Below are positions 1 through 64,000 of a stretch of DNA of 64,000 nucleotides, one piece after another; positions within the stretch are counted from its first letter, which is position 1, and the number at the start of each line of letters is the position of its first letter. Origin of the DNA: a virus; IMG/VR virus record IMGVR_UViG_3300017759_002599, positions 7,303 to 71,302 of that record; one strand, given 5' to 3'. The position numbers and the translations under genes are program-made. The notes beneath the pieces were generated by a model. The model saw only the letters and a program-made list of their open reading frames with translations, ran no database searches and was not told where the DNA came from.

Positions 1-374
1 GCGCTGATGACCCGACCCATTGCATTGACCTTCGCAAACGATTCAATATCATCTGTGCTTGGTATCTGTAGTCGGTTACCACCTGCGTCGATGTGCAGTG
101 GTTTCACTGGTGCAGTCTGTCGCAGTGTGATGTTGGTTTGCTTGCTTGCCTTGATGAACTTCAAGAACTTGTCCATCAGTGCAATGTGGATGAAGCCCTC
201 TTCCTCAATAGCCCCTGTTTCCACTGGAAACCTCTTGCGTAGGTAGTGGTTGGCATAGGCCACCTCAACCGTCAAGAACGCACCACTGCAAGCAATCCGC
301 AGGTCGTCCAAGTCCTTTGCGAAGGACATGAGGAACGACTGAAAATCATTTCTGTTCACTGTTACTTTTACCAT
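1..374 (-). CDS. Putative DNA sliding clamp (PCNA-like), 3' end outside window
   Basis: Open frame MVKVTVNRNDFQSFLMSFAKDLDDLRIACSGAFLTVEV...LMDKFLKFIKASKQTNITL from ATG 374 with GGTGA RBS; clamp-like pattern; in the same gene run as RFC. Confidence 0.55.
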   Translation of the reverse strand, partial: MVKVTVNRNDFQSFLMSFAKDLDDLRIACSGAFLTVEVAYANHYLRKRFPVETGAIEEEGFIHIALMDKFLKFIKASKQTNITLRQTAPVKPLHIDAGGNRLQIPSTDDIESFAKVNAMGRVIS

Positions 375-508
375 AAAATCACCTTATCTGTATGTGATGG
401 GGAGGGGCAGGAGGGAAGTGGAGAACCCCCCCGACGAAGCGGGATGCCCAAGGAAGGTATACCCCAATTACTTGTCAGACCCATCACACAGTGCGTATTG
501 TGTGAATA

Positions 509-1459
509 TCAAAGTTCTCCTTGATACAATTCCGGAAGGCCATACCATTCAGGCTCGCCATCAGGTCTTGTAACGAATATCTTACGTCGTTGGTCTTGTA
601 GGTTCGGGTTCGTCTTACACTTGTCGAACACTACGTAGTAGACCGTTTCAATCAATTCACCATCCGCATCAAAGACTTCTTCTTTCTCGGTCTTCAAGAT
701 GGTAGGAAGGTAGTTGTTGGTCTTCTTCTCCCAGTCAGCGACGTATCGCTTGTTAGGTCCATAGAAGTCCCTTGTTGTGACGTGCGTTTCCCAAAAGACA
801 CGTACGCCCATGCGAACAAGGTCACGAGAGAGCGAAGTCAATTGATGAAAACGAGTGTTGCGGATAGCCCATGTCGATTGCTTATCGACCTTCGCTGTAC
901 CAGCGCCGTCAGCCGCTTGAATAGCATCGCTTGCCAATCCCAAGTCCACGATACGCATGTTGTTGGTACATATCTCAAGCCATGAATCAACACCACTGAT
1001 GATGACACCCCAAATCGGTACGCCTTGTTGCACTTGATTGTAGAAGTGCTTCATCAGGTTCATGACACGCTGATGTGTGTCAGGATAGTTGTAGGCTGTA
1101 CGGTCGTTGTGACTCATCGCCCACGGATTCCATGAGATGATGTTCTCCTGTGGATGCAATGCCGATGAAAGCATACCCACACCCATGTCGAAATCAATCG
1201 AGTGAAGGACTGAACCCTCCACCTTCTTCTTGTCGTTGCGGAACGCATCGAGAATGATACCACTCTTGCCCGTTCCGTCTTCACCCCATACACCGATGAA
1301 CTGATACTTCTTCTGTTTCGCATTCACCAGTAGTGCTTGTTCTTTCTCGAAAGCCGCAAAGGGATTATCAGATGCAACAGGCTCTTGCACTGTTGCTTCT
1401 TTCTTCGCTTGTTTCACTTCTTCTTTGATGTCCTGTACTTGTTGTCCAAATCCTGCCAT
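509..1459 (-). CDS. RecA/RadA-Sak4-like P-loop ATPase
   Basis: Walker A GEDGTGKS, IDFD strand, degenerate Walker B (VIISGVD); replication gene context. Confidence 0.7.
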   Translation of the reverse strand: MAGFGQQVQDIKEEVKQAKKEATVQEPVASDNPFAAFEKEQALLVNAKQKKYQFIGVWGEDGTGKSGIILDAFRNDKKKVEGSVLHSIDFDMGVGMLSSALHPQENIISWNPWAMSHNDRTAYNYPDTHQRVMNLMKHFYNQVQQGVPIWGVIISGVDSWLEICTNNMRIVDLGLASDAIQAADGAGTAKVDKQSTWAIRNTRFHQLTSLSRDLVRMGVRVFWETHVTTRDFYGPNKRYVADWEKKTNNYLPTILKTEKEEVFDADGELIETVYYVVFDKCKTNPNLQDQRRKIFVTRPDGEPEWYGLPELYQGEL

Positions 1460-1461
1460 AT

Positions 1462-1704
1462 TTATTCCTCCTTTTCCAAGTCGCTTTCATAGATGTATGA
1501 GTATACTCCCCATATTGGATTAGCACCAGTTTCCACCCAACCAAAATCTACGTTTGGGTTATCCTTCATGTAATCATTTTGTTCACTTTCATCCCAGTGA
1601 TTCAAACAATGCCTGTAAATGTAAAAACCTCCATCTTCATCAGGTTCTTCGATGACCAGTGAGCCTAACCCGTCATGTGCAGGTAAAAGAGTACGGTCAA
1701 TCAA
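1462..1704 (-). CDS. Hypothetical protein
   Basis: Probable TTG start overlapping the upstream stop; acidic ORF. Confidence 0.5.
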   Translation of the reverse strand: MIDRTLLPAHDGLGSLVIEEPDEDGGFYIYRHCLNHWDESEQNDYMKDNPNVDFGWVETGANPIWGVYSYIYESDLEKEE

Positions 1705-3034
1705 ATTGACCAACCCCTGTGTTGCCACCAGTTGCACGTCGTCGGCTACGTCTTGGGTCAGCATAGACACCAAAGACGCTCATCTTGGGTGATACAACAC
1801 CGTTGTACTCTTTCATACCAAGACGGCCAAAGACGAGCACTGTGGAATTTTCTGCAATGTCAAACGCATCGTCGCCCCAACCTGCTTTGAACGGTGTTGT
1901 GAGTTTACCGACTGCACCTGAAATCCAACACGTCATGTCACCTGTAATGCTACTGGTGAGCGTCATGGAGTAATTGTGTCCTTCAGGGTCATACTCGCTC
2001 TCACGAGGTTCTGTGTTGAGTGTTGATACCATACCTCGTGTGAACACGAGTGGACCCCATGAACGCTTCTCGCCTCCAATCATGCCACTCTCCTTGCGGG
2101 TTTCAAATGCCTCCTCAAGTTCGTCAATGTGTACGTAGTAGTCATGACCCAAATCTTGTGATGTCCAAAACTTGGACGCATTGAGGAGAGGCTTCACGTT
2201 GTCAGCAACGAAGTCATCTGTGTATTCAATCTCAAAGGAACGGTATGTACCGAGTACATCCTTGAAGTTCTCACTCGCCTTCTCTCGTGGAGGTACGACC
2301 TGTATCTTACACGGTCGCCCAATGTCTACTTCAAGGTTTGACAACTCGTTGTTCAAGTCGATACGCCACAGTGAAACTTCACCCTGCTTGACAAACTTCT
2401 CTTCTTCATTACCGAGGAAGTAGTAGTATCGACCCATCTTCTTGTATGGTGCAGGGTCATCGTTGTACGATGTAAGGCACACCCAATCTTGGTCTACCTT
2501 GACACCGAATGGTGGATTCTCATCAGACGATGCCTCAAGTTTCTTGACACCGTTTTTCGTGTGCAATGACCAGTTTGCACCAGTCTTCTCAAACACACCA
2601 AGACGACCACTACCAATTGCTTCGTTGGGGTCTTCTTGATACAACTTGATGTTGCTTGCAAGAATGTTCGCAAGCCTATCTCGTGTACGGTCTTGTACAC
2701 CTACGAACTCACCAACCCACGTTGATAGGTTCGCATTGCTTCCACCGCTTTGCTTGCGAGTTTCAGTGAACACTTGTTCAGCCCAATCAATGAGCAGGTC
2801 TTCATCTGTTTCTTCTGTGTAGTCATCCACACCGTAATGTTCCTTGATGTAATCAAGGTACATTTGTCGTGCTTCGTCAGGCTTCTTTCCTGTACGTTCA
2901 GCAAATGCATTCATACGAACAAGGACACCTTTCGGTAGGTCGTTGCTCGTGGATTCTTGCACTTGTCCAAACCCATTCGTTTCTTCATTCATGTTTTCCA
3001 TCTCCATGTATTCGTCTTCTTCTTGCCAAGTCAT
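1697..3034 (-). CDS. Putative RPA-like single-stranded DNA-binding protein
   Basis: 445 aa; OB-fold-like C-terminal segment (VFTRGMVS...MTCWISG...STVLVFGRL...MSVFGVY); lies between RFC and the ATPase. Confidence 0.55.
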   Translation of the reverse strand: MTWQEEDEYMEMENMNEETNGFGQVQESTSNDLPKGVLVRMNAFAERTGKKPDEARQMYLDYIKEHYGVDDYTEETDEDLLIDWAEQVFTETRKQSGGSNANLSTWVGEFVGVQDRTRDRLANILASNIKLYQEDPNEAIGSGRLGVFEKTGANWSLHTKNGVKKLEASSDENPPFGVKVDQDWVCLTSYNDDPAPYKKMGRYYYFLGNEEEKFVKQGEVSLWRIDLNNELSNLEVDIGRPCKIQVVPPREKASENFKDVLGTYRSFEIEYTDDFVADNVKPLLNASKFWTSQDLGHDYYVHIDELEEAFETRKESGMIGGEKRSWGPLVFTRGMVSTLNTEPRESEYDPEGHNYSMTLTSSITGDMTCWISGAVGKLTTPFKAGWGDDAFDIAENSTVLVFGRLGMKEYNGVVSPKMSVFGVYADPRRSRRRATGGNTGVGQFD

Positions 3035-3957
3035 TGTTTCAACTCCTTCTTTAGTCGAGCAGTGAGTACGTCTACGTACGACTCATCACTACCCACAAAT
3101 TCATGTACAATCTGCATCATCTCACCCCAAACATATGTCACGGCAAACGCTGTTTCAGGCGTATTGTCGAACTGTTTGCTGATGTACTTGTGCAGTCCAT
3201 ACATGAATTGGGTACGACTACCTGCATCTCTCAATCGTTGATGCAGGGTCTTGCGAATGTTGTCGAACTTGTTCTCATCAAGTTCAGCCCACCAGTTGTC
3301 TTCGCTCTCCTGTGTCACCACATGGTCAAGCGCATCAGGTGTGCGCTTGAGGGTGGACAGGTAATTGACACTCTTTCGTAGGTCACCATCCATTCGTTCA
3401 ACGAGCGCAGGGTAATTCTTCACCCACTCACTCGGTAGGAAATCAAGTCGTGACAAATGCTTTGCACCCTCACTCGGAACAACACGGTCAAACACGTAGG
3501 TACGACATCGACTCTTGATTGCTTCGTGTATCTTCTCACCTTGATTTGCAGTGAGGATGAACACAATGCGATTGGCGTATTGCTCCATGATACCACGTAG
3601 GATTTGCTGTGCCTGTACAGTGAAACCATCAAACTCATCAAGCACGATGGGTTTCTTTTCTGTGCCTACACCACGCAAGCGACAGAACTGTTTGACCTCT
3701 TCACGGACAAAGGCGATGCCTCGTTCATCACTGGCATTTGTCCAAAGCATGTTGATTGCATTGTGTGCTTTACCGAGTATGGTACGACACATGACATTAG
3801 CCGCACTGGACTTACCTGTACCCGGTGGTCCGAGTAAGAGGACGGCTGATGGGTAATCACCACTCTCAACCCAGTGACGCATATCATCTGTGAACTCCTT
3901 GTTACCGACGATTTCATCAACGGTGACAGGGCGTAGTTGCTCATTCCAATTGTCCAT
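3031..3957 (-). CDS. rfcS: Replication factor C small subunit (clamp loader)
   Basis: WNEQLRP..VDEIVGN, GPPGTGKS, NASDERGI, IVLDEFD, AQQILR, IKSRC, GDLRK; start moved to ATG 3957, after the promoter repeat. Confidence 0.95.
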   Translation of the reverse strand: MDNWNEQLRPVTVDEIVGNKEFTDDMRHWVESGDYPSAVLLLGPPGTGKSSAANVMCRTILGKAHNAINMLWTNASDERGIAFVREEVKQFCRLRGVGTEKKPIVLDEFDGFTVQAQQILRGIMEQYANRIVFILTANQGEKIHEAIKSRCRTYVFDRVVPSEGAKHLSRLDFLPSEWVKNYPALVERMDGDLRKSVNYLSTLKRTPDALDHVVTQESEDNWWAELDENKFDNIRKTLHQRLRDAGSRTQFMYGLHKYISKQFDNTPETAFAVTYVWGEMMQIVHEFVGSDESYVDVLTARLKKELKQ

Positions 3958-3973
3958 ATTTCTCACCTTCTTT

Positions 3974-3993
3974 CTCTTTGCCAATTTATAAAG
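3974..3993 (-). promoter_or_regulatory. Early promoter repeat copy (TTTATAAAttGGCAAAGAG)
   Basis: One of 11 near-identical copies; TATA box about 27 nt upstream of the RFC ATG. Confidence 0.8.
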
Positions 3994-3997
3994 CAAA

Positions 3998-4279
3998 TCA
4001 TTTCCTTCTCTCTTTTTTTGTTTTCTTACGAAGTTCTTCATTCATGTGTTTAGCCATCTCAATAAATGAGTCAATTGATTCTGTATGAAGAACAACATAT
4101 AGTGAATTGAATTGTTCTTCCGTCAAGACATCCCATATTTTCATTTGCATAAAATTGTTGAGAGCCAAGTGTCTTGTTCTCGTATTTTTAAATTCCCTGA
4201 CATCTTCAACAGGAAGCCCAAAGACGACTGTTAGCATTTCATCAAACATTGAATAGTTGCGTAAATATAAATTCATCAT
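3998..4279 (-). CDS. Hypothetical protein
   Basis: 93-aa ORF coupled (ATGA) to the upstream gene. Confidence 0.6.
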   Translation of the reverse strand: MMNLYLRNYSMFDEMLTVVFGLPVEDVREFKNTRTRHLALNNFMQMKIWDVLTEEQFNSLYVVLHTESIDSFIEMAKHMNEELRKKTKKERRK

Positions 4280-4653
4280 TCATCCCTCACTCGGTCAAAC
4301 TCCTCCGCCCAGTCAATGAAGTCATCATAGGATGTACTGGGTACAGGATTGTTGAATGTGTATACCATTGTGTCGTAGTACCGTTGCTTAGTTAGCAGGT
4401 GAGCGTACGGCTCTATTGCGTCCAACCACTCGGTCACATCAGCGTTAGCGGTTGCAGGTAGCGGAGGTAGGCCACTCTCTTCAATCCACATCTGTACAGG
4501 CAACTCTTGGTCGCTGTCGTAGGTGATGTCGATTTTACGTTTGAGTCTGTACCCCACCCCAGTGTGTACCTTCTCGGTTGTGGTAGAGAAGCGTAGTTTC
4601 GACAGTAAAATACCAAGTCCTACGTTGGTTAGCCAGTCCTTTGTCTTACCCAT
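4276..4653 (-). CDS. Hypothetical protein
   Basis: ORF with GGTGA RBS before MGKTKDW. Confidence 0.7.
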   Translation of the reverse strand: MGKTKDWLTNVGLGILLSKLRFSTTTEKVHTGVGYRLKRKIDITYDSDQELPVQMWIEESGLPPLPATANADVTEWLDAIEPYAHLLTKQRYYDTMVYTFNNPVPSTSYDDFIDWAEEFDRVRDE

Positions 4654-5875
4654 GATTTTCACCTACCAATGTAATGTAATCGACAATTTCATCCACGTCG
4701 GACAAGCCGTATGAAGTGAAAAGTCCAGTGTATATGAAGTGCCAATTGCGTCGTGGACTCCAAGTATACTCTACTTTCACTGTTAAATTATCAGAAAGCG
4801 GTTCGGAAACCTGCCTTGCTGTGACGTTGATGTGTTGCTTACGCAATTGCTGTTCAATCTCAAACGGCAGTTCTGTCATAGCAATGATGTCAGGTACATC
4901 AACAACATCAAGCCCATCACGGAAACCGAGTGTGAACTCTATGTTGTCACCGACTCGCTTGTAATACATGAGTTGGCCTGTTAGTGATACTGTGCCACTG
5001 GTCATCAAGAAGTATTCACCATGCTCTTTGATGAGGAAACCACCCTTCGGGTAATTGTGTAAGAGTTGCAAAGACTCTTCCCACGATGTAGGAAGCGGTT
5101 CTTTGTATTTAGAAAACGGAAGTTCTATACTTTCGCTGTGAATGTAATTTGTTTGGAGTGGATTCAGCCAACACCATGTAAGCGGTACATCTGTCGGTAT
5201 GTCCATCATTAGGTCCACCATGAGTTCTTTGGCTCTATTGCGTACAGCACCTCGATGTGCCTGTATGAGTGTACTACAATCAGTGACAAACCAATACTCA
5301 CTTGATGTCTCAACAATCCCAAGTTTGTTCTTTGTATAGGGACGCAGTGGTACGAACATCTCCTCCGCCAATTTGTCCCTGCCGATACCTGTAAACACCA
5401 TCTGTATCAGCATTTCAGGATTGTAGTTGCTGATGTCCGACATGTCGAGCCTCATCTTCAACCACTTGACCATACGGTAACGCACCGAAGACCAACGGTA
5501 CTCCAATGCCCAACGCCAAAACATCTCGGCTTCGATTAAGGACATTGAACGACACAGGTCAAGCACCCAGTCCTCATCAGGTATGTTGTGTACCAACGCC
5601 ATCAGTTCATCAACGTTCAAGCCTTTGCTTTGGTCGTTGGATTCCCATGTCAAGATTTTCGATATGTGTGCATTGTCACCGACTGCATCAAGTTGTTCAA
5701 CAAAGCAACCACACTCGTTTGCAAGTTGTATCTTGACACGTCGTGCTGTCATGGGCAACCTTTCTTTGGCATCCAAGAAACGCCACACTGTAAGGGCTTC
5801 TTCCATTGACAAATCATTCGTCGTGAGATGACGTGGCATCTTTGAAACCAATGCACATAGACGCTGGAAATTCAT
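4646..5875 (-). CDS. Degenerate ATP-dependent DNA ligase homolog
   Basis: DBD-like N-terminus (LCRSMSLIEAEMFWRWAL) and OB-like C-terminus (FTLGFRDG...VKVEY...SDVDEI); no KxDG motif. Confidence 0.5.
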   Translation of the reverse strand: MNFQRLCALVSKMPRHLTTNDLSMEEALTVWRFLDAKERLPMTARRVKIQLANECGCFVEQLDAVGDNAHISKILTWESNDQSKGLNVDELMALVHNIPDEDWVLDLCRSMSLIEAEMFWRWALEYRWSSVRYRMVKWLKMRLDMSDISNYNPEMLIQMVFTGIGRDKLAEEMFVPLRPYTKNKLGIVETSSEYWFVTDCSTLIQAHRGAVRNRAKELMVDLMMDIPTDVPLTWCWLNPLQTNYIHSESIELPFSKYKEPLPTSWEESLQLLHNYPKGGFLIKEHGEYFLMTSGTVSLTGQLMYYKRVGDNIEFTLGFRDGLDVVDVPDIIAMTELPFEIEQQLRKQHINVTARQVSEPLSDNLTVKVEYTWSPRRNWHFIYTGLFTSYGLSDVDEIVDYITLVGENHG

Positions 5876-6201
5876 ACGTGTACCCCCAAGTATACCCTAT
5901 CACTATCATCAACGATGAGGTTCTCAATCCACCCCGCACCATGCTCATCATGCTTGTATAACGCACCCGTCTTATCAGAACGGACTTTCAAGAATGGTAT
6001 AGTTTCAGGGTGAAAGTTTTTGCTCACTATGAGATGACATCCTTTGTGCAACGCACTTCGTGCAATCAATGCGCTTTGACTACGCAATAGACTGTGTACT
6101 ACATCGGTGAGCGTAAAGGAAAGGCTCTCACCTGCGAGTGGTCCATCGACAAATTCCCATGTCCTATTCCGTTGTTTCCAACGGAGAAGGTATGCCTTCA
6201 T
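5872..6201 (-). CDS. Hypothetical protein
   Basis: Likely start MKAYLLRW, which minimises overlap with PC4. Confidence 0.55.
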   Translation of the reverse strand: MKAYLLRWKQRNRTWEFVDGPLAGESLSFTLTDVVHSLLRSQSALIARSALHKGCHLIVSKNFHPETIPFLKVRSDKTGALYKHDEHGAGWIENLIVDDSDRVYLGVHV

Positions 6202-6481
6202 CTTCTTCCCTCGCAATCCTTCGTTCTTCTTCTTCACTATGGGAGTCGATGTGGTCAAGTATCTCAACCAAGACTGGGAGGAGTTCTCGGATTTGATTCG
6301 GTGTGAATCGTACTCCCTCTCTTGTATGTTCATAACCATCGTCCTTCCGCTTTAGCATACGAATGTCAATCCAGTTTCGTCCTTTGAACTTAATCCATGC
6401 AGTGCGAACCTTTCCCTTTCCCGCACCCCACTTTTGGGTCTTCCCATCTTGGAGAAGATAGTCCCGTTCAAAACTGCTCAT
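6164..6481 (-). CDS. PC4/Sub1-family ssDNA-binding protein
   Basis: KVRTAWIKFKGRNWIDIR...HTREGVRFT matches the PC4 pattern; acidic tail. Confidence 0.85.
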   Translation of the reverse strand: MSSFERDYLLQDGKTQKWGAGKGKVRTAWIKFKGRNWIDIRMLKRKDDGYEHTREGVRFTPNQIRELLPVLVEILDHIDSHSEEEERRIAREEDEGIPSPLETTE

Positions 6482-7233
6482 TCTTCTTCCTCGTCCTTCT
6501 TGCGTGTTGTACGTTCAACCAACAAGCCCCACATCCACGGAGGTACTTTGCCCTCGTCGTGGTCGCTTCCTAAGACGTGATACATGTCATACACTGTGTT
6601 ACCATTCAAACTCTCTTCTGTGAAGTACCCCTTGTCGGCTCGCTCTTTCAACTCGATGCGAGTCAATGCCTTGTAGGTGTGGTTGTCTGTGTGCCATGTC
6701 ATGTACAACTCGTCACCCGCAAGCAGGTGGTAGTCTTGTGGCTCCATTGCAATATCAGCACTACATGCAGGGCATGTGATGTGTGTACGCCATAGTTCAA
6801 CTGGTGCAGTGTTCCCACTATCGAGTTGAGCATCAATAGTTTCAACGTACTCATCAGACTTTCTTTCAAGGTTAAAGTTTGCAAGTGGTTCGCCACAGTC
6901 GCACGCCCAACCTGATGCAATCGCTTGTCGTTGTTGGAACTCTTGCTCCGCAACTTGTGTCGGGTCAAGTGGTGGTACAACCATTTCAAAACCATCAGGT
7001 GTTTGAACAGTGACACCCAGTTCATTGAACAAGTCCATCACGCTATTGTGGAATGCGTGTGTTTCGGGATGGTCGTACATGGACATCAATGCCCATGTGG
7101 TTTCGTCTTGCTTATGGTACTGAACACCTGCACCCTGTGGTGACCATGTGCCACCAATGGGTATGCTGTCAATGTGTTCTCTCGCCCATACAATCAATTC
7201 TTCGTTTACTTCAAATGCTGTCATTTCATTCAC
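6478..7233 (-). CDS. Hypothetical Zn-binding protein
   Basis: 251 aa, CDC...CPAC. Confidence 0.7.
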   Translation of the reverse strand: MNEMTAFEVNEELIVWAREHIDSIPIGGTWSPQGAGVQYHKQDETTWALMSMYDHPETHAFHNSVMDLFNELGVTVQTPDGFEMVVPPLDPTQVAEQEFQQRQAIASGWACDCGEPLANFNLERKSDEYVETIDAQLDSGNTAPVELWRTHITCPACSADIAMEPQDYHLLAGDELYMTWHTDNHTYKALTRIELKERADKGYFTEESLNGNTVYDMYHVLGSDHDEGKVPPWMWGLLVERTTRKKDEEEE

Positions 7234-7453
7234 CTCTCTTTACTTTGCACACCGTGAATATCTCACAATGCTCACATGCAGTCAAAACCAAGTCGTCCCT
7301 GTCAAGCACATACACGTTAGCATTCGGTGCGTCACATACAGGGCATTCGGTTTCGTTCTTTAGTGTAACGGCCACATCGTACTTCTTACCGAAGACTTTG
7401 ATGGTTGCCGTTTCAAGACAATCGTGATTGTCCATCCGTACCTGTATACTCAT
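7226..7453 (-). CDS. Small Zn-ribbon protein
   Basis: CPVC...CEHC. Confidence 0.65.
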   Translation of the reverse strand: MSIQVRMDNHDCLETATIKVFGKKYDVAVTLKNETECPVCDAPNANVYVLDRDDLVLTACEHCEIFTVCKVKRGE

Positions 7454-8466
7454 TGAATCACTTCCATTGCTAACTCCCAAGCAATTTTCTTCCTGCGAGC
7501 GTAAGGACCGAAGATGGCCGACTCAATACCCTTGCGACTCTTCTCACCATTGCGGAGCGTTGTAGCATGATGGTCGATGAACTCGGTGACAGCATTGTAT
7601 GCCGACCACCATGTACCACCCATGTCACCCACATTGTTCTGTGGGCTTGAGAGCAACTGCATCAACTTATTCATCTTGAGTTTTGTTTTGGTGTTCTCGG
7701 CCATCTCACCCGTTTCAGGGTCACGCTTGAGGCCAAGCACATCAATGAAGTACTCCTTGACATCATCAATCTCGTACTGAACAGTAGCCAGTTCGCTTGC
7801 TTGTACACCCCATTCGATGAACTGCTTGTTCATGACACCCAGTGCTTGGCGTACATCATCAACACGCTCACCCATTTTAGATGTGTGACGCACGTTGTAG
7901 GTGGATGCCTTACCCTGTCCAATTGCACCACTCAATGTGTTTTGACAAACGACACGGATTGGTGTAGGAAGGAACTTCACTGCACCTGTACCGTCGTGCT
8001 TGTTCGTGATAAGGAAGTATTGCTCAACTGGGTCTTGTCCATTGATGATGATGGTATCAGGCAACTTCGCCAAAATCCATACGGTTTCCCCGTTACCCAA
8101 TGCACCTGCAACTTCGATAGCCGCTTCGTGCGATTGTAGAATCTCATCCATGAATCCAAATGCATCCACGTTCTGTAGTGGTTTCCATACTCGACCTACG
8201 GCTTTGCCCCCACGAGTGAGTGGGACAAGTCCCTCCTCGCTCTCACGGAAGACACCGTATGTATCGGGTACAATTTCGATTTCATCTATTTCATTGTGGA
8301 ACTTTAACGGTAACTTTACAACTTCCCAATCAAGGTGTGCTTTCTGTAATGCTTCCGTCGTGGTCATCAGACCCTCGACAGATGTTCCCAGTCCATGCCA
8401 CGGTGTACTACCCGCCCATGCTGTCATGTATTCTCCGCTTGCTGTTTGTGCTAAATCGTGTGCCAT
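7450..8466 (-). CDS. DUF932-family phage/plasmid protein
   Basis: TPWHGLG, LDWEV, QNVDAF, AGALGNG..VW, HDGTG, TPIRVVCQNTL, VRHT, GTWWSAYNAVTEFIDH. Confidence 0.92.
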   Translation of the reverse strand: MAHDLAQTASGEYMTAWAGSTPWHGLGTSVEGLMTTTEALQKAHLDWEVVKLPLKFHNEIDEIEIVPDTYGVFRESEEGLVPLTRGGKAVGRVWKPLQNVDAFGFMDEILQSHEAAIEVAGALGNGETVWILAKLPDTIIINGQDPVEQYFLITNKHDGTGAVKFLPTPIRVVCQNTLSGAIGQGKASTYNVRHTSKMGERVDDVRQALGVMNKQFIEWGVQASELATVQYEIDDVKEYFIDVLGLKRDPETGEMAENTKTKLKMNKLMQLLSSPQNNVGDMGGTWWSAYNAVTEFIDHHATTLRNGEKSRKGIESAIFGPYARRKKIAWELAMEVIQ

Positions 8467-8468
8467 AT

Positions 8469-8675
8469 CTATTCCTCCTGTTCTGCTAATTCTGCAATCC
8501 ATTCTCGCTGTTGAGCGCAACCGACACCATACGTAATCTCGTATCGTTCGTAGAAGTCATCAGCCGCTTCCCAACCACAGGTTTCGACCATCATCTCTAC
8601 GTCGCTTCTCTCCCATTCATCCATACCTGCTTGTGCTACAAAGCACGCAAGTTGTGTCATGTTCCTGTACCCCAT
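8469..8675 (-). CDS. Hypothetical protein
   Basis: Short ORF with GGAGGA RBS in an operon. Confidence 0.55.
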   Translation of the reverse strand: MGYRNMTQLACFVAQAGMDEWERSDVEMMVETCGWEAADDFYERYEITYGVGCAQQREWIAELAEQEE

Positions 8676-8677
8676 GT

Positions 8678-8875
8678 TTAGTCCTCCTGTAGTATCTCGT
8701 AATCCACTGCGTCAAACAATGCATCATCGAATGGTTTGCCGAACAACTTGTGTACGACCCACAACTTCTCCTCAAGTTCTTCTTCGCTGTCAGCAAGTAT
8801 CTCGCCTTCGTACGTTACTTTGACCATGAATGTTTTCATCTCAAGCACCTCGTCCATATCGCAATACCATTTCAT
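8678..8875 (-). CDS. Hypothetical protein
   Basis: Short acidic ORF in an operon. Confidence 0.5.
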   Translation of the reverse strand: MKWYCDMDEVLEMKTFMVKVTYEGEILADSEEELEEKLWVVHKLFGKPFDDALFDAVDYEILQED

Positions 8876-9356
8876 ACAGTGCGGGATGTGTTTTACGTAG
8901 AGTTATGAGTGGTGTGTGATAAATCAAATCATCAAACACACTCATCAAGTCATCTCGTTGTACACCCATGATGAGTAGTACTTCCCCAACAGGTACTTCT
9001 TCAACCTCACCCACACGGTGTTCAGGCTTGACCGCCTCAATAACGTCGTTCACTTTGTTGTGGTCTTGCGAATATGCTTGTGCATTAACATGCGATTGAT
9101 TCCATTGCTTTGCACCTGAAATGATACGACTGTACACCATGCGTTTGCGTGATGGACACTTACGCTTAGTTGCGTAACCTTCCCCTGCCATGCTCGATAA
9201 TTGTTCGGACAAGTTCTTGAATGATACATCGGAACGCTTGGAGATGAACGGGAAGAGTTCCTCTCGTGAACACTCCGTATCTCCAAACTCTTCATGCAAT
9301 ACTCGCCAAACATAGTTGCGCTTCGTTTCTTTTGGTTGTCTTTTGTAAACTGCCAT
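8841..9356 (-). CDS. Putative winged-helix DNA-binding protein
   Basis: SREEL...SFKNLSEQLSSMAGEGYATKR wHTH-like pattern; starts after a promoter repeat. Confidence 0.5.
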   Translation of the reverse strand: MAVYKRQPKETKRNYVWRVLHEEFGDTECSREELFPFISKRSDVSFKNLSEQLSSMAGEGYATKRKCPSRKRMVYSRIISGAKQWNQSHVNAQAYSQDHNKVNDVIEAVKPEHRVGEVEEVPVGEVLLIMGVQRDDLMSVFDDLIYHTPLITLRKTHPALYEMVLRYGRGA

Positions 9357-9372
9357 TTTTCTCACCTTCTTT

Positions 9373-9392
9373 CTCTTTGCCGATTTATAAAG
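9373..9392 (-). promoter_or_regulatory. Early promoter repeat copy
   Basis: ctctttgccgatttataaag on + strand. Confidence 0.8.
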
Positions 9393-9400
9393 GAAATCGG

Positions 9401-9814
9401 TCATTCCTCCTCATAAGCAATGCGCTCATTGTTGTACACCAAACCGAAATCGTCCTGTGTAGTGTACTCATCCGTTGGTCGATGTGGTATGCCCCATTGG
9501 TACATCGTGTACCATACGTCGCTCAATGCACGAGCATACGTTGGGTCAGGGACGCTTGCTTTGAAATTGTCATAGTCAATGCAGTTAATCTGCGTGTCCG
9601 TGTATCTCTTGAACTCTTCTCTCGTGACATACATTCGATACGGATAATCCGCATCAAGGTCTATGAAGATACGGTCATCTTCAAGCGATGGATGTTCCTG
9701 TAGATACAACAAGACACAGATTAGATGCTCCTCTTTGCGAGCACGCACCAGTAGTTCATCTGTACCACGTCGCTTGACGACGCTTACCCATCCTTCATTC
9801 GTTGCTATCCACAC
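9401..9814 (-). CDS. Conserved phage-type hypothetical protein
   Basis: MWIATNEGWVSVV..LLVRAR..DADYPYR..IDYDNFK pattern recalled from phage proteins. Confidence 0.7.
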   Translation of the reverse strand: MWIATNEGWVSVVKRRGTDELLVRARKEEHLICVLLYLQEHPSLEDDRIFIDLDADYPYRMYVTREEFKRYTDTQINCIDYDNFKASVPDPTYARALSDVWYTMYQWGIPHRPTDEYTTQDDFGLVYNNERIAYEEE

Positions 9815-10046
9815 GGTTATCCTCTCCCATAATCATTTCAATTCCTTTGAACTGCCATACTTCAAACCACATTGATTTGCAATCAGCACAGGCCACGTCG
9901 ATTGACCCACTCATGAAATCGCTACGGTATCGTAACTGGTCACTTCCGCAAGAGGGACAGTGTACAATCTCCTCTTGCTCTTGTTGTGAAAGTATCAACT
10001 CACACAATTCTTTCTTCGTCTTTCTCATCAATTTTTTCTCGTCCAT
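9795..10046 (-). CDS. Small Zn-ribbon protein
   Basis: CPSC...CADC. Confidence 0.6.
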   Translation of the reverse strand: MDEKKLMRKTKKELCELILSQQEQEEIVHCPSCGSDQLRYRSDFMSGSIDVACADCKSMWFEVWQFKGIEMIMGEDNRVDSNE

Positions 10047-10126
10047 ATTATCACGCCTCAAAGTATTCAATGTAGATGAATTCATCTTCTTCGATTTTGA
10101 TTTTGATGTTGTGCTCGTTCATGTCT

Positions 10127-10594
10127 TTACTCATTGTCATCTCTCCCTCTTTCCAGTTCACGAATTACACTTTCATACAACAGAATTTTTCTTGATATTT
10201 TGTCAGTGAAAATATCGAGTCCAATCTTTGGTCGCATTGCACCCATGGTTTCCAATGTGTTACCGTGGTTCTTGTACGGAAGCAAGTGGGAAAGCACAAT
10301 GAAACCTACACCACCAGTGCGGTCACGTCCATGTACACAGTGTAGCAATACGTGCTTACCCTCGGCAATTAAGTCGAGCACCAACTCCGAAGCGTGTTGC
10401 CAAATGAACGGGTCGTTGTTGTGTGCTCGGAAGTAGTAGTGATGTCGCTCTTGCTTGTCACTGTCAATGAATCGTGGTGGGAATCGGCACAAGGTCACAA
10501 CCGTGTGTATCGGCTTGAGTGTATCTCGAAAATCCTCAAGGTCACACATGGTTAGTGACGAGCCATTCGCAAATGTGATTGGTGTATTCTTCAT
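10127..10594 (-). CDS. Dual-specificity/protein-tyrosine phosphatase family protein
   Basis: CX5R loop VLLHCVHGRDRTG. Confidence 0.88.
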   Translation of the reverse strand: MKNTPITFANGSSLTMCDLEDFRDTLKPIHTVVTLCRFPPRFIDSDKQERHHYYFRAHNNDPFIWQHASELVLDLIAEGKHVLLHCVHGRDRTGGVGFIVLSHLLPYKNHGNTLETMGAMRPKIGLDIFTDKISRKILLYESVIRELERGRDDNE

Positions 10595-10962
10595 GCTTTC
10601 ACCTCAAATCCTTGTTGTATCTCTTTGGCAGTCATGTCGTGATGCCACAGTTCTTGCATGTCAATTTGACCTTCCATCTCTATACCGCAATCTTTGCACC
10701 TCCACACCATGTCAATCGTACCATAACCATAGTGGTCGTTCATGGACACGATTTCAATGCAGGGGTGAATACATTCAATGCGCTCACTCGCTGTATTAAG
10801 ACAGGCTTCCATGCTTTTAATCGTGTACTCGAAATCTTTTGTTAATTCACTATCGGTTAAGACCTCGCTCTTTTTCAAATCAATTGCTGTATCGTACAAG
10901 ACTCGCAATTGCGTACGCATCGTTTCTATTTTCTTTCGTTGTTCTTCTGTATTCATATTCAT
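10591..10962 (-). CDS. Hypothetical protein with C-terminal Zn site
   Basis: CIH...CKDC; GAGGAGG RBS. Confidence 0.6.
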   Translation of the reverse strand: MNMNTEEQRKKIETMRTQLRVLYDTAIDLKKSEVLTDSELTKDFEYTIKSMEACLNTASERIECIHPCIEIVSMNDHYGYGTIDMVWRCKDCGIEMEGQIDMQELWHHDMTAKEIQQGFEVKA

Positions 10963-11129
10963 TCCTCCTCTCGTAGTGCAAAGCAATGTGAGCAAGCCAT
11001 CGTGCCGTCCACATCATACTCCTCAACGCTATCGACAATCTTGCCACACACGTCGCATTCGTACGATGCATTCGCTCGGTCTTCCCACAACTGTGCGTCC
11101 ATTCTTTCATACCAGTCGTGCATGTTCAT
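10959..11129 (-). CDS. Small Zn-finger protein (not in ORF track)
   Basis: MNMHDWYERMDAQLWEDRANASYECDVCGK...ACSHCFALREEE; RBS and coupled start/stop. Confidence 0.65.
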   Translation of the reverse strand: MNMHDWYERMDAQLWEDRANASYECDVCGKIVDSVEEYDVDGTMACSHCFALREEE

Positions 11130-11428
11130 TCCTCCTCCCGTAGTACATCGAATGGGTCTTCAATCTCGGTTTCGGAAAGTGTGAATACAGTCCTACGCAT
11201 TACACCACAATTCACACAGATTTCCAAGTCTTTCACAATCTCATGACCATCGTACCGAAGACCTACATGACCGTCTTCCCACGGTATGTACGCCCAGTCA
11301 TGATTACCTGCTTCACAAATACGTGTATTGTAGCCTTGCTTCTCAAACTCTTCAAGCAGTGCCAGTCGTCGTTGCAGTGCTTGCATCTCTTGCCTTAACT
11401 TGAATTTTGCATTGTCTATTGCTTTCAT
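11126..11428 (-). CDS. Hypothetical protein
   Basis: First gene after a promoter repeat; C..H...CVNC. Confidence 0.65.
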   Translation of the reverse strand: MKAIDNAKFKLRQEMQALQRRLALLEEFEKQGYNTRICEAGNHDWAYIPWEDGHVGLRYDGHEIVKDLEICVNCGVMRRTVFTLSETEIEDPFDVLREEE

Positions 11429-11443
11429 TTTATCACCCTCTTT

Positions 11444-11463
11444 CTCTTTGCCAGTTTATAAAT
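11444..11463 (-). promoter_or_regulatory. Early promoter repeat copy
   Basis: ctctttgccagtttataaat. Confidence 0.75.
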
Positions 11464-11480
11464 CAACAGTGAAAGTATGC

Positions 11481-11690
11481 TCACTCCTTCGCCTCCCACA
11501 ATGTTTCATATTCTCGGTCATAAGTCGAGCATTCGTCATACTCTGTTCTCACTCTTTCAATTAAGGTAACTTTGTCACCATCAAATGAATAGTCAATGTA
11601 GTCTTTCCATTGTCGCCAATCCTTTCCTTCAAGTATATGTAAGTCTGAACTTTCAAAATGAATCCAGTATTCAGTAGCCCACTTAGTCAC
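11481..11690 (-). CDS. Hypothetical protein
   Basis: GTG start coupled to the upstream stop, GGAGGTGA RBS. Confidence 0.55.
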   Translation of the reverse strand: MTKWATEYWIHFESSDLHILEGKDWRQWKDYIDYSFDGDKVTLIERVRTEYDECSTYDREYETLWEAKE

Positions 11691-11872
11691 GCCGTCACCT
11701 CCTCGCATTCACACATGTGTAAATCCTCTTCGCAATCGAAACAAATACCACGCTCCCATGCACATTCATCATCGCAAAAGTCATCAGGGTCGTCACTACG
11801 AATACCATGATTAGTGTGGAACACCGTGTGGTCTAACGGCTTGGAGCAATGAGGACAGCAATCAGATGTCAC
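11687..11872 (-). CDS. Small Cys-rich protein
   Basis: GTG start; CCPHC, CDDEC, CFDC, CEC. Confidence 0.55.
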   Translation of the reverse strand: MTSDCCPHCSKPLDHTVFHTNHGIRSDDPDDFCDDECAWERGICFDCEEDLHMCECEEVTA

Positions 11873-12414
11873 GCTGTCACCTCCACGCCTCGCCACCAAT
11901 CGGGAGCAGGTGTACCCTTCTCCCACTTAGCGAACTGCTTGCTGTGGTAGTAGCGACGGTATGCTTCGATAGCAAACTTGGGATAAGCATGGTATACAAT
12001 CTCACCATCGACAGGTTCAGGTCTGTACTCATCGGGCATAGCCAATGCAAACTGTGTTAGCCCGTCATCAGGGATGACATGTTGAAGTTCCATCATCCGT
12101 AGGATGGGTTGATTGCAAGCGTGTTCTTTACCGAAGCGTTGACTGTACTCGTTACACAATGTAACAGCATGTACTCCGAGCCACAAGAAGTTGGTACGAG
12201 TTTCACCTGCCCATACTGTACATGGATGGTGAGCGTAGCCACCCTTGTAGGGTGTACCCTTCTTAGTGAGTGGCATTTGTTCATCAGTCGCACCATGCCT
12301 ACGCAGGGCTGATGCCATCATCTGTGCCGCTTCCACGCACATCTTTGGTACGTGTTTGTCGCAGTGCATTTCAGCCGCAGTGATTGGGTTTGTGTCTAAT
12401 ACGAATATGTTCAT
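11869..12414 (-). CDS. Pyrimidine-dimer DNA glycosylase-like protein (T4 endonuclease V superfamily)
   Basis: MNIFVLD..P..AA..HCDKHV.KM..E.AQM, HHPCTVWA, EY..RFGKEH, FALAMPDEY, AYRRYY. Confidence 0.85.
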   Translation of the reverse strand: MNIFVLDTNPITAAEMHCDKHVPKMCVEAAQMMASALRRHGATDEQMPLTKKGTPYKGGYAHHPCTVWAGETRTNFLWLGVHAVTLCNEYSQRFGKEHACNQPILRMMELQHVIPDDGLTQFALAMPDEYRPEPVDGEIVYHAYPKFAIEAYRRYYHSKQFAKWEKGTPAPDWWRGVEVTA

Positions 12415-12417
12415 TCT

Positions 12418-12750
12418 TCATTCCTCCTCTTGTGTAAATTCAGGAAAGTGATGTGCGATGATGTCCTTTGCGACAGCCACCATATTTTTGTCGGGGGTGA
12501 AAGATGCGTACAGGTATTCGGAATCCCACGCATTCAATCGAGCACACAACTGAAGTATGTTTTTGACTTCCGTTTTGCTGTTGAGTACATCCCACTCATC
12601 TGCTTCAAAACATTCACGCTTCATCCATGCCGTAAGGTTGCGAGCACAGTCATCGAGTGACCACACAATAATGGGCATAGGTACTTTCATCATGATTGTA
12701 CCGTTTGTTCGTTCGCAAGGTTTCCATTGACTACCGTAACTTGTACCCAT
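12418..12750 (-). CDS. Hypothetical protein
   Basis: ORF in an operon. Confidence 0.6.
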   Translation of the reverse strand: MGTSYGSQWKPCERTNGTIMMKVPMPIIVWSLDDCARNLTAWMKRECFEADEWDVLNSKTEVKNILQLCARLNAWDSEYLYASFTPDKNMVAVAKDIIAHHFPEFTQEEE

Positions 12751-12752
12751 GA

Positions 12753-13232
12753 TTAGTCCACCCTGTAAATGAAGTACGTGACATTCTTGCCTTCTTCGTT
12801 TGAGAAGGACACATAGTTTTCTTCGTGGTCGTATTGTGCGAGGAAGTGTCCTCGACCATCACATCGTATAGCGTCTTCAACAAACCAGTCGAAGTCCTTA
12901 ATCATCGCAGTAAGTAATTCGTTAGGAGAATCAAGTTGGGTATTTTGAATTTGTTTGATTGTGTTACTGTCCACACCAGTGTGTGCTTGGAGGAAGGATG
13001 GGGTGAACGCCCACACCGTTTCCTCGATGTACTCACGCACTGCATCATCCGCTTCCTCATCGGTGTAGACAAGATAACCGTTGTCGATGTAACCGTCCAC
13101 ATCTTCAAAGTCAAAGTTGTAGTCACTAAGATGCATTGCTAGTGCAATAACACGCTCACGGTCATTACCTACGTCTTCAAATGCCTTCTCCCATAATTCG
13201 TTCTTCATTCCTTCAATTGTTTTTGCTTTCAT
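12753..13232 (-). CDS. Hypothetical acidic phage-type protein
   Basis: YLVYTDEEAD...DGRGHFLAQYD; GAGGTGA RBS. Confidence 0.7.
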   Translation of the reverse strand: MKAKTIEGMKNELWEKAFEDVGNDRERVIALAMHLSDYNFDFEDVDGYIDNGYLVYTDEEADDAVREYIEETVWAFTPSFLQAHTGVDSNTIKQIQNTQLDSPNELLTAMIKDFDWFVEDAIRCDGRGHFLAQYDHEENYVSFSNEEGKNVTYFIYRVD

Positions 13233-13387
13233 TTTTGTTCACCTCTTGTGTATTGTGAACCCGCAGTGTTACACGGATAACCACATGGAGAGTATGTATA
13301 TTCAGCATCCAAGAATCCTTTGCTACATTGATGCTTGCACTTAGGGCATTCGTATGTCGTGCTTTTTGGTTCGTCTGTGTCAATCAT
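13229..13387 (-). CDS. Small Zn-finger protein of the MIDTD family (not in ORF track)
   Basis: MIDTDEPKSTTYECPKCKHQC...; coupled at both ends. Confidence 0.55.
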   Translation of the reverse strand: MIDTDEPKSTTYECPKCKHQCSKGFLDAEYTYSPCGYPCNTAGSQYTRGEQK

Positions 13388-13590
13388 TCATTCACCTCAT
13401 TCATTAACAGGTTCAACCATTCGTTCACAATACCCATGCCCTTGAGTAACTCTTGCTTACAGGCCGACAACCAAAGATGGTCATCCAATTCGTGTATGTT
13501 GTAGAAGGACAGGATGTTGTCGGTTAGACGATTAGCCTGTGCCTTGAGGTCGATTGCTCCCACTCGTATTTCTTCTATGCTTTCGCTCAT
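13384..13590 (-). CDS. Hypothetical protein
   Basis: First gene after a promoter repeat. Confidence 0.6.
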   Translation of the reverse strand: MSESIEEIRVGAIDLKAQANRLTDNILSFYNIHELDDHLWLSACKQELLKGMGIVNEWLNLLMNEVNE

Positions 13591-13620
13591 ACTTTCACTT
13601 CCAATGTTTTCACCTTCTTT

Positions 13621-13640
13621 CTCTTTGCCGATTTATAAAT
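13621..13640 (-). promoter_or_regulatory. Early promoter repeat copy (extended-leader type)
   Basis: 13588-13639 is almost identical to 14192-14243. Confidence 0.8.
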
Positions 13641-14194
13641 CAGGAATTGAGATTCTCGGACAACGACTGTGCTAAGTTGTCACAACTGTTAGAGAGTTCC
13701 CAAAGACTCGTTTTGATAATGTTCATCATTGAACGAATCTCTTGTTCTTCACCCCACAATTCAGGCTCATCTGTAAAGGATTCATCCATCTGTGATACGG
13801 AGTCACGATAAGTTGTAACGTCTGTGAGTATTTTCGCAAGTGTTTGAATTTGTGATGTAAGAGATACTTCCGTGAACATTACAGCATCAATAACTTCGTC
13901 GTCGTTACGCAACGAGTAAATCACAAGGCCACCATCTTTACTCTTACGAAGATGGTGTGAAGCATGGTGTACCCATCTTTGTGTTGTGGATAAAGAAGTA
14001 CTGTACATGGATTGAACGTTGCTAACCAAATCTCGTCGGTATATCCATTGTACACCATCACTGTCGGTAAATACATCATCATATTGACCGTTCACAATTG
14101 CGTTTTTTACTTTCTCAATTACACTCGCTTTCGATTTAGATATGTTTTCTTTCCAAGTAGGGCGTAACAGATTTACATATTTATTGTCATACAT
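13640..14194 (-). CDS. Hypothetical protein
   Basis: Single gene between two promoter repeats. Confidence 0.7.
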   Translation of the reverse strand: MYDNKYVNLLRPTWKENISKSKASVIEKVKNAIVNGQYDDVFTDSDGVQWIYRRDLVSNVQSMYSTSLSTTQRWVHHASHHLRKSKDGGLVIYSLRNDDEVIDAVMFTEVSLTSQIQTLAKILTDVTTYRDSVSQMDESFTDEPELWGEEQEIRSMMNIIKTSLWELSNSCDNLAQSLSENLNS

Positions 14195-14224
14195 ACTTTC
14201 ACTTCCAATGTTTCCACCTTCTTT

Positions 14225-14244
14225 CTCTTTGCCGATTTATAAAG
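14225..14244 (-). promoter_or_regulatory. Early promoter repeat copy (extended-leader type)
   Basis: ctctttgccgatttataaag. Confidence 0.8.
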
Positions 14245-14258
14245 CAAAGATTACTGAA

Positions 14259-14882
14259 TCAAGCCACTCGTCGTGCAAGGTCTTGCACTCGTTGTTGCAT
14301 GATGTTGCGAGTCTGTGCATCACGGAGGTACTGCAATGCTTGTTCCATTGGTTCGATACCTCCATGTGCATCGAGTGAACGTCCAATGTCTTGTTCACCC
14401 ATCCCCTGAAACACAGGGTTACGTTCTCGAAGCGAGTCGAGTTCACCTACATTCGTGGTGAATCTATCTCCCTTCGGTGCGCCCATTGCTCGGAACGCAC
14501 CCGCCCCTCCTACATCGACGTAGGAGAGAGAGCCGTCAGGTTGGCGTAGTACATTGTCACCAGTCATACCAAGCACATCCCAGTTGGCTGTTAATGCGTG
14601 GGGTACGAAGTCACGCTGTAGTTGTCGTACGTCTTCTTGAGTTGGTCTTGTACCAACCTCTTGTGAATCGGATATGAAGTCGGCAAGCATGGTCGGCCTT
14701 CCCCTGTGTGTAATCATCTCGGCTTGAGGTACATTCACACCTAAAGCATTCAAGTATCGGTTCATGTCGAACTCGTTCTGAATGTGTGCAGGGTGCGCTC
14801 CTTGCTTGCCTACTCGTGGCCCTTGCTCGGTGTCGTACAAGGTTGCACCAGTCGAGCCTCCTAAGAATCGGACTGGTCGCAT
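14259..14882 (-). CDS. HipA/PI3-4-kinase-like protein
   Basis: LGGSTGA Gly loop, VGK, QNE, NWDVLG..GDNV catalytic loop, VDVGG. Confidence 0.7.
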   Translation of the reverse strand: MRPVRFLGGSTGATLYDTEQGPRVGKQGAHPAHIQNEFDMNRYLNALGVNVPQAEMITHRGRPTMLADFISDSQEVGTRPTQEDVRQLQRDFVPHALTANWDVLGMTGDNVLRQPDGSLSYVDVGGAGAFRAMGAPKGDRFTTNVGELDSLRERNPVFQGMGEQDIGRSLDAHGGIEPMEQALQYLRDAQTRNIMQQRVQDLARRVA

Positions 14883-14942
14883 GATTAATCCATGTATTCA
14901 TCGTACATAAATTCAGATGGGGAAGGGCTTCATTGTGAAAAC

Positions 14943-15087
14943 ACAACAACTATCTCCGAGGTCAAACCTTTTGCCCTTATTATTGGATAAACCCATGTGA
15001 ATGTGATGAGGAAACTGCTTCATGGTGTTACAAGCCACTATCTCCGTGAGCAAATTTTGCAGTTATTACTGGATAAACCTCGTGAAT
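14943..15087. repeat. Two imperfect direct repeats of about 60 bp in an intergenic gap
   Basis: actatctccg..caaa..ttttgc..ttatta(t/c)tggataaacc..gtgaat at 14943-15002 and 15030-15087. Confidence 0.65.
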
Positions 15088-15318
15088 CTATTCAAGTGGA
15101 TGCTGTACGTTTAAGTCGCCCAGTACCCATCGCAATGCCTTGACCACGCCTTCCAGTGCCTTGTAGTTTCTCATGTGATACATGCGCTCATCCTTTGGGC
15201 ATGATTGCATGGCTGTGATGTGACTGTTCTGTTTGCGCTCGGCTTTATCGAGCATCTCTTCAATCTCCACCCACGTTCTTTCATAGGTAAAGTGTTCACT
15301 GTCTTGATGGTCGTTCAT
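15088..15318 (-). CDS. Hypothetical protein
   Basis: 76 aa, RTW.EIE.ML...RNYKALEGVVKALRWVLGD. Confidence 0.7.
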   Translation of the reverse strand: MNDHQDSEHFTYERTWVEIEEMLDKAERKQNSHITAMQSCPKDERMYHMRNYKALEGVVKALRWVLGDLNVQHPLE

Positions 15319-15728
15319 TCAATCAACTCCTTGAGTGCTTTCCTCAAATCACCCAGTTTAACGAGAGGGTGAATAATCGGCTTCGTGTCTGTTGGAATCA
15401 ATGCATTCACGATACCTTGACGCAACCGCTTGACTTCTGTGAGCAGTTGTGCTATCTTTCTGTAAAAAATATCGGGGTGTCCATCGTTCTCTTCAATGAG
15501 TCCAGCATCTTGAACTACCTTCTTTGCATCTTCGTATTTTGGTATCTCGTATTCTTCATCTCCTTCGGGCAACAAACCTAATTCGCACTCTTCGCACAAA
15601 CCGTATTTGTTCATATCAATCAACGGGTAAGCGTGGGAACACCCTAAGCAATAGCCCATGAGTATTCCTTTCTTTACTCCCTCGATGTAGTCTTCGTGGT
15701 GTCCTTCGTATTTGTCTGTGTCAATCAT
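15315..15728 (-). CDS. MIDTDKYEGH...EVKRLR family protein
   Basis: Shares N- and C-terminal blocks with its neighbour; central CLGC..CEEC. Confidence 0.7.
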   Translation of the reverse strand: MIDTDKYEGHHEDYIEGVKKGILMGYCLGCSHAYPLIDMNKYGLCEECELGLLPEGDEEYEIPKYEDAKKVVQDAGLIEENDGHPDIFYRKIAQLLTEVKRLRQGIVNALIPTDTKPIIHPLVKLGDLRKALKELIE

Positions 15729-16045
15729 TCACTCGCCTCCCATTCATTTACGATTTCATCATAGTGTTCAATCATCCACTGCATGAAAGCAACATGCCTT
15801 CCACGCAACCGCTTGACTTCCTCAAGGAGAAGTGGTGCGTCTGCGATGAGTTGTGCGTCAGCCTCAGACAATGTGTTCTTGCGTACACCGACTATACATT
15901 TATCGAGGCGTGTAACATTGATGGATTGAGACTTGTGCTTGTGTGTAGGAAGAAGAACCTCCCATCCAAAACCGTGTGTGTCTGTCCCATCGAATGCGTA
16001 CCATTCGCCTTCTGTGTGTCCTTCGTATTTGTCTGTGTCAATCAT
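15725..16045 (-). CDS. MIDTDKYEGH...EVKRLR family protein
   Basis: HTEGEW...ADAQLIADAPLLLEEVKRLR, a pattern common in phage early proteins. Confidence 0.75.
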   Translation of the reverse strand: MIDTDKYEGHTEGEWYAFDGTDTHGFGWEVLLPTHKHKSQSINVTRLDKCIVGVRKNTLSEADAQLIADAPLLLEEVKRLRGRHVAFMQWMIEHYDEIVNEWEASE

Positions 16046-16263
16046 CCATTCATCTCCAAAAAATTATCCAAATCTGTTGCATGAAGCCCTTCGCCTCTAT
16101 CCCTTATCAAATCAGCAGTAAACTGTATTTGTCGCTTACAATCCTCAAGTTGCTTACGCAACCGCTTGACTTCTGTTTCCATGTCAAACTCTTTCTCCAA
16201 TAGTTCAACATAATCAATTCGCAGTTGATTGTATTTTTCCGATAGTGTGTCACAACAAATCAT
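16042..16263 (-). CDS. Small coiled-coil protein with EVKRLR block
   Basis: GAGGTGA RBS; shared DNA block. Confidence 0.6.
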   Translation of the reverse strand: MICCDTLSEKYNQLRIDYVELLEKEFDMETEVKRLRKQLEDCKRQIQFTADLIRDRGEGLHATDLDNFLEMNG

Positions 16264-16300
16264 TCGTTCACCTCACCCTTTACGCATTTTGCTTTCATGT

Positions 16301-16903
16301 TTATTCCTCGCTCGTTTCAACGCCTTGTGTTGGTCGCTTACCTTCACACTGAATGTACGCATTGTTTTGTTCAACGAAGTCAATCAATTCGTTGCACAAT
16401 TGGAAATGCATGTTGAGTCGCCATTGATTTGTGAAGTTGAACTTGAAGATGTTGTCAATACCCTCAATCATGTCAGCATCGTTTGAACCTAGGATGACGA
16501 GTTGATAACCGTCATCGTATTTCTCAACCGTCACGTTGCGTACGTAGGCCACCGAATCTGTGGCAAAGGATTGGAACTTGGGCTTGAGTGAAGCAAGGTA
16601 CATCCCTACGTCGTGTGGCATTTGATACTTGGCCGCAAATCCGTAGTCACGGTTGATGGTGACTTCACCATAGCCTTGAAGGTGCATTTTACCTGTACCT
16701 CCATCGCACATGGTACGAATCTGTAAGGTCGGTCCGTCCACTTTTTTGTTCTTCTTGTATTCTTCGTCAATTATTTGCTTTGGTTGTTCGTTCATGTTTT
16801 TCACTTCCATGTTCATTGGTGCAAATAGTTTCGCAATGAAATCTATTGCATCGTCGTTCAATTCTTCTTCTGTTTTATCCTCATTGTTTTCGGTCATGTT
16901 CAT
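16301..16903 (-). CDS. Hypothetical protein
   Basis: 200 aa, GAGGAGG RBS. Confidence 0.7.
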   Translation of the reverse strand: MNMTENNEDKTEEELNDDAIDFIAKLFAPMNMEVKNMNEQPKQIIDEEYKKNKKVDGPTLQIRTMCDGGTGKMHLQGYGEVTINRDYGFAAKYQMPHDVGMYLASLKPKFQSFATDSVAYVRNVTVEKYDDGYQLVILGSNDADMIEGIDNIFKFNFTNQWRLNMHFQLCNELIDFVEQNNAYIQCEGKRPTQGVETSEE

Positions 16904-17151
16904 TCCTCCTCGTTCATGTAATCAGGTGTGTTCAACGGTATCAGTGTTGCTCGATTGGGTACGACATACGACGGTCCTGAATCCGATAGGTCGTTGAATA
17001 ACTCCCATCCACGAGTCGTCTTGCGTGCCATGTAGCCCACGTATCGCTCGTCACCGTTCTCAACGAAGGTCACTTGATACCAATGTGGGTTCACTCGTTG
17101 CATCTCATACCAATGCGTTGTGCTCAATACCAGTCTGTAATAATCATCCAT
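16900..17151 (-). CDS. Hypothetical protein
   Basis: Starts after a promoter repeat (ATG 17151 or 17160). Confidence 0.6.
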   Translation of the reverse strand: MDDYYRLVLSTTHWYEMQRVNPHWYQVTFVENGDERYVGYMARKTTRGWELFNDLSDSGPSYVVPNRATLIPLNTPDYMNEEE

Positions 17152-17167
17152 AGTTCTCATCTCCATT

Positions 17168-17187
17168 CTCTTTGCCGATTTATAAAG
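17168..17187 (-). promoter_or_regulatory. Early promoter repeat copy
   Basis: ctctttgccgatttataaag. Confidence 0.8.
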
Positions 17188-17212
17188 CAGTGATTGATGA
17201 TAGTCATCAGAC

Positions 17213-18520
17213 TCACGCATCAGCCTCCGCCTCTTCCTTCTCCACCTGCACGATGTTCACTGGAATCTTTGGTAGTTGGTCGAACATACCCATGTAGTTT
17301 GACTTAGCCGTAGGTGACTTGAGGAACTCAAGCAGTATCTCCTTTGGTGTGGGTAAGTCTTCAACAAACACTTCGGGCTTGAGCCACAAGTCGTAAGCGA
17401 CTGGTACTGCAATTGCCGACAAGGACTTGTCGGTTGCATTGAAGTCCTCATCAACCTCACGCCATACTGGATAGCATGTGGAGGGTGGAGTCATTTGCTC
17501 GGAGAGTATTGATGCATAGTCTTCCGCTTCTGCTTCTGTACCAAAGACATACGGTGTGTCTTGGAACAGGTCCTTGTATATCTTCGGGTACTCCCACCCT
17601 ACACCTGATGTGTAATGACCACTACCTCTTCCCACCACACCGCTTGCGATACGCACCTTGAAGTAATGCAGTAATTCCTTCGGCTTCCAGTGGTACGTAT
17701 TGACTTTGCATCCCCACCAGTCCTTCGTGTTCTTGATGCTGTACACCCAGTCGTTGATGGTGTCACCAATCTTACGGTTGAACGAGTCGCTCACAAGAAC
17801 CTCTTGGCGTACTTGTTCCAACCATTGCCATTGCGTCCACATGAATGTACGACCACGACCCGATGATGTTTGTACACATCGTCCGTTCTTGACCATGCGA
17901 TTGAAACCTTTGTTGATGCAACGTAGTAATTCTTTCTCACCATCCTTGTCCATGAGCACACGATTCATACCACGCTCCATGTGGTCCTCAAGTGGAGTGA
18001 GGTGGGAAGTGTTCTCCCAATTCTTGAAATGTAAATTGTTGCCTGACCATGAAGAAACAATCTTCGCACGATAGAGAGGTCGCAGTGAATGTGCATCACT
18101 CTCTTTCAATTCTTTCCATGTAGCACCGCTTTCAATCTCATCCCACAAGGTCTTCCTGATGTTCCATTCAGTGGAAGTCACCTTTGGGAATTCGCCATGC
18201 TCTTGAAAGTATTCAGTGTTGGTCTTGTCGGGTCGTGTGGTCTTGGCCTGTGCGAGCAGTCGTGTGTCGTACCAAAAGGCACGTCGTGTCTGTTCATTGA
18301 TGCACTCCTTCGCTGACACCTCACGGTCAGGACCGAAGGACATCAGTGTGTACGTCAGTGCCATGTCCATCGCACATGAGGATTCGCACATGTGTTTGGA
18401 TTTACCAATACCCAGTGTCGATACAACCTCATCATCCGTGAACTTGAGGCTCTTACCTACGAGTCCTTGTTGCTCCCATTCGTTTGCGCTTCTGTATGTG
18501 TTGTGGTTTGTTCTTGCCAT
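17213..18520 (-). CDS. Hypothetical protein (435 aa)
   Basis: Long ORF with its own promoter repeat; no recognised motif. Confidence 0.8.
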   Translation of the reverse strand: MARTNHNTYRSANEWEQQGLVGKSLKFTDDEVVSTLGIGKSKHMCESSCAMDMALTYTLMSFGPDREVSAKECINEQTRRAFWYDTRLLAQAKTTRPDKTNTEYFQEHGEFPKVTSTEWNIRKTLWDEIESGATWKELKESDAHSLRPLYRAKIVSSWSGNNLHFKNWENTSHLTPLEDHMERGMNRVLMDKDGEKELLRCINKGFNRMVKNGRCVQTSSGRGRTFMWTQWQWLEQVRQEVLVSDSFNRKIGDTINDWVYSIKNTKDWWGCKVNTYHWKPKELLHYFKVRIASGVVGRGSGHYTSGVGWEYPKIYKDLFQDTPYVFGTEAEAEDYASILSEQMTPPSTCYPVWREVDEDFNATDKSLSAIAVPVAYDLWLKPEVFVEDLPTPKEILLEFLKSPTAKSNYMGMFDQLPKIPVNIVQVEKEEAEADA

Positions 18521-18535
18521 ATTATCATCTCCTTT

Positions 18536-18555
18536 CTCTTTGCCAATTTATAAAT
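18536..18555 (-). promoter_or_regulatory. Early promoter repeat copy
   Basis: ctctttgccaatttataaat. Confidence 0.8.
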
Positions 18556-19799
18556 CAGTTCTTACTTTTACATTCAAAGCAAGTGACTGTGGAATTGTCT
18601 GTACCAATCATGTAGATGTGGCGTACAGGTTTGTGCTTGCGACATACTGTACACTGCACAGTAGCCTCGTTGTCTTTCTTCGGTGGTGTGAATACCGATG
18701 GCTTCAGACTCGTGCGCTCAACAAGACAGGATGCACAGGAGGTATCAGTCTCCTCAACATACATCTCACGTACGCTGAACTCACGGTCGCAGTCGTAGCA
18801 AATCTTCTTCTCTTTGGACTCACCCTCACGAGAGGTGTCGTAGTCACAGTCCATACAAATGCCATTGTCATCAATGTGCTTACCAAGACAAGCAGGGCAA
18901 GCATCCAGTTTCACATCTTCATGACCGCCAATAGTGTGACCACACACGCCACAATCACCATACTCGTAATCGGCTTGAATGAGTTTTGAGCCACAGCCTT
19001 CACAGATGTCCTGTGAACCTGTGGCCGAATCAAAATCTCCTTCGTCAGTGTCACCCCATTTACCACCCATCGTGTAGTCTTTGTAGACATTCGTGTATTG
19101 ACTGAACGTGTAGGTCGGCTTCTCAATCATGGCCTTACCAACAGGCAGGTCACACACATCAGCGATGTACTGCTGTTGCCCACTGGTTTCGACAGCGTGG
19201 TGGCAGTGTGCATCACGCACCCACTCGATAAGGTCAGCCGCACTTGTGTAGGAAGCACGCTCCTCTTGTGTAGCAGTGAGGTAGCGGAAGATACACAACT
19301 GTACACCAGTGCGACCATGACCACCTGCACACTGTACAGATACACGAGTAAGTTGATGCTCACGAATGTCATCGACCAGTGCATACCAAAACAATGCAGG
19401 TGATGCAGGGATGCCGAAGTCGGGAAAGTCCAAGTGGATGAACAAAGGTTCAGGCTCGGACGAACCAATGTACTCGGCACACGAGAACCCATCGGGTACA
19501 GTAGTGTCGTCTTTGGATGCAACACTACCATGCATGGTTTCGCTTGGACCCATCGCAAGGTCAGGTAGTGGTGACATCTTGTGCCACCCTCCTGCACGAT
19601 TCTTACCACCACCATAGAAGGTGATGCCATCGGCTGATGTGAAGATAGCCTCCTGTCCTGTGTGGCAGTTGTGCTTGCTCCATTTGTTCGTCGTTGTTGT
19701 TGTCTTGTCTGTCATCGGTTTCATATTTTTTCCCCCAGTATTTTTCTTGTTCTTTCGTTGTTGCTTTCGAGTCTTACGTTTGTTTCGTTTTCCCATCAT
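18555..19799 (-). CDS. PTP-like phosphatase with basic N-terminus and multi-Zn-ribbon C-terminus
   Basis: FPDFGIP loop, VQCAGGHGRTG, AVET..QQQYI; eight CxxC motifs. Confidence 0.85.
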   Translation of the reverse strand: MMGKRNKRKTRKQQRKNKKNTGGKNMKPMTDKTTTTTNKWSKHNCHTGQEAIFTSADGITFYGGGKNRAGGWHKMSPLPDLAMGPSETMHGSVASKDDTTVPDGFSCAEYIGSSEPEPLFIHLDFPDFGIPASPALFWYALVDDIREHQLTRVSVQCAGGHGRTGVQLCIFRYLTATQEERASYTSAADLIEWVRDAHCHHAVETSGQQQYIADVCDLPVGKAMIEKPTYTFSQYTNVYKDYTMGGKWGDTDEGDFDSATGSQDICEGCGSKLIQADYEYGDCGVCGHTIGGHEDVKLDACPACLGKHIDDNGICMDCDYDTSREGESKEKKICYDCDREFSVREMYVEETDTSCASCLVERTSLKPSVFTPPKKDNEATVQCTVCRKHKPVRHIYMIGTDNSTVTCFECKSKN

Positions 19800-22198
19800 T
19801 CTTCCTCCTGTATGAGCATGTCAATTGCCTCAATGAATTCAATTGTATGCAAGGTGAGTGAATAGAAATTGGCGAAGGTTTGCTGTGCCTTGACCTTGTG
19901 GTAGTCGGTCATCTTGTTGTAGTCCTTCTCAATGGCATCACCCATCTTGAGTGTCTCACAGATGAAGTCCGTTGACGGAGTGAAGCCTTTGCTTCGTATC
20001 ATTTGCTTGAGTATGACCACACCAGCATACATGATGTTAGAATGTGCTTCATCAACTGTGTTCTCTTCAGGGTAGGAGAGAGCCTGTGTACCATTGGTCA
20101 CACTTGCTATCTTGTAAAGTGGTAGTAGTCGCTTGAACTGTGCAAGTTGAAGGTCTTTGCATTTGGTACAGTGGGCTGAACCACACGGAATGAATTTCGG
20201 ATTGTCATCGAGATACCCGTATACACCTTGACCATGGAATCGGTTATACCCAACAATGGACTCTTCAAGGTCACGCATCTCTTGAGGCAAGTCAGTGCGT
20301 AGGAAGATAGGTTTGGATAGCAGTGAATCGTTTGTAATGTTCTGTACATACTTGAAGATGTGCGTGACATCCTCCGACTCATGGACAGCATCACGGTGTT
20401 GGTATGCGTCGTATGCTGCATAGTACACACGGAAGAAGTCATGTGGATTGAGTTCGATGCATCCCGCATTCGTACCCCAATCGAGCGCAGTCTTTGACAG
20501 GAACTTGTTGAAGAAGAACCCAGTGTTGTGTATGTTGTTCTCACACATGTTTGCTTCACCAATGACATCGAGCATGAGTTGCTCGGTAGGCTTCTTGAGG
20601 TAACGCTTGATTGCTTGTGCAAGTTTGAGTGTGTTGTCCACCGACTTCTTGTACTTCGCACCACCGTAGCCACCCGACCACCCACCGTAGTACTGCTTGC
20701 TCGTCCACTTGAGGAGAGCAATGATGGAGTCGAGTGTGATGGGCTTGTCCTCGATAGCCATGTAGTAGTGCTTACGATTATCGCTCATACTAACGCTGTG
20801 ATTCTCCTCCAAGCGGTCACCATAGATGGATGATACAACCAGTGGTGTCATGTATGTGTGCTTCTCATTACGCATACCTGCGGAGTGTCGCAACTCACCA
20901 ACAGATACGGACAGCCCTGCATTGACAAGCCATCCGACAAACACACCACCGAAGAAGGCAGTGTTGGATGGGTCAAGCAATGGAGCACTGATGAACTGAT
21001 GGAAGTGATTGGAGAGCCAACCATGTTGGCGAGCAAAGCGATGCAAGCCGACCTGCAATCCTGATTGGAATGCGTCATTGAAGTGGAATGGATTGTATGG
21101 CTTGGGTTCCATAGTCGTATCAGTTGTCACCCAACCTGCAACAACTTCCAACCATTCTTGACCAACCTCAACGGATTCATTCTCATTGACGATGTAAGGA
21201 ACTCCATACTTACGGCACTGCCCCGAATGGTGGGACAGAAGAGAACCCGTAGGATGAGATACAACTGTACCTTCAGGTGGGTTGCTACGTAGCAACTCTT
21301 CAAGGCGAGCCAACTCTTCGTCACCTGCATTGTGAATGATGTGTACATCCGTGACCTTGACCTTACCTTGTGGAATCGAACCGTTGGTGTACACATCAGC
21401 AGGTGGTGTTGTGAGAGGTGCGTGACCTGTCGAGCCACGCAACTGCACGAGGTACGACTCATGACTGATGGCTGATGAGCCACGATTGTGATGAGTCACT
21501 CGCTCGTTCATGTCATCACCCATACCTTTGATGCGTGAGATGAACTCCAGTTCAATGAGTGCAGGGTCGATGTTGAGTGTGCTCAAGTTGTTTGTTGTGC
21601 TCCAATCTGATTTGTGAGGGAGAGCAAGTTTGAGTGTCGCACTCCCCGCTGTGACTCCATCGTGAGTGTCACCCATGATGATGTATGAGTTCGGTGCGAC
21701 AACGGCTGATGCGTCAGCCTCAACGAATCGCTGTACGATGATGCAACCGAATGGGTCAATGAGTCCATGCTCGTAGGCTGTGGTGTCAGCAGTATCAACG
21801 GACAACATCTTGTCAGCGATGCGAGTCAAAGTGTCACGCAACTCATCGACTGTGAATGCAGGTGAAGATTCGAGTACACCCGGACGTGGTGTGAGTGGAC
21901 AGGCACGTACGAAGAGTGGTCGTGTAAATACACCAGTCTCCTTTATCGCCAAAGTGATGTGTGAGTTCGAGATGTCGGTGACGAAATCCTCAATCCTTTC
22001 GGTGCTCATGAGTTGGCGCTTGAGATAGCCACTCAACTTGTCCTTCGACTCGATGTTTGACATGGTGACAAACAACTCGCTCTCTTGGGTGAGTAAGTTG
22101 AATCGCATGGTGGATAGTGGTTTCCAATACCCACTCATCATTCCTGTTTCATGTGCCTTCGTGTACTTCGCTAGTGCTTCTGCCTTCTGTGATGTCAT
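19796..22198 (-). CDS. PEP-synthase/PPDK-like phosphotransferase (ATP-grasp, phospho-His swivel, unknown C-terminal domain)
   Basis: LFVRAC, IIVQRFVEADASAV, LVQLR, swivel motif GSLLSHHSGQCRKYGVPYIV (cf. GGxxSHAAIVARExGIP). Confidence 0.7.
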   Translation of the reverse strand: MTSQKAEALAKYTKAHETGMMSGYWKPLSTMRFNLLTQESELFVTMSNIESKDKLSGYLKRQLMSTERIEDFVTDISNSHITLAIKETGVFTRPLFVRACPLTPRPGVLESSPAFTVDELRDTLTRIADKMLSVDTADTTAYEHGLIDPFGCIIVQRFVEADASAVVAPNSYIIMGDTHDGVTAGSATLKLALPHKSDWSTTNNLSTLNIDPALIELEFISRIKGMGDDMNERVTHHNRGSSAISHESYLVQLRGSTGHAPLTTPPADVYTNGSIPQGKVKVTDVHIIHNAGDEELARLEELLRSNPPEGTVVSHPTGSLLSHHSGQCRKYGVPYIVNENESVEVGQEWLEVVAGWVTTDTTMEPKPYNPFHFNDAFQSGLQVGLHRFARQHGWLSNHFHQFISAPLLDPSNTAFFGGVFVGWLVNAGLSVSVGELRHSAGMRNEKHTYMTPLVVSSIYGDRLEENHSVSMSDNRKHYYMAIEDKPITLDSIIALLKWTSKQYYGGWSGGYGGAKYKKSVDNTLKLAQAIKRYLKKPTEQLMLDVIGEANMCENNIHNTGFFFNKFLSKTALDWGTNAGCIELNPHDFFRVYYAAYDAYQHRDAVHESEDVTHIFKYVQNITNDSLLSKPIFLRTDLPQEMRDLEESIVGYNRFHGQGVYGYLDDNPKFIPCGSAHCTKCKDLQLAQFKRLLPLYKIASVTNGTQALSYPEENTVDEAHSNIMYAGVVILKQMIRSKGFTPSTDFICETLKMGDAIEKDYNKMTDYHKVKAQQTFANFYSLTLHTIEFIEAIDMLIQEEE

Positions 22199-22228
22199 AC
22201 TTTAACCTCCAATGTTTTCATCCTCTCT

Positions 22229-22248
22229 CTCTTTGCCGATTTATAAAT
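22229..22248 (-). promoter_or_regulatory. Early promoter repeat copy (extended-leader type)
   Basis: ctctttgccgatttataaat preceded by catacttt.ac.tccaatgttttca. Confidence 0.8.
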
Positions 22249-24830
22249 CAAACCGATTCAGTCCTCCGTTTCTTAGAGAGGAAGTCTGATGGTATGTCGC
22301 CGTCTTCAATCATCTTGGCGATGAGCATGTTGGATATGCCCTCACGTTCTTCGACAGTACCACCGTCGAGAACTGCTTGCACGACCTTGCGCTTCTGTTC
22401 GATAACGTAATTGAATTTCTCGTCAATGGTATTCTCGACGGACAGGTACACTGCACTTACGGATTGACTCTCTTGACCGATGCGATTCACACGGTCTTCG
22501 GCTTGTTCCTCGTATGCGGGAACCCACTCACGTTCAACGAACAAGGTGGTGTCGGATGCTGTGAGCGTGATGCCCTCCTTCGCCGCTATGGTCGAGCACA
22601 CGAGTACCATGAGGTCACCACGTTGGAATGCTTCGACTTGCTGTTGTCGCTTCTGTGCTGGCATGTCACCTGCGATAGCACCGACCTTACCACGTAGGCT
22701 GTCGTCCTCACGTAATGTGGTGAAGATGCTTTGGAGAATGTCACGGTGATGTGCGAAGACAACGATGGGCTTACCGCTAATCTCCACGTAGTCCTTGACG
22801 TACTGAATAGCGTGCTCGACTTTCATGCGACCACACTCATGGCGAAGGTCAGTCAACATGTTGAGAATGAATCCTTTGGGTAGTGTACCGTAGTGTCGGT
22901 GTGCATCGTACTCGTCAAGCCACTTGCGAAGCAGGGCATTGTAGTCCTTGGTCTGTTGCGACGTTGGATTGATGTAGTGAAGCGAGCGTACTTTCGCAGG
23001 TAATTCAGTAAGCACTTCGCTCTTGAGCCTACGAATACAGAAGTCACGAGTACGATTGTGCAACTCTTCTGTGTTGGATGAACCGTTGAAGTCCCACGCA
23101 TACTTGCCACGACCAATCGGTTTCTGATGTCCGTCGCAGTATCGCTTGCCATACTCAAAGAAGTTGCTGAACTCATTCGGGCGTAGGAGATTGAGTGTGG
23201 TATAGAATTCGTTTGGTCTGTTGGTGATGGCCGTACCCGAAAGACAGATGACCGACTCGGATTGCTTGGCAATCTCAAGCACTGCTTGAGTGCGTTGAGC
23301 CTTGCTGTTCTTGAGGTAGTGCGACTCATCACATACAACAATGTTGAAACCATAGTCAAGCAGTTGCTCACGTCGTCGTGAGATGAGGTCGTAGTTTGCA
23401 ATGACTACATTGCAGTGGCGAGGGATGTCACCCTTCCATCCGCTAAGGACTTCGACCTTCCATTCAGGTAGCCATGCCTTGAGTTCCTTCTCCCAGTTGT
23501 ACTTGACCGATGCTGGACACACAACCAGTGCAGGTGTGTTGTGCATGTTCAATGCAATGTGAGCGATGGCTTGGATGGTCTTACCGATTCCCATGTCGTC
23601 ACCAATCAAGGCACGACCATGTGCGAGTTGAGCAAACTTGACTCCGACATACTGGAAGGGGTACAACTCACGGTCTTCGGGAAACGATTCGATGAGTATG
23701 TCCTTGATGTCTTGAATGGCTTCGTCGTCATCGAGTACGGATGCACTGCTGATGGCGATGCGTTCAGCACGCTCTCGCATGTAGGATGCGACTTCGGGTA
23801 TGGCTTCGATGGCATCAGCAATCTCGTTGATGTATGGCATCTTGGAGTTCGCTTTGCGAATCCTATCAACCAACGGTGATGCTTCGGACAATGCAATACT
23901 CCATGTCTTATCATCAGGATTGAACTTGCGACCCTGTGTTTCTTTGATGTACTCCAGTGTCAAGCCACGCTTTACTGGGTCTTGAATGAACGGCCATTGT
24001 AGGATGATGCTTGAGCCTTGTAAGCGTGCGCTTACTTGCGTGACCGAAGGGGCTTCGGGCTTGGCTTGATTGAACTCGGCTGTGAGTTGGTCAGCGTTGA
24101 TGTACACGCCTTCTTCTTTGAAGCGTTGGCGTACGAGGTCAAGTGTTTCTTGTGTGTTCTCGATGGTCCACTTCTTGAGGTCGCCATTGAACTTGACCTT
24201 CGGGAATGGTGCAACGGACTTGAGTACGACGTTCCAATGTTCGTTGAATGGATAGGACAAACCAATGCGTATGCTTGTGAATTCCTTGCCGTATCGGTTC
24301 TTCCATACGTCATTGACATGGAAGGCTGTGATGGTTGGCACGCTTGTACTCTCCAGTAAATCCATAGCGTACTGCTCACCGATTGATACCTTACCTGATG
24401 AGTGTTCCCTGTACATGTGTTGTACAGATGGGATGAGAGGCTTCTGTCCTGTGTCAAGCATGTGCTTACGGATGTATTCTCTTACCGCTTTGTCGAATGG
24501 TCGCATGGCTTCTCGCTTGGCACGAAGTGCTTCTTGCTCACGCTCGTACTTCTCTTTGGCAACTTCGCCACGCTTGCGTAGGTCGTCAAGGAATGCATCG
24601 ACTGAACCTTCGATACCAGCGTCACGTAGGATGGAAGGCATTTGTGTGTTGCGGTACTTGTGGAATCGTTCCGATGCTTCGATGAGGTTACGCTCATCAA
24701 GTTGCTCTTGATGTGCAAGGCGTGAGAAGAACGGCCAGTCAGGTTTGTTCGGACCGACATCATCCTTGTGGTCGGGTGCGCCATAGCCCACGAAGGTTCG
24801 TATCATTTGATGTATGGTATCAGCGTTCAT
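22248..24830 (-). CDS. SNF2-family helicase, SMARCAL1/HARP-like
   Basis: LYPFQ, GDDMGIGKT, VVCPAS, DESH, LSGTA, EGITLT, QAEDRVNRIGQ; two N-terminal F/YxxxxKxW HARP-like repeats. Confidence 0.92.
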   Translation of the reverse strand: MNADTIHQMIRTFVGYGAPDHKDDVGPNKPDWPFFSRLAHQEQLDERNLIEASERFHKYRNTQMPSILRDAGIEGSVDAFLDDLRKRGEVAKEKYEREQEALRAKREAMRPFDKAVREYIRKHMLDTGQKPLIPSVQHMYREHSSGKVSIGEQYAMDLLESTSVPTITAFHVNDVWKNRYGKEFTSIRIGLSYPFNEHWNVVLKSVAPFPKVKFNGDLKKWTIENTQETLDLVRQRFKEEGVYINADQLTAEFNQAKPEAPSVTQVSARLQGSSIILQWPFIQDPVKRGLTLEYIKETQGRKFNPDDKTWSIALSEASPLVDRIRKANSKMPYINEIADAIEAIPEVASYMRERAERIAISSASVLDDDEAIQDIKDILIESFPEDRELYPFQYVGVKFAQLAHGRALIGDDMGIGKTIQAIAHIALNMHNTPALVVCPASVKYNWEKELKAWLPEWKVEVLSGWKGDIPRHCNVVIANYDLISRRREQLLDYGFNIVVCDESHYLKNSKAQRTQAVLEIAKQSESVICLSGTAITNRPNEFYTTLNLLRPNEFSNFFEYGKRYCDGHQKPIGRGKYAWDFNGSSNTEELHNRTRDFCIRRLKSEVLTELPAKVRSLHYINPTSQQTKDYNALLRKWLDEYDAHRHYGTLPKGFILNMLTDLRHECGRMKVEHAIQYVKDYVEISGKPIVVFAHHRDILQSIFTTLREDDSLRGKVGAIAGDMPAQKRQQQVEAFQRGDLMVLVCSTIAAKEGITLTASDTTLFVEREWVPAYEEQAEDRVNRIGQESQSVSAVYLSVENTIDEKFNYVIEQKRKVVQAVLDGGTVEEREGISNMLIAKMIEDGDIPSDFLSKKRRTESV

Positions 24831-24982
24831 TGGTCAGCCTCCTTGCATTCATTTGTACAATACGGAAAGGTAGTCCCATACTTTTTGTTGAGATGCCATG
24901 TCATGTGTTCGCTCTTGTCGAAGCCTTTGCATCCCATGCATTGAATCAGTCCGTTTGATGTTGCCCAAGTATTGATGTTCAT
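24827..24982 (-). CDS. Small Zn-finger protein (not in ORF track)
   Basis: MNINTWATSNGLIQCMGCK...YCTNECKEADQ; coupled at both ends. Confidence 0.55.
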   Translation of the reverse strand: MNINTWATSNGLIQCMGCKGFDKSEHMTWHLNKKYGTTFPYCTNECKEADQ

Positions 24983-25191
24983 TGTATCAACTCCTCAAGT
25001 TTGAGCCTAAGTTGTTTGAGTATAGCGAGTGCTTCGTCATCCTTTCTATCTCTCTCATCCTCGTCTTCTTCTTCATCTCTAAACCCGAAGCCGAGGTGTG
25101 ACCAAAGACCCCATGGGTCATGTATTCCATTGTGGTATTCGGAATCAGCACAGTACAGCAATAGTTTCAGTTCTTGTTCAGTGAATGTCAT
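24979..25191 (-). CDS. Hypothetical protein
   Basis: First gene after a promoter repeat. Confidence 0.6.
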   Translation of the reverse strand: MTFTEQELKLLLYCADSEYHNGIHDPWGLWSHLGFGFRDEEEDEDERDRKDDEALAILKQLRLKLEELIQ

Positions 25192-25206
25192 TGTATCAAC
25201 TCCTCT

Positions 25207-25226
25207 CTCTTTGCCGAGTTATAAAG
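25207..25226 (-). promoter_or_regulatory. Early promoter repeat copy
   Basis: ctctttgccgagttataaag. Confidence 0.7.
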
Positions 25227-25291
25227 CAACTTGAATGCGATGGTAATGTACACTGCTCCGACGAACAGAAGGGGAAACACTTCGACCATGT

Positions 25292-25585
25292 TCATGCTGT
25301 CACCTCAATCCAGTTGCCGTTCCATGCGTGACCGTTGAGATACCACTGGAAGTTACGTTGGTAAATACTTACATGAGGTATAGCGTTGAGTCGTTCTTTG
25401 GTTGTGACCGTAGGCCAGCCCGCATTGCTGATGAGGATTCGCCCATCGGGATAGTGTTCAGCGATGAGGTTGTTGTGTAGGTACAGTTCAGCAACGCCTT
25501 TCCATGTGGAAACGGTCGTGTTGCCTCGCCTGAAGTCCTTGTGTTTCATGAATGCATTTACTGCGTCTTGTGTTACCTTTCTCAT
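25292..25585 (-). CDS. Conserved phage-type hypothetical protein
   Basis: MRKVT..AVNAF...NTTV...LHNNLIA...GWPTVTTKERLN. Confidence 0.75.
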   Translation of the reverse strand: MRKVTQDAVNAFMKHKDFRRGNTTVSTWKGVAELYLHNNLIAEHYPDGRILISNAGWPTVTTKERLNAIPHVSIYQRNFQWYLNGHAWNGNWIEVTA

Positions 25586-25941
25586 TCGCTCACCTCACGT
25601 ATGTCTGTGTGTGTTTCGTCCAAGGCTCTCGCCTCATCTTCATCGGGTAATGGGTAACCGTCAGTGTCAAGACCAATCTCATCCAAGACTTCGGTAGGCC
25701 ACTCCTTCGGCTGGAACTGCGAGCCATCAGTATCACAGTGCTTGCACACCTTGAATGTTTGAGCGTCATCAACGAAGCCAACGTGTGTATCATCATCACA
25801 CAAGTCGCAGGTTGGTTCGCTCTCAAAGAAGAAGCGTACTACGATTGAATCTTTACTGTCGTCGTTCACGAACTCCCACCTCTTGTGTCCAAGCATTTGT
25901 TCGCAAGCGTCATCTATTTCATCTGTCAAGTCTTTACTCAT
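25582..25941 (-). CDS. Hypothetical acidic Zn-binding protein
   Basis: CDLC..CKHC; start MSKDL with GAGGTGA RBS. Confidence 0.65.
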   Translation of the reverse strand: MSKDLTDEIDDACEQMLGHKRWEFVNDDSKDSIVVRFFFESEPTCDLCDDDTHVGFVDDAQTFKVCKHCDTDGSQFQPKEWPTEVLDEIGLDTDGYPLPDEDEARALDETHTDIREVSE

Positions 25942-26231
25942 TCGCTCACCTCGATTGGGAATGGATTGACACGCACCCATTCATGAGTCCACCAGTTTTC
26001 GTAGCCAGTCCAGTAGCGTACCTCGAAACCCTTTCGTCTTGCGAAGGCCAAAGCCTGTGAGATTTGTCGTGGTGTTGCTCGTAGGTCGGTGAGTATCTGT
26101 CCACCTCCGAACTGCGGTGTCTTGTTCTGTGAGTAGACAGCATAGAGATGCCTCCCATTATTGGTGCGTTTAACATGTATGTACCTTCTGTTGGAAGGGC
26201 TGAATATCCGTTTTATCGAAGCCGAAATCAT
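25938..26231 (-). CDS. Hypothetical protein
   Basis: Follows a promoter repeat; exact start uncertain. Confidence 0.55.
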   Translation of the reverse strand: MISASIKRIFSPSNRRYIHVKRTNNGRHLYAVYSQNKTPQFGGGQILTDLRATPRQISQALAFARRKGFEVRYWTGYENWWTHEWVRVNPFPIEVSE

Positions 26232-26241
26232 CGACCACTAT

Positions 26242-26261
26242 CTCTTTGCCGATTTATAAAG
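26242..26261 (-). promoter_or_regulatory. Early promoter repeat copy
   Basis: ctctttgccgatttataaag. Confidence 0.8.
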
Positions 26262-26294
26262 TAAAGGCTTTCAGTCCTTCGATTTTTTGCTGGG

Positions 26295-26476
26295 TGTCAT
26301 TGTGGTCATGTAGTCACTTTGTTCACGGCTATGTTCATGTCGATGACTACAACAGGTATAGTCAAGTTATCATACTCCTATGTATATATTATATTGAGAG
26401 TAGTACCCTATGAGTATTGACTATTCGTTATGGTCAAACGGGTGAATAGAGGTGTGAATAAAGTGAACATAGTGAC
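26295..26476. other. Non-coding element A (AT-rich core with TGAC/GTCA arrays), related to element B at 34641-34760
   Basis: Shared blocks listed under findings. Confidence 0.6.
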
Positions 26477-26775
26477 GTGCTTTGCTTTCACGTTGAAACC
26501 ATAGACTTGCATCTGTATAGGGTGGTGAATCAACACCCCGTATATGCAGGGTGGTGCGACGACACCCCAGCCGTCAACCTCGTGCTTATAGCATGGAGTC
26601 CTGCTGTCGTGCGCCTCTCCTACCAAAGAGAAAATCTCACGTACAGATACGAGAGCCGTGAAGAGTCCAACCCATATGGGTGCGAGTCAATTGATGAACA
26701 AGGTCGAGCGTGTGGCGAGGGCGTAGTGAAGACTCCAGCACCCCGCACGCTACGTGCTATGAGGAATTTTGCGAT

Positions 26776-26814
26776 AAAAAAAGCCCCCCGCATGGCCAGA
26801 ACCATGCGAGGGGC
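26776..26814 (-). terminator. Hairpin plus oligo-T terminator
   Basis: Minus strand GCCCCTCGCATGG-TTCTGG-CCATGCGGGGGGC-TTTTTTT, downstream of CDS 26877-27824. Confidence 0.75.
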
Positions 26815-26876
26815 GGATGCCCACACGCCCTCATGGGTGTGGGCTTACGACCAGAAACGGGTCACTGCGAGCCTAC

Positions 26877-27824
26877 TCAAAGGGACGCATCGGACTGGGC
26901 GACCTTGACTGGGTTGTCACCAATCCATGTGAGGGAACGGTTGAATGCACCCTTACCCTTGAACACGGATTCAGGCGCACCTGCCTTCTTAGCGAGGCTA
27001 ATGACCGTGACCTTCGGCATCGACTTGAGTACGTCGAGTGTGTAAGGGGTCGATGCTGATTGAGCCACATGCTTAGGTGTGGTGTCGGTCTTCTTGACGA
27101 CCTCGACCTTGTGTCCCTGCTTGTACACGGATGCGGTCTTGAGGAGTTCGGCTCGCTCGGTCTTGTCCAAGCCAACGTACCAATCGTCACCAAAGCCACC
27201 ACTTACACGCTCGCTTGGGTCAGTGGTTTTCTTGCCTTCCTTGTCGAGCATAGGCTGGCGAATGAACGCCTTGCGAGCCTTGTTCTCGGACACATACACA
27301 CGAGGGTTGCCCTGCTTATCGACAACGCCTTCCGCAAACCACGCATCTCCGTCCTTGACGATAGTTGCCTTGAGGTTGGCTTGTGCCACACGCTTGAGTT
27401 GACCACGAGCCGTTCCCATCGCATGAGCCCAAAGGCCACGAGTCTGTCCTGCGTTCGGACCCTTGCTCACGACATACGGGAGGTCGAGCATATAGATGAT
27501 GTCCTTGTTGGTGTTGGTGTGCATGGGGACTTTGTTCTTGAAATCAGCGTTCCCATACTGGTGTCCGAGTTCAACCGAAGCGACGAGAATCTCACGCAAC
27601 TGCTTGCGAGTGTAGGTACGAAGGTGTGATGGTTCGGTTGGAACCGAGCCGTTGAAAGTGAATGCAGGTACACCATGCACGTCGAAGACGACTGGGATGG
27701 TGAGTTTGGTGCGCTTGCTGTCGAAGAAGTCAAGCATCACCTCCGCAAGCGGACCTATTTGTGACCCAAAGGCAAGGGTTCGGTTGATGGCTGGCAACGG
27801 GTTCTGTGTACTGTTTTGTGACAT
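26877..27824 (-). CDS. Hypothetical basic protein, first gene of the early arm; possible C-terminal HeH/Rho-N-like motif
   Basis: 315 aa with its own promoter and terminator; YTLDVLKSMPKVTVISLAKKAG. Confidence 0.8.
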   Translation of the reverse strand: MSQNSTQNPLPAINRTLAFGSQIGPLAEVMLDFFDSKRTKLTIPVVFDVHGVPAFTFNGSVPTEPSHLRTYTRKQLREILVASVELGHQYGNADFKNKVPMHTNTNKDIIYMLDLPYVVSKGPNAGQTRGLWAHAMGTARGQLKRVAQANLKATIVKDGDAWFAEGVVDKQGNPRVYVSENKARKAFIRQPMLDKEGKKTTDPSERVSGGFGDDWYVGLDKTERAELLKTASVYKQGHKVEVVKKTDTTPKHVAQSASTPYTLDVLKSMPKVTVISLAKKAGAPESVFKGKGAFNRSLTWIGDNPVKVAQSDASL

Positions 27825-27845
27825 GTTTTAACCTCAACCCTTTCT

Positions 27846-27865
27846 CTCTTTGCCGACTTATAAAG
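27846..27865 (-). promoter_or_regulatory. Early promoter repeat copy
   Basis: ctctttgccgacttataaag. Confidence 0.75.
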
Positions 27866-27909
27866 CAAACAGCCCAATGTAGCGTTTTTCCTCGGATGTG
27901 CGCCTTGCG

Positions 27910-28290
27910 TATGAGCATAGCACAAAGGCATAGCGTGGACGTAGGAAGGCAGGGTTTCGTATGCAACACCCATATGGGTTGGGTTCAAGGGACGCTATTC
28001 ATGGGGGCTTGCGTATAACGAGGTGTTATGCTATAGGCGTGGGTAATGAGTCGCCGTCATAGCACGTATGCGTGCTATGCGTAGGCGAGGGGCGAGAGCC
28101 GTACGCTATGCCCCCACCTCCGCCCACGCAAGTACCCCGTTCTATAGACCGTGGCACTGCGCCATAGCACAGACCCATAGCACGACCCATAGCACACCCC
28201 TTAGGCGGAGGCATAGCATAGCATAAACCCATAGCACTTCTTTTAGTCACGCACACCTTTCCGAGAAAAAAAATTTCAAACAAAATTTTT
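27910..28290. repeat. CATAGCA(C) repeat array at the strand switch
   Basis: CCATAGCAC at 28162, 28175, 28187, 28229; catagcatagcat at 28212; inverted pair 28058-28079; A/T tract follows. Confidence 0.8.
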
Positions 28291-28314
28291 ATGGTGAAAC
28301 TACCTCCCAATACC

Positions 28315-28593
28315 ATGAGCCAGTCATTTGACATAGCATGGTCTATGTTGAAACAAGACTTCCGTGAGGCAATGGAGTCGCAAGTAGACCCACAGGGTCA
28401 ATTGGCGCAAGCATTGGCTATGGCTCGACAGCAGGAACCGGCTCCACCTATCCAGTTTGCACCAAGACTACCGCAACCTCAAACAATGCCTCAAGACCCA
28501 CGTCAAACAACCCTACCGCCTGAATTTATTGGTGATGCAACTGTAGGTCGTGACTTCAGTCAAGCCTTGCAAAACATCAAACCAAAGCGGTGA
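28315..28593 (+). CDS. Small late protein with FDIAWSMLK tag
   Basis: MSQSFDIAWSMLKQ; TTTTTATG about 25 nt upstream. Confidence 0.7.
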   Translation: MSQSFDIAWSMLKQDFREAMESQVDPQGQLAQALAMARQQEPAPPIQFAPRLPQPQTMPQDPRQTTLPPEFIGDATVGRDFSQALQNIKPKR

Positions 28594-28597
28594 ACGA

Positions 28598-29356
28598 ATG
28601 AACGCCTTTGACATTGCTTGGTCTTTGCTCAAAGAAGACGACACAATGGAATACGGTGAACAAGCAGTAAGTCGGCAAAGAGTGTTACCAAGAGGTGGCT
28701 CGTCTTTTATGCCTGTGCTTGCTGATTCAGCAGAAATCATAGACAGGGAATTTGCGGAAGGTTTAGCACAACGAATGGACACAAGCCCACCTAAAACACC
28801 AACAAGAGTTGTACGTGGTCGTGAAGGTAATTGGGGTGATGAATACACTCTTGAAGATGATGAAAGAAAAGAATACTCAAGACTAAGCGGGATGATAAGA
28901 AATCCCGAAGAAATGAATGAGCGTCGAAGAGTATCAACTGCAAATCCAACATTATCAAGCCTAATGGCTGAAACACAAAGTAATGAACGACGCAAAGGGC
29001 ATTATGAAAAACTGTTAAACACAATATTGCAAAACAACATGAACATTCATTCAACTTCAAGAAACTATGCATCTAAACCATTTCATCAAAAATTTCAACG
29101 TCGTTTAGCACCAAATATTGAAATGCATACACGGTACAATAGTGTTGGGCGACCGGAATTTGTTTACATGAAAGACCCGATAAAAGACTCAAAACAACAA
29201 TCAGTACGTAACGTACAAGGTTGGGGTGACTTACAACCCGACTACAATACGTTACCAATGGTCGATTTTCAAGATACAATCAAGCCACGATTAAGTAATT
29301 CGTTTAAACAACAGTATGATACAAGGCAAACAAGGCTTGACGACTTCGGTCAATAG
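28598..29356 (+). CDS. Tagged late protein with GNAT-like segment and C-terminal PIP box
   Basis: MNAFDIAWSLLK; ERRKGHYEKLL...SKPFHQKF; ends QTRLDDFGQ. Confidence 0.75.
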   Translation: MNAFDIAWSLLKEDDTMEYGEQAVSRQRVLPRGGSSFMPVLADSAEIIDREFAEGLAQRMDTSPPKTPTRVVRGREGNWGDEYTLEDDERKEYSRLSGMIRNPEEMNERRRVSTANPTLSSLMAETQSNERRKGHYEKLLNTILQNNMNIHSTSRNYASKPFHQKFQRRLAPNIEMHTRYNSVGRPEFVYMKDPIKDSKQQSVRNVQGWGDLQPDYNTLPMVDFQDTIKPRLSNSFKQQYDTRQTRLDDFGQ

Positions 29357-29934
29357 AACAATTGCTGTGGTTGAAACAACGGTTCTTCCGTTTTCTCGTC
29401 TTCCGTTTCCGATAAACGGCGAATAATGTCTTCTGTAAACGGTGTTGTGTTGTGAACAAGCGTTTCGTCTTTGTTATCAACAATAACGTGGTCATTATCA
29501 AGCGTTTTGATGGTGTCACGCAACTCTTCACTTAGTGCAGTTGGTAGTTGCAGTGTACCTTTGAGAAGTCGAAGGTCGTCAAGTACGCCTCGCAACTGCT
29601 TTTGCATGGTTTCTGACCCTTGTTTTGCTTTTTCAGCCATTTGCATAGAGCGATTTTGTTGGTCTGATTTTTGTTGTTGGCGCATTTGGTCTTGATGCTG
29701 ACTTCTTTGTTGTGATAAAGCGGCTAAAGATAAACCTGTTTTGGTTTTGTCTTCAACCATTTTAGCCCCTACTTTTTTTGCACCTTCTTTAAGAGCACCA
29801 GCACCAGCACGAGCAACGTTTGCAGCACCAGTAGCAAGTGCTCTTGCACCTGTGGCAGTTGCTACTTTACCTGCTATTCCAACTAAAGGTGCTAACAATG
29901 GTAACGCTTTGACCACCAATACCTTGTCGCCCAT
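29350..29934 (-). CDS. Hypothetical protein with Ala/Gly-rich amphipathic N-terminal region
   Basis: VLVVKA followed by LPLLAPLVGIAGKVATATGARALA. Confidence 0.7.
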   Translation of the reverse strand: MGDKVLVVKALPLLAPLVGIAGKVATATGARALATGAANVARAGAGALKEGAKKVGAKMVEDKTKTGLSLAALSQQRSQHQDQMRQQQKSDQQNRSMQMAEKAKQGSETMQKQLRGVLDDLRLLKGTLQLPTALSEELRDTIKTLDNDHVIVDNKDETLVHNTTPFTEDIIRRLSETEDEKTEEPLFQPQQLFY

Positions 29935-29985
29935 GCCAGTCGTAGACATCGGTATTTCTAAATTGTATCGTTACCTCGCACGAGT

Positions 29986-31656
29986 ATGGTCGGAGCGAAG
30001 CCTGTACTTGTTCGCAAGCAACAGGCTCGTCTTAGTGACTTTTATCCAGTCACATTGCCTGAAGTACAAACAGCAACACAACAAATGCAAAACATACCTG
30101 CAACAACTCAAACCAAAGCAAGCAGTTGGCATCAGCATAACGAAGATTTAGAAAATAACGATGGAAACATCACAAATGTAAATCAAATTTATTATGAACC
30201 AAGAGAAGGATATTTTCCTGAAGTTTCTCCACTGTCGGCTGAACAGCAATTAAACATGCATCTTGACGAGTTGCGAGCAAAAACCGAAAACCCTGAAGAT
30301 ATTGTACAACAATTCATTGAAGACATGCGTAATGAAAAAAATGTTCACAATGTTCCTCGTAAATTGAGAGAACGTACAGAAAATGAACTATTGCGTAATT
30401 TACGTCCGTTACCTGTAAGCGAAGTAAACGAAAAATTTGGTCGTATACGATTTCCAAGTAAAGAGTTTGCTAATGAAAACATACCTGAAAATATGGTTGA
30501 TAGTTTGCGTCGTACTAAGCAATTCCGTGATTACTTTGGCCGTCAAACTACGTTGCCTGAACATTTTCCCTCATATCATACCGAAGATTGGCTTGACCCT
30601 GAAACCGGATTGGTGCGTGAAGGCGCAATAGCCCCTGTAACGGCTGTGCGTCGTGCAAATAGTCGTGACATTATGGGTGGTATGGCGCAAACGGGTGGTG
30701 GATTGATACCGCTTCCAAACAGTAGCAATGAAAGTTTTGAAAATCGAAATTCGGGTCGTCGCCCTATGCTTATGCAATCACAAAACCCACCCCTTGAACA
30801 CTTCCAAAGTGGGTACTTTTTGACTACACCATATGTTGCTGATTTAGACAGGTCTGTTACAGTCCACGATACAGATGCACTTATTGGGGTTCGTGGATTT
30901 GGAGCACCGAGTGGTGATGTATTCCAAGCACGTCCAGCAGGTGAGGCAAAAGAGGGCGCAACGGAAGCCGTTGTACACAGTCGTATAGCCCCTGAACGGC
31001 TTGTACCTCTTCGATACAATGATTCGTATCAAAATTTGATAAGAGGAGATGAAAATAGTAAACCAAGTTTTCTTACGCTTAATGACATAAGAAATTTCTT
31101 TCGACCAAAAACATCACAGGATTTTCGTCAAGCCATAGGTCGAGAAAAAGATGATACAATATCACGTAATCAAAAATTTGACTACATTCGTGACCATTTA
31201 CCGTTTATGCAGTTTGCTCCCCCTGAATTTAATGAAATGGTCGATAGGCATGGAATGCCGGCTGCGCTTACAGACGATGAAAAAAATCGTTTTTTAGAAG
31301 CAATGGAAGAAGAAGATAACAATTATCATAGAGATATGACAAATAAAAAACGTAAATTAGGAAATAAACTTGCCCTGATACGAAACTTGGGAGCAACTGA
31401 TTGGTGGGACAGACCAGATAAGGGAGATGTGCTTACACTACGTGACCTAACCTTACCTTCAATATGGGGTGACCCAATGGCGGCATTGGCAAACGCACCA
31501 CCACACACTAAGGATGCACTTATTGAATTGTTCAACCACAGATTTAATACCAATTACCCAACCAACAAAAAATTGAAAGAAATGGAAGAATCAATAATGC
31601 CTACCATTCCAAAAAAGAAGACACAATTTGAAGAACTAAATGAATTATTTGGATGA
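29986..31656 (+). CDS. Late protein with PIP box and possible ADP-ribosyltransferase-like module
   Basis: VLVRK-QQARLSDFY; AVRR..GGLIP..GYFLT..LIGVR..EAVVHSRIAPERLV. Confidence 0.7.
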   Translation: MVGAKPVLVRKQQARLSDFYPVTLPEVQTATQQMQNIPATTQTKASSWHQHNEDLENNDGNITNVNQIYYEPREGYFPEVSPLSAEQQLNMHLDELRAKTENPEDIVQQFIEDMRNEKNVHNVPRKLRERTENELLRNLRPLPVSEVNEKFGRIRFPSKEFANENIPENMVDSLRRTKQFRDYFGRQTTLPEHFPSYHTEDWLDPETGLVREGAIAPVTAVRRANSRDIMGGMAQTGGGLIPLPNSSNESFENRNSGRRPMLMQSQNPPLEHFQSGYFLTTPYVADLDRSVTVHDTDALIGVRGFGAPSGDVFQARPAGEAKEGATEAVVHSRIAPERLVPLRYNDSYQNLIRGDENSKPSFLTLNDIRNFFRPKTSQDFRQAIGREKDDTISRNQKFDYIRDHLPFMQFAPPEFNEMVDRHGMPAALTDDEKNRFLEAMEEEDNNYHRDMTNKKRKLGNKLALIRNLGATDWWDRPDKGDVLTLRDLTLPSIWGDPMAALANAPPHTKDALIELFNHRFNTNYPTNKKLKEMEESIMPTIPKKKTQFEELNELFG

Positions 31657-33983
31657 GTGATACAATGTTTACAAATTGGAATCGTAAAGCAAACAAAGAA
31701 ACTCGTTTGAATCCGTTATCTATAGATGACATTGATGCTCTTACCATAGCCACATTGCATGGTATGGGTACAACGCCTGAACAATTTCGAGATAATGTAA
31801 AGCAAGACGTGACTGAAGATGCGATGAAGCAAGGCGAAGCGATTATGCGTAGAAATCCAAAAGTGCAAATGCCTGATTCGCATTTTAAATTGCAAGGTGC
31901 TCAAGAGCAACAAATGATGGACGATTTAGAACTTCAAATTCCTGAATTTAAATTTAATGAACAACAAGCCAAAACAGCAGGTGGATTGCGAGAAATGGAA
32001 CGTAATCAAGCAGTAGAACGAGCACGTAACGCATACAAAAAAACATACAAAGACCACGTTATGCAAGCCTTTGACAAGCACAAAGCCTTCATGCAAAGTC
32101 TTGGTAACCAACCAATGAGTGCTCAAGAGTTTATGCAACATCCAAAAGTGCCTTCCTTTACTGATTATTACAAGCAAGTACAAGAAGGCACAGCACCCGG
32201 TTCGGAATACGCCGACGAACATCCGTTTGCATTGACGCACCCTGATGAGTTTACGGAGCAACTAAACCAATCAAGAGAGAACAATCCCTATGGACAATTT
32301 TTTGCTGATTACGATGAAATGCGTCACATGACACCATTCATCCCCGTCATCACAGGCGAGCCAATGGACTTGGCAATGGACACCTTGCTTAAGTTCCAAA
32401 GTGCCGCACAGCGTCGTATTTACAATCAAATACCATTTGCCGAAGAAGTGGGAAGTATAGATGATGTTGTTGCAATGCGAAATATACCAGTGCGTCGTTT
32501 GGAAAGTGGTGGTATGCCGTCATTTAACATGCCAGTGCCACTTCGTGGTAATCGACCCGGTGACCCATTACAATTTGAACGTGACATTCATGCAAAAGGC
32601 GGTGCAACTATACCCGGTTTTACACCCGATTATGAAATACCTGATGACCCTCGTAAAGAAATTCAAGGGACATTTGTATATCCATTAGATGTTTCATCAT
32701 TAGCACCTGAACGATTCACATCAAGTGGTAATCCTGATTTTTTATCAACAGGTTATCCTGATATGAATAGAGGTATAGGTGATACTGTTACATTGGGCAT
32801 ACTTGAAAAACCTGAATGGCGTGCAGGTCAAGCACATGGAAGAAGCCAACCTGAAGGGTATCAACCATTTGGTTTTGACAAAGATGCATTTGTGCGTTTA
32901 GATGGTGGCTTAGGTGTAAGCGCAGTTGGTCCTCGTGAAGAGTGGAGCGCATTAGCCCGACGACTTTCACCTGCATTTGCAGAACCAAAAATTGGTGATG
33001 AAGCACTCCATCTGTATGACTACCCCGCACTTTACAGAACATTATCAAAACTTCCTGTTACCACAACTGCAAGTAATCGTAACCCTTTGACTGGATATAA
33101 ACCTACAAACATAGATTTTCTTCTTGACCGCATGGGCGGTGCAAGGGTGGTGACTGGTGAACCAATGGACTTGGCAATAGATGCGTTGCTTAAGCGTGAC
33201 AAGATATATGACCCCAATGCTGAAAACAAAGGTCAAGAAGGAGTTGACTGGCATCCCGGTGAAGAAGGAGTTGATTGGGATTCAGCAGTTTCATCATCAC
33301 TTCATCCGAGTCATGATTTAACACAAAGGCATCCTTTTGACTATGATATGCACGAGTACGACCATCATGCTCAAAAATTACTCAACCTTATGCGAAACCG
33401 TGATGTTGCACACCTTCAAAATAATGAAAATCCAATGACCGAAGATGAGCAATTTGATTTAATGGATGCACAACAAAAATTACAGGCTTCTATTCCTAAA
33501 AATACACATTTTCCAAGTATTCAAAATGCCGTTGGATATGATAAAGACGGAAACAAGATAAGCACATTTGGTGACGGAAGACCAAAGTTTAACGAAGGTT
33601 CTCCACGCTATCAAGAACTAATTGGTGATAGACCAACAGTTCCTATTCACACAGAAGGTTCTTTTTACGGAGTTCCATTCAATGAGAAAACAGGCTTTAC
33701 CCGTAGCGAACCAATGGCATTAGCAATAGACGCATTGCTCAAAGACCTGTCACCTGAAGCCAAGCGTCACAAGTTGGAGTACGACAAGAAGTACGAGTCC
33801 AGTCCTGAACGAGTCAAGTATCGAGAGGAGTTGAACCGTGAGCGACGGCGACGTGGTATCTACGGCAGTGGCGACCACATGGACGTGTCGCATACAGAAG
33901 GTGGCAAACTAACACTGGAATCTGAACACGACAATCGAGCAAGGCATTTTAAGGACAAAGGGACACTACGACCCAGTGATTGA
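31653..33983 (+). CDS. Modular polyprotein with three EPMxLAxDxLLK linkers and a C-terminal HNH-like module
   Basis: Linkers at 32352, 33153, 33702; YREELNRERR..GDHMDVSH..ESEHDNRAR. Confidence 0.85.
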   Translation: MSDTMFTNWNRKANKETRLNPLSIDDIDALTIATLHGMGTTPEQFRDNVKQDVTEDAMKQGEAIMRRNPKVQMPDSHFKLQGAQEQQMMDDLELQIPEFKFNEQQAKTAGGLREMERNQAVERARNAYKKTYKDHVMQAFDKHKAFMQSLGNQPMSAQEFMQHPKVPSFTDYYKQVQEGTAPGSEYADEHPFALTHPDEFTEQLNQSRENNPYGQFFADYDEMRHMTPFIPVITGEPMDLAMDTLLKFQSAAQRRIYNQIPFAEEVGSIDDVVAMRNIPVRRLESGGMPSFNMPVPLRGNRPGDPLQFERDIHAKGGATIPGFTPDYEIPDDPRKEIQGTFVYPLDVSSLAPERFTSSGNPDFLSTGYPDMNRGIGDTVTLGILEKPEWRAGQAHGRSQPEGYQPFGFDKDAFVRLDGGLGVSAVGPREEWSALARRLSPAFAEPKIGDEALHLYDYPALYRTLSKLPVTTTASNRNPLTGYKPTNIDFLLDRMGGARVVTGEPMDLAIDALLKRDKIYDPNAENKGQEGVDWHPGEEGVDWDSAVSSSLHPSHDLTQRHPFDYDMHEYDHHAQKLLNLMRNRDVAHLQNNENPMTEDEQFDLMDAQQKLQASIPKNTHFPSIQNAVGYDKDGNKISTFGDGRPKFNEGSPRYQELIGDRPTVPIHTEGSFYGVPFNEKTGFTRSEPMALAIDALLKDLSPEAKRHKLEYDKKYESSPERVKYREELNRERRRRGIYGSGDHMDVSHTEGGKLTLESEHDNRARHFKDKGTLRPSD

Positions 33984-34482
33984 TATGACACCAATGCAAG
34001 AGGCTTGGTTGTTGTTGAAGATGCCTATTGTTGATAATTCTATACAACAAACAAGTGATAATCGTTTTGAAGCACAATTTCGTGACCCAAAAACAAACAA
34101 AATTTATCCTATGATTGCAGAAGAAAACCCAAAATACGGAGTAATGAATGTAGGTATTTATCCATCACAGCCGACAATTTTAGGCACTCCTACGGCTCTT
34201 GATGCAATGGATTTAACAGATGATGACATAAATGATGATGTAATAGATTCACTCGGTCTTGGATTATCCAATGCTGAATTAAGTGTAGCCGACCGTTATG
34301 GCGATGGGCATGATTCAGACAACTATTGGGAATCAAATATGACGTGGACGCATCCTCTACACAGAAGACGTGGATATGCTACAGCGTTGTATGATTTAAT
34401 AAATCAAATCAGTCCTCATCAAATAAGACCAAGTGATAATCAATCTGATGAAGGAAAATTGTTTTGGTCTAAAAAGAGGTGA
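33976..34482 (+). CDS. Tagged GNAT-family acetyltransferase
   Basis: PMQEAWLLLK-MPIVD; THPLHRRRGYATALY...QSDEGKLFW. Confidence 0.8.
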   Translation: MIDMTPMQEAWLLLKMPIVDNSIQQTSDNRFEAQFRDPKTNKIYPMIAEENPKYGVMNVGIYPSQPTILGTPTALDAMDLTDDDINDDVIDSLGLGLSNAELSVADRYGDGHDSDNYWESNMTWTHPLHRRRGYATALYDLINQISPHQIRPSDNQSDEGKLFWSKKR

Positions 34483-34487
34483 AAACA

Positions 34488-34643
34488 ATGACACGATGTA
34501 AGATGCTTGACGAATGGTTTGACGACGAATCAAAGCGTATTGATTCTATAGAAGCGAAGACTGGGATTGAATTTGTAACTGGAAAGCCAAAGTCAAAAAA
34601 GTCACTTTGGTCACGTTGGTCAAAGTTATGGTCATTCAAATGA
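34488..34643 (+). CDS. Small protein with amphipathic Trp/Lys C-terminus (not in ORF track)
   Basis: GAGGTGA RBS; MTRCKMLDEWFD...SLWSRWSKLWSFK. Confidence 0.55.
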   Translation: MTRCKMLDEWFDDESKRIDSIEAKTGIEFVTGKPKSKKSLWSRWSKLWSFK

Positions 34644-34760
34644 GTACTACTCTTAATTATTATATAATTGTAGTACCTATGAATAAATGACTATTGTATT
34701 GGTCAATTTAATGACTATACCTGTGAATAAAGTGAATAAAGCGGTAAAGTGACCATAGCG
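34641..34760. other. Non-coding element B, related to element A
   Basis: gtactac-(AT core)-gtagtac; blocks shared with 26295-26476. Confidence 0.6.
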
Positions 34761-34802
34761 AAACGTTTATGTTGCCCATTAATTTGACCAACAGTGAGAA
34801 CG

Positions 34803-35330
34803 ATGCAGGGCAGTACTGAAAATTCGGACGCTGAAATACGACTGATGGGACTTATTTTGTCGCAATCCGCACTGGTTGGATTAGCAATTGGTATCTTTGA
34901 CAAGGACATTTGGCTTAACCACGACGACCCAATGGTAAACGGTTTTACCTACGCAATGGCTGCATTTTTTGTACAAGGTATTGCATATTATTTCTTCAAG
35001 ATGTTCTTTGAACAGAACATGCAAGAGCGTGTACGTATACAACAATCCGAGCGACAACGCCAAACTCGATACCGTTCATTGCAAACCAACTTCGATAACC
35101 GTCGTGCCGACATGGAGTTGCGTATGCAAGAAGCGCAACTTGAACGTGAACTGCGATGGATGGAAGAAAACCCCGGTAAGATGCCTCCATCATGGGGCGT
35201 ACAAGGTGGCTCCCCTTCATTGGTAAGCCAGTACGATGAAAATCAACTCAATGTATATCCTCCAAAACACGAGGCTATTGTAGATAAACCAATTAACTTG
35301 GGTATCAAAGAGGAAGAAAAGAAAGAGTGA
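34803..35330 (+). CDS. Membrane protein (2 TM helices and coiled coil)
   Basis: LMGLILSQSALVGLAIGIF and FTYAMAAFFVQGIAYYFF, followed by a charged helix. Confidence 0.8.
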   Translation: MQGSTENSDAEIRLMGLILSQSALVGLAIGIFDKDIWLNHDDPMVNGFTYAMAAFFVQGIAYYFFKMFFEQNMQERVRIQQSERQRQTRYRSLQTNFDNRRADMELRMQEAQLERELRWMEENPGKMPPSWGVQGGSPSLVSQYDENQLNVYPPKHEAIVDKPINLGIKEEEKKE

Positions 35331-35341
35331 GGTGAACCCGC

Positions 35342-35596
35342 ATGGGTCGCATATTCAAAACGCCAAGTGATGACAGCACCGAAGCCACACTTCGTGCCAT
35401 GCATACGCAAAACACACTTGACAATTATTACGAAAAAGGTTGGGGATGGCTTCGTACCTTACTGTTTACTTTATTTGCTATTTTAGCAACAAGCCTGTGG
35501 GAAAAACAAACAGATGCATCGGTATGGGACAACACCGTAAACTGGTTTGTAGGTAAAGTTGAAGACTTTGGTAACTGGGTTTTGGGGCTGTTCTAA
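35342..35596 (+). CDS. Small membrane protein
   Basis: GWLRTLLFTLFAILATSLW TM helix; amphipathic C-terminus; GAGGTGA RBS. Confidence 0.8.
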   Translation: MGRIFKTPSDDSTEATLRAMHTQNTLDNYYEKGWGWLRTLLFTLFAILATSLWEKQTDASVWDNTVNWFVGKVEDFGNWVLGLF

Positions 35597-36312
35597 TGGT
35601 AGACCCCGCAGGTTCAGCATTGGTCGGTGTCATGGTATGGGGTCAAGCCCTATACAACTCATGGCGACCACGACGTGTTGGAATCTATGGTGCTGGTATG
35701 GTTGGAAAGACAACGCTTGACCGTTTTATGACAACGCCCGGCGAAATGGAAGACATATCTGAAGAAGAACGAACTATGCATCGTAAAATGCTTGGTAAGT
35801 ACAAAATGCCAAAACCAACACGTAAGCGTGTAAGTTGGAAAGGACACAAGCGGGTTGTGTACTCTTCCGATGTAGGTGGACAGGAGCGTTTTTGGAATCT
35901 TTGGATTGATGATATGGTTAATCGACAAGTTGAAGCGGTAGTTTACATGTTTGATGACCGAGCATTCAAAGGTGGTAATGACGCATTGCAACAAATTGCA
36001 GGTTTCAAATTCCTTGTTGATGCCATTCTTAATCGACAATACCGTTATCGTAACTGGAAAGCCCGACGTAAAGGTAAGAAGTACATGCCTAAACTGATTA
36101 TGTTGGTTGCAAACAAGGCTGACCGCTTTTTCGATGACACTGCCGCAATGTTATGGCAACAAGACCGTATAGGTGAACACAAGATATTCGACCCATTTCG
36201 AGATGATTTAATACGACTGCAACGTGGAGGTATACCTACACGACGGTCGTTTATGGCTACAAGAATAGGGTGGAACGTTGAAAACACAATGGTCGATTTA
36301 TTGACAGCATAG
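35596..36312 (+). CDS. Ras-superfamily (Arf/Rab-like) small GTPase
   Basis: G1 GAGMVGKT, G2 T (ERT), G3 DVGGQERFWNLW, AVVYMFD, G4 VANKAD, G5-like FMATRIGWNV; hydrophobic N-terminal helix. Confidence 0.92.
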   Translation: MVDPAGSALVGVMVWGQALYNSWRPRRVGIYGAGMVGKTTLDRFMTTPGEMEDISEEERTMHRKMLGKYKMPKPTRKRVSWKGHKRVVYSSDVGGQERFWNLWIDDMVNRQVEAVVYMFDDRAFKGGNDALQQIAGFKFLVDAILNRQYRYRNWKARRKGKKYMPKLIMLVANKADRFFDDTAAMLWQQDRIGEHKIFDPFRDDLIRLQRGGIPTRRSFMATRIGWNVENTMVDLLTA

Positions 36313-36320
36313 GTGAGAGC

Positions 36321-36485
36321 ATGACAAAAACAAACATTACGTCTGTAGGAAACAAAACACAAAGTCTACGTACGGTTATTCCGTTGTGGATTGTAAAAGT
36401 CTTGAAACTGTCAAAGGGTGACAAGATTGAATGGGATGTTGATGTACACAACAGTACGATTGAAATTAAGAAGGTGAAAGAATGA
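36321..36485 (+). CDS. AbrB/MazE-like DNA-binding protein (not in ORF track)
   Basis: MTKTNITSVGNKTQSLRTVIPLWIVKVLKLSKGDKIEWDV...IEIKKV; GGTGA RBS. Confidence 0.8.
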   Translation: MTKTNITSVGNKTQSLRTVIPLWIVKVLKLSKGDKIEWDVDVHNSTIEIKKVKE

Positions 36486-37423
36486 GAATGGTGTTCGATA
36501 ACAACACAGGAATGCAACGATTGGGTAGTTCAAATGAAGCACACTTGTATGCACTTAGCCAACAGGGTAATGAATCGTTGAATTATGCTACACTTATGGA
36601 GCAAGCCACTGCACAATCGGCTATGCAACAAATTGCATCGGAGCAAAACCTTGAAGTTCCAAAAGTCAATTTTTATCCATCACGTCATCCTGACCCACAC
36701 AAAGCACGACGCAAAGATATTCGTCAAGCACGTAAGTTACTTTCACCAGCAAAACGTGCATGGTTCAATCCTATGCGATGGTTGTTTGGACAAAAGTACC
36801 GATACGACCGTCAAGCCAGTATGTGTGTTGTTGATGGATGCGACTGTGCGAAACTGATTCAACACGACAATTTGTACGCAAAAATTACTGATGAAGAAAC
36901 AGGATATTCATTATGGCAATTGTATTGGCAAAATCCTGTTACAAAAGAAGCCGAAGCGTTTGTTGCAAAAGAAAAAGTCATGAATGGACGTAAAATGAAA
37001 GGTACATACTGTCCTGAACATTTGCATTTGTATCATCTTCTCAACAGATGGGAAGCCGAAGAAGACAAGTTACGTGAAGCAAATCCACGTCGTCTACGTG
37101 ACCGTGTAAAGAAAGGCGTGTCGATGGTGACTGTACCTGTTGCTACCATTAAGAAAAAAGACCCAACGCCTGAATTTTTGCAAAAGTACGAAGAGTTTTT
37201 TGCTATGCTTGAAAAAGACAGCAAAAGCACAAAAGGTATTTCAATTCTTAATTATGAAAATCCCGTTACTGGAATGAATGATGTAACAATGATTGTGTTT
37301 GACTTGCGAATTTTTCAACAAGAGTTGGCTATGATGAACCAACCAACCCCTGCTTTTCAAACAATTCTGAATCAACAGGTGCAACAAAACACTCTTGAAG
37401 AAGTACAACTTGGGGGAGAGTGA
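36482..37423 (+). CDS. Hypothetical protein with C/H metal site
   Basis: CVVDGC...YCPEH; amphipathic RAWFNPMRWLF. Confidence 0.75.
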   Translation: MRMVFDNNTGMQRLGSSNEAHLYALSQQGNESLNYATLMEQATAQSAMQQIASEQNLEVPKVNFYPSRHPDPHKARRKDIRQARKLLSPAKRAWFNPMRWLFGQKYRYDRQASMCVVDGCDCAKLIQHDNLYAKITDEETGYSLWQLYWQNPVTKEAEAFVAKEKVMNGRKMKGTYCPEHLHLYHLLNRWEAEEDKLREANPRRLRDRVKKGVSMVTVPVATIKKKDPTPEFLQKYEEFFAMLEKDSKSTKGISILNYENPVTGMNDVTMIVFDLRIFQQELAMMNQPTPAFQTILNQQVQQNTLEEVQLGGE

Positions 37424-38046
37424 GTCTGATGTTAAATCTTAATCAAAACACCAATGCCAACGGTGCGCTTAATCTTGGTGTAAACAGTGCTCAACCCGCT
37501 ATGCAGACACAAAATCCATTTCTAAATCAGCAAGCACAAATGGGAGCACAGGGTGCGTTTATGACAGGTATGTTAGGCGACAATGCACAATACATGAATC
37601 AACCTGTTATGCCTCCATCGGAAATTGAAATTCAAATTATGTTGTTGCGTGGTATTGTACCTGTAGACCGATTTGTAGCAAGTGAATCTATGGCAACAAT
37701 GGTACAAATGTTCAACGACCTTATGACGTTTAGTGTGCTTGAAGTATTCAAAAATGCAACCTTTATTCCTGATGATGATGGTAATCTCAAAATGGACATT
37801 ACATCATTGCCTTCTCATTTGCAAACTATGAGTTCAGATAACATTGCATCCAAGTTTACGGCTCTCCAAAGTACGGCCAATCAAAACATACAGACTGCTG
37901 AACAACAGCAAATGCAGTTGAATCAAATGGCACAACAATCTATGATGGGTGGAGCATTAAATGCGGCATTGCAAAATGAAGGCATGATGCAAAAAGTAGG
38001 TGGCGGTGTAGGTACATTCGCTCGTACACTCTTTACAGGACGATGA
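37420..38046 (+). CDS. Hypothetical Q/M/N-rich protein
   Basis: Coupled ORF; amphipathic C-terminus VGTFARTLF. Confidence 0.75.
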   Translation: MSLMLNLNQNTNANGALNLGVNSAQPAMQTQNPFLNQQAQMGAQGAFMTGMLGDNAQYMNQPVMPPSEIEIQIMLLRGIVPVDRFVASESMATMVQMFNDLMTFSVLEVFKNATFIPDDDGNLKMDITSLPSHLQTMSSDNIASKFTALQSTANQNIQTAEQQQMQLNQMAQQSMMGGALNAALQNEGMMQKVGGGVGTFARTLFTGR

Positions 38047-38050
38047 TACT

Positions 38051-38293
38051 ATGCAAGATAAGAATTACTTACCATACGGATTTTCAACCTCTTCGCTTAA
38101 TGTCATGAACCCACCACGCAGTGTTATTATTGACATGATTATGGTGCAGTTCATTTCAATCATTTTAACAATGATTGCTATTATGCTGTTTAAGGGTAAT
38201 GAGTTGTCATCTACAACGTTGTCATACTTCCTTGTTGCTCTTTTCGGTAGTGTCTTGATGGTCACTGGAATCTATTCGAGAATCACTCGATAG
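38051..38293 (+). CDS. Small 2-TM membrane protein (holin-like size)
   Basis: Two hydrophobic helices in 80 aa. Confidence 0.75.
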   Translation: MQDKNYLPYGFSTSSLNVMNPPRSVIIDMIMVQFISIILTMIAIMLFKGNELSSTTLSYFLVALFGSVLMVTGIYSRITR

Positions 38294-38530
38294 TGTCCAC
38301 TTACGCAAAGGGCATGTAGAATTTTTCAATTTTAATTTTGTCTTAAGATAGCAACCACAGGCTGTGCATCGAGTACCAAAGTGTGGGCAAGGGCGACATA
38401 TGCGAAGTCGATGCAGTATTGTATCATCATCAGCGTAGTCTTTTCTTGATATGTCCTTCATGGCTTGCTTGATGCTTCTAAACGAATCGGTTGAGATTGG
38501 AACTCCAGCGATTCGTTTGTTCTTCCACAT
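38222..38530 (-). CDS. Cys-rich protein (DUF6171-like)
   Basis: RLRICRPC...CTACGCYL..K......CPLRKW. Confidence 0.7.
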   Translation of the reverse strand: MWKNKRIAGVPISTDSFRSIKQAMKDISRKDYADDDTILHRLRICRPCPHFGTRCTACGCYLKTKLKLKNSTCPLRKWTLSSDSRIDSSDHQDTTEKSNKEV

Positions 38531-38590
38531 AGTCCTCTCCAAAGATACAATCACCATAATTGTTTTCAAAGGGTATGCCTTAAGACAGTC

Positions 38591-39271
38591 ATGGCGGATG
38601 AGCGTGTTGTTAAACGTTCATGCGCTTTTTGCATGGATGAAGACCGTGAAGAGTTGGAAGAACAACTGCTTCAAGGCTACATTTCACCGAAGCAATTGGA
38701 TAAGGATAAAGGGTGGAGGTCGAACACATCCGACCGTCATTATCGCAACCACATGGGTGAATATCACATAGCCGCAAATGCATCTTGTGCTGTATGTACA
38801 TCACCCCATCGAGCCGACTACGAAAGTATTTATTTTGCTGACGGCTCACAAAGTGAAGTTATTGCACAAGAATTGGGAATCAGTGAGAACTTAGTTTACC
38901 AACACATGAAACATCATTTCCAACCACTGGTGCAAAAAACTGCGGCTCTTGAAATAGCGTCGTTTGCTGTCGGTAATGAATTGAACCTACTACGTAGCAA
39001 TGCTGAACATTTGAATTTAAAACTAACAGAACTGTTGAACGAAGGCACTGTTCACGAAGATGGATTTGTTCGTGATGCGGTTTCTTTGCATAAGGAAGTA
39101 AGAGAAACTGTCAAAGACTTGATGCGTTTCCAAGACCAATGGGGTCCACAAGGTGAAACACAGCAAGTCAATCAAACATTCAATATTTTGCAGGTTGAAT
39201 TAAACAAGGAAAGTCCTGAAACGTGGGCAAGAATCAAAGCACAATTGCAAGAAAACATGGGGGTTGAATAA
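38591..39271 (+). CDS. Putative terminase small subunit (duplicated Zn/HTH)
   Basis: Two CxxC...HTH...HxxxH units and a helical oligomerisation-like region; upstream of TerL in the same arm. Confidence 0.55.
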   Translation: MADERVVKRSCAFCMDEDREELEEQLLQGYISPKQLDKDKGWRSNTSDRHYRNHMGEYHIAANASCAVCTSPHRADYESIYFADGSQSEVIAQELGISENLVYQHMKHHFQPLVQKTAALEIASFAVGNELNLLRSNAEHLNLKLTELLNEGTVHEDGFVRDAVSLHKEVRETVKDLMRFQDQWGPQGETQQVNQTFNILQVELNKESPETWARIKAQLQENMGVE

Positions 39272-41430
39272 TGCCAATGATGGGAAGAGGTTCTGATACC
39301 CGAATGTATGCACCACGTAGTGAATCGGAAACGATGTATTCTTCGGCCAATGAAGACGGTGGAAAATACAGTGGTAACACCGCCGAAGAAAAAGAAAAGA
39401 AAGAAGAAAACCGCAAGTTGCGAGCCGAAGAACGCAAGCAACGACGTGATAAAATAAAACACATTAAGATTCGTTCAACTCAAGGATTGAAGGGTGAAGA
39501 GTCACCTGTTCCTGAAGATGATAGCAACAAGCAAGATGACGAGCGTGAGATTAGCCTACAAGGTGGTCCTGCTGGAAGTCGTGGTAATCTTCTCGACCTT
39601 GCAACAGGTGCAAAGTCTGGTACAGGTTCAGCAATGACTGGACCGTTGCCAATTGCAATGAGTGAGCCAATGGATGGTGCTTGGAGTAGTTTGTTGAAAT
39701 ATAATGAGAAATATAATGATGACCCTTCTTTACCTCATAATCAACCACCATATCCTGTTTCAATGAACACAGTCAAAAGACCTTGCGACAAATGTGGTAA
39801 TTTAGCAAATATCACTTATTATGGGAATAATCCTGATTACTTTGAATCTTACTGTCATTTTTGCAGAACGGGAAAAACGCCTCCAACACAAGAAGATTTT
39901 GACAGATTAAAAGAAAATATACAGGCAAGTGAGCCGATGAAGGGTGCTTGGAGTTCGCTACTCAAGGCTGTGCTTGGTGACCAAAGAGGCGCTGTGTTTA
40001 ACCCTCGATTTAGAACAAGTGAATCACCAAGTCAAAAAAACATAGCGGAAGGTCAAGCACATGGAATGGTTGGCACACGACGTGCGGCTGGAGAACCAGC
40101 AGAACGTCGTAGAAAACAATTAGCAATGGGTCAAAAAAGATTGGACGCAGGTATTGATAAAAGATTGATGTACAGTAACCCTGACTATTACGACTACTTA
40201 GTGGCTCGTACTCAACTCCCTCCTTCACAACAGCAAGAATTACCTTACCCTGCTGTGGAAAGAAGAAATATTGAACGATTAGGAGGAGGAAATTTCGGTG
40301 GTGGGCGACGTAATTCAATTGCACAACGTGCAGGGTTTGATACAAGTCCCGCACAACTGCATAATTTGCAACGTCTTTCTACAACAATGATACCTCAAAA
40401 GTTTATGATGCGAGATGACGCAGTTGATTATTCAGGTTTAACCCCATCACCAATTCCAAACATGGTTTATGATTCAAATATGAACCTTATTCCTGACCCT
40501 CGTCTTGAACAAAAATCCAGTGACTTTGTATTGGTGTCTGATATTCTTAAGCGTGATACACCGAATAAAATTCAATCACGTCGTCGCCGTGAAAAGCGAC
40601 AACAGTTCCGTCCATCTACAGGTCAATTCAAGCGACCACCCGGTGGTATGAACCCTGTCGGTGCAACCATGCGTCGATTCCGAGCACGTATGCGTGGTAT
40701 CAAGGGGGGTAAGAAAACAGGATTGATGAAGCCACACTTGTCTGTTGAGATGAGCCACCGTGGTATCGCTACTAAGCAACCCATGTCAAAAGACCCACAG
40801 AAGTATCGACAATACATGGGTCAATCCGAGGCTCGTAAAATACTTGGTAATGTACGTTCAACATTTTCACCGCACGCTCGATACGGTGAACGTTCCGTTA
40901 CAGCAGGTCCAACAGGTGCAGGTCGTCTTGGTGGATTGATGCCCGGACAATCAGGACAAATGCGACGACCTTCGCTCAAACAAATCGGAGTGCGTCGTCC
41001 ACGACTACGACGACCCCGTAATCCTGTCATGGCTCCCGCACCACCAATGGGTGTACCAAGTCCACCTATGCAAGCACCATCAAGTATCTCATCGCTACCC
41101 CAAGCATCGACTCCAATGATGATGAGTGAGGAGCGTGCAGAAAGTGATTTACTTAAAGGGCGTAATAAAAATCTTCGTTATCACAAAATCAACCTTCTTC
41201 GTCGTTTGATAGCAGCACAAGAACGTGCTGGAAAACTCGGTAAGTCAATGCAAGGCACACGTTCAGCAATGGAAAATGGACACGTACCAAGTCACCCTGC
41301 GGGTGTACACCAGCATGAAGATGAAGATGAGAAAAATGATGGACCTACGCAGAATCTTGAAACAAATTCAAGTCGTTTAGGTCTTGACCCTGCTGGATAT
41401 TTGACTTCAAAGCGGGGGCATATGGGATGA
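39271..41430 (+). CDS. Modular low-complexity polyprotein with two SEPMxGAWSSLLK linkers
   Basis: Linkers at 39661 and 39928 bracket a CDKC..CHFC module; Arg-rich module after SDILK. Confidence 0.85.
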   Translation: MPMMGRGSDTRMYAPRSESETMYSSANEDGGKYSGNTAEEKEKKEENRKLRAEERKQRRDKIKHIKIRSTQGLKGEESPVPEDDSNKQDDEREISLQGGPAGSRGNLLDLATGAKSGTGSAMTGPLPIAMSEPMDGAWSSLLKYNEKYNDDPSLPHNQPPYPVSMNTVKRPCDKCGNLANITYYGNNPDYFESYCHFCRTGKTPPTQEDFDRLKENIQASEPMKGAWSSLLKAVLGDQRGAVFNPRFRTSESPSQKNIAEGQAHGMVGTRRAAGEPAERRRKQLAMGQKRLDAGIDKRLMYSNPDYYDYLVARTQLPPSQQQELPYPAVERRNIERLGGGNFGGGRRNSIAQRAGFDTSPAQLHNLQRLSTTMIPQKFMMRDDAVDYSGLTPSPIPNMVYDSNMNLIPDPRLEQKSSDFVLVSDILKRDTPNKIQSRRRREKRQQFRPSTGQFKRPPGGMNPVGATMRRFRARMRGIKGGKKTGLMKPHLSVEMSHRGIATKQPMSKDPQKYRQYMGQSEARKILGNVRSTFSPHARYGERSVTAGPTGAGRLGGLMPGQSGQMRRPSLKQIGVRRPRLRRPRNPVMAPAPPMGVPSPPMQAPSSISSLPQASTPMMMSEERAESDLLKGRNKNLRYHKINLLRRLIAAQERAGKLGKSMQGTRSAMENGHVPSHPAGVHQHEDEDEKNDGPTQNLETNSSRLGLDPAGYLTSKRGHMG

Positions 41431-43595
41431 TTCGTATTCAGCCTCCACGTTTGCTCAAAGCATGGAGTATGATGCTTCACCCACCCGAAGGACCAGTCAA
41501 TGTTCGCAATCCACCTGCCCCAACATTTCGTCCACCGCATGAGCCTGATATTCCCGCTTTTGCACACAACGGTCGTGGAGATGTTATTGAAGGTGAGTTT
41601 GATTCAAGTTCAGGCCCGTTAGCGTATAAAACACAACACGGTAATTTTTATCATGGAATTGACGCTTTAGCAATGCAACTCGCTGATTTTTTGAATAAGA
41701 CAGGTAAAGGTGACATAGACCCTATTGCGGTGATTAACAAGGCTATTGATAATTTTAATCGCTCTCACACACATGGACATCACCATGAATTACCACCGTT
41801 TGACAACTTAGCATGGCGAAAGATACGAGCAAATCAACTACCTGCTGGTACAACATCAAAAGACGAGGAAGGAAAAGAAATTACTGACCGTCAAAGTCGT
41901 ACACACAACAATACGCTGATTACAACACTTACCAACAAAAATCCAGACCAAACACCACATGGTCGATTTATTGAATCGTATTACATTCCATTTCATCAAA
42001 ATCTATTTCATTTACTACAGGACATGGGTTATGAAGACCGTCAAATCAAAGGTTCTCTCAAATCAGGTGTAACCTATCCTTATGTTTATGCAAGACATAC
42101 TGCACCGCAGGGTTGGGCGTATTCAAGCAAAGGAGAGCACCCTGATACGTACACCAGTGAAATGATGGCAAATGCCCCTGAAGGGTATTTTCCTGAACAG
42201 CAAAGTGTACACACATGGGAAACAGTGCATCACTTACCTGACATTTTCTTTTATCCATCAAAAAAGAATGAACATAAAGATATTATGAGTGGGGGTGAAG
42301 CACCGACAAAACTTGTATCGGCGGCTCACGCTATGATTGACCAAGCATTAGAGCAGGGTGGTATCGAGTCCATTCCTGATGTACCAGTTACACTCAACAC
42401 AGGTACACTTGGCTCTCCAAACATGATTCAACGAGGACTCCGTGAAATTCTTGGTAACAACGACCTCAAAGAAGCACTTGTCAAAGACATGGCACATGTA
42501 CCTGCTATGATGTATTTGTTTGGACGCAGTTTTCAAGGTAGTTTCAAAAAATTGTATAACTACATGATGGAAAAATATGGTGCGCCCGAAGACGTACTTT
42601 CAGCCGAAGAACATGGCAAGTACTTCAGGGCAGGGGAAAAGGGCGGTCAAGGTTTGCACAAAAATGCAAAACGTGTCATGTCGGTTGCACGTTCTTCGGG
42701 TCAAGGAGAAAATGAAAATCGTAGTAAGTTTGGTGAACATCAAATTACATCCGATGAAATTGAAGTTATGGGGCTACCGTACAGCGAACAGCGACTTGGA
42801 CAAGTAGACCGATTCCGTAATGTTATCGAAGCATTAGCCAACCACCAAGCCGAATCACGAGGCCACACTGTGCAAATGGGTATCGGTGAAATTCCAACAG
42901 ACCCAATGCGAATGCAAAACATACACGGTTATCCTATTCGTGACCCTGAAACTGGTGAGTTTCCTGCACCGATATTGGATGAACACATGGAAGCGTATTT
43001 TCACACTATTGATGATTTTGCGCCAAACAAAGAAGGAATGTCCCAGCCGGAAGGTGTACCTCCCGTTGAACAGGCAAGAACACCTCCGCCTGTTCCAACA
43101 CCACAGCAAATTCGTCCTGATGTTCAACCGGCTGGGACACCTACTCCTGAATTTCAGCAATTACGACCCGGTATTGCTGACTTCACACCAGCGCAATTCC
43201 GTGAAATGTTGCAAATAGCAGGGGCGACCCGACCGCAACCAATTAGCGATGCTCCTTTGACCGAATTAGAGGCAAGGTCACAGCAAGCCTTATCAGACCC
43301 ACGCCAACGTCTGCTAACTGATTATATGAAGGCCGAAGACATGCACCTTCCACTTATGGATAGACTCATGAAGGCTCTTGAACGAATGCAATACAAAGAA
43401 GCAAGCCTTGATGGTGACGTTTCTACACACATTACCCCCTCACTACAATCACCTGTAAATCTTGCAAAATACACAGGATTGACCAGTAGTGAAGTTACGG
43501 CCATACAACACACAATGGGCGACTGGCATAACATTGCAAAGTCATACAATGTCAAGCCTCAAGTTGTAAAAATCATAAAGATGAATTTAAGGTGA
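41427..43595 (+). CDS. Large hypothetical late protein
   Basis: 722 aa; RLLKAW at N-terminus; QRLLTDYMK near C-terminus. Confidence 0.85.
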   Translation: MIRIQPPRLLKAWSMMLHPPEGPVNVRNPPAPTFRPPHEPDIPAFAHNGRGDVIEGEFDSSSGPLAYKTQHGNFYHGIDALAMQLADFLNKTGKGDIDPIAVINKAIDNFNRSHTHGHHHELPPFDNLAWRKIRANQLPAGTTSKDEEGKEITDRQSRTHNNTLITTLTNKNPDQTPHGRFIESYYIPFHQNLFHLLQDMGYEDRQIKGSLKSGVTYPYVYARHTAPQGWAYSSKGEHPDTYTSEMMANAPEGYFPEQQSVHTWETVHHLPDIFFYPSKKNEHKDIMSGGEAPTKLVSAAHAMIDQALEQGGIESIPDVPVTLNTGTLGSPNMIQRGLREILGNNDLKEALVKDMAHVPAMMYLFGRSFQGSFKKLYNYMMEKYGAPEDVLSAEEHGKYFRAGEKGGQGLHKNAKRVMSVARSSGQGENENRSKFGEHQITSDEIEVMGLPYSEQRLGQVDRFRNVIEALANHQAESRGHTVQMGIGEIPTDPMRMQNIHGYPIRDPETGEFPAPILDEHMEAYFHTIDDFAPNKEGMSQPEGVPPVEQARTPPPVPTPQQIRPDVQPAGTPTPEFQQLRPGIADFTPAQFREMLQIAGATRPQPISDAPLTELEARSQQALSDPRQRLLTDYMKAEDMHLPLMDRLMKALERMQYKEASLDGDVSTHITPSLQSPVNLAKYTGLTSSEVTAIQHTMGDWHNIAKSYNVKPQVVKIIKMNLR

Positions 43596-43599
43596 AAGT

Positions 43600-44526
43600 A
43601 TGTCAAATAAACCAATTTTAGTGCTGAAACAAGGTACTGGTGCGACGTTGTTTCAGCAAATAGGAGAAGGTAAAACTCCTTCGGTAAAGGATTTATTTGG
43701 GGTTTTAGGCTCAAGAAAAAAAATAGGTGTGCTTCCAAGACTTGGTGCTCTTGCTGGATTAGCAGGTAAAACTGCCGCCGCAGGTGCTACTGCTTTACAA
43801 ACGGCTCATCAATTACAAAGTGGTAATCTTGCCGCCCCATTGGGAATGGGATATACGTACGCAGGGTATGACCCTACGAGTGCTTTATCAGGAATAACTG
43901 ATATGGCAAATAGAAATGTAAAGAGAAATGAAGGACAACAGGCACGTCCAAGTGGACCTGTTAATGTAAGACACGTTCCAAAAGCACACCAACCCCAAGC
44001 ACCTTCATTTGTAACAGGGCAACAACCTGCACAGCAACCTGCACAGCAACCTGCACAGCAACCTGCACAACAGCAAACAACACCATTTAACCCCGATATA
44101 CTGACACAACCACAATTTAATGTTCCCGGTCAAGCCACACAACAGGCTGGTCATAGCCCAGAAACCGTTGGAAATGCATTTAAACAACAAATAGGAACTC
44201 AAAACGTAGGACAGACTGGACCGTATGCAGCACCAATGCCATCTACTGTTCCTCCTACGAATGTTCAACAAGCGGGAAATGCATTTGCTAATCAAATACA
44301 GTCACAAACAACACAGCAAACACTACCAATGCAACAGCAACCAATGCAACAGCCAATGCAACAAAGTCAATTTAATCCACAACAACCGCTTGACGCAACT
44401 ATGTTTCAATCATCCAACGATTTTATACACGATTTGTTTGACACAATGGGTTCATACTTGTACAAGATGACACCTCATGAAGTAGGTACTTTTGCAGTTG
44501 ATGCCTATTTTAAATTGCGAGAGTGA
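43600..44526 (+). CDS. Gln/Pro-rich protein with Ala/Gly amphipathic N-terminal region
   Basis: PILVLK-QG; QQPA repeats. Confidence 0.8.
   Translation: MSNKPILVLKQGTGATLFQQIGEGKTPSVKDLFGVLGSRKKIGVLPRLGALAGLAGKTAAAGATALQTAHQLQSGNLAAPLGMGYTYAGYDPTSALSGITDMANRNVKRNEGQQARPSGPVNVRHVPKAHQPQAPSFVTGQQPAQQPAQQPAQQPAQQQTTPFNPDILTQPQFNVPGQATQQAGHSPETVGNAFKQQIGTQNVGQTGPYAAPMPSTVPPTNVQQAGNAFANQIQSQTTQQTLPMQQQPMQQPMQQSQFNPQQPLDATMFQSSNDFIHDLFDTMGSYLYKMTPHEVGTFAVDAYFKLRE
44020..44073 (+). repeat. 12-bp coding tandem repeat (QQPA)x4
   Basis: ca(a/g)caacctgca units. Confidence 0.85.
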
Positions 44527-44530
44527 GTAA

Positions 44531-46012
44531 ATGAGCGAAGACATTCAAGCCTTCATTGATGAAATGGATGCGAAGATGTCGGCAAAGTCATTTCAATACT
44601 TTTTTGAAAACATACTCGGATTTGATTACTCACATCATCACGAATGTTGGGATAAGGGATTGGAAGAAAACCGATACTACTGTGTCAAAGCAAGTCGTGA
44701 CCACGGTAAGTCTGTTTTCTTTATGTCGTACGCTCTATGGATAGCGGCATTTCGACCCGGAACGCACATTATGATTTTTTCACACTCACTTGAACAGACA
44801 CTTGAGCACATGCGATTTATTCGCAACAACATTGAGTCAACATCTATTCTACGTGGTTTAATTCCACAAGGCCGACCATGGAGAAAGACATACTTTGAGT
44901 TTTCAAATGGAAGCCGTATGATGGCAAAGTCGGTCGGTGGAGGTACTCGTGGTTTCCACCCCGATGTGGTTGTATGTGACGATATTCTATGGGGTACTAC
45001 GGGTACTGAATTGCAACGTGCGGCTGATTGGTTTTACGGTGTTTTGCTTCCTGTACTGCACCACACTGGGCGCATGATGATTGTCGGTACGCCGTTTTCG
45101 TACAATGACTTGTATGCTGAACTTGAAGAAAGAGATGCTTTCACTGTTGAAACATACCCTGCTATCAATAACGAAGGAGTAGCATTGTGGCCTGAACGAT
45201 GGAATCTTGAGGCACTTGAACACAGAAGACTTTCTATGCCGGCTATTCAGTTTTCTCGTGAGTATCTTTGTGAACCAATTCACGATGTTGCGAGTATGTT
45301 TCCTAACGACATATTGGAGAAGGCTCGTGACAAAGACTTGGTTCTGCTCGACAGGGCTGAAACTGATTACAATGAAGAAGGTGAGCCTGTGGGAATCTTT
45401 GGACAACACTTCATCGGATGGGACACAGCAATTGCATCGGACAAGAACGCTGACTTTACAGCAATGATGGTGCTTCGTACACCTCCTAATGAGAATGTTA
45501 AGCAAATCGTAGGCATTGTACACGAGAAGGGATTGGGTGGTGCGGCTCAAAAGAAACATATTCTGTTGCTCAACAATCGCTTCAAGCCTGATTTGATTGA
45601 ACTTGAAGGTAACAACTTTCAGCGTATGTTTGCGGCTGAACTCAAGGACATGCGTGACGACATTCCTATCAAGACATTTATGACAACTCGACAGCGCAAA
45701 GAAAGCATGTTCATGTCGTTGTTGATGGCATTTGAACAAGGACAAATTCGCACACCGTATGGTGATGAGCGCAGTCGTACTTTCACACATAAACTTGAAC
45801 AAGAACTCAATCGCTTCGGTATGCAAAAGAACGGTAAGTTGGAATCTGTTGGTACGCACGATGACTTGGCTATGGCATTAGCATTAGCCAACTGGGGTAC
45901 GAAAGAGTTCCGTGGCACAGTTGTCTTACTTGACGACTGGATGCCCGGATTTGGCGACTGGCTTGACAACACTGTGGGTGGTAAAAACACAGGTGGGTGG
46001 ATGATACCATGA
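44531..46012 (+). CDS. terL: Terminase large subunit
   Basis: ASRDHGKS, RGFHPDVVVCDDIL, VGTP, FSREYLCEP, GWDTA, HDDLAMALALA. Confidence 0.96.
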   Translation: MSEDIQAFIDEMDAKMSAKSFQYFFENILGFDYSHHHECWDKGLEENRYYCVKASRDHGKSVFFMSYALWIAAFRPGTHIMIFSHSLEQTLEHMRFIRNNIESTSILRGLIPQGRPWRKTYFEFSNGSRMMAKSVGGGTRGFHPDVVVCDDILWGTTGTELQRAADWFYGVLLPVLHHTGRMMIVGTPFSYNDLYAELEERDAFTVETYPAINNEGVALWPERWNLEALEHRRLSMPAIQFSREYLCEPIHDVASMFPNDILEKARDKDLVLLDRAETDYNEEGEPVGIFGQHFIGWDTAIASDKNADFTAMMVLRTPPNENVKQIVGIVHEKGLGGAAQKKHILLLNNRFKPDLIELEGNNFQRMFAAELKDMRDDIPIKTFMTTRQRKESMFMSLLMAFEQGQIRTPYGDERSRTFTHKLEQELNRFGMQKNGKLESVGTHDDLAMALALANWGTKEFRGTVVLLDDWMPGFGDWLDNTVGGKNTGGWMIP

Positions 46013-46176
46013 GCGTTAAAATTGGAAGTCATCATTTTATTTTTTGCGGTGTATGCTACCTTGAAGGAAAAAGACCGTATGGATTTTGCGAATCATGTTG
46101 GATAAAAAATGAAAAACCTTTAGGGATGAATGGAGAAAAATGGCAAACAGTAGGTGGTGCATTAAATGAGTTGTAA
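46009..46176 (+). CDS. Small Zn-finger protein (not in ORF track)
   Basis: CGVC...CESC; ATGA-coupled to terL. Confidence 0.45.
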   Translation: MSVKIGSHHFIFCGVCYLEGKRPYGFCESCWIKNEKPLGMNGEKWQTVGGALNEL

Positions 46177-46354
46177 TTGTGAGCACTGTATAGGAATGAC
46201 ATCAGCATGGGACATGCTTGAAAAAAAATTGTGTCCTGAAGGAAAAGCGGCAGCGAAACGTAAATTCAAAGTTTATCCATCAGCGTATGCTAATGGGTGG
46301 GCTGTGCAGTACTGCCGTGGTAAGTTCCGTAAGAAAAAGGGGAAGAAAAAATGA
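46166..46354 (+). CDS. Small basic tagged protein (YPSAYAN family)
   Basis: SAWDMLEK then KLCPEGKAAAKRKFKVYPSAYANGWAVQYC. Confidence 0.75.
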   Translation: MSCNCEHCIGMTSAWDMLEKKLCPEGKAAAKRKFKVYPSAYANGWAVQYCRGKFRKKKGKKK

Positions 46355-46512
46355 AACTCAAAAAGGATAAATGTTGTTGCGGTGGCACAAAAGAAACTCC
46401 TTGCGTTTGTATGATTGAGGGTAACCAATGTTCCGCTACATCGCCAAAATGTCCATGTTACGCATTGCTTGACAAGCAACGTAGTATCAAAAAAATGGTT
46501 GCAGTGTGGTGA
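46351..46512 (+). CDS. Small Cys-rich protein (not in ORF track)
   Basis: MKLKKDKCCCGGTKETPCVCMIEGNQCSATSPKCPCY. Confidence 0.55.
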   Translation: MKLKKDKCCCGGTKETPCVCMIEGNQCSATSPKCPCYALLDKQRSIKKMVAVW

Positions 46513-46516
46513 TTCA

Positions 46517-47347
46517 TTGGGTGACCGTTGTACTTGTTACGATACTCTTGTTATCAAGAACTTGAACCGTTGGTTCAAGGAAAAGTGGGTAGACGTTTCA
46601 CGTAAGAAAAAAGATGGTACACATCCTCCATGTGGTCGTAGTAAAGCCAATAAATCGAGCAAAGGTTATCCAAAGTGTCGCCCAAGCGTCAAAGTATCGA
46701 GTAAAACTCCAAAGACCAGTGGTTCAATGAGTGAAGGTCAAAAGCGTTCGGCTACAAAACGCAAGCGAGCCAAAAAGCAGGGTGTTGGTGGTAAACCAAC
46801 AATTGTCAAAATGCCAATTGTTGATACTAATGTACCCGGTCTTCGTATGGCGTACAACTTTGACAACAGTGAACCAGTTATTGGTAATCAACCATATGCT
46901 TGGGGTAAGGATGATAAAATCACTCAAATGACACCAAATGAGTATTTCGATATTTTACAGCGAGAAGCCGATGAGTTTGATTTACCGCCTGTACTAAGCA
47001 ATGATGCTAAGTTTCGATGGGACGGTAGGCAATTTAACGAGCATGGTGGAAGTCGTGAAAATACTGCTCGTATTATTCAAGGAATTAAAGCGGGTATGCC
47101 AATTGGTATGCCTGAACTTGGATTTGAAAACGATAAATTTAGCGGATTTCAAGAGGGTGGACATCGAATGGAAGCCCTTCGACAAATAGGACACGGTGAT
47201 ACATCTGTACCCGTATTTAGGCACAATAAAATGGTGAAAGCAATGAAAGATGAAAAGAAAGACATGAAAGGTAAGAAAGGCATGGTAATGGTAATTGCCA
47301 TTGGTGCTAAACCAAAGAAAGTCGGTGTAAAGAAGAAAAAGGACTAA
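46517..47347 (+). CDS. Modular protein: basic WFKEKWVD module and ParB-like module
   Basis: TTG start after GGTGA; LNRWFKEKWVD..CGR..YPKCRP..KTPKT; MTPNEY..QEGGHRMEAL..VPV. Confidence 0.75.
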   Translation: MGDRCTCYDTLVIKNLNRWFKEKWVDVSRKKKDGTHPPCGRSKANKSSKGYPKCRPSVKVSSKTPKTSGSMSEGQKRSATKRKRAKKQGVGGKPTIVKMPIVDTNVPGLRMAYNFDNSEPVIGNQPYAWGKDDKITQMTPNEYFDILQREADEFDLPPVLSNDAKFRWDGRQFNEHGGSRENTARIIQGIKAGMPIGMPELGFENDKFSGFQEGGHRMEALRQIGHGDTSVPVFRHNKMVKAMKDEKKDMKGKKGMVMVIAIGAKPKKVGVKKKKD

Positions 47348-47372
47348 ATGATTGGTCAATGGAGAGGTCAAT

Positions 47373-48671
47373 ATGTGGGGTAGTGCATTTGTGGGCGATA
47401 CCTATGATGTGCCTATTCATTTTTCTGATGAGTTCTCCAACATGGTCGTCAAAGCCTTATCTCAACACCCACATTTTTCATATGAAAATTTACCAGTCGA
47501 AGTTTCTTCTACTTTAATGATTAAAGAAGATTTAAAGAAATACTCGTTTGCAAAAAACGGTGATGGGTGGCTTGAATCGACATGGGGTAAAAGTGCAAAC
47601 GATATTATTCGTGAGTGCCGTAAAGCCCGTCGTAACGATAAAGCCAACAAGCACCTGTATGATTCGATTATCACCGACGTGCGTATGCTCAAAGCAATGG
47701 AAGTTGAAGCAACCATCAAACAATTGACTTGGGCTGACGGACTTGATGAAGTTATCAAAAGTTTAGGACTTAATGATAAGTTGCTAAAATCACTGCGAAA
47801 GTTTGGCGAAAGTCGTTCTGTGAGCCTACAAAAAGCGTGCCAACAATTTTTGAAAGCCAATACAGTTTTGAATTTACTTAATGATAAAGTGGACTGGACA
47901 CCCGAAGACCAAGAAGAATGGGTCAATGCTCACCAGTTGCAAAAAGATGCAAAGAAAATGTGGCGTAACGTACTCAAGCAAACAGATAATTTACCACACG
48001 TTGATGTTCAAGCACTTGAGTTTGCATCCGATGTTTTGGAAAAAGAAGGTCCATTATCGAGTCGTGAACTTGTACGGCGAGGTGTAGGTCATCTTGAAAA
48101 AAACATGACCGTCAATAAAATGGCATCTTTGCTTAAATTATATGGTGAAGAATACGATGTTTACAAAGCCACGTCACGAAGTACGTACCTCAAGTTTGGT
48201 TCTCATGGATTGATTATCAAGGATATATGGGGCTACATGGCAGGTTCTCTTGATTCTGATGGTAGCATCTTTATTTCAGAACGTGGTGACCCTCGTGTAA
48301 CATTTGTTGCCAGTGGAAACATGGGTAAGCAATTGTGTGAAGATTTGCAAAAGGCTGTTGGGTGTGGTCGATTAGTAACTGACCAAAAAGTTGCAAAGAA
48401 CACACAAAAATCAATTCATCGGCTTATTTTTTCAGCCAAAGATGACATTCGGCACGTACTAAAACACTCTATGCCTCACATGCGTTTGAAAGACTTGCAA
48501 GCCAAAGCAATGCTCGCATACGTTGATGAAAAGGATAAACTGCGTAAGAATGAGTTGTATCAATTGGTGACATTTACCAATTGGAAAGACCATCAAACCA
48601 AATCCGAATCGTTATTAAACAAATGGGGAGTAGACGCTGATACCATAGGTGGCTATGCGGAGGGATTGTGA
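47373..48671 (+). CDS. Protein with wHTH-like segment and C-terminal LAGLIDADG domain
   Basis: GYMAGSLDSDGSIFI, PHMRLKDLQA; GPLSSRELV segment. Confidence 0.8.
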   Translation: MWGSAFVGDTYDVPIHFSDEFSNMVVKALSQHPHFSYENLPVEVSSTLMIKEDLKKYSFAKNGDGWLESTWGKSANDIIRECRKARRNDKANKHLYDSIITDVRMLKAMEVEATIKQLTWADGLDEVIKSLGLNDKLLKSLRKFGESRSVSLQKACQQFLKANTVLNLLNDKVDWTPEDQEEWVNAHQLQKDAKKMWRNVLKQTDNLPHVDVQALEFASDVLEKEGPLSSRELVRRGVGHLEKNMTVNKMASLLKLYGEEYDVYKATSRSTYLKFGSHGLIIKDIWGYMAGSLDSDGSIFISERGDPRVTFVASGNMGKQLCEDLQKAVGCGRLVTDQKVAKNTQKSIHRLIFSAKDDIRHVLKHSMPHMRLKDLQAKAMLAYVDEKDKLRKNELYQLVTFTNWKDHQTKSESLLNKWGVDADTIGGYAEGL

Positions 48672-50476
48672 TGGCGGAAGAACAAGGACGAATCTCACGA
48701 TTCCTATCGGCTATCGGAAGTCCATTCCGTCGTCGTGAGAGTCCCACACCAACTATGCCGCTTTGGTCAAGCGGTATTCAAGAACCTGTCATGGCGCAGG
48801 GTATTACGCTCCCTGCACTGTTTGCAGTAAGTAATGAATCACTTATTCTCCGTACTGTACTTTCAAAACTACGTCAAGAAATGTTTCGACGTGGGTACTA
48901 CTGGGAGAAGCGTTTTACTGTTAAATGCACAACGTGTGATGAAGAATATCAACAAGAGATGGAAACATGCAAAGAATGTGGCGGTGCTGTACGCAAACCT
49001 GACATTGATGAATTAACATATCCGAAGTGGTTGTTTAAGCAAGAAAACAGCATGGAACAATCCTTCCACCATCTTCTTCACGAAGTCGAAAATGACCTCA
49101 ACATTATTGATGATGCATTTTTGATTTTAGTAAAAGAGTATTTTATTGACCCTGAAACCAAAGAAGTACAATTTTATCGAGTCAAAGAAATGGTACGTGG
49201 TGACCCTATTTTCATGCGTATTGTTGCTGATAAGCGTGGTGTACGTGGTGGACGATACAAAACCTGTTTGATACACCGTGACCAAGTTAAAACCCATGCT
49301 GAAAATGATACGTGTGAGATATGTGGTTCCGACTTACATGATGTCCATTACGTCAATATGGCGGGTAGCGGTAAGACCCAGTACTTTGTTGAAGGAGAAG
49401 TACTGCATGTTTCAAAATACAATCCATCAAAATTGTACGGTCGCTCTCCTGTCAATACAATGTGGCGACAAGCCATGACATTGACGGCAATGGACAACTA
49501 CATTTACACGGCATATCAAAAACGCCGTATTCCAAAGGGTGTCATATCTGTTACAACAGACAACCTTGAATCTATGAAGGCGTTTTGGAAGGCCACTGAT
49601 GAGAAATTGGAACGTGACCCACACTACATTCCTCGTGTTGGTATCGAGTCACAATCAGGTCGTGGTGGTGTTAATTGGATTAAATTCATGGACACGCTTG
49701 AAGAAATGCAGTATATCGCTGTACGTGACGAAATACGTAATCGTATAGCGGCTTTCTATGGTGTATCATCAATCTTTATGGTTGATAACGGTAAGTCGGG
49801 TGGTCTAAACAACGAAGGTTTGCAAATTCTTGTCACTAATCGTGCTGTTGAGTTTGGTCAAAAAGTGTACACAGAAGTATTGTTCCCACGTCTACTTCGT
49901 CAAATGAACATTCATGATTGGAAACTCACACTTTATCCAAACGAAGAAGAAGATGAAATTACACGTCTACGACGAGATGAACAAGAACTCAACGTCGCAC
50001 AACGCATGGCACAACTTGGATTCCAACCTGAACTTTTGGAAGACCCATCAAACCGTGATGTACGATTTGTGTATCGTAAACCACCTCCACCTCCAGCACC
50101 CGGCGGTGCGCCTCCACCCGGCGGTGCGCCTCCACCCGGTGGAGGTATGCCACCACAGATGATGGGTGGTCGAGGTATGCCACCAATGCCACCCGGTGGA
50201 GGTATGCCACCACAGATGATGGGTGGAATGCCACCGCAAATGATGGGCGGAATGCCACCACAATCACGACAACTCCCACCCGGTATTGCACCGCCACTTC
50301 AACCCGGTAGTGAAGGAAGAGGTATACGTAACCGTGGTCCAGTAGCACCACAACGACGTGGTACAATGGGAAGCGGTTCACCAATTTCAAGCGTTCAACA
50401 ACGTGGTCCCGAACCTTCTATGATGCAAAATGTTTCAAACGCATTATTGAATGCTCGTAGACCAAGAGGGCGGTAA
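48668..50476 (+). CDS. Portal protein with Zn-ribbon insertions and P/G/M-rich tail
   Basis: DLNIIDDAF, LYGRSPV, IPKGVI, MQYI..RDEIRNRIAAFYGV; position after terL. Confidence 0.9.
   Translation: MMAEEQGRISRFLSAIGSPFRRRESPTPTMPLWSSGIQEPVMAQGITLPALFAVSNESLILRTVLSKLRQEMFRRGYYWEKRFTVKCTTCDEEYQQEMETCKECGGAVRKPDIDELTYPKWLFKQENSMEQSFHHLLHEVENDLNIIDDAFLILVKEYFIDPETKEVQFYRVKEMVRGDPIFMRIVADKRGVRGGRYKTCLIHRDQVKTHAENDTCEICGSDLHDVHYVNMAGSGKTQYFVEGEVLHVSKYNPSKLYGRSPVNTMWRQAMTLTAMDNYIYTAYQKRRIPKGVISVTTDNLESMKAFWKATDEKLERDPHYIPRVGIESQSGRGGVNWIKFMDTLEEMQYIAVRDEIRNRIAAFYGVSSIFMVDNGKSGGLNNEGLQILVTNRAVEFGQKVYTEVLFPRLLRQMNIHDWKLTLYPNEEEDEITRLRRDEQELNVAQRMAQLGFQPELLEDPSNRDVRFVYRKPPPPPAPGGAPPPGGAPPPGGGMPPQMMGGRGMPPMPPGGGMPPQMMGGMPPQMMGGMPPQSRQLPPGIAPPLQPGSEGRGIRNRGPVAPQRRGTMGSGSPISSVQQRGPEPSMMQNVSNALLNARRPRGR
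50092..50262 (+). repeat. Coding repeats GGAPPP / GGMPPQMM in the portal tail
   Basis: cccggcggtgcgcctcca x2; ggtatgccaccacagatgatgggtgg x2. Confidence 0.8.
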
Positions 50477-50521
50477 AACTCTTTAAACAAGTATACAATG
50501 ACACTAACAAGAGGGGTTCTT

Positions 50522-50875
50522 ATGGATTTATTAAAAATGCACCCAATGGCACGAAAAATGGAACAAGCGCAAAAAGCATTTGCAACTGCTTTAGAACAAG
50601 GTGATGGAAACCTTGCAAAACAACATTTGACAGAAGTACAAAAACTATCTGACTTTTTACTTGAAGACCTACAAACTGAAATCTTCAAGGCTGAAAATGC
50701 GGCTACAAAAACAGGTGCTCTCGACATCTATGTAAATGGAGTAGCCCCGTACACATTCCAAAAAGAAGACAACTACGTACCACTTATTGGTAACCGTCTT
50801 TCAGGAACAGTGCAAAGCCGAGTATCTCGTAGTAACTTCCGACCTGCAAGCGGAACATTTGGACGACGAGGTTGA
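50522..50875 (+). CDS. Hypothetical head-associated protein
   Basis: MDLLKMHP; TTTAAACA upstream at about 50482. Confidence 0.7.
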   Translation: MDLLKMHPMARKMEQAQKAFATALEQGDGNLAKQHLTEVQKLSDFLLEDLQTEIFKAENAATKTGALDIYVNGVAPYTFQKEDNYVPLIGNRLSGTVQSRVSRSNFRPASGTFGRRG

Positions 50876-50880
50876 GTTTT

Positions 50881-51219
50881 ATGGCTGACAGCGATGCACA
50901 ACAATTGATGAGTGTTCTTATTACAAAAATGGAAAACATGGATTCTGATTTGGCATTGCTTAAGCAAGAAAACGAGCGTCTTCGTGCAACCATTAACAAT
51001 CCAAAAATGCTACTACGCAAGATGGGTTTAGTTTCTTCTTCTACTCCATTGTCAATGGATTTGGGTATTGACCCGCTTCGTGCTGATATGGAAAACGATT
51101 CAATTCTTAAGGGTGACCCAGTTTCATCTGTACCTCAATCTAATGAAGAGTTCCATAACATGTCATGGGAAGAAATTCATGAAATGGCACAAACAGCGAA
51201 AGAACAGGAGATGAACTAA
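50881..51219 (+). CDS. Putative scaffold-like coiled-coil protein
   Basis: C-terminal NMSWEEIHEMA matches the protease tail NMSWDEVHNLA. Confidence 0.65.
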   Translation: MADSDAQQLMSVLITKMENMDSDLALLKQENERLRATINNPKMLLRKMGLVSSSTPLSMDLGIDPLRADMENDSILKGDPVSSVPQSNEEFHNMSWEEIHEMAQTAKEQEMN

Positions 51220-51821
51220 TGAAGCCCCGTCCAAGTGAAGCACCTTTACTTACAAAAGCAAGAGAAATTGAGCATCGTCTAAGTCAATTGGAAATTATCA
51301 AAGGGAAGTGCGATTGCCCCAAAGGAAAATGCGACTGTAAAGACTGCCCAAGTTGTGGTTCTAAGATGAACAAAGCGGGTGGTTGTATGAAGATGGATTG
51401 CGGTGGCAAAATGGCAAAAGCCGAACCCGGTTTTAAGGCTGAAAAAATCACAGACGTAAACCCTGCTTTCATGGCTGAATCGGGTGGACAAACCAAGAGT
51501 GGTTATTTTACCACCAACGGTAGAACCATCGAAACAGAAGACGCACCAAAGAAAAAGAAGGGTAAGGATGCAACTAACATGGAGCAACTTTCAACTCGTA
51601 TGAATCCACATGCAGGTGGCGGTGTGGATAGGGAAGATGCAATGGGGGAGTCAAAGAAACTCAAAAAGGCATCAAGTAAGGCTCTTATGCGTGAAGCAAG
51701 CGAGCAAAGCCCAGTGCCAACAATTTGTCGTACATGCGGCGCAACACAACAAAGCGGTTGCAAAATGCCTGAATTGATGGGTGCTGACCTCCATGCATGT
51801 CCAGCATTCCAGCCGCTATGA
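51219..51821 (+). CDS. Cys/Lys-rich head-associated protein
   Basis: CDCPKGKCDCKDCPSC; several hydrophobic-K-A/G sites. Confidence 0.75.
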   Translation: MKPRPSEAPLLTKAREIEHRLSQLEIIKGKCDCPKGKCDCKDCPSCGSKMNKAGGCMKMDCGGKMAKAEPGFKAEKITDVNPAFMAESGGQTKSGYFTTNGRTIETEDAPKKKKGKDATNMEQLSTRMNPHAGGGVDREDAMGESKKLKKASSKALMREASEQSPVPTICRTCGATQQSGCKMPELMGADLHACPAFQPL

Positions 51822-51834
51822 TGGCGGTGAAAGT

Positions 51835-54800
51835 ATGTCGTATGACCAACTTGACATTGCAAGTGCCGATTTGCTAAAGTCGTTGGACGACAAACTTGAC
51901 CTTGAGCGTAATGCGGCTGAATACATTATTGCATGGCAATCCATGCAAAAAGCACCAAGTGAAATTATCTATACATCGCTGTTTTCAATCGCTGATGCGA
52001 TTATCAAAGAAAAAAAAGAAGAGGGAGAAGATAAGTTTGAGTATGAATACGATACTGGAACAGACACAGGTGCGGGGTTGCTTCTCAATACACAAGACAC
52101 ACAGGATGATTTGACAAACCACATTTGGGTCGATGGTTTACAACGTGGTAAGAAAAACGCTGACCACCACTCCGTGTGGCCTGTGTACCGCCCAACAGCA
52201 GGTCATCCATACAAAGAGTATCACTTTCCGTTCCACCCTGCCAATCACCCGCTTCTTCGTATGCATTCTGTAACAGGTATGCCGCACTATGTTGAAATGC
52301 TCCGAGCGCATACACTTGGTGGCTACATGGATGAAGAAAAAGAAATGGAAAAGGATTACTTAAGCGAACTTTCTAAAGAAAAACACCCGTTAATGTTTGG
52401 ATTTCAGCCCGAAGGAACAGATAAAACATTCAAACTACTTGGAAGTATTTTGCAAAACGGCTCAATGCTTTCACATCAAAAAGACCTCTACCAACGTGAT
52501 TTTCAACGATGGAAAAAACAAAACACAGAACGAGAAGATGAATATCTTGCGATGGGTATGACTCCAAAGGATGTTTTTCAAAAACTGCGTGAAGACCATT
52601 TTGAAGACCGAGCAAGGCAATGGGTAAGTGAAGATACAGTACTTGATGATAATTACAAAATTCATCCAACTGCATTAGGACATCACGGTTACATGCTTGG
52701 ACTTGAGTGGTTGTCACCTGAAGAACGTACTGCGGTTATGAAAGGTATGCGTGAAGGTGTAGACGACAATCACTTGATTGAATTACCAAACGGTCAAAAA
52801 GTTCCATCGGCTCGTTTTACGCATAATGCGATTATGCGAAAAACACCTGAAATGAATTGGGCTGTACGAAGTCCGAGAATGTTAGGACGCAATGCTTCAC
52901 TTCGATTAGAAGACAACGATACCGATTATGAAGCAAGCGAATCGGGTCGTTTCTTACAGTCGGGTGTGGCAAAAGGGGCGCATCTTCCATACGGTTCAAA
53001 CGATGAGTCCATTGCTGACATTATCCTTAACGAAATCAATGAATTGTACGACGGAATGCGAGAAGATGGTGAAGATAATTACAAAACTCCAATGAAATTT
53101 TTACCACGACTCAATCTTCACAAAACGGGTGAACTTCCTGAATTGGAATGGGAACAGTTGAAAGATGCTGAACGAGCACAGTTTGGTAAAAAAACTATGG
53201 AAGTAGACCATGCGAGATTACCTATTGAAGACGTTCTGTATATGGCGGGTTTTCATCCTAAAACAAGAGAACTACTATCCATGCATCCTGTTTATGGAAA
53301 AATGGACGGACCGCTTGTACCGCTTGACTGGATTGAAAATATCGAAGAAGATGCTTCTTCGTCTATGAATTTGCATCAACAAGAAAAAAATATTCGTAAG
53401 CACTTATCGTTTTTGAAAGCCGTTCACGGTCCAGCACCGAGTGAAGACAAGCCTTCCTATTGGCGCACAAGTGAAGACGGAAGGCACACTTACGGTCTTG
53501 GTTCTTTTTGGTCAAAACCGTTTCAAGGAATAGGTGGTGCAGGTATGACATTACCTACGTACAACGAAATTATTCATGCTACTACTTCAGACGATGACAG
53601 TGTATCGTTGCTTGGTGAAATGCATGATTTTGGTAAAAGTGGTGAAAAAACCGTTATCGTACCAAATCAAAACAATGTTTCTTTGGGTGCTCACTTTATG
53701 CCTGAACATTCTCAACAACACGGTCACTACGATAAAAATGTTGAAAAATATATTTACCATAATGCGCCTAAACTCATTCAAAATGTTCTTTCACCATCAA
53801 ATGTTTCACGACCATCACCAAGTGCTTCATCAAAATCAGGGTACAAAGAAGGCAAAACGACGAAGAACAATTTTACTGAACACAAATCATCGCTTTCAGC
53901 CCCGTATGAATATGCAATACGGCATATGACTGATGGTGAACGAAAAGATTTGTTTGAAAATCAACCTCACCTCAAAGCGTTCAACAGTGTACTTACAAGA
54001 AATCCATTCATACATCACGGCTCATACCGCAATTATGCGCCATATGGAAGCGATAAGCATATTGTCAATAATGCACAAGATATTCACAAACTCATTATGC
54101 AATTAGGTCGATTTAATCACTTAAACAACCCTACAGAAAAATCAGTTATATCGTTCAACGATTTCATACGAGATGCTCAACCAGTAAGTGGTGGTGAAAC
54201 CACCGAAGATATGCTTGCGTATTTAGGGTGGGGTGTTCCATCACCATCGTTTGGAAAAGTCAAAGACTACTTGCAAAGTAGCGCACAACGTGAAGGGTTG
54301 CGTTTCTTAACTGAAATATCAAAAACTATTCAATCAACAAATCCGAAGGCTATCATGGAATACTTGGAAAAAGAAGATTTTGAAGATTTGTATCAACGAT
54401 TGGGTTTTGCAAAAAATACAGATGCTCCTGTTAAACAACTTGTTGATAACTTCTTAGATGATGTGCTGTTTAACCTATCAAACCGTAGTCGCTCGTTTAA
54501 GCACAAGAAACCAACACTTCTTGATGCTGTTACAAGTGGTTTGAGTTTTGGTGGAGCACTCCCTGCATTTGAGCAAGAAGAAAAATTGCAAGCAGAAGTT
54601 GATGATTTGAATCAGCGTATGGTTGAGGCAGATGATATTGACAAGCCACTTATCCAACAACAACTTTCTCAAAAGGTTGCTGAATTAACCTCGCTTCAAC
54701 AACAAGCCATTGAAAGCACTCAAGGTAAAATGACATCGCATTGGAAAATCGACCAACGACGTGAAGAAGACCTCAAGAAAGCACATCGTATGTTGGTAGC

Positions 54801-57582
54801 ACAAGTTGCACCGATGATTAAAGAAAAAATGCTTGAGGCTGACCCTACCGCTTTTGACCCAAACGACCCGCAAAAATTCATTGACAACAATGCACGCATG
54901 TTCCGTGATGCACAACGATACATTACGCATGTACCGCACGATGTACACGGATTGCAAACACTTGGTTATGGTCTTTCATTTGATGATATAACGTACGACA
55001 AACCCCCTGCAAACGGTAACTTCCATCAAAACGTAGCATCGCATTTACAAGAGCATGGATTCCAAGTAGACGGTAACATGAGCGTGGAAGAAGTGCTTGA
55101 AGCACTGGCGTTACCAAAGACTCCCGAAATGAAAGAACATGCTCGTTCAATTATCGACAGGTCAAATGAAATGAACACACCATTGTTTGCTTCTACAGTC
55201 AATCAACTATTGATGCATGGTAACATAACGGATTTGCACAACAGTGACATTACACACCTTCACGATGAAAGTATACTTGGACAAGATGACAAAGACTTGA
55301 ACGATGCAATGCGTTTCTCAAAGTTGGCTCAAGAAAATGGGTATCATGGTGCGCTCGATACCATTTATTCGGAAGTCAAGAAACCAAGTGCCTTCAAATC
55401 GTTCCCTCAACTACACTCATTGCCACGTCGTGTAAAGCAACTTATGGGTGGTTCATTCACAGCACTGGCTGATGCAAACGGATTAGAGATGGTTGAAAAT
55501 GATGTACATGGTGCTCAACAATACAAGCGTGGTTCATCAGGAAAAGGTCTTCCTCAAATCGCCGCTACGACACGAAACAATTTGGACACGATATTGCATT
55601 ACAATCCAATGGTTGAACAGGAAGGACGAATGGAACAACCCACAACTTCCATCAGTGCAAGACCCGGCATGACACAAGTGCCTGTTGGTGCGCCTAATCC
55701 TAACAATTACAGTATCTTTGATACGTTTGATGCAGGTGGACATCACGGTGGATGGCTCGCTGCGCCATCGGTTGGTGTTGATTTTACAGCCGATGGTCAA
55801 ATGGTAGCAGGTACAAACGTCGAAGAGGGGCTGTATCATTCTGTACCACACGAACTTACCGATATGGTACATGGTAAAGATATCCGAGAACAGGTATGGG
55901 ATAATGCCCCACCACCAAGAGAGAGCAATCTACCTATCTTTGGTCTTGACCCTGAAACGTTCCTACCAATTGGACAAGACCCAAACAAATTGGCTCTTAA
56001 TGAAATGACGGAGTTTATTCAAGGTATGCTTAATCCTGATGAGTTGTTGATGAAAGAAGAAGACCCACAGTGGACTCCTTTGATTCGACCAATGCATCGC
56101 ATCTTTGAGATGAGCGACTTAGAACACCTACGTGGGTTTAGTGGTTCATGGGTTGTATCAAAATGGTACGACGGCAAACGTGTCATGCTCATCAAGAACG
56201 GTGATGAAGTCACTGCCTTGAATGAGAAGGGTAAGAAGGTCGGTCTTCGCAAGAACCACCGTGAAGCACTGGTGAAGGTAAGCGACAAAAACTACGCTAT
56301 TGACGGAATTATGGGAGATGAAGACCTCAATATCATTGATATTATCAATTACGACAACAATGACATCAGCGACATGTTGTTGTTTGAGCGTGTCAAAATT
56401 CTTCGCTCACAGTTTGAAAGCCACGAGAATGTCATTGTACCCGGACCACACGATACGAAAATGACAGACAATGAGGGCTTGAAAGAATCTGTCAAGCGAA
56501 TGCAAGATGACCATGATAACATCTTGTTGTGTGATTCTAAATCGACATACATGAAAGGTGAGTATCGACACCCAAAGTGGATATTGTATCGACCGACTCG
56601 TGACTACAACTTCATTGTACTTGACCGACGAGGTAATGGACCGTACACATACCAATTGGGTGCAGGTCCACTGCTTGATGATGAAGGACTGCAAAACCGA
56701 GCCGTTACAATTGAAGGTAAGCACTACATGGACATAGGTACAGCACGACGTGAGCAAAAGGCATACAAGGTTGGTGACATTGTACGAGCATCGGTAAGTG
56801 GTATTACCAAGAAGACTCGTGGTGAGAAAAATGTCTACACCGTACAGATTCGTCAAATCGAAGGTGAGGGTGAGGGTGAAGGTCCAGCGAGCACCGAGTC
56901 GCTTGACTTGCTAACCAAAGGTTACCTACCTATCAATATCCCACACGACGTTGAATACGACGAGCATGGTTTACATGTTATTCTAAAGGACATTGATACT
57001 GTAACGTACCAAGTTGATGAAATCGGTGATATGTGGTACGTGCATTCTCCAGTGAGTACAATGGGCGATTTGTATAAAAACGACTACAGCGTAACACTGG
57101 CTGAAAGCCTACAGCCGTTTTGGAGTCCACTTGCCCCGCTTTTGTTTAGTGGCCAATTGCAAAAGGAGTCAAAGGTCGAAGACCTCGAAATGCCAAAGAA
57201 GCCATCACCAAAGCGTGTTGAGGAAAATTCAGTAGGTATCATCGAAGAAGATGATGAGAATATCTTACTCAAACCCGAAGACAAGAAAAAAGCATTGGAA
57301 GTTATTGTACGTACATTGGATAAACTTGCGAAAGAACGTATGACATGGACTGGACCGAAAGGACTGGGTATTGATTTAGGAACACCCGTCGAATCCCCTG
57401 CTGGCCCTACACAATTAACAGATGAAGAAAATCTACCTGACTATCATCCACGAGTCGATGATATTGAGCCTAAGAAAAAGAAAAAACCGCAACACTTCAA
57501 GCCTGTTGAAACAGATACCGAAGAGGGCGAACACCTTAGTTTAGAATTCAAAGACGATGAACCTGTACTTTCCAAAGTATAG
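51835..57582 (+). CDS. Giant late protein (about 1915 aa) with a C-terminal degenerate ATP-dependent DNA ligase domain
   Basis: WVVSKWYDGKRV, YAIDG, IIDII, LFERVKIL, STYMKGE..HPKWI, OB-like YQLGAG; GGTGA RBS before ATG 51835. Confidence 0.85.
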   Translation: MSYDQLDIASADLLKSLDDKLDLERNAAEYIIAWQSMQKAPSEIIYTSLFSIADAIIKEKKEEGEDKFEYEYDTGTDTGAGLLLNTQDTQDDLTNHIWVDGLQRGKKNADHHSVWPVYRPTAGHPYKEYHFPFHPANHPLLRMHSVTGMPHYVEMLRAHTLGGYMDEEKEMEKDYLSELSKEKHPLMFGFQPEGTDKTFKLLGSILQNGSMLSHQKDLYQRDFQRWKKQNTEREDEYLAMGMTPKDVFQKLREDHFEDRARQWVSEDTVLDDNYKIHPTALGHHGYMLGLEWLSPEERTAVMKGMREGVDDNHLIELPNGQKVPSARFTHNAIMRKTPEMNWAVRSPRMLGRNASLRLEDNDTDYEASESGRFLQSGVAKGAHLPYGSNDESIADIILNEINELYDGMREDGEDNYKTPMKFLPRLNLHKTGELPELEWEQLKDAERAQFGKKTMEVDHARLPIEDVLYMAGFHPKTRELLSMHPVYGKMDGPLVPLDWIENIEEDASSSMNLHQQEKNIRKHLSFLKAVHGPAPSEDKPSYWRTSEDGRHTYGLGSFWSKPFQGIGGAGMTLPTYNEIIHATTSDDDSVSLLGEMHDFGKSGEKTVIVPNQNNVSLGAHFMPEHSQQHGHYDKNVEKYIYHNAPKLIQNVLSPSNVSRPSPSASSKSGYKEGKTTKNNFTEHKSSLSAPYEYAIRHMTDGERKDLFENQPHLKAFNSVLTRNPFIHHGSYRNYAPYGSDKHIVNNAQDIHKLIMQLGRFNHLNNPTEKSVISFNDFIRDAQPVSGGETTEDMLAYLGWGVPSPSFGKVKDYLQSSAQREGLRFLTEISKTIQSTNPKAIMEYLEKEDFEDLYQRLGFAKNTDAPVKQLVDNFLDDVLFNLSNRSRSFKHKKPTLLDAVTSGLSFGGALPAFEQEEKLQAEVDDLNQRMVEADDIDKPLIQQQLSQKVAELTSLQQQAIESTQGKMTSHWKIDQRREEDLKKAHRMLVAQVAPMIKEKMLEADPTAFDPNDPQKFIDNNARMFRDAQRYITHVPHDVHGLQTLGYGLSFDDITYDKPPANGNFHQNVASHLQEHGFQVDGNMSVEEVLEALALPKTPEMKEHARSIIDRSNEMNTPLFASTVNQLLMHGNITDLHNSDITHLHDESILGQDDKDLNDAMRFSKLAQENGYHGALDTIYSEVKKPSAFKSFPQLHSLPRRVKQLMGGSFTALADANGLEMVENDVHGAQQYKRGSSGKGLPQIAATTRNNLDTILHYNPMVEQEGRMEQPTTSISARPGMTQVPVGAPNPNNYSIFDTFDAGGHHGGWLAAPSVGVDFTADGQMVAGTNVEEGLYHSVPHELTDMVHGKDIREQVWDNAPPPRESNLPIFGLDPETFLPIGQDPNKLALNEMTEFIQGMLNPDELLMKEEDPQWTPLIRPMHRIFEMSDLEHLRGFSGSWVVSKWYDGKRVMLIKNGDEVTALNEKGKKVGLRKNHREALVKVSDKNYAIDGIMGDEDLNIIDIINYDNNDISDMLLFERVKILRSQFESHENVIVPGPHDTKMTDNEGLKESVKRMQDDHDNILLCDSKSTYMKGEYRHPKWILYRPTRDYNFIVLDRRGNGPYTYQLGAGPLLDDEGLQNRAVTIEGKHYMDIGTARREQKAYKVGDIVRASVSGITKKTRGEKNVYTVQIRQIEGEGEGEGPASTESLDLLTKGYLPINIPHDVEYDEHGLHVILKDIDTVTYQVDEIGDMWYVHSPVSTMGDLYKNDYSVTLAESLQPFWSPLAPLLFSGQLQKESKVEDLEMPKKPSPKRVEENSVGIIEEDDENILLKPEDKKKALEVIVRTLDKLAKERMTWTGPKGLGIDLGTPVESPAGPTQLTDEENLPDYHPRVDDIEPKKKKKPQHFKPVETDTEEGEHLSLEFKDDEPVLSKV

Positions 57583-57588
57583 TACGGG

Positions 57589-57596
57589 TTTAAATA
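57589..57596 (+). promoter_or_regulatory. Late TATA box
   Basis: TTTAAATA about 25 nt before the protease ATG (leaderless spacing). Confidence 0.55.
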
Positions 57597-57620
57597 TGGT
57601 TACAAAGAATCGTTAGTTCA

Positions 57621-59000
57621 ATGCTGACGCTAAAGCGACCTTCTATGGACATCACTCTTCTCAAGAGTGGGTCTGACTTGGTTGTTGCAGGTTATGCATC
57701 GGTTGAACTTGTCGATAAGCAAGGCGACCTTATTACTCGTGGTGCTCTAAAGGATGCATTTGACGGGTTCATGAAGAGTGAGAAGTACCGCAACGTACAA
57801 CTGGCTCACTCAAACATCCAAGTTGGTGAAGTCTTGGATTCTTACGTAGACAGCAATGGCCGAATGTGGAAGTCCGAATGTGACGACACTGGCATGTTTG
57901 TTGTTGTTCAACTCCGCAATGATATTGAGAAGGCTCGTGAAGTAGCCGCCGAGATTCGCAAGGGTAACCTTCGTGGATTCTCAATTGGAGGACAAGCATT
58001 CAAGCGAGTGCGAAAGTCTGACAACATCAAAGGCGACTACCAAGAGATTTCAAAAATGGAATTGCACGAAATTACGATTTGTGAGAAGGGTATTAACCCT
58101 GAAGCACAATTCAGTATACTAAAGGAGGACACAAATATGACAAATGAAGTTGATTTGAACAGCGTTATGGAACGATTAGAAGCCCGACTTGATGCAATGG
58201 AAAAGGGAGAAATTCCTCCTCAACTCCGTGAGCATATCAAGGATAAGAAAGATGACGAACCAAAAGAAGAAAAGAAAGATGGTGAAGACATGAAAGAAGA
58301 AAAGAAAGATGACGACAAAATGGCGTACATGAAAGGTGAAGAATTTGGTGATGTAATTACATCCGAATACCTCAACTGGATGGAAGACACATTGAAGTCG
58401 GCTGGAGTCGATATTGGTACTGCTCGTGCTCACTTTGACGACTTGGCTAAGGCTCAACTTGGTGGATTCGACAACCCTGACTCCGTTGACGGTGCTGATT
58501 ACTTTGGTGGTCAAGTTCGTGGACGAGGACAAGAAGGCGGTTCTCCTTCCACTGGTGCTATCTCCGCACTCACAGCAGGTGGCGGTAAGCAACCTGCCGG
58601 CGCAATGGGTCCAGCACAACTCTCAAAGAGTTACCTCAATGAAGGTAATGTTTCCCCAGCCGACATTGAGAATGCATACGAAGTATACAAGGCTGCATCT
58701 ATGGAGCAAAACTTCCGTAACAACTTGGAAGCAAACTTTTCCCAGCGACTTGCAAAGGAACTCGAAATCGAGAAGCAAGAAGCAGACCGAAGCACCTTTG
58801 ATGCTCGTGGACCTCTTGAAGAAGTCCTCAAGTCAATCGGTAGCCTCTCCGAGCGCATTGATAACTTGAGCACCGAGAGCCACACCATCGCTAAGTCTGC
58901 TTCCTCCGCAAATGTTGAGATACCATCAACCCAAGACTTGGGTAACATGTCATGGGATGAGGTACACAACCTTGCAAGCAAAACGTTGAGGGGAGCCTGA
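57621..59000 (+). CDS. HK97-family prohead protease fused to scaffold
   Basis: VAGYASVELVDKQGD, LAH, GFSIGG, LHEITICEKGINPEA; charged C-terminal half. Confidence 0.93.
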   Translation: MLTLKRPSMDITLLKSGSDLVVAGYASVELVDKQGDLITRGALKDAFDGFMKSEKYRNVQLAHSNIQVGEVLDSYVDSNGRMWKSECDDTGMFVVVQLRNDIEKAREVAAEIRKGNLRGFSIGGQAFKRVRKSDNIKGDYQEISKMELHEITICEKGINPEAQFSILKEDTNMTNEVDLNSVMERLEARLDAMEKGEIPPQLREHIKDKKDDEPKEEKKDGEDMKEEKKDDDKMAYMKGEEFGDVITSEYLNWMEDTLKSAGVDIGTARAHFDDLAKAQLGGFDNPDSVDGADYFGGQVRGRGQEGGSPSTGAISALTAGGGKQPAGAMGPAQLSKSYLNEGNVSPADIENAYEVYKAASMEQNFRNNLEANFSQRLAKELEIEKQEADRSTFDARGPLEEVLKSIGSLSERIDNLSTESHTIAKSASSANVEIPSTQDLGNMSWDEVHNLASKTLRGA

Positions 59001-59018
59001 AATTAGGAGTTGAAGAAT

Positions 59019-60119
59019 ATGGCAAGAGATTACATCCGAAGCATTACAGACATGGAACGATATTACTACGGCGCAGGTAACGCCATGGGTTACTCCTACT
59101 CCGGTAGCGAGTTGCTCAAGGCTGACGCACCTATGCTGTCTACGACCGCAGGTACATACCAAGCAATCTACGGACGCAAGGTTTGGAGCCAGTTGAACCA
59201 AGAGTTCAACGCTTTCTCCATTCTACCAAAGCGACCGTGGGAGCGCAGTGGATGGCGAGTCATCACCGAGCGACCTTCTTTCACAGTTGGTGGCGGTGTT
59301 GCAGAAAACGCTACACTACCTGATACCACCAAGCCTACCTTCCAGCACATTGCAGCCAAGCCAAAGACAATTGTCCACACATTTGACATGAGCGAAACTG
59401 CAATGTTCCTTGCTGACAAGGACGATGGACTTGGTGACATCCGAAGCATCCTCAAGGAAGAGATGGGTAAGCACCACGCTGAACACATCAACCGAATGAT
59501 GACTGCTGACAAGGCAACCACCGCAGGGAACGATTTCGAGTCTCTCGACCGTGTTACTACTGGAGCATCCGCTTCTGCTAACGAGGACATTTACAGCATC
59601 GACCGAAGTGCAAACTCTTGGTCCCTCGCTGAACACAACGAGAACAGTGGTACAGACCGTGTGCTCTCCCTCGACCACCTTGACGACCTCTTCCAAAAGA
59701 TTTGGACTCGTGGTGGTAACCCGAAGGTTATCCTTACTGGATATGACACACTCATGCGTCTACAGCAACTCCTCCAGTCGCAACAGCGATTCATGGAAGA
59801 GAAGCGTGTCACCCCTACCTACAACGGTGTAAAGGGTGTACCCGGTATCGAGGCAGGTTTCATCGTTGCAACATACAACGGTGTCCCAATCATTCCTTCC
59901 AAGGATGTACAAACTGACACTCTAAGTCGTATGTACTTCCTCGACACTGACTATCTTTACTTCTCTACTGCAATCCCTACGCAGTACTTTGAGTCCGGAA
60001 TTGAAACTGGCGACCCATTCGCTATCAACCGTCTTGGACAAGAAGGTATGTACCGCACAATGGGAGAACTTTGGACTACTTTCTTTGGAGGTCACGGTTC
60101 CGTTCGGGATTTGAAGTGA
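59019..60119 (+). CDS. Major capsid protein (HK97 fold)
   Basis: Directly after the protease; ELLKADAP..AIYGRKVWSQLNQE..LPKRPW..GWRV; YNGVPII; YFLDTD. Confidence 0.92.
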   Translation: MARDYIRSITDMERYYYGAGNAMGYSYSGSELLKADAPMLSTTAGTYQAIYGRKVWSQLNQEFNAFSILPKRPWERSGWRVITERPSFTVGGGVAENATLPDTTKPTFQHIAAKPKTIVHTFDMSETAMFLADKDDGLGDIRSILKEEMGKHHAEHINRMMTADKATTAGNDFESLDRVTTGASASANEDIYSIDRSANSWSLAEHNENSGTDRVLSLDHLDDLFQKIWTRGGNPKVILTGYDTLMRLQQLLQSQQRFMEEKRVTPTYNGVKGVPGIEAGFIVATYNGVPIIPSKDVQTDTLSRMYFLDTDYLYFSTAIPTQYFESGIETGDPFAINRLGQEGMYRTMGELWTTFFGGHGSVRDLK

Positions 60120-60145
60120 GAAAAAAATTACGGAGATGATGAAAA

Positions 60146-60631
60146 ATGGTAGCAACAACAACAACAACAGAAAAAGGTCTAAGCATCAAAGTCGCTGATA
60201 GCGATTTTACACTTGTAGACATTCTTGTGGATTTGGACATGAGAACAGGAACACCAGTTGATGAAACAGGTTGGTTGAGTGGTAACGCAGGTGGTTCATA
60301 CCCCGGTTCACTCACTGGTTTCACTGCACAAAACACCGATGGTAACGCAGTAGGTAGTCTACGAATGGTTACTTTCACAGTAAACATTGTACAAGCAACA
60401 ACCGTTGAACCTTTGGTATTTTCAGCAGGTGCATCGAAAATCATGGGAATTGTCGGACTCGCTTCCGCAACTTCCGCAAAAGATGTCACAGCAACAATGA
60501 CCAACACAGGTAACGCAGGTGCAGATGCAACAGTCGCACCTCTTGCAACAACTGGTTCATTGCCTTGTCTTATCTTGGAATCAGAATCGGCAAATCAAGT
60601 AGTACAGGTAACTGTACTCCTACTCAACTGA
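60146..60631 (+). CDS. Putative minor capsid/decoration protein
   Basis: T/A/G/V-rich beta protein directly after MCP. Confidence 0.55.
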   Translation: MVATTTTTEKGLSIKVADSDFTLVDILVDLDMRTGTPVDETGWLSGNAGGSYPGSLTGFTAQNTDGNAVGSLRMVTFTVNIVQATTVEPLVFSAGASKIMGIVGLASATSAKDVTATMTNTGNAGADATVAPLATTGSLPCLILESESANQVVQVTVLLLN

Positions 60632-60643
60632 TGGTGAGGTTCC

Positions 60644-61006
60644 TTGCCCACGGTAACCTACACTGGTCCGTTCTTTGAACGAAGACGCAGGGATTCACCT
60701 GAATCATGGATTCGGGAAAAGTCTGTACCAGTAACCCAAGAGTGGCTCAATGAGTGGCGACATTCGCTTCCATTGAAGCATTTCAGGATTGAAGGTGACG
60801 AAGGAGTTACCGTGGACGGTGAAAATGATGGCATTCCTGACTCCGGATGGAGTCGAAAGGATGTACTCAATTGGTTGGATGAACAAAACGTTGATACACC
60901 AAGTGGGTACATGACCAAAACGAAGGCACTTGAACTCGTTGAGGCACATCTAAACCCGTCCGAGGAAGAGGAAACAACAGAAGAAATTACAGGAGATGAA
61001 GAATAA
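60644..61006 (+). CDS. Hypothetical virion protein with HeH/SAP-like C-terminal motif
   Basis: PDSGWSRKDVLNWL...TKTKALELV. Confidence 0.65.
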   Translation: MPTVTYTGPFFERRRRDSPESWIREKSVPVTQEWLNEWRHSLPLKHFRIEGDEGVTVDGENDGIPDSGWSRKDVLNWLDEQNVDTPSGYMTKTKALELVEAHLNPSEEEETTEEITGDEE

Positions 61007-61332
61007 TGGCAGTAACAATTGACCCACGACCAACCGTATTTGGTGACCGAATGATAGTAACAGGCTCATACGCAGCAGGTGATAATGCAATCGACTTAAG
61101 CAGTATGCTCGCAAGTATTGACTTTGCAGGTGCAAATTCAAGCGGTCCTATTGACTCACGACCTATCACAGACACAGGTGGTACGAACGACGAACAGTTT
61201 GTAGTATTTGGAGTCGATGTACGAATTGATGGTACAACCGTTCGCCTTGCGGCTGGATTGGCTGATGCACCAGTCATCAATACAGCACCAACACAAGCGG
61301 GTACTTTCATTGCAATCGGTCGTCGCTCTTGA
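61006..61332 (+). CDS. Putative structural protein
   Basis: MAVTIDPRPTVFGDRMIVTG; beta-rich. Confidence 0.7.
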   Translation: MAVTIDPRPTVFGDRMIVTGSYAAGDNAIDLSSMLASIDFAGANSSGPIDSRPITDTGGTNDEQFVVFGVDVRIDGTTVRLAAGLADAPVINTAPTQAGTFIAIGRRS

Positions 61333-61343
61333 GGTGACGACAC

Positions 61344-61547
61344 ATGGCATCACTAACTAAGGTTGGTTCAAAGATTATTGGACCTCTTTCACCAAAAGAG
61401 TTCAGTGACTTGAGCACGTTGGAAACAACCATCGACACCGCTATACAAGCGGTAAGCGATGCGAGTGCAACCAACGCAGTGCTTGGTACTGAATGCATTA
61501 CGGTGCTTGGTAACACGTTTATCGTCGTTCTTTACCAACTCGCTTGA
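61344..61547 (+). CDS. Hypothetical small structural protein
   Basis: GAGGTGA RBS; operon context. Confidence 0.65.
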   Translation: MASLTKVGSKIIGPLSPKEFSDLSTLETTIDTAIQAVSDASATNAVLGTECITVLGNTFIVVLYQLA

Positions 61548-61556
61548 GGTGAGTAG

Positions 61557-61847
61557 GTGGGATTCGAGGTACGCAACATTGACCTAAGCGACATGGCTCG
61601 TGCTGGTAAAGAAGGCGTACGCTTTGACGTGAGTAACGTAGCCGACAAAAAAGACAGTCCCTTAGCAGGGGTAACGAGTGCTCAACGCAACCGTAATCGT
61701 CATATCGGTGATGTGCTTAACATCGGAGCAGGGACACGTTGCACGCATTGCGGCTTTCTTCACTTTCTGTGGAGAGAAACCTGCGGGGCTTGCGACAAAC
61801 CTATGGAATACAACTTAGGCCATCGAGATGAAACCAAACGAGCGTGA
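61557..61847 (+). CDS. Zn-ribbon protein
   Basis: CTHC...CGAC. Confidence 0.7.
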   Translation: MGFEVRNIDLSDMARAGKEGVRFDVSNVADKKDSPLAGVTSAQRNRNRHIGDVLNIGAGTRCTHCGFLHFLWRETCGACDKPMEYNLGHRDETKRA

Positions 61848-61851
61848 TTTA

Positions 61852-62634
61852 ATGAGTAAAGTATTTGTAAAAGCAATAGCACCACACCGACAAAAGGTGT
61901 TGCAAGGCGACAAAGAGATGCGCTTGCAACAACTTGCAAACCGAATGATGGCTGACCAAATGCGTGAAAGCGGTCAAAGCCCTACTGGTGACATGTTCAC
62001 ACAAGGCCGTGACAAACTCATGAGGGACATGGTGATGAATCCTGAAGCCCACAATATCAAGTTCATGGGCGAAAGAGTACCCTTTGAGGGGCAAACTTTG
62101 GGAAGTTCGCTTAGTGAGCCTGACGTAGCAGGGGAGCAAGCGGCTATTGATGATGAATTTAAAGATGGTGAAACGCTTGAATCAAACAACATGATGCGTG
62201 ATACAAGAAGTGCTGAATCCTACAAGACTGGTGATACTTCACCTCAAATTGGTGATGAACGATTTTTTCCACCACCTCCTGATAGCACTCTACAAGACAA
62301 ACTTATAGCGGATAACATCTTATCTGAAATTCTTGACGAAAAAGGCAACCTAAAGCCTGACAATCAATTTATGGATAGGGAAGAAGACGAGGAAGATGAC
62401 GACCGCCCACAAAGCGAGGACGACCTCATGGACCGTATGGCTCGAAAGGCTGTACACCACATCAGCAGTTTCCGTGATGCTTGGATGGTCATAAAAAACG
62501 ACCCGTATGATTGGCAAGGTCAAGAATACGACACACATTGTCCAAGATGTAGCAAAGGTATTTATCGAGAAAATGAAGACGATTTGTTATTCATTCGTGA
62601 AATGGGCATGTGTACCGATTGTGCAATGAAGTGA
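61852..62634 (+). CDS. Acidic tagged protein with C-terminal Zn ribbon
   Basis: MSKVFVKA; SFRDAWMVIK then CPRC..CTDC. Confidence 0.75.
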   Translation: MSKVFVKAIAPHRQKVLQGDKEMRLQQLANRMMADQMRESGQSPTGDMFTQGRDKLMRDMVMNPEAHNIKFMGERVPFEGQTLGSSLSEPDVAGEQAAIDDEFKDGETLESNNMMRDTRSAESYKTGDTSPQIGDERFFPPPPDSTLQDKLIADNILSEILDEKGNLKPDNQFMDREEDEEDDDRPQSEDDLMDRMARKAVHHISSFRDAWMVIKNDPYDWQGQEYDTHCPRCSKGIYRENEDDLLFIREMGMCTDCAMK

Positions 62635-62647
62635 GGGAGGAGTATGT

Positions 62648-64000
62648 ATGCCAGTAGTATTCTCACCCGGTGAACCTGAAACAAGGCCACTCGACCCGAC
62701 TGCTACTGCGTACACAACCGCCCAAAGAGTTGCTGACCTCCTTGACATTGGACCGCAAGAAGCCATACTGATGTCGGCTACTGCTGATACCAACGCTGTG
62801 TACATCACAGGTACGGACTTTCGTAATCACGGATTTACTATTGGTGATAAAGTACGATTATACAGCGATGCTGACCCATTCGGTAAAGAAGACTTGGAGA
62901 TTTCAGACATAGGACCAAGCACAGGTGGTGACAGTGCGGGTACAGGTCACGTCAAAATTACGTTTACTACTTCACCGATTACTGTTTCAGAATACGAAGT
63001 AGCCGACAATGGGTACGTACAAAATCAAGCCTCGTTTACCAACGGTAAAACACGAGGTATGACCAAAGCCAAAGTAGACCACGTTATCCTCAAGATGCAA
63101 GACCGCATTGATAACGTAACACACAACGCTTGGCGACCATACTTGGTGAGTGCCGAATACATTAACTTCGATACCTACAAACCATACCGACGACGGTACT
63201 ATACAGATTATGTTGGTACTGCACCACTTTTATTCCGCAATGTTCAACAAATGCTTCGTATTGAGTTGTGGCAAGGTGATGACTATCGAGAGATATGCGG
63301 TGCGGAGGCACGTATTAAGTTTGATGATGTGTCTAATCTATCGAGCGCAGGTATCTATATCTCAACTGGTAACGGTAGTGTTGCATCTCTTGAACAAGGC
63401 ACTGGTTCAGGACAATGGCGTGACGATTTTGATGCTACAACTGTTGCTCAAAATTTTGCGGATTTAGTAAACAAGGAAGACCGTGTAAACAAAACAACCG
63501 TTGAGTTTTCTCCATCGTTCAAGTTAGAAGGTTCTACGTCAAACGTGGGTGTCCATAACGAGGTCTTAGCAACGGCAAACAGTGATTATGGTACAGGTGT
63601 GGTAAAATTAACCTCAATGCGTCAAGTGAAAGCAGGTGAAACGTGCAGTATTGTTACAACAAATTCCGATATTGAAATCTCACAAACGCAAACAAATACG
63701 GCAACTGTAACCAGTGTATCATCGACCACTGTCAATGTAAACTCTACAACTGGCTTTGTAAATGCAGGTGTTTGTGTCAAAGGTGACACAGTATTTCGTT
63801 ACTTACGTAAAACAGCAACTTCGTTTTTAGATTGTGTCGTTGTCACTGGTTCAGCGTTAGGTGACATTAGTGGTACAATCACTCAAGAGTCGTTTTTGGT
63901 AGACCTACAAGGTGGCTCAAGCAGTGGAGATATGGCACGTCTACGTGACTGGTGGCTTGACCACGAGCAAGGTATTGTTTACTTCAATAACTCATATCCA
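62648..64000 (+). CDS. Putative head-tail adaptor with beta-rich insertions, 3' end outside window
   Basis: Open frame MPVVFSPGEP..AYTTAQRVADLL..QDRIDNVTHNAWR..DWWLDHEQGIVYF runs to the window end. Confidence 0.6.
   Translation, partial: MPVVFSPGEPETRPLDPTATAYTTAQRVADLLDIGPQEAILMSATADTNAVYITGTDFRNHGFTIGDKVRLYSDADPFGKEDLEISDIGPSTGGDSAGTGHVKITFTTSPITVSEYEVADNGYVQNQASFTNGKTRGMTKAKVDHVILKMQDRIDNVTHNAWRPYLVSAEYINFDTYKPYRRRYYTDYVGTAPLLFRNVQQMLRIELWQGDDYREICGAEARIKFDDVSNLSSAGIYISTGNGSVASLEQGTGSGQWRDDFDATTVAQNFADLVNKEDRVNKTTVEFSPSFKLEGSTSNVGVHNEVLATANSDYGTGVVKLTSMRQVKAGETCSIVTTNSDIEISQTQTNTATVTSVSSTTVNVNSTTGFVNAGVCVKGDTVFRYLRKTATSFLDCVVVTGSALGDISGTITQESFLVDLQGGSSSGDMARLRDWWLDHEQGIVYFNNSYP

What the first reader, a model, noticed from the sequence alone, without database searches (positions are those of the whole stretch)
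28315..62634. Tagged cargo system: variable enzyme modules bracketed by a conserved EPM-x-x-A(W/I)-x-x-L-L-K linker
Seen: one helical motif recurs in otherwise unrelated late ORFs: FDIAWSMLK (28315), FDIAWSLLK (28598), TGEPMDLAMDTLLK / TGEPMDLAIDALLK / RSEPMALAIDALLK (32352, 33153, 33702, one ORF), PMQEAWLLLK (33976), SEPMDGAWSSLLK / SEPMKGAWSSLLK (39661, 39928), SAWDMLEK (46166) and FRDAWMVIK (about 62470). A different module follows each one (GNAT, ART-like, HNH-like, Zn ribbons, basic peptides). The same hydrophobic-hydrophobic-K end occurs in the MCP leader (ELLK-AD), the protease (TLLK-SG, SILK-ED) and the giant protein (DLLK-SL). Known: HK97 gp4 cleaves its capsid protein after a Lys, and T4 internal proteins use a capsid-targeting peptide that the prohead protease removes. 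Inference: this is a portable capsid-targeting and cleavage tag that lets the virus package, release and inject interchangeable effectors. The linker DNA is similar enough to act as a recombination point for module swapping.
Basis: partly seen in the sequence, partly recalled or inferred. Interest (0 to 1): 0.9.

Follow-up and report, generated by a model that had tools for sequence, protein, structure and literature searches.

The report
Portable peptide tag on viral cargo
A marine archaeal tailed virus and its relatives put the same 12-residue helical peptide, ending in the motif their capsid protease seems to cut, at the start, at the end or between the modules of over a hundred unrelated late proteins. 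It looks like a reusable address-and-release tag, but nothing has been shown at the bench.

Summary
The window is the late arm of a magrovirus-like archaeal tailed virus, with an HVTV-1-like capsid protein and an S78 prohead protease.

- **The tag:** the consensus is (S/G/T)-E-P-M-D-x-A-W-x-x-L-L-K. It gives 7 strong hits in the window, all in the late arm, against 0.005 expected from shuffles.
- **Spread:** in 176 related loci there are 527 hits on the late strand and 17 on the other.
- **Position:** it sits at N-termini, at C-termini (always with 1-7 residues after the Lys) or between modules. It flanks 160 module families.
- **Module swapping:** homology between relatives breaks at the tag about ten times more often than chance. 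The same module occurs N-tagged, C-tagged, fused or solo.
- **Second junction:** a strand-like peptide, (KP)VLVxK, replaces the tag in places. The shared feature of both is hydrophobic-hydrophobic-Lys.
- **Protease link:** that same motif is invariant at the end of the protease domain and in the capsid protein leader. These two sites co-vary across four virus lineages. Pro is almost absent right after the Lys (1 of 300).

Cleavage by the prohead protease is therefore well supported by inference. Capsid targeting and injection remain untested. The DNA-recombination idea is not supported, because the tag is conserved as protein and not as DNA.

The parts
28315..28353 (+). N-terminal helical tag MSQSFDIAWSMLK of ORF 28291-28593
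   Evidence: (18.8 bits)
28555..28581 (+). Weak C-terminal tag-like FSQALQNIK, followed by PKR and the stop, in the same ORF
   Evidence: 2.7 bits. The string recurs 5 times in relatives
28598..28633 (+). N-terminal helical tag MNAFDIAWSLLK of ORF 28598-29356
   Evidence: (20.5 bits, the best in the window)
29986..30018 (+). Strand-type N-terminal leader MVGAKPVLVRK of ORF 29986-31656
   Evidence: Two relatives of this protein carry a helical N-tag instead
31653..33983 (+). Four-module ORF (776 aa). Modules are aa 1-233, 248-500, 515-683 and 698-776, and the last is phrog_6437-like
32352..32393 (+). Internal tag 1, TGEPMDLAMDTLLK
   Evidence: 10.1 bits. Two relatives' matches start at aa 235
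33153..33194 (+). Internal tag 2, TGEPMDLAIDALLK
   Evidence: 8.3 bits. One relative's match starts at aa 501
33702..33743 (+). Internal tag 3, RSEPMALAIDALLK. Modelled as a helix from P to K
   Evidence: (3.1 bits). 29 of 54 relatives' matches start at aa 682-700
33985..34020 (+). N-terminal helical tag MTPMQEAWLLLK of ORF 33976-34482
   Evidence: 17.2 bits. The same module is internal, between two tags, in L018
39271..41430 (+). Multi-module ORF (719 aa): N module, a Cys4 ribbon module between two tags, then a long, very basic C module
39661..39699 (+). Internal tag SEPMDGAWSSLLK
   Evidence: 16.0 bits
39928..39966 (+). Internal tag SEPMKGAWSSLLK
   Evidence: 12.2 bits. Conserved in 6 of 6 aligned homologues
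40537..40551 (+). Conserved SDILK|RD site inside the basic module
   Evidence: 6 of 6 homologues
41143..41157 (+). Conserved SDLLK|GR site inside the basic module
   Evidence: 6 of 6 homologues
43600..43629 (+). Strand-type N-terminal leader MSNKPILVLK of ORF 43600-44526
   Evidence: Relatives L074 and L079 carry a C-terminal helical tag on this family
46196..46225 (+). Degenerate tag MTSAWDMLEK in the 62-aa DUF5872-N protein
   Evidence: (4.9 bits)
46793..46810 (+). KPTIVK junction at the end of the DUF5872-C module. In the window the next module (MPIVDT...) follows directly
51100..51111 (+). Conserved SILK|G site in the 115-aa protein 50872
   Evidence: 25 of 25 homologues
57621..59000 (+). 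Prohead protease (S78 domain) fused to a helical, scaffold-like C-terminal part
57651..57665 (+). ITLLK|SG near the protease N-terminus (K15 is invariant)
58110..58124 (+). FSILK|ED at the end of the protease domain (K168). Proposed self-release site
   Evidence: (68 of 68 unique relatives)
58818..58832 (+). EEVLK|SI, 55 aa from the C-terminus (K404 is invariant, P2 varies)
59106..59120 (+). SELLK|AD in the capsid protein leader (K37). Proposed maturation site
61852..61872 (+). Strand-type leader MSKVFVK of ORF 61828-62634
   Evidence: 24 of 24 homologues
62470..62496 (+). Tag FRDAWMVIK between the conserved N part and a Cys4 ribbon in ORF 61828
   Evidence: (3.6 bits)

Best explanation
The peptide x-P-(M/F)-D-x-A-W-x-x-L-(L)-K is a self-contained amphipathic helix. 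Magrovirus-like archaeal tailed viruses attach it to accessory late proteins. I read it as having two parts.

1. **Release site.** Its last three residues (hydrophobic, hydrophobic, Lys), plus at least one following residue that is not Pro, are a cleavage site for the virus's own S78 prohead protease. The same enzyme would cut itself off its scaffold part at ILK|ED and trim the capsid protein leader at LLK|AD. Multi-module ORFs are then polyprotein precursors that are cut into their modules. This would explain why a module can be fused, solo, N-tagged or C-tagged with no apparent cost.

2. **Docking part.** The helix in front of the site brings the protein to the place where that protease works, the assembling procapsid core. 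The tagged proteins would be loaded into heads and could leave with the DNA.

What is shown:
- The tag, its position independence, and module swapping at it.
- The shared Lys-ended junctions.
- The co-varying protease and capsid protein sites.
- The exclusion of Pro after the Lys.

What is inferred: cleavage.

Inferred more weakly: docking to the procapsid, packaging and injection.
For: **Reality and late-arm restriction**
- 7 of 7 strong window hits are in the late arm, against 0.005 expected.
- There are 527 hits on the late strand and 17 on the other in 176 loci. Overlapping loci were not merged for this count.
- In four 94-100% complete relatives a DNA pattern for A-W-x2-3-L-K falls 42 times on the dominant strand and 8 times on the other. 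The reversed-pattern control gives 5.
- 93 of 94 accessory-region loci hold at least one tag, with a median of 5.

**Autonomy**
- Of 320 unique contexts, 105 are N-terminal, 203 internal and 12 have no upstream Met. In the N-terminal ones the Met is mostly 3-4 residues before the first hydrophobic residue.
- 30 of 383 are C-terminal.
- 160 module families flank tags.
- The phrog_6437-like module occurs with an N-terminal tag (7 of the 22 proteins fetched), with a C-terminal tag (3 of 22), or without one in distant homologues.

**Swapping at the tag**
- 49% of internal homology starts and 53% of ends lie within 5 residues of a tag, against 4.5% and 3.5% for random tag positions.
- 8 families occur both solo and fused.

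**Cleavage**
- A second, unrelated junction, (KP)VLVxK, replaces the helix before the same modules. All 45 unique contexts upstream of the phrog_6437-like module have Lys 2-4 residues before SPEA (27 helical, 15 hydrophobic-hydrophobic-Lys only, 3 with I-R-K).
- F-x-I-L-K-E-D is found in 68 of 68 unique proteases, and K15, K168 and K404 are invariant in 29 aligned.
- The capsid protein site and the protease site co-vary:
  - window: LLK|AD and ILK|ED
  - HVTV-1: MSK|AD and VSK|AD
  - HCTV-1: VSK|AD and VSK|AK
  - vir519: IQN|AD and VLN|SD
- Pro follows the Lys in 1 of 300 unique contexts, although Pro is 7.4% overall and 14% two and three residues further on. After removing similar contexts it is 1 of 169, binomial 3e-5.
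- 0 of 383 tags end exactly at the Lys.

**Helix**
- The mean hydrophobic moment at 100 degrees is 0.49, against 0.28 for shuffled tags.
- The low-confidence model makes P17-K27 a separate helix.

**Precedents, read as passages**
- HK97 cuts at K103/S104 (PMC10275583).
- The T4 N-terminal capsid-targeting sequence loads foreign proteins into the core (PMC9958956).
- P1 DarA is cut by Pro (PMC12810830).
Against: - Nothing shows that any tagged protein is in a virion or is cut. The viruses are uncultured, and the listing of my search for proteomic work named no virion proteomics.
- At C-terminal tags a cut would remove only 1-7 residues, so cleavage is not what the tag is kept for there.
- One family keeps the helix but has Gln for the Lys (AWSLLQ, in at least six loci).
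- HVTV-1 has a homologous protease and capsid protein but no tag in the 59 kb of 102 kb that I scanned (best 2.8 bits). It also lacks the whole 16-kb gene block upstream of the terminase. The tag's receptor therefore need not be the protease or the capsid protein.
- The scaffold part and protein 50872 share a different C-terminal motif (NMSW-D/E-E-V/I-H). It looks like the real capsid-binding tail, and no cargo uses it.
- Some tagged genes lie on the opposite strand (the 29350 family). Others lie after the tail genes.
- Only 9 of 150 module representatives match any Pfam family, so calling them 'effector enzymes' is mostly a guess.
- Hydrophobic-hydrophobic-Lys is a low-information motif, and P2 at K404 varies.
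- Both structure models are of low confidence.
Confidence: 0.5

Rival explanations
1. The tag is a processing signal only. The helix is an exosite that presents the Lys to the protease, and the multi-module ORFs are polyproteins cut in the cytoplasm or anywhere the protease is active. The products work inside the infected cell late in infection and are not packaged.
For: - All the cleavage evidence applies equally.
- Fused and solo forms of the same module exist.
- Nothing ties the tag to the capsid.
- A different C-terminal motif appears to do the capsid binding for the scaffold.
Against: - C-terminal tags with 1-7 residue tails, and 12-residue N-terminal leaders on single-module proteins, gain little from processing alone.
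- The short VLVxK junction suffices as a junction, so the strong conservation of the helix needs another reason.
- Prohead proteases are described as becoming active once the prohead is assembled. This comes from the T4 passage of PMC9958956 and rests on analogy only.
Confidence: 0.2
2. The tag is an uncut docking helix, a short linear motif that binds one hub protein. The hub could be viral (scaffold, portal, the 1933-aa protein, a chaperonin) or from the host. Multi-module proteins stay whole, with several docking sites.
For: - The tag is position independent: N-terminal, C-terminal or internal.
- The Gln-for-Lys family keeps the helix.
- Conservation is of an amphipathic face, at positions i, i+3, i+4, i+7 and i+8.
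- Encapsulin cargo-loading peptides work in this way from either end (passage of PMC7355545).
Against: - It does not explain the near-absence of Pro after the Lys.
- It does not explain why no tag ends at the Lys.
- It does not explain why an unrelated strand-like peptide ending in the same hydrophobic-hydrophobic-Lys can replace the helix before the same modules.
- It does not explain the match to the co-varying protease and capsid protein sites.
Confidence: 0.17
3. The tag is a membrane-targeting amphipathic helix that takes late accessory proteins to the host membrane.
For: - The helix is short and amphipathic, with Trp, Leu and a terminal Lys, and has a high hydrophobic moment.
- It occurs at protein ends.
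- That membrane-targeting helices sit at protein termini is recalled, not taken from a call.
Against: - Sequence-specific conservation of Pro, Asp, Ala and Trp over 239 distinct 11-mers is more than amphipathicity needs.
- Internal copies sit between soluble-looking modules.
- The Lys-ended strand-type substitute is not amphipathic at a helical repeat.
Confidence: 0.06
4. The recurrence reflects paralogy or a DNA-level recombination signal, not a functional peptide.
For: - Adjacent genes 28291 and 28598, and the copies within 31653 and 39271, could be duplicates.
- Copies 1 and 2 of 31653 share a 17-base exact stretch.
Against: - Flanking modules are unrelated: 160 families.
- DNA identity between copies is low, 36 of 48 at best, with free synonymous change.
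- The strand bias and reading-frame restriction are strong.
- The shuffle control excludes chance.
Confidence: 0.02

Closest known systems
Bacteriophage T4 capsid-targeting sequence of internal proteins IPII and IPIII, with processing by the prohead protease gp21
   Same: - A short (about 10 aa) N-terminal peptide is shared by otherwise different internal head proteins.
- It is portable to foreign proteins, and the prohead protease becomes active after assembly (passages of PMC9958956).
- Here too the N-terminal leaders are 12-13 aa long and end in the presumed protease motif.
   Different: - The protease here is S78 (HK97 type) and the presumed P1 residue is Lys. That T4 uses Glu is recalled, not taken from a call.
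- The tag also works from C-termini and between modules.
- It marks 160 module families, not a handful of proteins.
- Multi-module polyprotein-like ORFs are not a T4 feature.
- The host is an archaeon.
- Targeting is untested here.
Encapsulin cargo-loading peptides
   Same: A short conserved peptide at either end of unrelated cargo enzymes is enough to load them into an HK97-fold shell (passage of PMC7355545). The tag here is likewise position independent.
   Different: - Encapsulin peptides are not cut off, and their shells carry no DNA.
- Here the shell is a true virus capsid with a maturation protease.
- The sequence differs.
- Binding to the capsid protein is not shown.
Self-processing of HK97-type and herpesvirus-type maturation proteases, and HK97 capsid protein cleavage at K103/S104
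   Same: - Cleavage is after Lys in an unstructured stretch in front of the N-arm (passage of PMC10275583).
- Here there are conserved Lys sites at the end of the protease domain, ahead of the C-terminal tail and in the capsid protein leader.
   Different: - The naming of release and maturation sites is recalled from herpesvirus work, not from a call.
- The extension of the same site to scores of accessory proteins is what is new here.
Propeptide processing of head and ejection proteins in giant phages (SPN3US, PhiKZ)
   Same: The prohead protease cuts many head proteins, including ejected ones, at a short consensus (A-X-E). There are 14 sites in 9 proteins, and the propeptides are thought to help targeting (passages of PMC10052503).
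   Different: - There the propeptides are long and dissimilar, with no shared portable helix.
- There is no module shuffling at the sites.
- About 80% of the head proteins are uncut.
Phage P1 Dar system (DarA, DarB, Hdf and others packed in the head)
   Same: - Anti-restriction proteins, including one of about 2000 aa, are packed in the head.
- The DarA N-terminus is removed by the prohead protease (passages of PMC12810830).
- The window has a 1933-aa ORF between the portal and the protease genes.
   Different: No shared tag is described for the Dar proteins in the passages I read. The Dar proteins are few and fixed.
Junction motifs of polymorphic toxins (such as VENN in CdiA) and MuF-toxin fusions of temperate phages
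   Same: A short conserved peptide marks the border where variable C-terminal modules are exchanged. This is recalled and not checked in a call.
   Different: - Those motifs sit once, before a terminal toxin that is paired with an immunity gene.
- Here tags occur up to four times per ORF and at either end.
- No immunity-like partner genes were looked for.

Membership tests
T4-type capsid-targeting sequence system | A short shared N-terminal peptide on several internal head proteins | tested here: met
   105 of 320 unique contexts are N-terminal, with the Met mostly 3-4 residues before the motif. The tag is also internal and C-terminal, which goes beyond the T4 case.
T4-type capsid-targeting sequence system | The peptide ends at the consensus site of the prohead protease and is removed | tested here: inconclusive
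   The tag ends in the same hydrophobic-hydrophobic-Lys as the conserved, co-varying sites in the protease and the capsid protein. Pro is excluded at the next residue. Removal itself cannot be seen from sequence.
T4-type capsid-targeting sequence system | The peptide is sufficient to load a foreign protein into proheads | not testable with these tools
   This needs expression and particle purification.
T4-type capsid-targeting sequence system | A T4 gp21-type protease and sequence likeness to the T4 peptide | tested here: not met
   The protease matches Peptidase_S78 (E 2.4e-9) and S78_2. The tag sequence is unlike the T4 peptide, which I recall rather than take from a call. This is an analogue, not a member.
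Encapsulin cargo-loading peptide | A short conserved peptide at the C- or N-terminus of unrelated cargo | tested here: met
Encapsulin cargo-loading peptide | The peptide binds the inner face of an HK97-fold shell protein | not testable with these tools
The capsid protein was not tested.
Encapsulin cargo-loading peptide | A DNA-free compartment encoded next to its cargo, with no maturation protease | tested here: not met
   The locus has terminase, portal, S78 protease and capsid protein genes.
Viral polyprotein with protease-cut junctions | Several independent modules in one ORF, separated by a recurring site that matches the viral protease's own sites | tested here: met
   96 of 330 motif-bearing ORFs have 2-4 tags. 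8 module families occur both solo and fused. The junctions share hydrophobic-hydrophobic-Lys with the protease sites.
Viral polyprotein with protease-cut junctions | Cleavage products demonstrated | not testable with these tools
   No proteomic data could be reached. The listing named no virion proteomics.
Magroviruses (tailed viruses of marine group II archaea) | A halovirus-like head module with about one-third capsid protein identity, a large archaeal-type replication module, and a marine metagenomic origin | tested here: met
   - The capsid protein is 34-38% identical to HVTV/HCTV capsid proteins.
- SNF2 helicase and a clamp-loader-type AAA protein lie on the early arm.
- The passages of PMC5434244 give 33% capsid protein identity to haloviruses and an SNF2 helicase in group A.
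- No named magrovirus genome was compared directly, so the assignment is by likeness.

The most novel reading that the evidence does not exclude
Magrovirus-like viruses run a plug-and-play cargo system. A 12-residue, position-independent address helix with a built-in protease release site lets any protein module be loaded into the capsid, singly or strung together as a polyprotein. The module is then cut free by the prohead protease and delivered with the DNA. Over 150 module families would then be a pool of injected effectors, and the capsid of an abundant ocean virus would work like an encapsulin that also carries a genome.
Probability: 0.35. Interest if true: 0.9.

Novelty: new variant of a known kind. 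Interest (0 to 1): 0.78.

Why it matters
Magroviruses are described as widespread and abundant viruses of uncultured marine group II archaea, and most of their genes have no known function (passages of PMC5434244).

- **Annotation:** a sequence rule that marks a large share of the unknown late genes as one functional class gives a first handle on them. That class would be proteins processed by the head protease and probably loaded into the head.
- **Testability:** the rule makes a sharp prediction, new N-termini right after hydrophobic-hydrophobic-Lys. It can be tested with recombinant proteins even though the virus cannot be grown.
- **Evolution:** the system would be a clear case of domain shuffling at a defined peptide junction in a DNA virus, with polyprotein-like precursors, which are unusual for tailed viruses.
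- **Application:** if the helix is a loading signal, it is a ready-made short tag for packing foreign proteins into an HK97-fold shell.

I found no mention of such a motif in the three magrovirus papers I searched by word. I did not read the other 19 of the 22 papers listed, and supplements were closed.

Tried and rejected
**Complex prediction.** I sent the protease-scaffold (alignment A2, 459 aa) with the first 45 residues of ORF 28598. The verdict was 'no answer', score 0.00 in both runs, and the controls were not run. This is neither for nor against binding. The capsid protein, the portal and the giant protein were not tested, because only one job was allowed.

**Structure models.**
- Tag plus phrog_6437-like module: mean pLDDT 59.6. 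Foldseek against the PDB gave no match better than E 1.1, so the 'HNH-like' label stays a guess from the D-x-S-H...N-R-A-R-H pattern.
- Protease-scaffold: mean pLDDT 50.6. It is only good for saying that K168 lies in a stretch without secondary structure, between the last strand and the first helix.

**Sequence searches of solved structures.** There were no hits at E up to 0.01 for the capsid protein and the protease. At E up to 1 there were none for the 33976 module or module 2 of 31653. The C module of 46415 gave only two chance-level ubiquitin rows.

**Family searches.** PHROGs and Pfam left most late proteins unnamed.

**Scan of the viral collection.** An exact back-translated pattern for P-M-D-x-A-W-x-x-L-L-K gave only 11 contigs. 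It is too strict to measure spread.

**Avoidance test.** I looked for avoidance of hydrophobic-hydrophobic-Lys in structural proteins, but the expected counts per protein are too small to tell. The totals are late 52 observed against 28.4 expected, and early 27 against 28.3.

**Ideas rejected.**
- That 46166 and 46415 are one gene broken by a stop. All relatives end the small protein at the same poly-Lys tail, and a 53-aa Cys-rich ORF lies between the two.
- That the tag works like a ribosome-skipping peptide. Copies at the extreme N- and C-termini do not fit.
- That the C-terminal NMSW motif is a general cargo tag. It occurs only in the protease-scaffold and in 50872-like proteins.

**Tools and papers not available.**
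- The paper that might give the mature N-terminus of the HVTV-1 capsid protein (J Virol 2013, PMC3592136) is not held.
- The protein Atlas could not read new sequences.
- Supplements of papers were closed and may hold gene tables that bear on the magrovirus assignment.

**Caveats on counts.**
- ORFs were called mechanically.
- Loci from one contig overlap. Searches count them unmerged, while searches use unique sequences.
- One search used at most 25 homologues per protein (under 97% identity, at least 60% coverage). It skipped 28291, 31653 and 33976 for having fewer than 5.

Full report
**What the window is**

The window is bases 7303-71302 of a 71.3-kb linear viral record judged 66% complete. 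Genes on the minus strand fill 1-27.8 kb, and genes on the plus strand fill 28.3-64 kb.

The plus arm holds:
- a large terminase (44531-46012);
- a portal-like protein (48668-50476, 38.4 bits against a cut-off of 39.1);
- a 1933-aa ORF;
- an S78 prohead protease with a long C-terminal extension (57621-59000);
- a capsid protein (59010-60119).

The capsid protein is 34-38% identical to those of the haloarchaeal viruses HVTV-1, HCTV-1 and HCTV-5, and to nothing closer in the phage collection. The minus arm has an SNF2 helicase and a clamp-loader-type ATPase. Passages of Philosof et al. (PMC5434244) describe this same combination for magroviruses, with the SNF2 helicase in their group A. So I call the virus magrovirus-like. 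I did not compare a named magrovirus genome.

**The observation**

Aligned on the Ala, the copies share one register:
- hydrophobic (M/F) at -3;
- Ala at 0;
- W (or M/I/F) at +1;
- L/I at +4;
- an optional extra Leu, then Lys.

In four ORFs the motif starts 3-4 residues after the likely initiator Met (28315, 28598, 33985, 46196). In 31653 it occurs three times, in 39271 twice and in 61828 once, all internally.

An HMM trained only on relatives' copies finds 7 window hits of 8 bits or more, all on the late arm. In 200 shuffles the mean was 0.005. One early protein (14259, minus strand) has a tag-like EPMEQALQYL without the Lys (7.0 bits). The remaining 7.4 kb of the record has nothing.

**Relatives**

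- Searches of the viral collection with ORFs 31653, 39271 and the capsid protein brought 174 loci.
- In these plus the window, 544 HMM hits of 7 bits or more split 527 to 17 between the late strand and the other strand. The ORF residues scanned were 0.98 and 0.70 million. Overlapping loci were not merged.
- 93 of 94 loci around the accessory genes and 40 of 80 loci around the capsid gene hold at least one tag. There are 239 distinct 11-mers.
- The consensus over 320 unique contexts is (S/G/T)-E-P-M-D-x-A-W-x-x-L-L-K, followed most often by E, A, R, Q or G and then D, E, R or K.
- In four relatives that are 94-100% complete, a DNA pattern for the core falls 42 times on one strand and 8 on the other. 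A reversed control gives 5.
- HVTV-1 has no tag in the 59 kb scanned. Its late arm runs from the divergent region almost straight into the terminase gene. The 16-kb block of tagged genes upstream of the terminase therefore has no counterpart there.

**The tag is autonomous and modules swap at it**

- Matches of relatives to ORF 31653 begin at residue 235 (2 loci), 501 (1 locus) or 682-700 (29 of 54 loci). These are at or just behind the three tags. Seventeen begin at 628-678, three are full length and two begin elsewhere.
- Among 244 unique tagged ORFs, 49% of internal homology starts and 53% of ends lie within 5 residues of a tag, against 4.5% and 3.5% for random tag positions.
- Cutting ORFs at the tags gives 471 unique modules of 50 aa or more, in 160 families. 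Several families occur in first, middle and last positions. Eight occur both alone behind an N-terminal tag and inside multi-module ORFs.
- The 61828 family keeps its N-terminal part and the tag. What follows is any of about ten unrelated short modules, or a stop 1-3 residues after the Lys.
- The small phrog_6437-like module is the last module of ORFs of 185 to 1226 aa in the loci.
- In the large protein collection that module also stands alone, with the tag at its N-terminus (7 of the 22 proteins read) or at its C-terminus (3 of 22). More distant homologues have no tag.
- The module of window ORF 33976 sits between two tags in a 641-aa ORF of L018.
- The tag DNA is not conserved. The best window pair shares 36 of 48 bases, and Leu and Ser codons vary freely between orthologous copies. 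Selection acts on the peptide.

**Evidence that the end of the tag is a protease site**

1. *A second junction peptide.* It is strand-like, (K-P)-V/I/T-L/I-V-x-K.
   - It forms 8-11-residue N-terminal leaders on 12 unique ORFs, including window ORFs 29986 and 43600.
   - It ends the DUF5872-C module (KPTIVK, 40 unique).
   - As a hexapeptide (SVLVLK, MVAVVK and the like) it replaces the helical tag in front of the same modules.
   - Upstream of the phrog_6437-like module, all 45 unique contexts have a Lys 2-4 residues before SPEA. Of these, 27 are helical tags, 15 have only hydrophobic-hydrophobic-Lys and 3 have I-R-K.
   - What all junctions share is therefore hydrophobic-hydrophobic-Lys.

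2. *The motif is invariant where a head protease is expected to cut.*
   - F-x-I-L-K-E-D at the end of the protease domain is found in 68 of 68 unique relatives.
   - LLK|SG lies at residue 15.
   - An invariant Lys lies 55 residues from the C-terminus.
   - LLK|AD lies at residue 37 of the capsid protein.
   - SILK|G lies in protein 50872.

3. *The capsid protein site and the protease-domain-end site change together across lineages*.
   - window: LLK|AD and ILK|ED
   - HVTV-1: MSK|AD and VSK|AD
   - HCTV-1: VSK|AD and VSK|AK
   - the Methanofastidiosa virus vir519: IQN|AD and VLN|SD

4. *Pro is almost excluded after the Lys.* It follows the Lys in 1 of 300 unique contexts. Pro makes up 7.4% of these proteins and 14% of the residues two and three places further on. 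With similar contexts removed it is 1 of 169, binomial 3e-5.

5. *No tag ends at the Lys.* None of the 383 does. The 30 C-terminal tags carry 1-7 more residues, and then there is a gap up to 23.

6. *Precedent.* HK97, the type member of this protease family, cuts its capsid protein at K103/S104 (passage of PMC10275583).

**What the helix is for**

The short strand-type peptide can serve as a junction. The strict conservation of P-M-D-x-A-W in front of the Lys therefore needs a further reason. The peptide has a strong helical hydrophobic moment (0.49 against 0.28 shuffled), and a low-confidence model makes exactly P-to-K a separate helix.

Its use at C-termini, where a cut removes almost nothing, points to a docking role that comes before any cut. 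So does a family that keeps the helix with Gln in place of Lys. By analogy with the T4 capsid-targeting sequence (PMC9958956) and with encapsulin loading peptides, which work from either end (PMC7355545), I take the procapsid core as the most likely destination. This is inference only.

A different conserved motif, NMSW-(D/E)-E-(V/I)-H-x-x-A, lies 15-20 residues from the C-terminus. It is shared only by the protease-scaffold and the 50872 family. It looks like the scaffold's own capsid-binding tail, so the tag's receptor is probably something else.

**What the cargo is**

Mostly unknown. Of 150 module representatives, 9 match a Pfam family:
- DUF5872 (3 members);
- DUF6321;
- a DnaJ-type Cys-rich domain;
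- DUF3293;
- S-adenosylmethionine lyase (E 8.8e-6);
- an HD domain;
- Anti-TRAP.

PHROGs adds a metal-dependent phosphohydrolase (8.5e-35) and families named tail-associated lysin, endolysin and tape measure. ORF 39271 ends in a very basic stretch of about 200 residues between two conserved (I/L)LK sites. These hints fit proteins that act at entry or early in infection, but they are few.

**Verdict**

The finding is a real, family-wide system. The best reading is a docking helix with a built-in prohead-protease release site, used to build and process modular accessory proteins and probably to load them into the head. I put cleavage at about 0.6-0.7, capsid loading at about 0.45, and the whole statement at 0.5.

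The system works like the T4 targeting sequence and like encapsulin loading peptides, but it is a member of neither. It differs from both in three ways: position independence, polyprotein-like ORFs and the size of the module pool.

I found no mention of it in three magrovirus papers searched by word.

Noticed in passing
window 58944-58976 and 51157-51189: A second shared motif, NMSW-(D/E)-E-(V/I)-H-x-x-A, lies 15-20 residues from the C-terminus of the protease-scaffold and of the 115-aa protein 50872. It occurs in those two families only (112 unique ORFs). It is probably the capsid-binding tail of the scaffold. In 50872 a conserved SILK|G site lies 16 residues upstream of it.
   Followed up: partly
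window 1-27800, minus strand: Many early-arm proteins end in runs of acidic residues, such as ...QEEE, ...REEE, ...YEEE, ...EQEE, ...NEEE and ...DDNE. I have no explanation for this.
   Followed up: no
window 14259-14882, minus strand: An early protein carries a tag-like EPMEQALQYL-RD near its C-terminus (7.0 bits), with Arg-Asp where the late tags have Lys. It is the only near-tag outside the late arm.
   Followed up: no
window 46166-46512: The 62-aa DUF5872-N protein ends in a poly-Lys tail (KKGKKK, then stop) in all relatives seen. A 53-aa Cys-rich ORF (46351-46512) starts at an ATGA overlap with its stop. The DUF5872 domain is thus split over separate genes and is not broken by a mutation.
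   Followed up: partly
window 51781-57582: A 1933-aa ORF with no family match lies between the portal and protease genes. HVTV-1 has a 1313-aa gene annotated 'zeta toxin' at the same place, and HCTV-1 a 'zeta toxin domain protein'. It may be a packaged giant protein in the manner of P1 DarB.
   Followed up: no
window 40552-41157: About 200 residues rich in Arg, Lys, Pro and Gly lie in ORF 39271 between two fully conserved (I/L)LK sites. It resembles a DNA-condensing core peptide precursor.
   Followed up: no
window 29350-29949, minus strand: A 199-aa ORF on the opposite strand inside the late arm is a real gene. In seven relatives its homologue is the last module of 176-627-aa proteins, behind a canonical tag. 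The window copy keeps only DLRLLK|GTLQ.
   Followed up: partly
G001:C1:44166-60896 and 60893-62344 (loci L189, L190): A 94% complete relative has ORFs of 3944 and 1627 aa after the head genes. Three small tagged genes follow at the far end of the late arm, two of them starting MFEKAWRFLK.
   Followed up: partly
window 34794-38046: Five well conserved late proteins (178, 84, 238, 313 and 208 aa, 59-80% column identity) have no family match and not one hydrophobic-hydrophobic-Lys triplet. The expected number is only about 2.7 in all, so this may be chance.
   Followed up: partly

Follow-up and report, generated by a model that had tools for sequence, protein, structure and literature searches.

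Conserved PIP-like peptides in orphan proteins of a magrovirus-like archaeal virus probably dock their carriers on a PCNA-type clamp

Introduction

The consensus of the archaeal PCNA-interacting (PIP) box is QxxLxxF(F/Y), and the textbook PIP pattern is Qxx[LIM]xx[FY][FY]. The PIP peptide of eukaryotic p21 and a PCNA inhibitor of Thermococcales (complex 5da7) are cellular or plasmid-borne regulators that place a high-affinity or multivalent peptide in the client pocket of PCNA. In phage T4, the late-transcription proteins gp33 and gp55 act on the gp45 clamp via short terminal hydrophobic peptides. The T4 internal proteins and Alt carry shared N-terminal capsid-targeting peptides. In surface ocean waters, magroviruses rank with the most abundant viruses, and most of their genes have no assigned role.

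The DNA analyzed here, referred to as the window, was a stretch of 64,000 nucleotides of the IMG/VR record IMGVR_UViG_3300017759_002599. It encodes proteins with short PIP-like peptides, three of which were found to be conserved. It was proposed that these peptides may dock their proteins on a clamp. Such an arrangement would resemble that of gp33 and gp55 in that proteins outside replication would land on a viral clamp, with late functions coupled to replicated DNA. However, the T4 system is that of a bacterial-type virus with a different peptide, and a role in transcription is not implied for the present proteins.

Results

Judged by its gene content, the window came from a tailed archaeal virus resembling magroviruses. 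The tailed-virus morphogenesis genes TerL, portal, S78 protease and MCP were recognized by Pfam and PHROGs, and the archaeal-type replication genes encoded PolB, an AEP primase, an RFC-like ATPase, a clamp and nucleases. The complete relatives were 104-116 kb in size. The features of magroviruses, i.e., a morphogenesis module, a near-complete archaeal-type replication module and a genome of ~100 kb, were all present; the comparison was made with the published magrovirus gene list (PMC5434244). The order Poseidoniales was the presumed host, as suggested by the gene content and by the published magrovirus descriptions. An RNA-polymerase-like protein suggested by the atlas was rejected with a score of 0.85-0.87 only. 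The motif-bearing block, in which another conserved viral protein, a Roc-like GTPase, is also encoded, immediately precedes the genes for the terminase, the portal and the protease.

A viral clamp at window positions 1-374 had been claimed in the preliminary description, and this was borne out by structure prediction. The ORF (3..374, minus strand, the first 124 codons of a 253-aa protein) crosses the left window edge and occupies L162:6915-7676 on the whole record. The AF2 model (36 sequences; pLDDT 93.7, pTM 0.89) had the two-domain clamp fold of ~250 aa, and its top Foldseek match was P. furiosus PCNA 1ge8 (E 8e-14, TM 0.67/0.71). The identity to solved PCNAs was 12-15%; no Pfam family was matched at E<=0.01, hence no PCNA model, and no PCNA was found by phmmer against the PDB. 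The protein is therefore a clamp by its modeled fold and not by sequence family. Its structural neighbours in Foldseek included 5da7, the solved complex between an archaeal PCNA and a small inhibitor protein. In addition to its own clamp, the virus has a clamp-loader gene.

The five PIP-like motifs reported in the preliminary description were all present at their places. Only one of them, QARLSDFY, matched the textbook eight-residue consensus, and it was the only motif of the window with the strict QxxLxxF[FY]; QRLLTDYM ends in Y-M and QTRLDDFG in F-G. The chance expectation was estimated from 2000 per-protein shuffles. The pattern Qxx[LIM]xx[FYW] was observed 5 times in the block against 3.97 expected (P=0.36) and 9 times in the rest of the window against 7.90 expected, and QxxLxx[FY] was observed 4 times in the block against 1.64 expected (P=0.07). 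The sole outlier was RQT[TR]L, a word chosen post hoc, with 3 occurrences against 0.01 expected and 0 of 2000 shuffles reaching 3. Just 4-5 pattern matches per ~35,000 aa were counted in each of three complete relatives. When distinct Q[TS][TSRK]L contexts of the relatives were examined, an aromatic residue was found at +6 in 24 of 50 vs a background of 7.7%; the binomial P was 3e-14, with the pattern being post hoc and some contexts homologous. The motif copies differ in their codons, therefore their likeness exists at the peptide level and is not that of a DNA repeat.

The agreement of the generic counts with the shuffles would suit motifs of no special function, i.e., chance matches in Q/T/L-rich, partly disordered proteins, in which conservation reflects an ordinary structural constraint. 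Two further matches of the window, used as negative controls, were clearly of this kind: the pattern of QNTLDNYY (35342 ORF) was present in only 21 of 79 homologues, and the Q of QGRISRFL (portal N-terminus) was lost in both of the two complete relatives compared. Since these control matches were not conserved, they were considered to be chance matches. The same explanation was compared with the behavior of the motifs in each protein family, as follows.

The 556-aa protein (29986..31656, plus strand) belongs to no known family according to Pfam, PHROGs and PDB profiles. Its N-terminal motif QARLSDFY (aa 13-20; 30022..30045, plus strand) was identified by pattern and conservation just after KPVLVRKQ, and Q[TA][RQ]LS[DN]FY was kept at this site in all 26 close representatives (60-100% identity). 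About 35 residues further on, at aa 42-52, a second Qxx[LI]xxF was present in 24 of the 26, in many spellings and within a stretch of little other conservation, which points to selection on the pattern itself. In the window copy this second motif is decayed: in the alignment, QTKASSWH (30109..30132, plus strand) stands where the relatives have Qxx[LI]xxF, and both it and one other representative showed L->A and F->W replacements. The protein ends with the tail ELNELFG (31633..31653, plus strand), and the family survey found LxxLF[GD] at the C-terminus of 26/26 close representatives. Five of seven distant members have K-[SA]-T-L-x-D-[FY]-G, from which the Q is absent.

The 252-aa protein (28598..29356, plus strand), also of no known family in Pfam or PHROGs, has a C-terminal PIP-like tail. 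QTRLDDF (aa 244-250; 29327..29347, plus strand) ends two residues ahead of the stop codon. Conservation within the cluster was partial: 16 of 27 representatives end with QT[SR]L[NDS]DFGQ, and the remaining 11 have a ...LF-x tail instead.

The 722-aa protein (41427..43595, plus strand) is encoded two genes upstream of the terminase and has homologues in all 80 related loci. Its N-terminal part (aa 9-535) is a folded domain of a novel kind; after it come a floppy linker, the PIP-like motif and a C-terminal HTH-like three-helix domain (aa 681-722). At the site of QRLLTDYM (aa 627-634; 43305..43328, plus strand), located by homologue alignment and AF2, 70 of the 79 full-length homologues (22-97% identity) retain [DSE][PT]xQxx[LIM]xx[FYW]. 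The AF2 pLDDT was below 50 for aa 626-638, which lie between confident parts ahead of the HTH-like domain. The same model placed aa 625-661 in a single long helix, which would allow a structural role for the motif.

The three main motifs are thus placed at chain ends or in a disordered segment (aa 13-20 of 556, aa 244-250 of 252, and aa 627-634, drawn as a helix), and the pattern positions are conserved while the flanks vary. The retention of Q, L/I and F while the residues between and around change freely, the chain-end placement, the wide identity range of the homologues that keep the 722-aa motif and the identity in type to the host client tails described below all speak against chance matches; the helix of the 722-aa model agrees with them. 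We considered such an origin of the main motifs very unlikely.

The two weaker motifs behaved differently. RQTTLPEHF (aa 186-194 of the 556-aa product; 30541..30567, plus strand) is located in a conserved domain segment, which fits an ordinary structural constraint, and in a homologue alignment of 13 loci only its QxTLP[EQ] element was kept, with H, L, M or D-W at the aromatic site. RQTTLPPEF (28501..28527, plus strand), a pattern match at aa 71-79 of the 100-aa ORF 28291-28593, has its aromatic residue out of register by one, and homologous loci numbered only 5 of 80, three of them near-identical. Both are probably copies of a different conserved element, QTTLP, rather than weaker PIP boxes as read earlier. 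The motif scan with background comparison called for in the preliminary description gave a divided answer, as the three main motifs were conserved well beyond chance but the generic counts were at chance; likewise, conservation in homologues held for QARLSDFY, QTRLDDF and QRLLTDYM but failed for the weaker pair.

Further, the client tails of the presumed host were read from 41 Poseidoniales genomes. Qxx[LI]xx[FWY] was present in 26 of 31 FEN1 tails. The motif was found in 22 of 30 RNase HII tails, 8 with the full Qxx[LI]xx[FWY] and 14 with a cut-down Qxx[LI]F. None of the 34 full FEN1 and RNase HII tails had a second aromatic residue at position 8. The viral motifs share this single-aromatic pattern, Q-x-x-[L/I]-x-x-[F/W/Y]; in both groups, [ST] before the Leu and an acidic residue before the aromatic one are frequent, and the motif stands at the very chain end. 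However, two of the three main viral motifs are N-terminal or internal, unlike the C-terminal host tails, the F/L at position 5 of the FEN1 tails is mostly absent from the viral copies, and the viral carriers have no known identity as replication or repair enzymes.

Similar peptides were found in micro-proteins of the viral replication module (G000 4293-4526 and 2675-2977 on this record, minus strand), with tandem or single PIP-like motifs. A 77-82-aa zinc-ribbon ORF directly after PolB carried a tandem pair of motifs in 7 of 13 loci as well as in this record, and a 100-aa ORF between the nuclease and the primase had RQTT[LI]xx[FW] in all 13 PolB loci. Their RQTTLxxF and QKRLTDY-type spellings are like those of the main motifs, and the tandem layout is like that of the 556-aa family, whereas these proteins are 77-100 aa long and lie beside PolB and the primase; those with the main motifs span 252-722 aa and are encoded in the arm that precedes the terminase.

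A second shared peptide was detected in the same arm. The N-terminus of the 252-aa protein carries the tag MNAFDIAWSLLK, and a repeat comparison revealed AFDIAWSLLK at 28604..28633 (plus strand), further N-terminal copies of this type at 28324-28353 and 33991-34020, and internal copies at 32361-32393, 33162-33194, 33711-33743, 39667-39699 and 39934-39966. The M-x-x-F-D-x-A-W-x-L-L-K tag starts many unrelated small proteins, almost all within the same genome arm, and recurs internally in the 776-aa and 719-aa proteins. In the relatives, a PIP-like motif often follows directly after the AWxLLK tag, which is by far the commoner of the two. This raised the possibility that the peptides are docking tags for another shared partner, such as the capsid interior, scaffold or portal, with the proteins as cargo as assumed in the preliminary description, or the Roc-like GTPase. 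The position of the block shortly before the genes for the terminase, portal and protease would agree with it. So would the likeness to the T4 internal proteins and Alt, where many small proteins of one arm, unrelated to each other, also begin with a common peptide; that likeness, however, concerns the AWxLLK tag and not the PIP-like motif. Only a minority of the tag-bearing proteins have a PIP-like motif, therefore tag and motif are separable, and a capsid tag would leave the replication micro-proteins and the host FEN1 and RNase HII ends unexplained. Such a partner was regarded as rather unlikely.

Discussion

Based on these comparisons, it was concluded that the three main motifs are probably selected short linear motifs of the PIP type that dock their carriers on a PCNA-type ring, because the conserved peptides copy the clamp tag of the presumed host's repair enzymes. 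We proposed that selection acts on Q-x-x-[L/I]-x-x-[F/Y] at chain ends or on a floppy linker, and that each motif would anchor its protein at the pocket where the ring binds its clients; the ring may be the virus's own clamp or the host PCNA. A chain of the 556-aa family could then offer up to three hooks, i.e., two N-terminal motifs and the ...LFG end, and the 722-aa protein would pair its hook with the HTH-like, putatively DNA-binding end.

Docking of this kind could also serve to block. In that case, multi-hook proteins would saturate the trimeric clamp of the host and stop its replication, like the p21 peptide and the Thermococcales inhibitor. The two motifs and conserved ...LF[GD] end of the 556-aa family, the tandem motifs of the PolB-adjacent micro-protein, the mimicry of host client tails and the structural match of the viral clamp to 5da7 would all be consistent with it. 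However, a clamp and a clamp loader are encoded by the virus itself, and the motif also occurs in its replication micro-proteins, so that a blocker would have to be selective and spare the viral clamp. Unlike those regulators, the viral carriers are large (252-722 aa) and multidomain, with conserved domains beyond the hooks. A blocking role was considered improbable; the motifs may rather tether the carriers to a clamp.

The preliminary description had regarded the carriers as packaged GNAT/ART-like enzymes that act soon after injection. Packaging and such timing are seen here as speculative, and the GNAT/ART label found no support: Pfam, PHROGs and PDB profiles revealed neither such a domain in the products of 28598, 29986 and 41427 nor any recognizable DNA-acting enzyme domain in the carriers, and there was no credible PDB-profile match. 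The sole GNAT hint came from the neighbouring 33976-34482 ORF (Acetyltransf_13, 16.9 bits vs a cut-off of 22.8), in which no PIP-like motif was found. The location of the carriers outside the replication module, together with this lack of a DNA-acting enzyme domain, speaks against docking on a clamp.

A wider proposal is that the genome arm forms a clamp-centred toolkit, in which unrelated proteins with one to three host-mimicking hooks would gather on clamps that stay behind on newly copied viral DNA and couple replication to a late step, packaging or late expression. Three hooks could fill all sites of a PCNA ring, and the 722-aa protein, with its hook and HTH-like end, would make this the archaeal equivalent of the way T4 couples its late programme to a clamp. 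We regard the toolkit as a speculation that is quite unlikely to hold as a whole.

If the peptides bind PCNA, they would offer a first clue to the function of a group of orphan magrovirus proteins and would represent mimicry of a host motif by an archaeal virus beyond its replication genes. The PIP box of Poseidoniales, with its one aromatic residue, is also a helpful guide in the search for more clamp clients in this lineage.

Occurrence and Background Frequency of the PIP-Like Peptides

The preliminary description had reported five PIP-like (PCNA-interacting) peptides in the plus-strand block at 28.3-44.5 kb of the window, and all five were found at their places: QTRLDDF in a 252-aa product (28598-29356), QARLSDFY in a 556-aa product (29986-31656), QRLLTDYM in a 722-aa protein (41427-43595), and two weaker ones, RQTTLPEHF in the 556-aa product and RQTTLPPEF in a 100-aa ORF (28291-28593). 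By number, these boxes did not set the block apart, since the generic pattern occurred 5 times versus 3.97 expected from 2000 per-protein shuffles (P=0.36). Outside the block, Qxx[LIM]xx[FYW] was seen 9 times in the window versus 7.90 expected, and three complete relatives held 4-5 matches each per ~35,000 aa. A bulk enrichment of PIP-like patterns was ruled out by these counts in the window and in the complete relatives. The only enriched word was RQT[TR]L, a word picked post hoc, with 3 copies versus 0.01 expected in the shuffles. The motif copies differed in their codons, so a repeat at the DNA level was also ruled out. Among the relatives, Q[TS][TSRK]L occurred in 50 distinct contexts, of which 24 had an aromatic residue at position +6 versus a background of 7.7%, the pattern having been chosen post hoc and some of the contexts being homologous.

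Conservation of the Motifs

Homologous loci were sampled as the best 80 of 177 matches around a conserved GTPase-like gene (67-99% identity), and for two carrier families 90%-identity cluster representatives were taken in addition. The three main motifs were kept in most homologues, whereas RQTTLPEHF lost its aromatic residue, only QxTLP[EQ] being retained, and RQTTLPPEF had too few homologues for its conservation to be judged. The observation made in the preliminary description holds for three of the five peptides, QARLSDFY, QTRLDDF and QRLLTDYM.

A homologue of the 722-aa protein was encoded in 80/80 loci, and [DSE][PT]xQxx[LIM]xx[FYW] was found at the same place in 70 of the 79 full-length homologues, which were 22-97% identical. 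The 556-aa family carried Q[TA][RQ]LS[DN]FY at residue 13 in all 26 close representatives; among its seven distant members, Q was kept in two, and K-[SA]-T-L-x-D-[FY]-G was present in five. A second Qxx[LI]xxF followed about 35 residues further on in 24 of the 26 close representatives, in many spellings and within a stretch otherwise poorly conserved; in the window's copy and one other, the Leu of this column was gone and the Phe was replaced by Trp. The 252-aa family ended in QT[SR]L[NDS]DFGQ in 16/27 representatives and in a different ...LF-x tail in the other 11. The close 556-aa representatives all ended in LxxLF[GD] (26/26; window 31633-31653). Both the LxxLF[GD] and the ...LF-x tails resembled a shortened Qxx[LI]F terminus seen in RNase HII of the presumed host.

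Two other pattern matches in the window served as controls. The pattern at QNTLDNYY recurred in 21/79 homologues and was not conserved as a pattern, and a match at the N-terminus of the portal protein had lost its Q in both relatives checked. The family of the gene following that for the 722-aa protein (43600-44526) contained any Qxx[LIM]xx[FYW] in 23/79 copies, the chance level having been estimated only by hand, and this count is not taken as evidence either way.

Viral Clamp, Replication Module and Parallels in the Presumed Host

The source record is a 71.3-kb IMG/VR virus, of which the window covers bases 7303-71302; complete relatives measured 104-116 kb. The replication module made up the minus-strand arm, which spans window 1-27,000 plus the preceding 7.3 kb of the record, and encoded a family-B polymerase (PolB), an AEP-type primase, a PD-(D/E)XK nuclease, an ERCC4 nuclease, an RFC-like AAA+ ATPase and an SNF2 helicase. 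From 44.5 kb onward, the plus-strand arm encoded the large terminase, the portal, an S78 prohead protease and an HK97-type capsid protein. The motif-bearing block, likewise plus-strand, sat between this arm and the replication module. PMC5434244 describes the same gene set for magroviruses assigned to Marine Group II archaea (Poseidoniales), the presumed host order.

The contigs of at least eight relatives stopped upstream of the GTPase-like gene, at a distance of 7-8.7 kb from it and near window position 27,000 in the divergent gap between the arms (region of contig ends, about 26,900-28,300), and the contig of this record continued through. These stops may mark a genuine end of the genome, or assemblies may break there at a hypervariable site.

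A sliding clamp had been suggested at the left edge of the window (1-374), and structure prediction agreed: the minus-strand ORF 3-374 is the start of a 253-aa PCNA-fold protein. The model reached a pLDDT of 93.7, its best structural matches were archaeal PCNAs (E 8e-14, TM 0.67-0.71), and no Pfam match was obtained for the ORF. Two small proteins of the replication module, both encoded on the minus strand in the part of the record preceding the window, carried PIP-like motifs. A 100-aa ORF between the nuclease and the primase (G000:C1:2675-2977 of this record), with one motif, showed RQTT[LI]xx[FW] in 13/13 PolB loci. The 77-aa zinc-ribbon micro-protein encoded directly after PolB and overlapping its end (G000:C1:4293-4526) had two tandem motifs, as did its 77-82-aa counterparts in 7 of the 13 loci. 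No PIP tail was found on PolB itself in these loci, which makes a separate hook subunit possible.

A first scan of genome contigs with the viral thermosome revealed no host genome. A second search, with an alignment, led to a Poseidoniales genome (NCBI taxonomy), and 41 genomes of the order were then sampled. Among cellular genomes, the viral thermosome matched best (50-52% identity) to two short contigs, L181 and L182, from a MAG that bears an alphaproteobacterial label; both contigs were probably misbinned and are of viral or archaeal origin.

Of the 31 Poseidoniales FEN1 loci read, 26 encoded a C-terminus with Qxx[LI]xx[FWY], and among the misses two were wrong ORFs and two had K/R in place of Q. 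RNase HII ended in the full pattern in 8/30 and in the cut-down Qxx[LI]F in 14/30. The second aromatic residue of the textbook archaeal consensus, QxxLxxF(F/Y), was absent from all FEN1 and RNase HII tails read. The viral motifs and these host tails have in common a single-aromatic peptide of the Qxx[LI]xx[FWY] type. Because the presumed host's tails and the small replication-module proteins share this peptide, we proposed, from sequence comparison, that PIP boxes in this lineage take the form seen in the viral proteins, Q-[ST]-[ST]-L-x-[DE]-F with one aromatic.

Fold and Family of the Carrier Proteins

The AlphaFold2 model of the 722-aa protein, built from 41 sequences (pLDDT 81.5), comprised four parts: a confident N-domain (aa 9-535), a proline-rich disordered linker, the motif stretch (aa 626-638), which had a pLDDT below 50 yet was drawn as a helix, and a confident C-terminal three-helix bundle. 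The last 40 residues alone weakly resembled small HTH DNA-binding domains, with a Z of about 4 (best 4.1, VIA wide). No match for the N-domain was found in the PDB or BFVD, the best whole-model Foldseek E values being 0.13 and 0.025, respectively. PDB profile searches yielded nothing usable for the 722-aa family, whose best match (E 0.029) was of low complexity, and no match for the 556-aa family. An RNA-polymerase-like identity of the 722-aa protein (ESM Atlas, 0.85-0.86) was rejected, the score being below the tool's bar, and the 556-aa protein had no usable match in the ESM Atlas.

Pfam and PHROG searches with 19 block proteins returned nothing for the motif carriers, and besides weak matches no family was assigned in the block; the view of the carriers as GNAT/ART-like enzymes is unsupported. 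A Roc/Ras-like P-loop protein (35596-36312; Pfam Roc, 18.5 bits, below the cut-off) was kept in 80/80 loci at 67-99% identity and is flanked by three small membrane proteins. The product of 31653-33983 matched phrog_6437 over its C-terminal 70 aa (aa 701-769, window 33753-33959; E 3e-17), and in relatives the same KRHKLEYDKKYE... module also stood on its own as a small tagged protein (L154:5692-5994, L160:444-728).

Shared N-Terminal Tags and the Cargo Reading

In the relatives, M-x-x-F-D-x-A-W-x-L-L-K began dozens of proteins of the block's arm that are unrelated to one another and mostly belong to no family (many of the loci L082-L161), 94 of them of at least 100 aa, and in complete relatives it was nearly absent outside this arm. 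The window held N-terminal copies at 28324-28353, 28604-28633 and 33991-34020, and internal copies, spelled [ST][GS]EPM[DE]xAWSxLLK, in a 776-aa and a 719-aa protein (32361-32393, 33162-33194, 33711-33743, 39667-39699 and 39934-39966). Pfam was run on 93 of the 94 tagged proteins, one 722-aa-family member being left out; 87 of the 93 had no match, and three exceeded the cut-off (two DUF6321, one HD_4). Counting weaker matches, HD_4, a RelA/SpoT-type hydrolase, was seen in two tagged proteins and DUF6321 in two (L110:958-1407, L118:5767-6186, L156:5736-6050, L120:7764-8180). The prohead protease, a 1933-aa protein and the capsid protein likewise had similar ...LLK words close to their N-termini.

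A second tag, M-x(0-4)-[KP]-[VI]-L-V-[RL]-K, was borne by the 556-aa, the 722-aa and the 308-aa (43600-family) proteins (29986-30018, 41427-41460 and 43600-43630) and also found at 29949-29908 (minus); in relatives, the product of the gene following that for the 722-aa protein started with it in nearly all of 79 copies. In some relatives the AWxLLK tag joined RQTTLGEF directly.

The M-x-x-F-D-x-A-W-x-L-L-K sequence may serve as a signal for targeting or for processing. The preliminary description had regarded the carriers as packaged proteins acting after injection, and the tags are what could favour packaging, by a possible analogy with phage T4. The tags are separable from the PIP-like motif, and the carriers as virion cargo acting after injection are unsupported. 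The 1933-aa protein (51781-57582), which matched no Pfam family, is encoded between portal and prohead protease, where large proteins that associate with the head or are ejected usually lie; it would be a better cargo candidate than the motif carriers.

Interpretation

Magrovirus PIP motifs were not found in the titles and abstracts of the listed papers on archaeal viruses, PCNA and PIP, and the words "PIP" and "PCNA" were absent from PMC5434244 and PMC11706807. For three of the five peptides, docking to a clamp, viral or host, as tether or blocker, through mimicry of the host motif was the best reading, and we consider it moderately probable.

Follow-up and report, generated by a model that had tools for sequence, protein, structure and literature searches.

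Arf-type membrane switches are best known from eukaryotes and, more recently, from Asgard archaea and haloarchaea; the locus described here suggests that they are also used by prokaryotic viruses. A comparable system is the ArvA-ArvB-ArvC operon of Haloferax volcanii which, in the parts of the published account considered here, encodes an Arf-like GTPase and functions in membrane deformation (PMC10927574). Compared by this partial description, the two operons have in common a small Arf-like GTPase with an N-terminal helix as well as conserved partners, one of which is of the zinc type (PMC10927574). In contrast to ArvA, which according to the same parts of the account is cellular and mostly vertically inherited (PMC10927574), the family of the viral GTPase looks virus-restricted. 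When the cassette proteins, together with 24 members of g5 and 24 of g6, were scanned against Pfam at E<=1, neither ArvB (DUF2073) nor ArvC (DUF2072) appeared, and no description of the viral cassette was found in the searchable literature.

The cassette lies in a window of 64,000 nucleotides, the whole stretch of DNA analysed here (positions 7,303 to 71,302 of IMG/VR record IMGVR_UViG_3300017759_002599). As the preliminary description had claimed, it forms a tightly coupled run of seven ORFs, all of them on the plus strand at the coordinates given there:

34644-34793, plus strand: AT-rich intergenic leader that precedes the cassette and contains a TATA-like TTATATAA stretch
34794-38293, plus strand: cassette block of seven tightly coupled ORFs, taken from the ORF list
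34794-35330, plus strand: g1, membrane protein of 178 aa with a GTG start (the ATG named in the preliminary description is at 34803)
35342-35596, plus strand: g2, single-pass membrane protein of 84 aa
35596-36312, plus strand: small Arf-like GTPase of 238 aa with a hydrophobic N-terminal helix
36321-36485, plus strand: g4, probable small DNA-binding protein of the AbrB/SpoVT/MazE type, 54 aa
36482-37423, plus strand: g5, orphan Cys/His protein of 313 aa with Gln-rich N- and C-terminal parts
37420-38046, plus strand: g6, orphan of 208 aa whose small conserved helical core is flanked by Met/Gln/Gly-rich parts
38051-38293, plus strand: g7, two-pass membrane protein of 80 aa with a short basic C-terminus

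From g1 to g7 the junctions are, in order, an 11-nt gap, a 1-nt overlap (of the g2 stop with the GTPase start), an 8-nt gap, two 4-nt overlaps and a 4-nt gap. Since the same gene order recurs in 98 viral loci, the cassette is more than a chance arrangement.

The haloarchaeal frame in which the operon had been placed on account of Haloferax and ArvA had to be abandoned, as the virus turned out to be a marine tailed virus of the magrovirus type (order Magrovirales). This type is defined here by tailed-virus morphogenesis genes related to those of haloviruses of the Druskaviridae, a replisome of its own, often a chaperonin, and marine origin, and the virus conforms to this definition. It harbours genes for TerL, prohead protease and major head protein, and its portal is 28-30% identical to those of HVTV-1 and HCTV-5. 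It further encodes an SNF2 helicase and an RFC-like ATPase, SNF2 being named for magrovirus group A (PMC5434244). A Cpn60/TCP1 chaperonin is present in all five related cassette-bearing genomes of 97-116 kb and was not found in the record itself, which is 66% complete. The relatives of the virus stem from Tara and other marine sources. By family resemblance, rather than by a direct link for this record, the hosts are presumably Marine Group II (Poseidoniales) archaea, which are abundant in the ocean; the hosts of magrovirus-type viruses are uncultured. The closest cultured haloviruses show no GTPase gene of this kind. The cassette is co-oriented with the genes for TerL, portal, prohead protease and major head protein in the plus-strand arm, where it is located upstream of the large terminase and between large proteins with a repeated EPMxxAxxxLLK-type motif.

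That the virus encodes a GTPase of the Arf/Ras superfamily with a hydrophobic N-terminal helix is borne out by profile searches, by the AF2 model (pLDDT 89) and by Foldseek. All motifs which had been read from the sequence are present, namely GAGMVGKT (G1, residues 32-39), DVGGQERFWNLW (residues 92-103), with DVGGQ as the G3 motif, and NKAD (G4, residues 173-176). The protein thus carries G1 GxxxxGK[ST], G3 DxxG and G4 [NT]KxD as well as the small G-domain fold of Ras-superfamily (TRAFAC) GTPases and, among the Foldseek matches listed, 45 of 45 are Ras-superfamily GTPases or their complexes. Across 89 unique family sequences, G32, G37, K38, T40, T60, H62, D92, G95, W103, N173, K174 and D176 are invariant, while T39 is kept in 88. 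Of the two candidates for the switch I threonine of G2, T60 is the same in all sequences, and position 75 is T in 71 and S in 15 of the 89. At position 96, the site of the catalytic glutamine, the residue is Gln in 50 of these sequences, and in the other 39 it is Glu (23), Asp (13) or His (3); GTP hydrolysis can thus be considered only putative.

Structurally, the protein is a canonical but very divergent Arf-like small GTPase. The solved structures nearest to it are Arf proteins, and its best sequence-profile matches are found in the Arf family, which comprises eukaryotic Arf1 and Arl8 as well as GerdArfR1 and HodArfR1 from Asgard archaea (PDB 8OUM, 8OUK); the family profile matches 8oun_A at 1.1e-7 and Arl8 at 5e-5. 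As in Arf proteins, the N-terminal helix precedes strand 1, and the third position of DxxG is a glycine (G94) in 78 of the 89 sequences, the remaining 11 having Ala. The invariant tryptophan eleven residues past the G3 aspartate we take to be like that of the Arf switch II motif. In Arf proteins, a GTP-dependent interswitch toggle sets the N-terminal helix free; in the model of the viral GTPase, a beta2-beta3 hairpin is formed by residues 75-81 and 84-90. Leu and Asp at positions 2 and 3 of G1, which serve as a further mark of the Arf family (PMC11914678), are absent from all 89 viral GTPases, where position 33 is A in 49, P in 18, T in 17 and other residues in the rest, and position 34 is S in 51, G in 15, P in 11 and again other residues in the rest. 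Pfam PF00025 (Arf) was matched by 7 of 14 members, in each case below its cut-off (best E 0.0048), the other members giving no Arf match; the GTPase of the window has no Pfam Arf match, and a PF00025 search of its own record yielded none at E<=0.01. The viral GTPase also differs from Arf proteins in its length, 238 aa compared to about 180 aa, owing to three insertions (after helix 1 at residues 47-74, around 127-160 and around 181-210), in its variable catalytic glutamine, and in being encoded, unlike the Arf proteins compared, by a prokaryotic tailed virus. SR-beta, the beta subunit of the signal-recognition-particle receptor, ranks under the Arf-family matches; its sequence similarity to the viral GTPase is at noise level, and no SR-alpha/SRX-like partner was recognised in the cassette.

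The N-terminal helix comprises residues 4-23 in the AF2 model. Hydropathy confirms its hydrophobic character, with a hydrophobicity H of 0.64-0.75 and a moment of 0.20-0.33 (family medians 0.69 and 0.17 over 86 sequences; moment about 0.18 on the Eisenberg scale), the values of the hydrophobicity scale having been entered by hand. While the Arf helix is amphipathic, that of the viral GTPase is uniformly hydrophobic and falls outside the HeliQuest range for amphipathic helices (H 0.201-0.629, moment 0.236-0.636). The view that several members end in amphipathic helices holds in part: the C-termini of g2 and g6 show a moderate moment (0.53 and 0.49), those of the others a lower one.

Of the partners, g5 is found in 98 of 98 loci, always just downstream of the GTPase gene. 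It had been described as a metal-binding protein, and its Cys and His residues are conserved: in 37 sequences from three clades, the cysteines C115 and C177 do not vary, and the histidines H180, H182 and H185 are each kept to at least 90%. A zinc site is therefore probable in g5, metal binding itself being read from these residues. Its AF2 model (pLDDT 77.8, pTM 0.52) gave no fold match, and no match was obtained in Pfam or among PDB sequences; none of 673 relatives possesses a Pfam domain. The roadblock, longin or coat fold which was to be looked for among the partners was not found for g5 by fold comparison. The richness of g6 in Gln and Met was confirmed, as it contains 10.1% Met and 12.0% Gln, whereas these residues make up 3.5% and 4.6% of 21 large ORFs from the window; the composition is kept in all three clades (Met 8-14%, Gln 12-16%), and a conserved Met/Gln-rich composition is likewise known from helix-binding chaperones. 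The alignment of g6, which was found in 94 of the 98 loci, displays an invariant PP, a nearly invariant Ser67 and a conserved SLPxxLQT region, and no Pfam family is consistent across 24 members. Its true start is probably the ATG at 37429; the Atlas copy of the sequence begins at residue 4. The assignment of g4 as AbrB-like obtained weak support, with a Pfam MazE_antitoxin match (E 4.2e-4) of 20.6 bits, under the cut-off of 24.7, and a match to phrog_13486 at E 7.7e-4. It is specific to the clade of the window, being present in 77 of 80 close loci and not detected in any of 17 distant ones, where g5 directly follows the GTPase gene. No known fold or family was recognised for the partners; g5 and g6 represent new protein families, which may include a new type of GTPase regulator or of helix-binding chaperone.

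Three members are predicted to be membrane proteins, their TM segments having been called by hydropathy. For g1, described as a coiled-coil protein with two TM segments, the scan retrieved one clear segment (residues 17-35), the second hydrophobic stretch being visible by eye only; among 76 unique orthologs, 74 have at least one TM segment and 16 have two. Behind its N-terminal TM helix(es), the protein continues as a long charged helix (about residues 78-125) and ends in a hydrophilic tail; it matches no Pfam or PHROG family at significance, and is found in 77 of the 80 close and, by phmmer, 9 of the 17 distant loci. As claimed, g2 contains a single TM segment (about residues 34-52; one segment in 66 of 70 unique orthologs), and its N-terminal soluble segment (residues about 13-35) is strongly conserved. 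It occurs in 79 of the 80 close loci, and two distant ones (L086 and L097) encode TM ORFs of 74-79 aa at the same position. The two TM segments of g7 (residues 29-47 and 56-74) were confirmed as well, 80 of 81 unique orthologs having two; this gene is present in all 80 close and in 11 of the 17 distant loci, and has no family match in Pfam or PHROG. Judged from its size and topology, g7 appears holin-like. Phage holin cassettes such as lambda S and the phage 21 pinholin likewise encode small proteins with one or two TM segments and a short basic C-terminus, as do g7 and g2, and the cassette, which opens the late arm ahead of the terminase genes, is presumably placed as in lambda. Yet, while size and TM pattern fit, g7 and g2 have neither an endolysin neighbour nor a holin family match, and, in contrast to holin cassettes, the unit also holds a GTPase and two large orphan proteins and is conserved far more deeply than is usual for holins. 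In agreement with the preliminary description, which recognised no endolysin in the window, a Pfam scan of 30 of its ORFs retrieved none.

Viruses often capture host genes, and among the matches listed 8 of 120 relatives bear the JGI label “GTPase SAR1 family protein”. Nonetheless, it is extremely improbable that the GTPase gene is a recently captured host housekeeping gene which merely lies beside unrelated small genes. No cellular family reaches the Pfam cut-offs for this GTPase, phmmer retrieved only 79 cluster representatives at E<=1e-3 among 1.84 billion, and 185,579 species genomes contained a single match, on an 8.8-kb contig. Moreover, the gene order is fixed over a divergence of the GTPase down to 37% identity. 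The block is kept in 77-80 of the 80 close loci, the succession of GTPase and g5, often with a 4-nt overlap, in all 17 distant ones (GTPase 37-42% identical), and in three virus clades the GTPase gene keeps its order with membrane proteins and the two orphan partners. With a median identity of 73%, compared to 41-64% for the others, the GTPase gene is the best conserved of its neighbourhood. To judge from these comparisons, it is probably an old gene owned by the virus. Hence, neither an unconserved gene order nor a recent host capture, which the preliminary description had named as arguments against itself, was found; its GTPase and its conserved gene order stand.

We tentatively propose, giving this reading somewhat less than an even chance, that the cassette is a membrane-associated GTP-switch module of magrovirus-type tailed viruses whose likeliest job is virus release. 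Its N-terminal helix would anchor the GTPase to the host membrane from the cytoplasmic side and, helped by g5, the protein would cycle between GTP and GDP states; the variable catalytic residue (Q/E/D/H) agrees with a switch that is slow or assisted by a partner. In this way, the GTPase would control when the small membrane proteins act, its likeliest job being to time the disruption of the host membrane, or to execute it, so that the virus is released late in infection. To our knowledge, the hosts of magrovirus-type viruses need no wall-degrading enzyme, and we know of no release system of archaeal tailed viruses. A review, in the part considered here, terms the players in the egress of archaeal head-tailed viruses completely uncharacterized (PMC10791045). 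For this role, a deeply conserved, virus-owned Arf-like GTP switch with small membrane proteins would be a concrete and clonable candidate. Searches of Pfam, PHROG, PDB and folds revealed no cassette member resembling a known holin, lysin, coat, GAP or GEF. Small membrane proteins serve many purposes in phage genomes, which counts against release, as does the deep conservation of the block, which sets it apart from typical lysis cassettes, fast-evolving and freely swapped as these are. We consider it distinctly unlikely that the cassette supplies the release machine still missing for archaeal tailed viruses and operates by a principle not seen in bacteriophages, in which the GTPase would be a lysis clock, g6 and the zinc protein g5 would hold the helices of g7, g2 and the GTPase inactive, and a change of nucleotide state would free them to break or remodel the membrane. 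The composition of g6 could also point to the handling of membrane proteins, with g6, perhaps joined by the Gln-rich ends of g5, as a flexible “helical-hand” holdase for hydrophobic helices, namely the TM helices of g1, g2 and g7 and the anchor of the GTPase, and with the SR-beta/Arf-like GTPase governing delivery or release of helices at the membrane; this seems unlikely to us. Superinfection exclusion, which had also been raised in the preliminary description, or a takeover of the host surface, where the membrane or envelope would be altered against further viruses or host secretion redirected, is in keeping with three members and the GTPase anchor being located, by hydropathy, at the membrane. 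Exclusion genes are, however, usually early, variable and lineage-specific, while the cassette is situated in the structural-gene arm and conserved across three clades, so that we regard this reading, too, as unlikely. Rather improbable is an accessory role in virion assembly, the GTPase and its partners acting as chaperones or as a platform for head, tail or packaged cargo, perhaps at the membrane. While the location inside the morphogenesis arm, between the repeat proteins and upstream of the large terminase, would suit such a role, no member is like a known assembly factor, a tailed virus is not expected to need three integral membrane proteins for building its capsid or tail, and the related cultured haloviruses assemble without the cassette.

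The leader at 34644-34793 may be considered a putative promoter. Pairwise alignment reveals a second element like it at 26380-26480, about 78% identical over some 100 nt, and the 15-mer TGTGAATAAAGTGAA occurs in the window only at 26453 and 34722. With up to three changes, 13 of 83 loci have it upstream of g1.

The tightly coupled run of a small GTPase and membrane proteins claimed in the preliminary description is indeed present and consists of seven ORFs:

34794-38293, plus strand, whole cassette; neighbouring ORFs lie -4 to +11 nt apart
First ORF of the cassette, plus strand, g1, 178 aa
Second ORF, plus strand, g2, 84 aa
35596-36312, plus strand, GTPase, 238 aa
After the GTPase, plus strand, g4, 54 aa
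After g4, plus strand, g5, 313 aa
After g5, plus strand, g6, 208 aa
Last ORF of the cassette, plus strand, g7, 80 aa

Synteny across related viruses, put forward in the preliminary description as a check, proved to be conserved. In 80 viral loci of the window's own clade (GTPases 67-99% identical) tblastn recovers g1 in 77, g2 in 79, g4 in 77 and g5, g6, g7 as well as the downstream gene g9 in 80 each, the order being identical throughout; some of the loci with misses begin too near the GTPase. Two distant clades were gathered with the GTPase family members P0127 and P0126; their representatives share 42% and 39% identity, respectively, with the window GTPase. In all 17 loci of these clades g5 directly follows the GTPase, often with a 4-nt overlap. 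The 13 P0126-type loci hold g6 in 13, g7 in 11 and g9 in 12 cases and carry ORFs with predicted transmembrane segments (TM) at the positions of g1 and g2. In the four P0127-type loci a g1 relative is retained and a Met/Gln-rich ORF lies 3' of g5. In two P0126-type loci an 84-93-aa plus-strand ORF lies between g7 and g9 (L086 8621-8875, L097 8483-8764), whose acidic DxDGDGDFD-type run looks like a calcium-binding loop. Over 98 loci phmmer detects g5 in 98, g6 in 94, g9, which follows the cassette, in 93, g7 in 90, g1 in 85, g2 in 80 and g4, which is confined to the window's clade, in 78. Of all genes in this neighbourhood, the GTPase itself is the most conserved (median identity 73%).

The alignment-based AlphaFold2 model of the GTPase (pLDDT 89.0, pTM 0.85) retrieves with Foldseek at least 500 PDB matches at E<=1e-3, the best being Rab1 (3.8e-9); the best 45 of these are all Ras-superfamily GTPases or complexes thereof. 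In the structure ranking a RagA-like protein (16.0), Rab5 (15.6) and SR-beta (15.2) stand below the Arf-family matches. A single-sequence phmmer search against the PDB gave no match; a profile of 14 family members hits 8oun_A (1.1e-7) as well as Arl8A and Arl8B (about 5e-5 to 8e-4). Among 89 unique sequences taken from the window and 98 loci, residues G32, G37, K38, T40, T60, H62, D92, G95, W103, D120, R122, N173, K174 and D176 are invariant, so that strict selection acts on nucleotide binding. It does not act on the usual catalytic Gln: at position 96, 50 sequences have Q, 23 have E, 13 have D and three have H. The GTPase resembles Arf in fold and switch II, yet several defining Arf features fail. 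None of the 89 sequences carries Leu-Asp at G1 positions 2-3, an Arf criterion according to the part of PMC11914678 used here, and the Arf-type Gly occupies the third position of DxxG in 78 of them. No Pfam family exceeds its cut-off; sub-threshold matches are to Roc in 8 and to Arf in 7 of the 14 members. The N-terminal helix is hydrophobic throughout rather than amphipathic and fails the published Arf-helix window, and the model reveals insertions at about 47-74, 127-160 and 181-210. Of the Arf/Rab-like GTPase with hydrophobic N-terminal helix described previously, the Ras-superfamily fold and the helix stand. We file the protein as a separate Arf-like family within the Ras superfamily.

A phmmer search of 1.84 billion cluster representatives returned just 79 matches at E<=1e-3, including many fragments, so that the big cellular GTPase families lie beyond this threshold. 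A scan of 185,579 species, one genome each, yielded a single GTPase relative (L099, 73% identity). This sole cellular-genome match sits in a MAG labelled Maricaulis, on a contig of 8.8 kb that is probably viral and mis-binned into this bacterial MAG. No match was obtained by tblastn against phage records at E<=0.01, P0129 has no relative among the viral contigs, and longer fused forms were not found, which is weak evidence. In cultured haloviruses no homolog shows up; the profile search of HVTV-1 returned nothing at E<=1, an empty answer which shows little. The late arm of HVTV-1 opens directly with gene 108, HNH and TerL and contains no cassette-sized block. The GTPase might have been a lone recent capture from a host, the case which the preliminary description had named as speaking against its proposal; with 79 phmmer matches, one cellular-genome contig and a fixed gene order we consider this highly improbable. 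From sequence comparison, the gene appears to be old and virus-owned.

Among the partner proteins, g7 ends in a short basic tail and carries two TM helices (80 of 81 unique orthologs), g2 contains one TM (66 of 70 orthologs) behind a strongly conserved N-terminal soluble segment, and in g1 at least one TM (74 of 76) precedes a long charged helix. In g5, C115 and C177 are invariant, and H180, H182 and H185 occur in at least 90% of sequences. Its 673 relatives are without any Pfam domain, and g5 itself belongs to no Pfam, PHROG or NCBIfam family; its profile gave no match to PDB sequences at E<=5, tblastn against 50,697 phage records produced noise only (E>=0.3), and the Atlas returned unnamed clusters alone (0.83-0.84). 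A structure search with its model (pLDDT 77.8) found nothing convincing. We do not claim a new fold for g5 since this model has a pTM of 0.52 and was searched as a whole. When the GTPase (alignment A2) and g5 (A6) were modelled as a complex, without controls, the score was 0.24 against a mark of 0.32, which speaks neither for nor against binding. For g6 there is no usable Atlas match and no consistent Pfam family; in all three clades it consists of 8-14% Met and 12-16% Gln, versus 3.5% and 4.6%, respectively, in 21 large ORFs of the window.

The window comprises bases 7303-71302 of a linear source record of 71.3 kb that is rated 66% complete; G+C is 40-51%. SNF2 helicase, RFC-like AAA ATPase, DUF932 and PTP-like phosphatase are encoded on the minus-strand left arm, large terminase, portal, prohead protease and major head protein on the plus-strand right arm. 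The portal is 28-30% identical to those of the Druskaviridae haloviruses HVTV-1 and HCTV-5, and the GTPase relatives originate from Tara and other marine metagenomes. A Cpn60/TCP1 chaperonin is present in all five near-complete related cassette genomes (97-116 kb, three GTPase clades) and is not found in the window's own record, likely because that record, being incomplete, lacks the end on which it would lie. Halovirus-like structural genes, chaperonins and, in group A, SNF2 are magrovirus traits according to the part of PMC5434244 used here; the own record matches in structural genes and SNF2, its relatives in chaperonins. The haloarchaeal frame of the preliminary description is thus wrong, as the virus bears magrovirus traits and has marine relatives. 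By family resemblance, Marine Group II (Poseidoniales) is the presumed host. In one P0127-type locus (L082, 3250-4785) a thermosome-like 511-aa ORF lies directly upstream of the g1 relative; here the cassette adjoins a chaperonin, unlike the genomic context of the window.

The conserved unit in the structural-gene arm combines a hydrophobically anchored, nucleotide-binding switch with three integral membrane proteins and two orphans. The switch would reside on the inner side of the host membrane and would control the membrane proteins of the cassette late in infection. At the head of the late arm and 5' of the terminase genes, the cassette occupies a position resembling that of the lysis genes of phage lambda. 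We tentatively regard virus release by disruption of the host membrane, at somewhat less than even probability, as the likeliest job of the cassette since the hosts are not known to have a murein wall, so that membrane breakage could suffice, and since the window ORFs scanned showed no other release candidate. A further reason is that the field, in the portion of PMC10791045 on which we draw, offers no release candidate for archaeal tailed viruses.

A holdase or targeting role for membrane proteins, an idea new to this analysis, is suggested solely by the unusual Met/Gln composition of g6 together with the helical hands rich in methionine and glutamine that the part of PMC8010706 used describes for Sgt2-C and the SRP54 M domain. 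We hold such a role to be unlikely. Exclusion or surface takeover is improbable to the same degree, and service as an assembly accessory slightly more so.

In the literature searched, no paper was found joining magrovirus and GTPase, nor one joining Marine Group II, virus, Arf-like and GTPase; within the main text, the word "GTPase" is absent from PMC5434244, PMC11706807, PMC10160649, PMC8651126 and PMC5332604. One study contributes three runs that bear the label metatranscriptomic and are flagged "probably DNA"; the third gave no contig, and two gave five contigs of 183-406 nt (at least 99%), which are uninformative on expression or transcript ends:

33900-34056, matching contig
37720-38125, matching contig
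38184-38366, matching contig (X1)
38207-38392, matching contig (X2)
39007-39230, matching contig

The AT-rich spacer of 150 nt before g1 contains a TATA-like stretch. Pairwise alignment of the non-coding elements 26380-26480 and 34650-34760 reveals about 78% identity over roughly 100 nt; both begin with a TATA-like run and have an exact 15-mer in common. As similarity to the element at 26380-26480 recurs before g1 in just 13 of the 83 related loci, the spacer element is probably a local promoter or regulatory repeat, no more. A scan for bacterial-type promoters and terminators gave counts at chance level, which are not meaningful as the models are bacterial and the virus is archaeal.

Directly 5' of this spacer ends a 54-aa ORF (34479-34643) overlapping the stop of a 168-aa GNAT-like ORF (33976-34482) by 4 nt. 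The N-terminus of the latter carries a motif related to the repeated short helix motif (EPMxxAxxxLLK-type) of two large cassette-flanking ORFs, with three copies in that at 31653-33983 (776 aa) and two in that at 39271-41430 (719 aa); none of the seven cassette proteins contains it. A 115-aa minus-strand ORF within the plus-strand arm (38222-38569; DUF6171 27.2 bits at a cut-off of 27, phrog_13558 1.4e-13) overlaps g7 with its 3' end by 72 nt and occurs in 34 of the 80 close loci. The adjacent g9 (38591-39271, 226 aa) has an N-terminal Cys cluster and weak helix-turn-helix matches (GerE 0.011, Sigma70_r4_2 0.047); it has no detectable similarity to HVTV1_108 and may be either a small terminase or a regulator. 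Further downstream, the stretch from the portal region to the prohead protease includes an ORF of 1933 aa (51781-57582).
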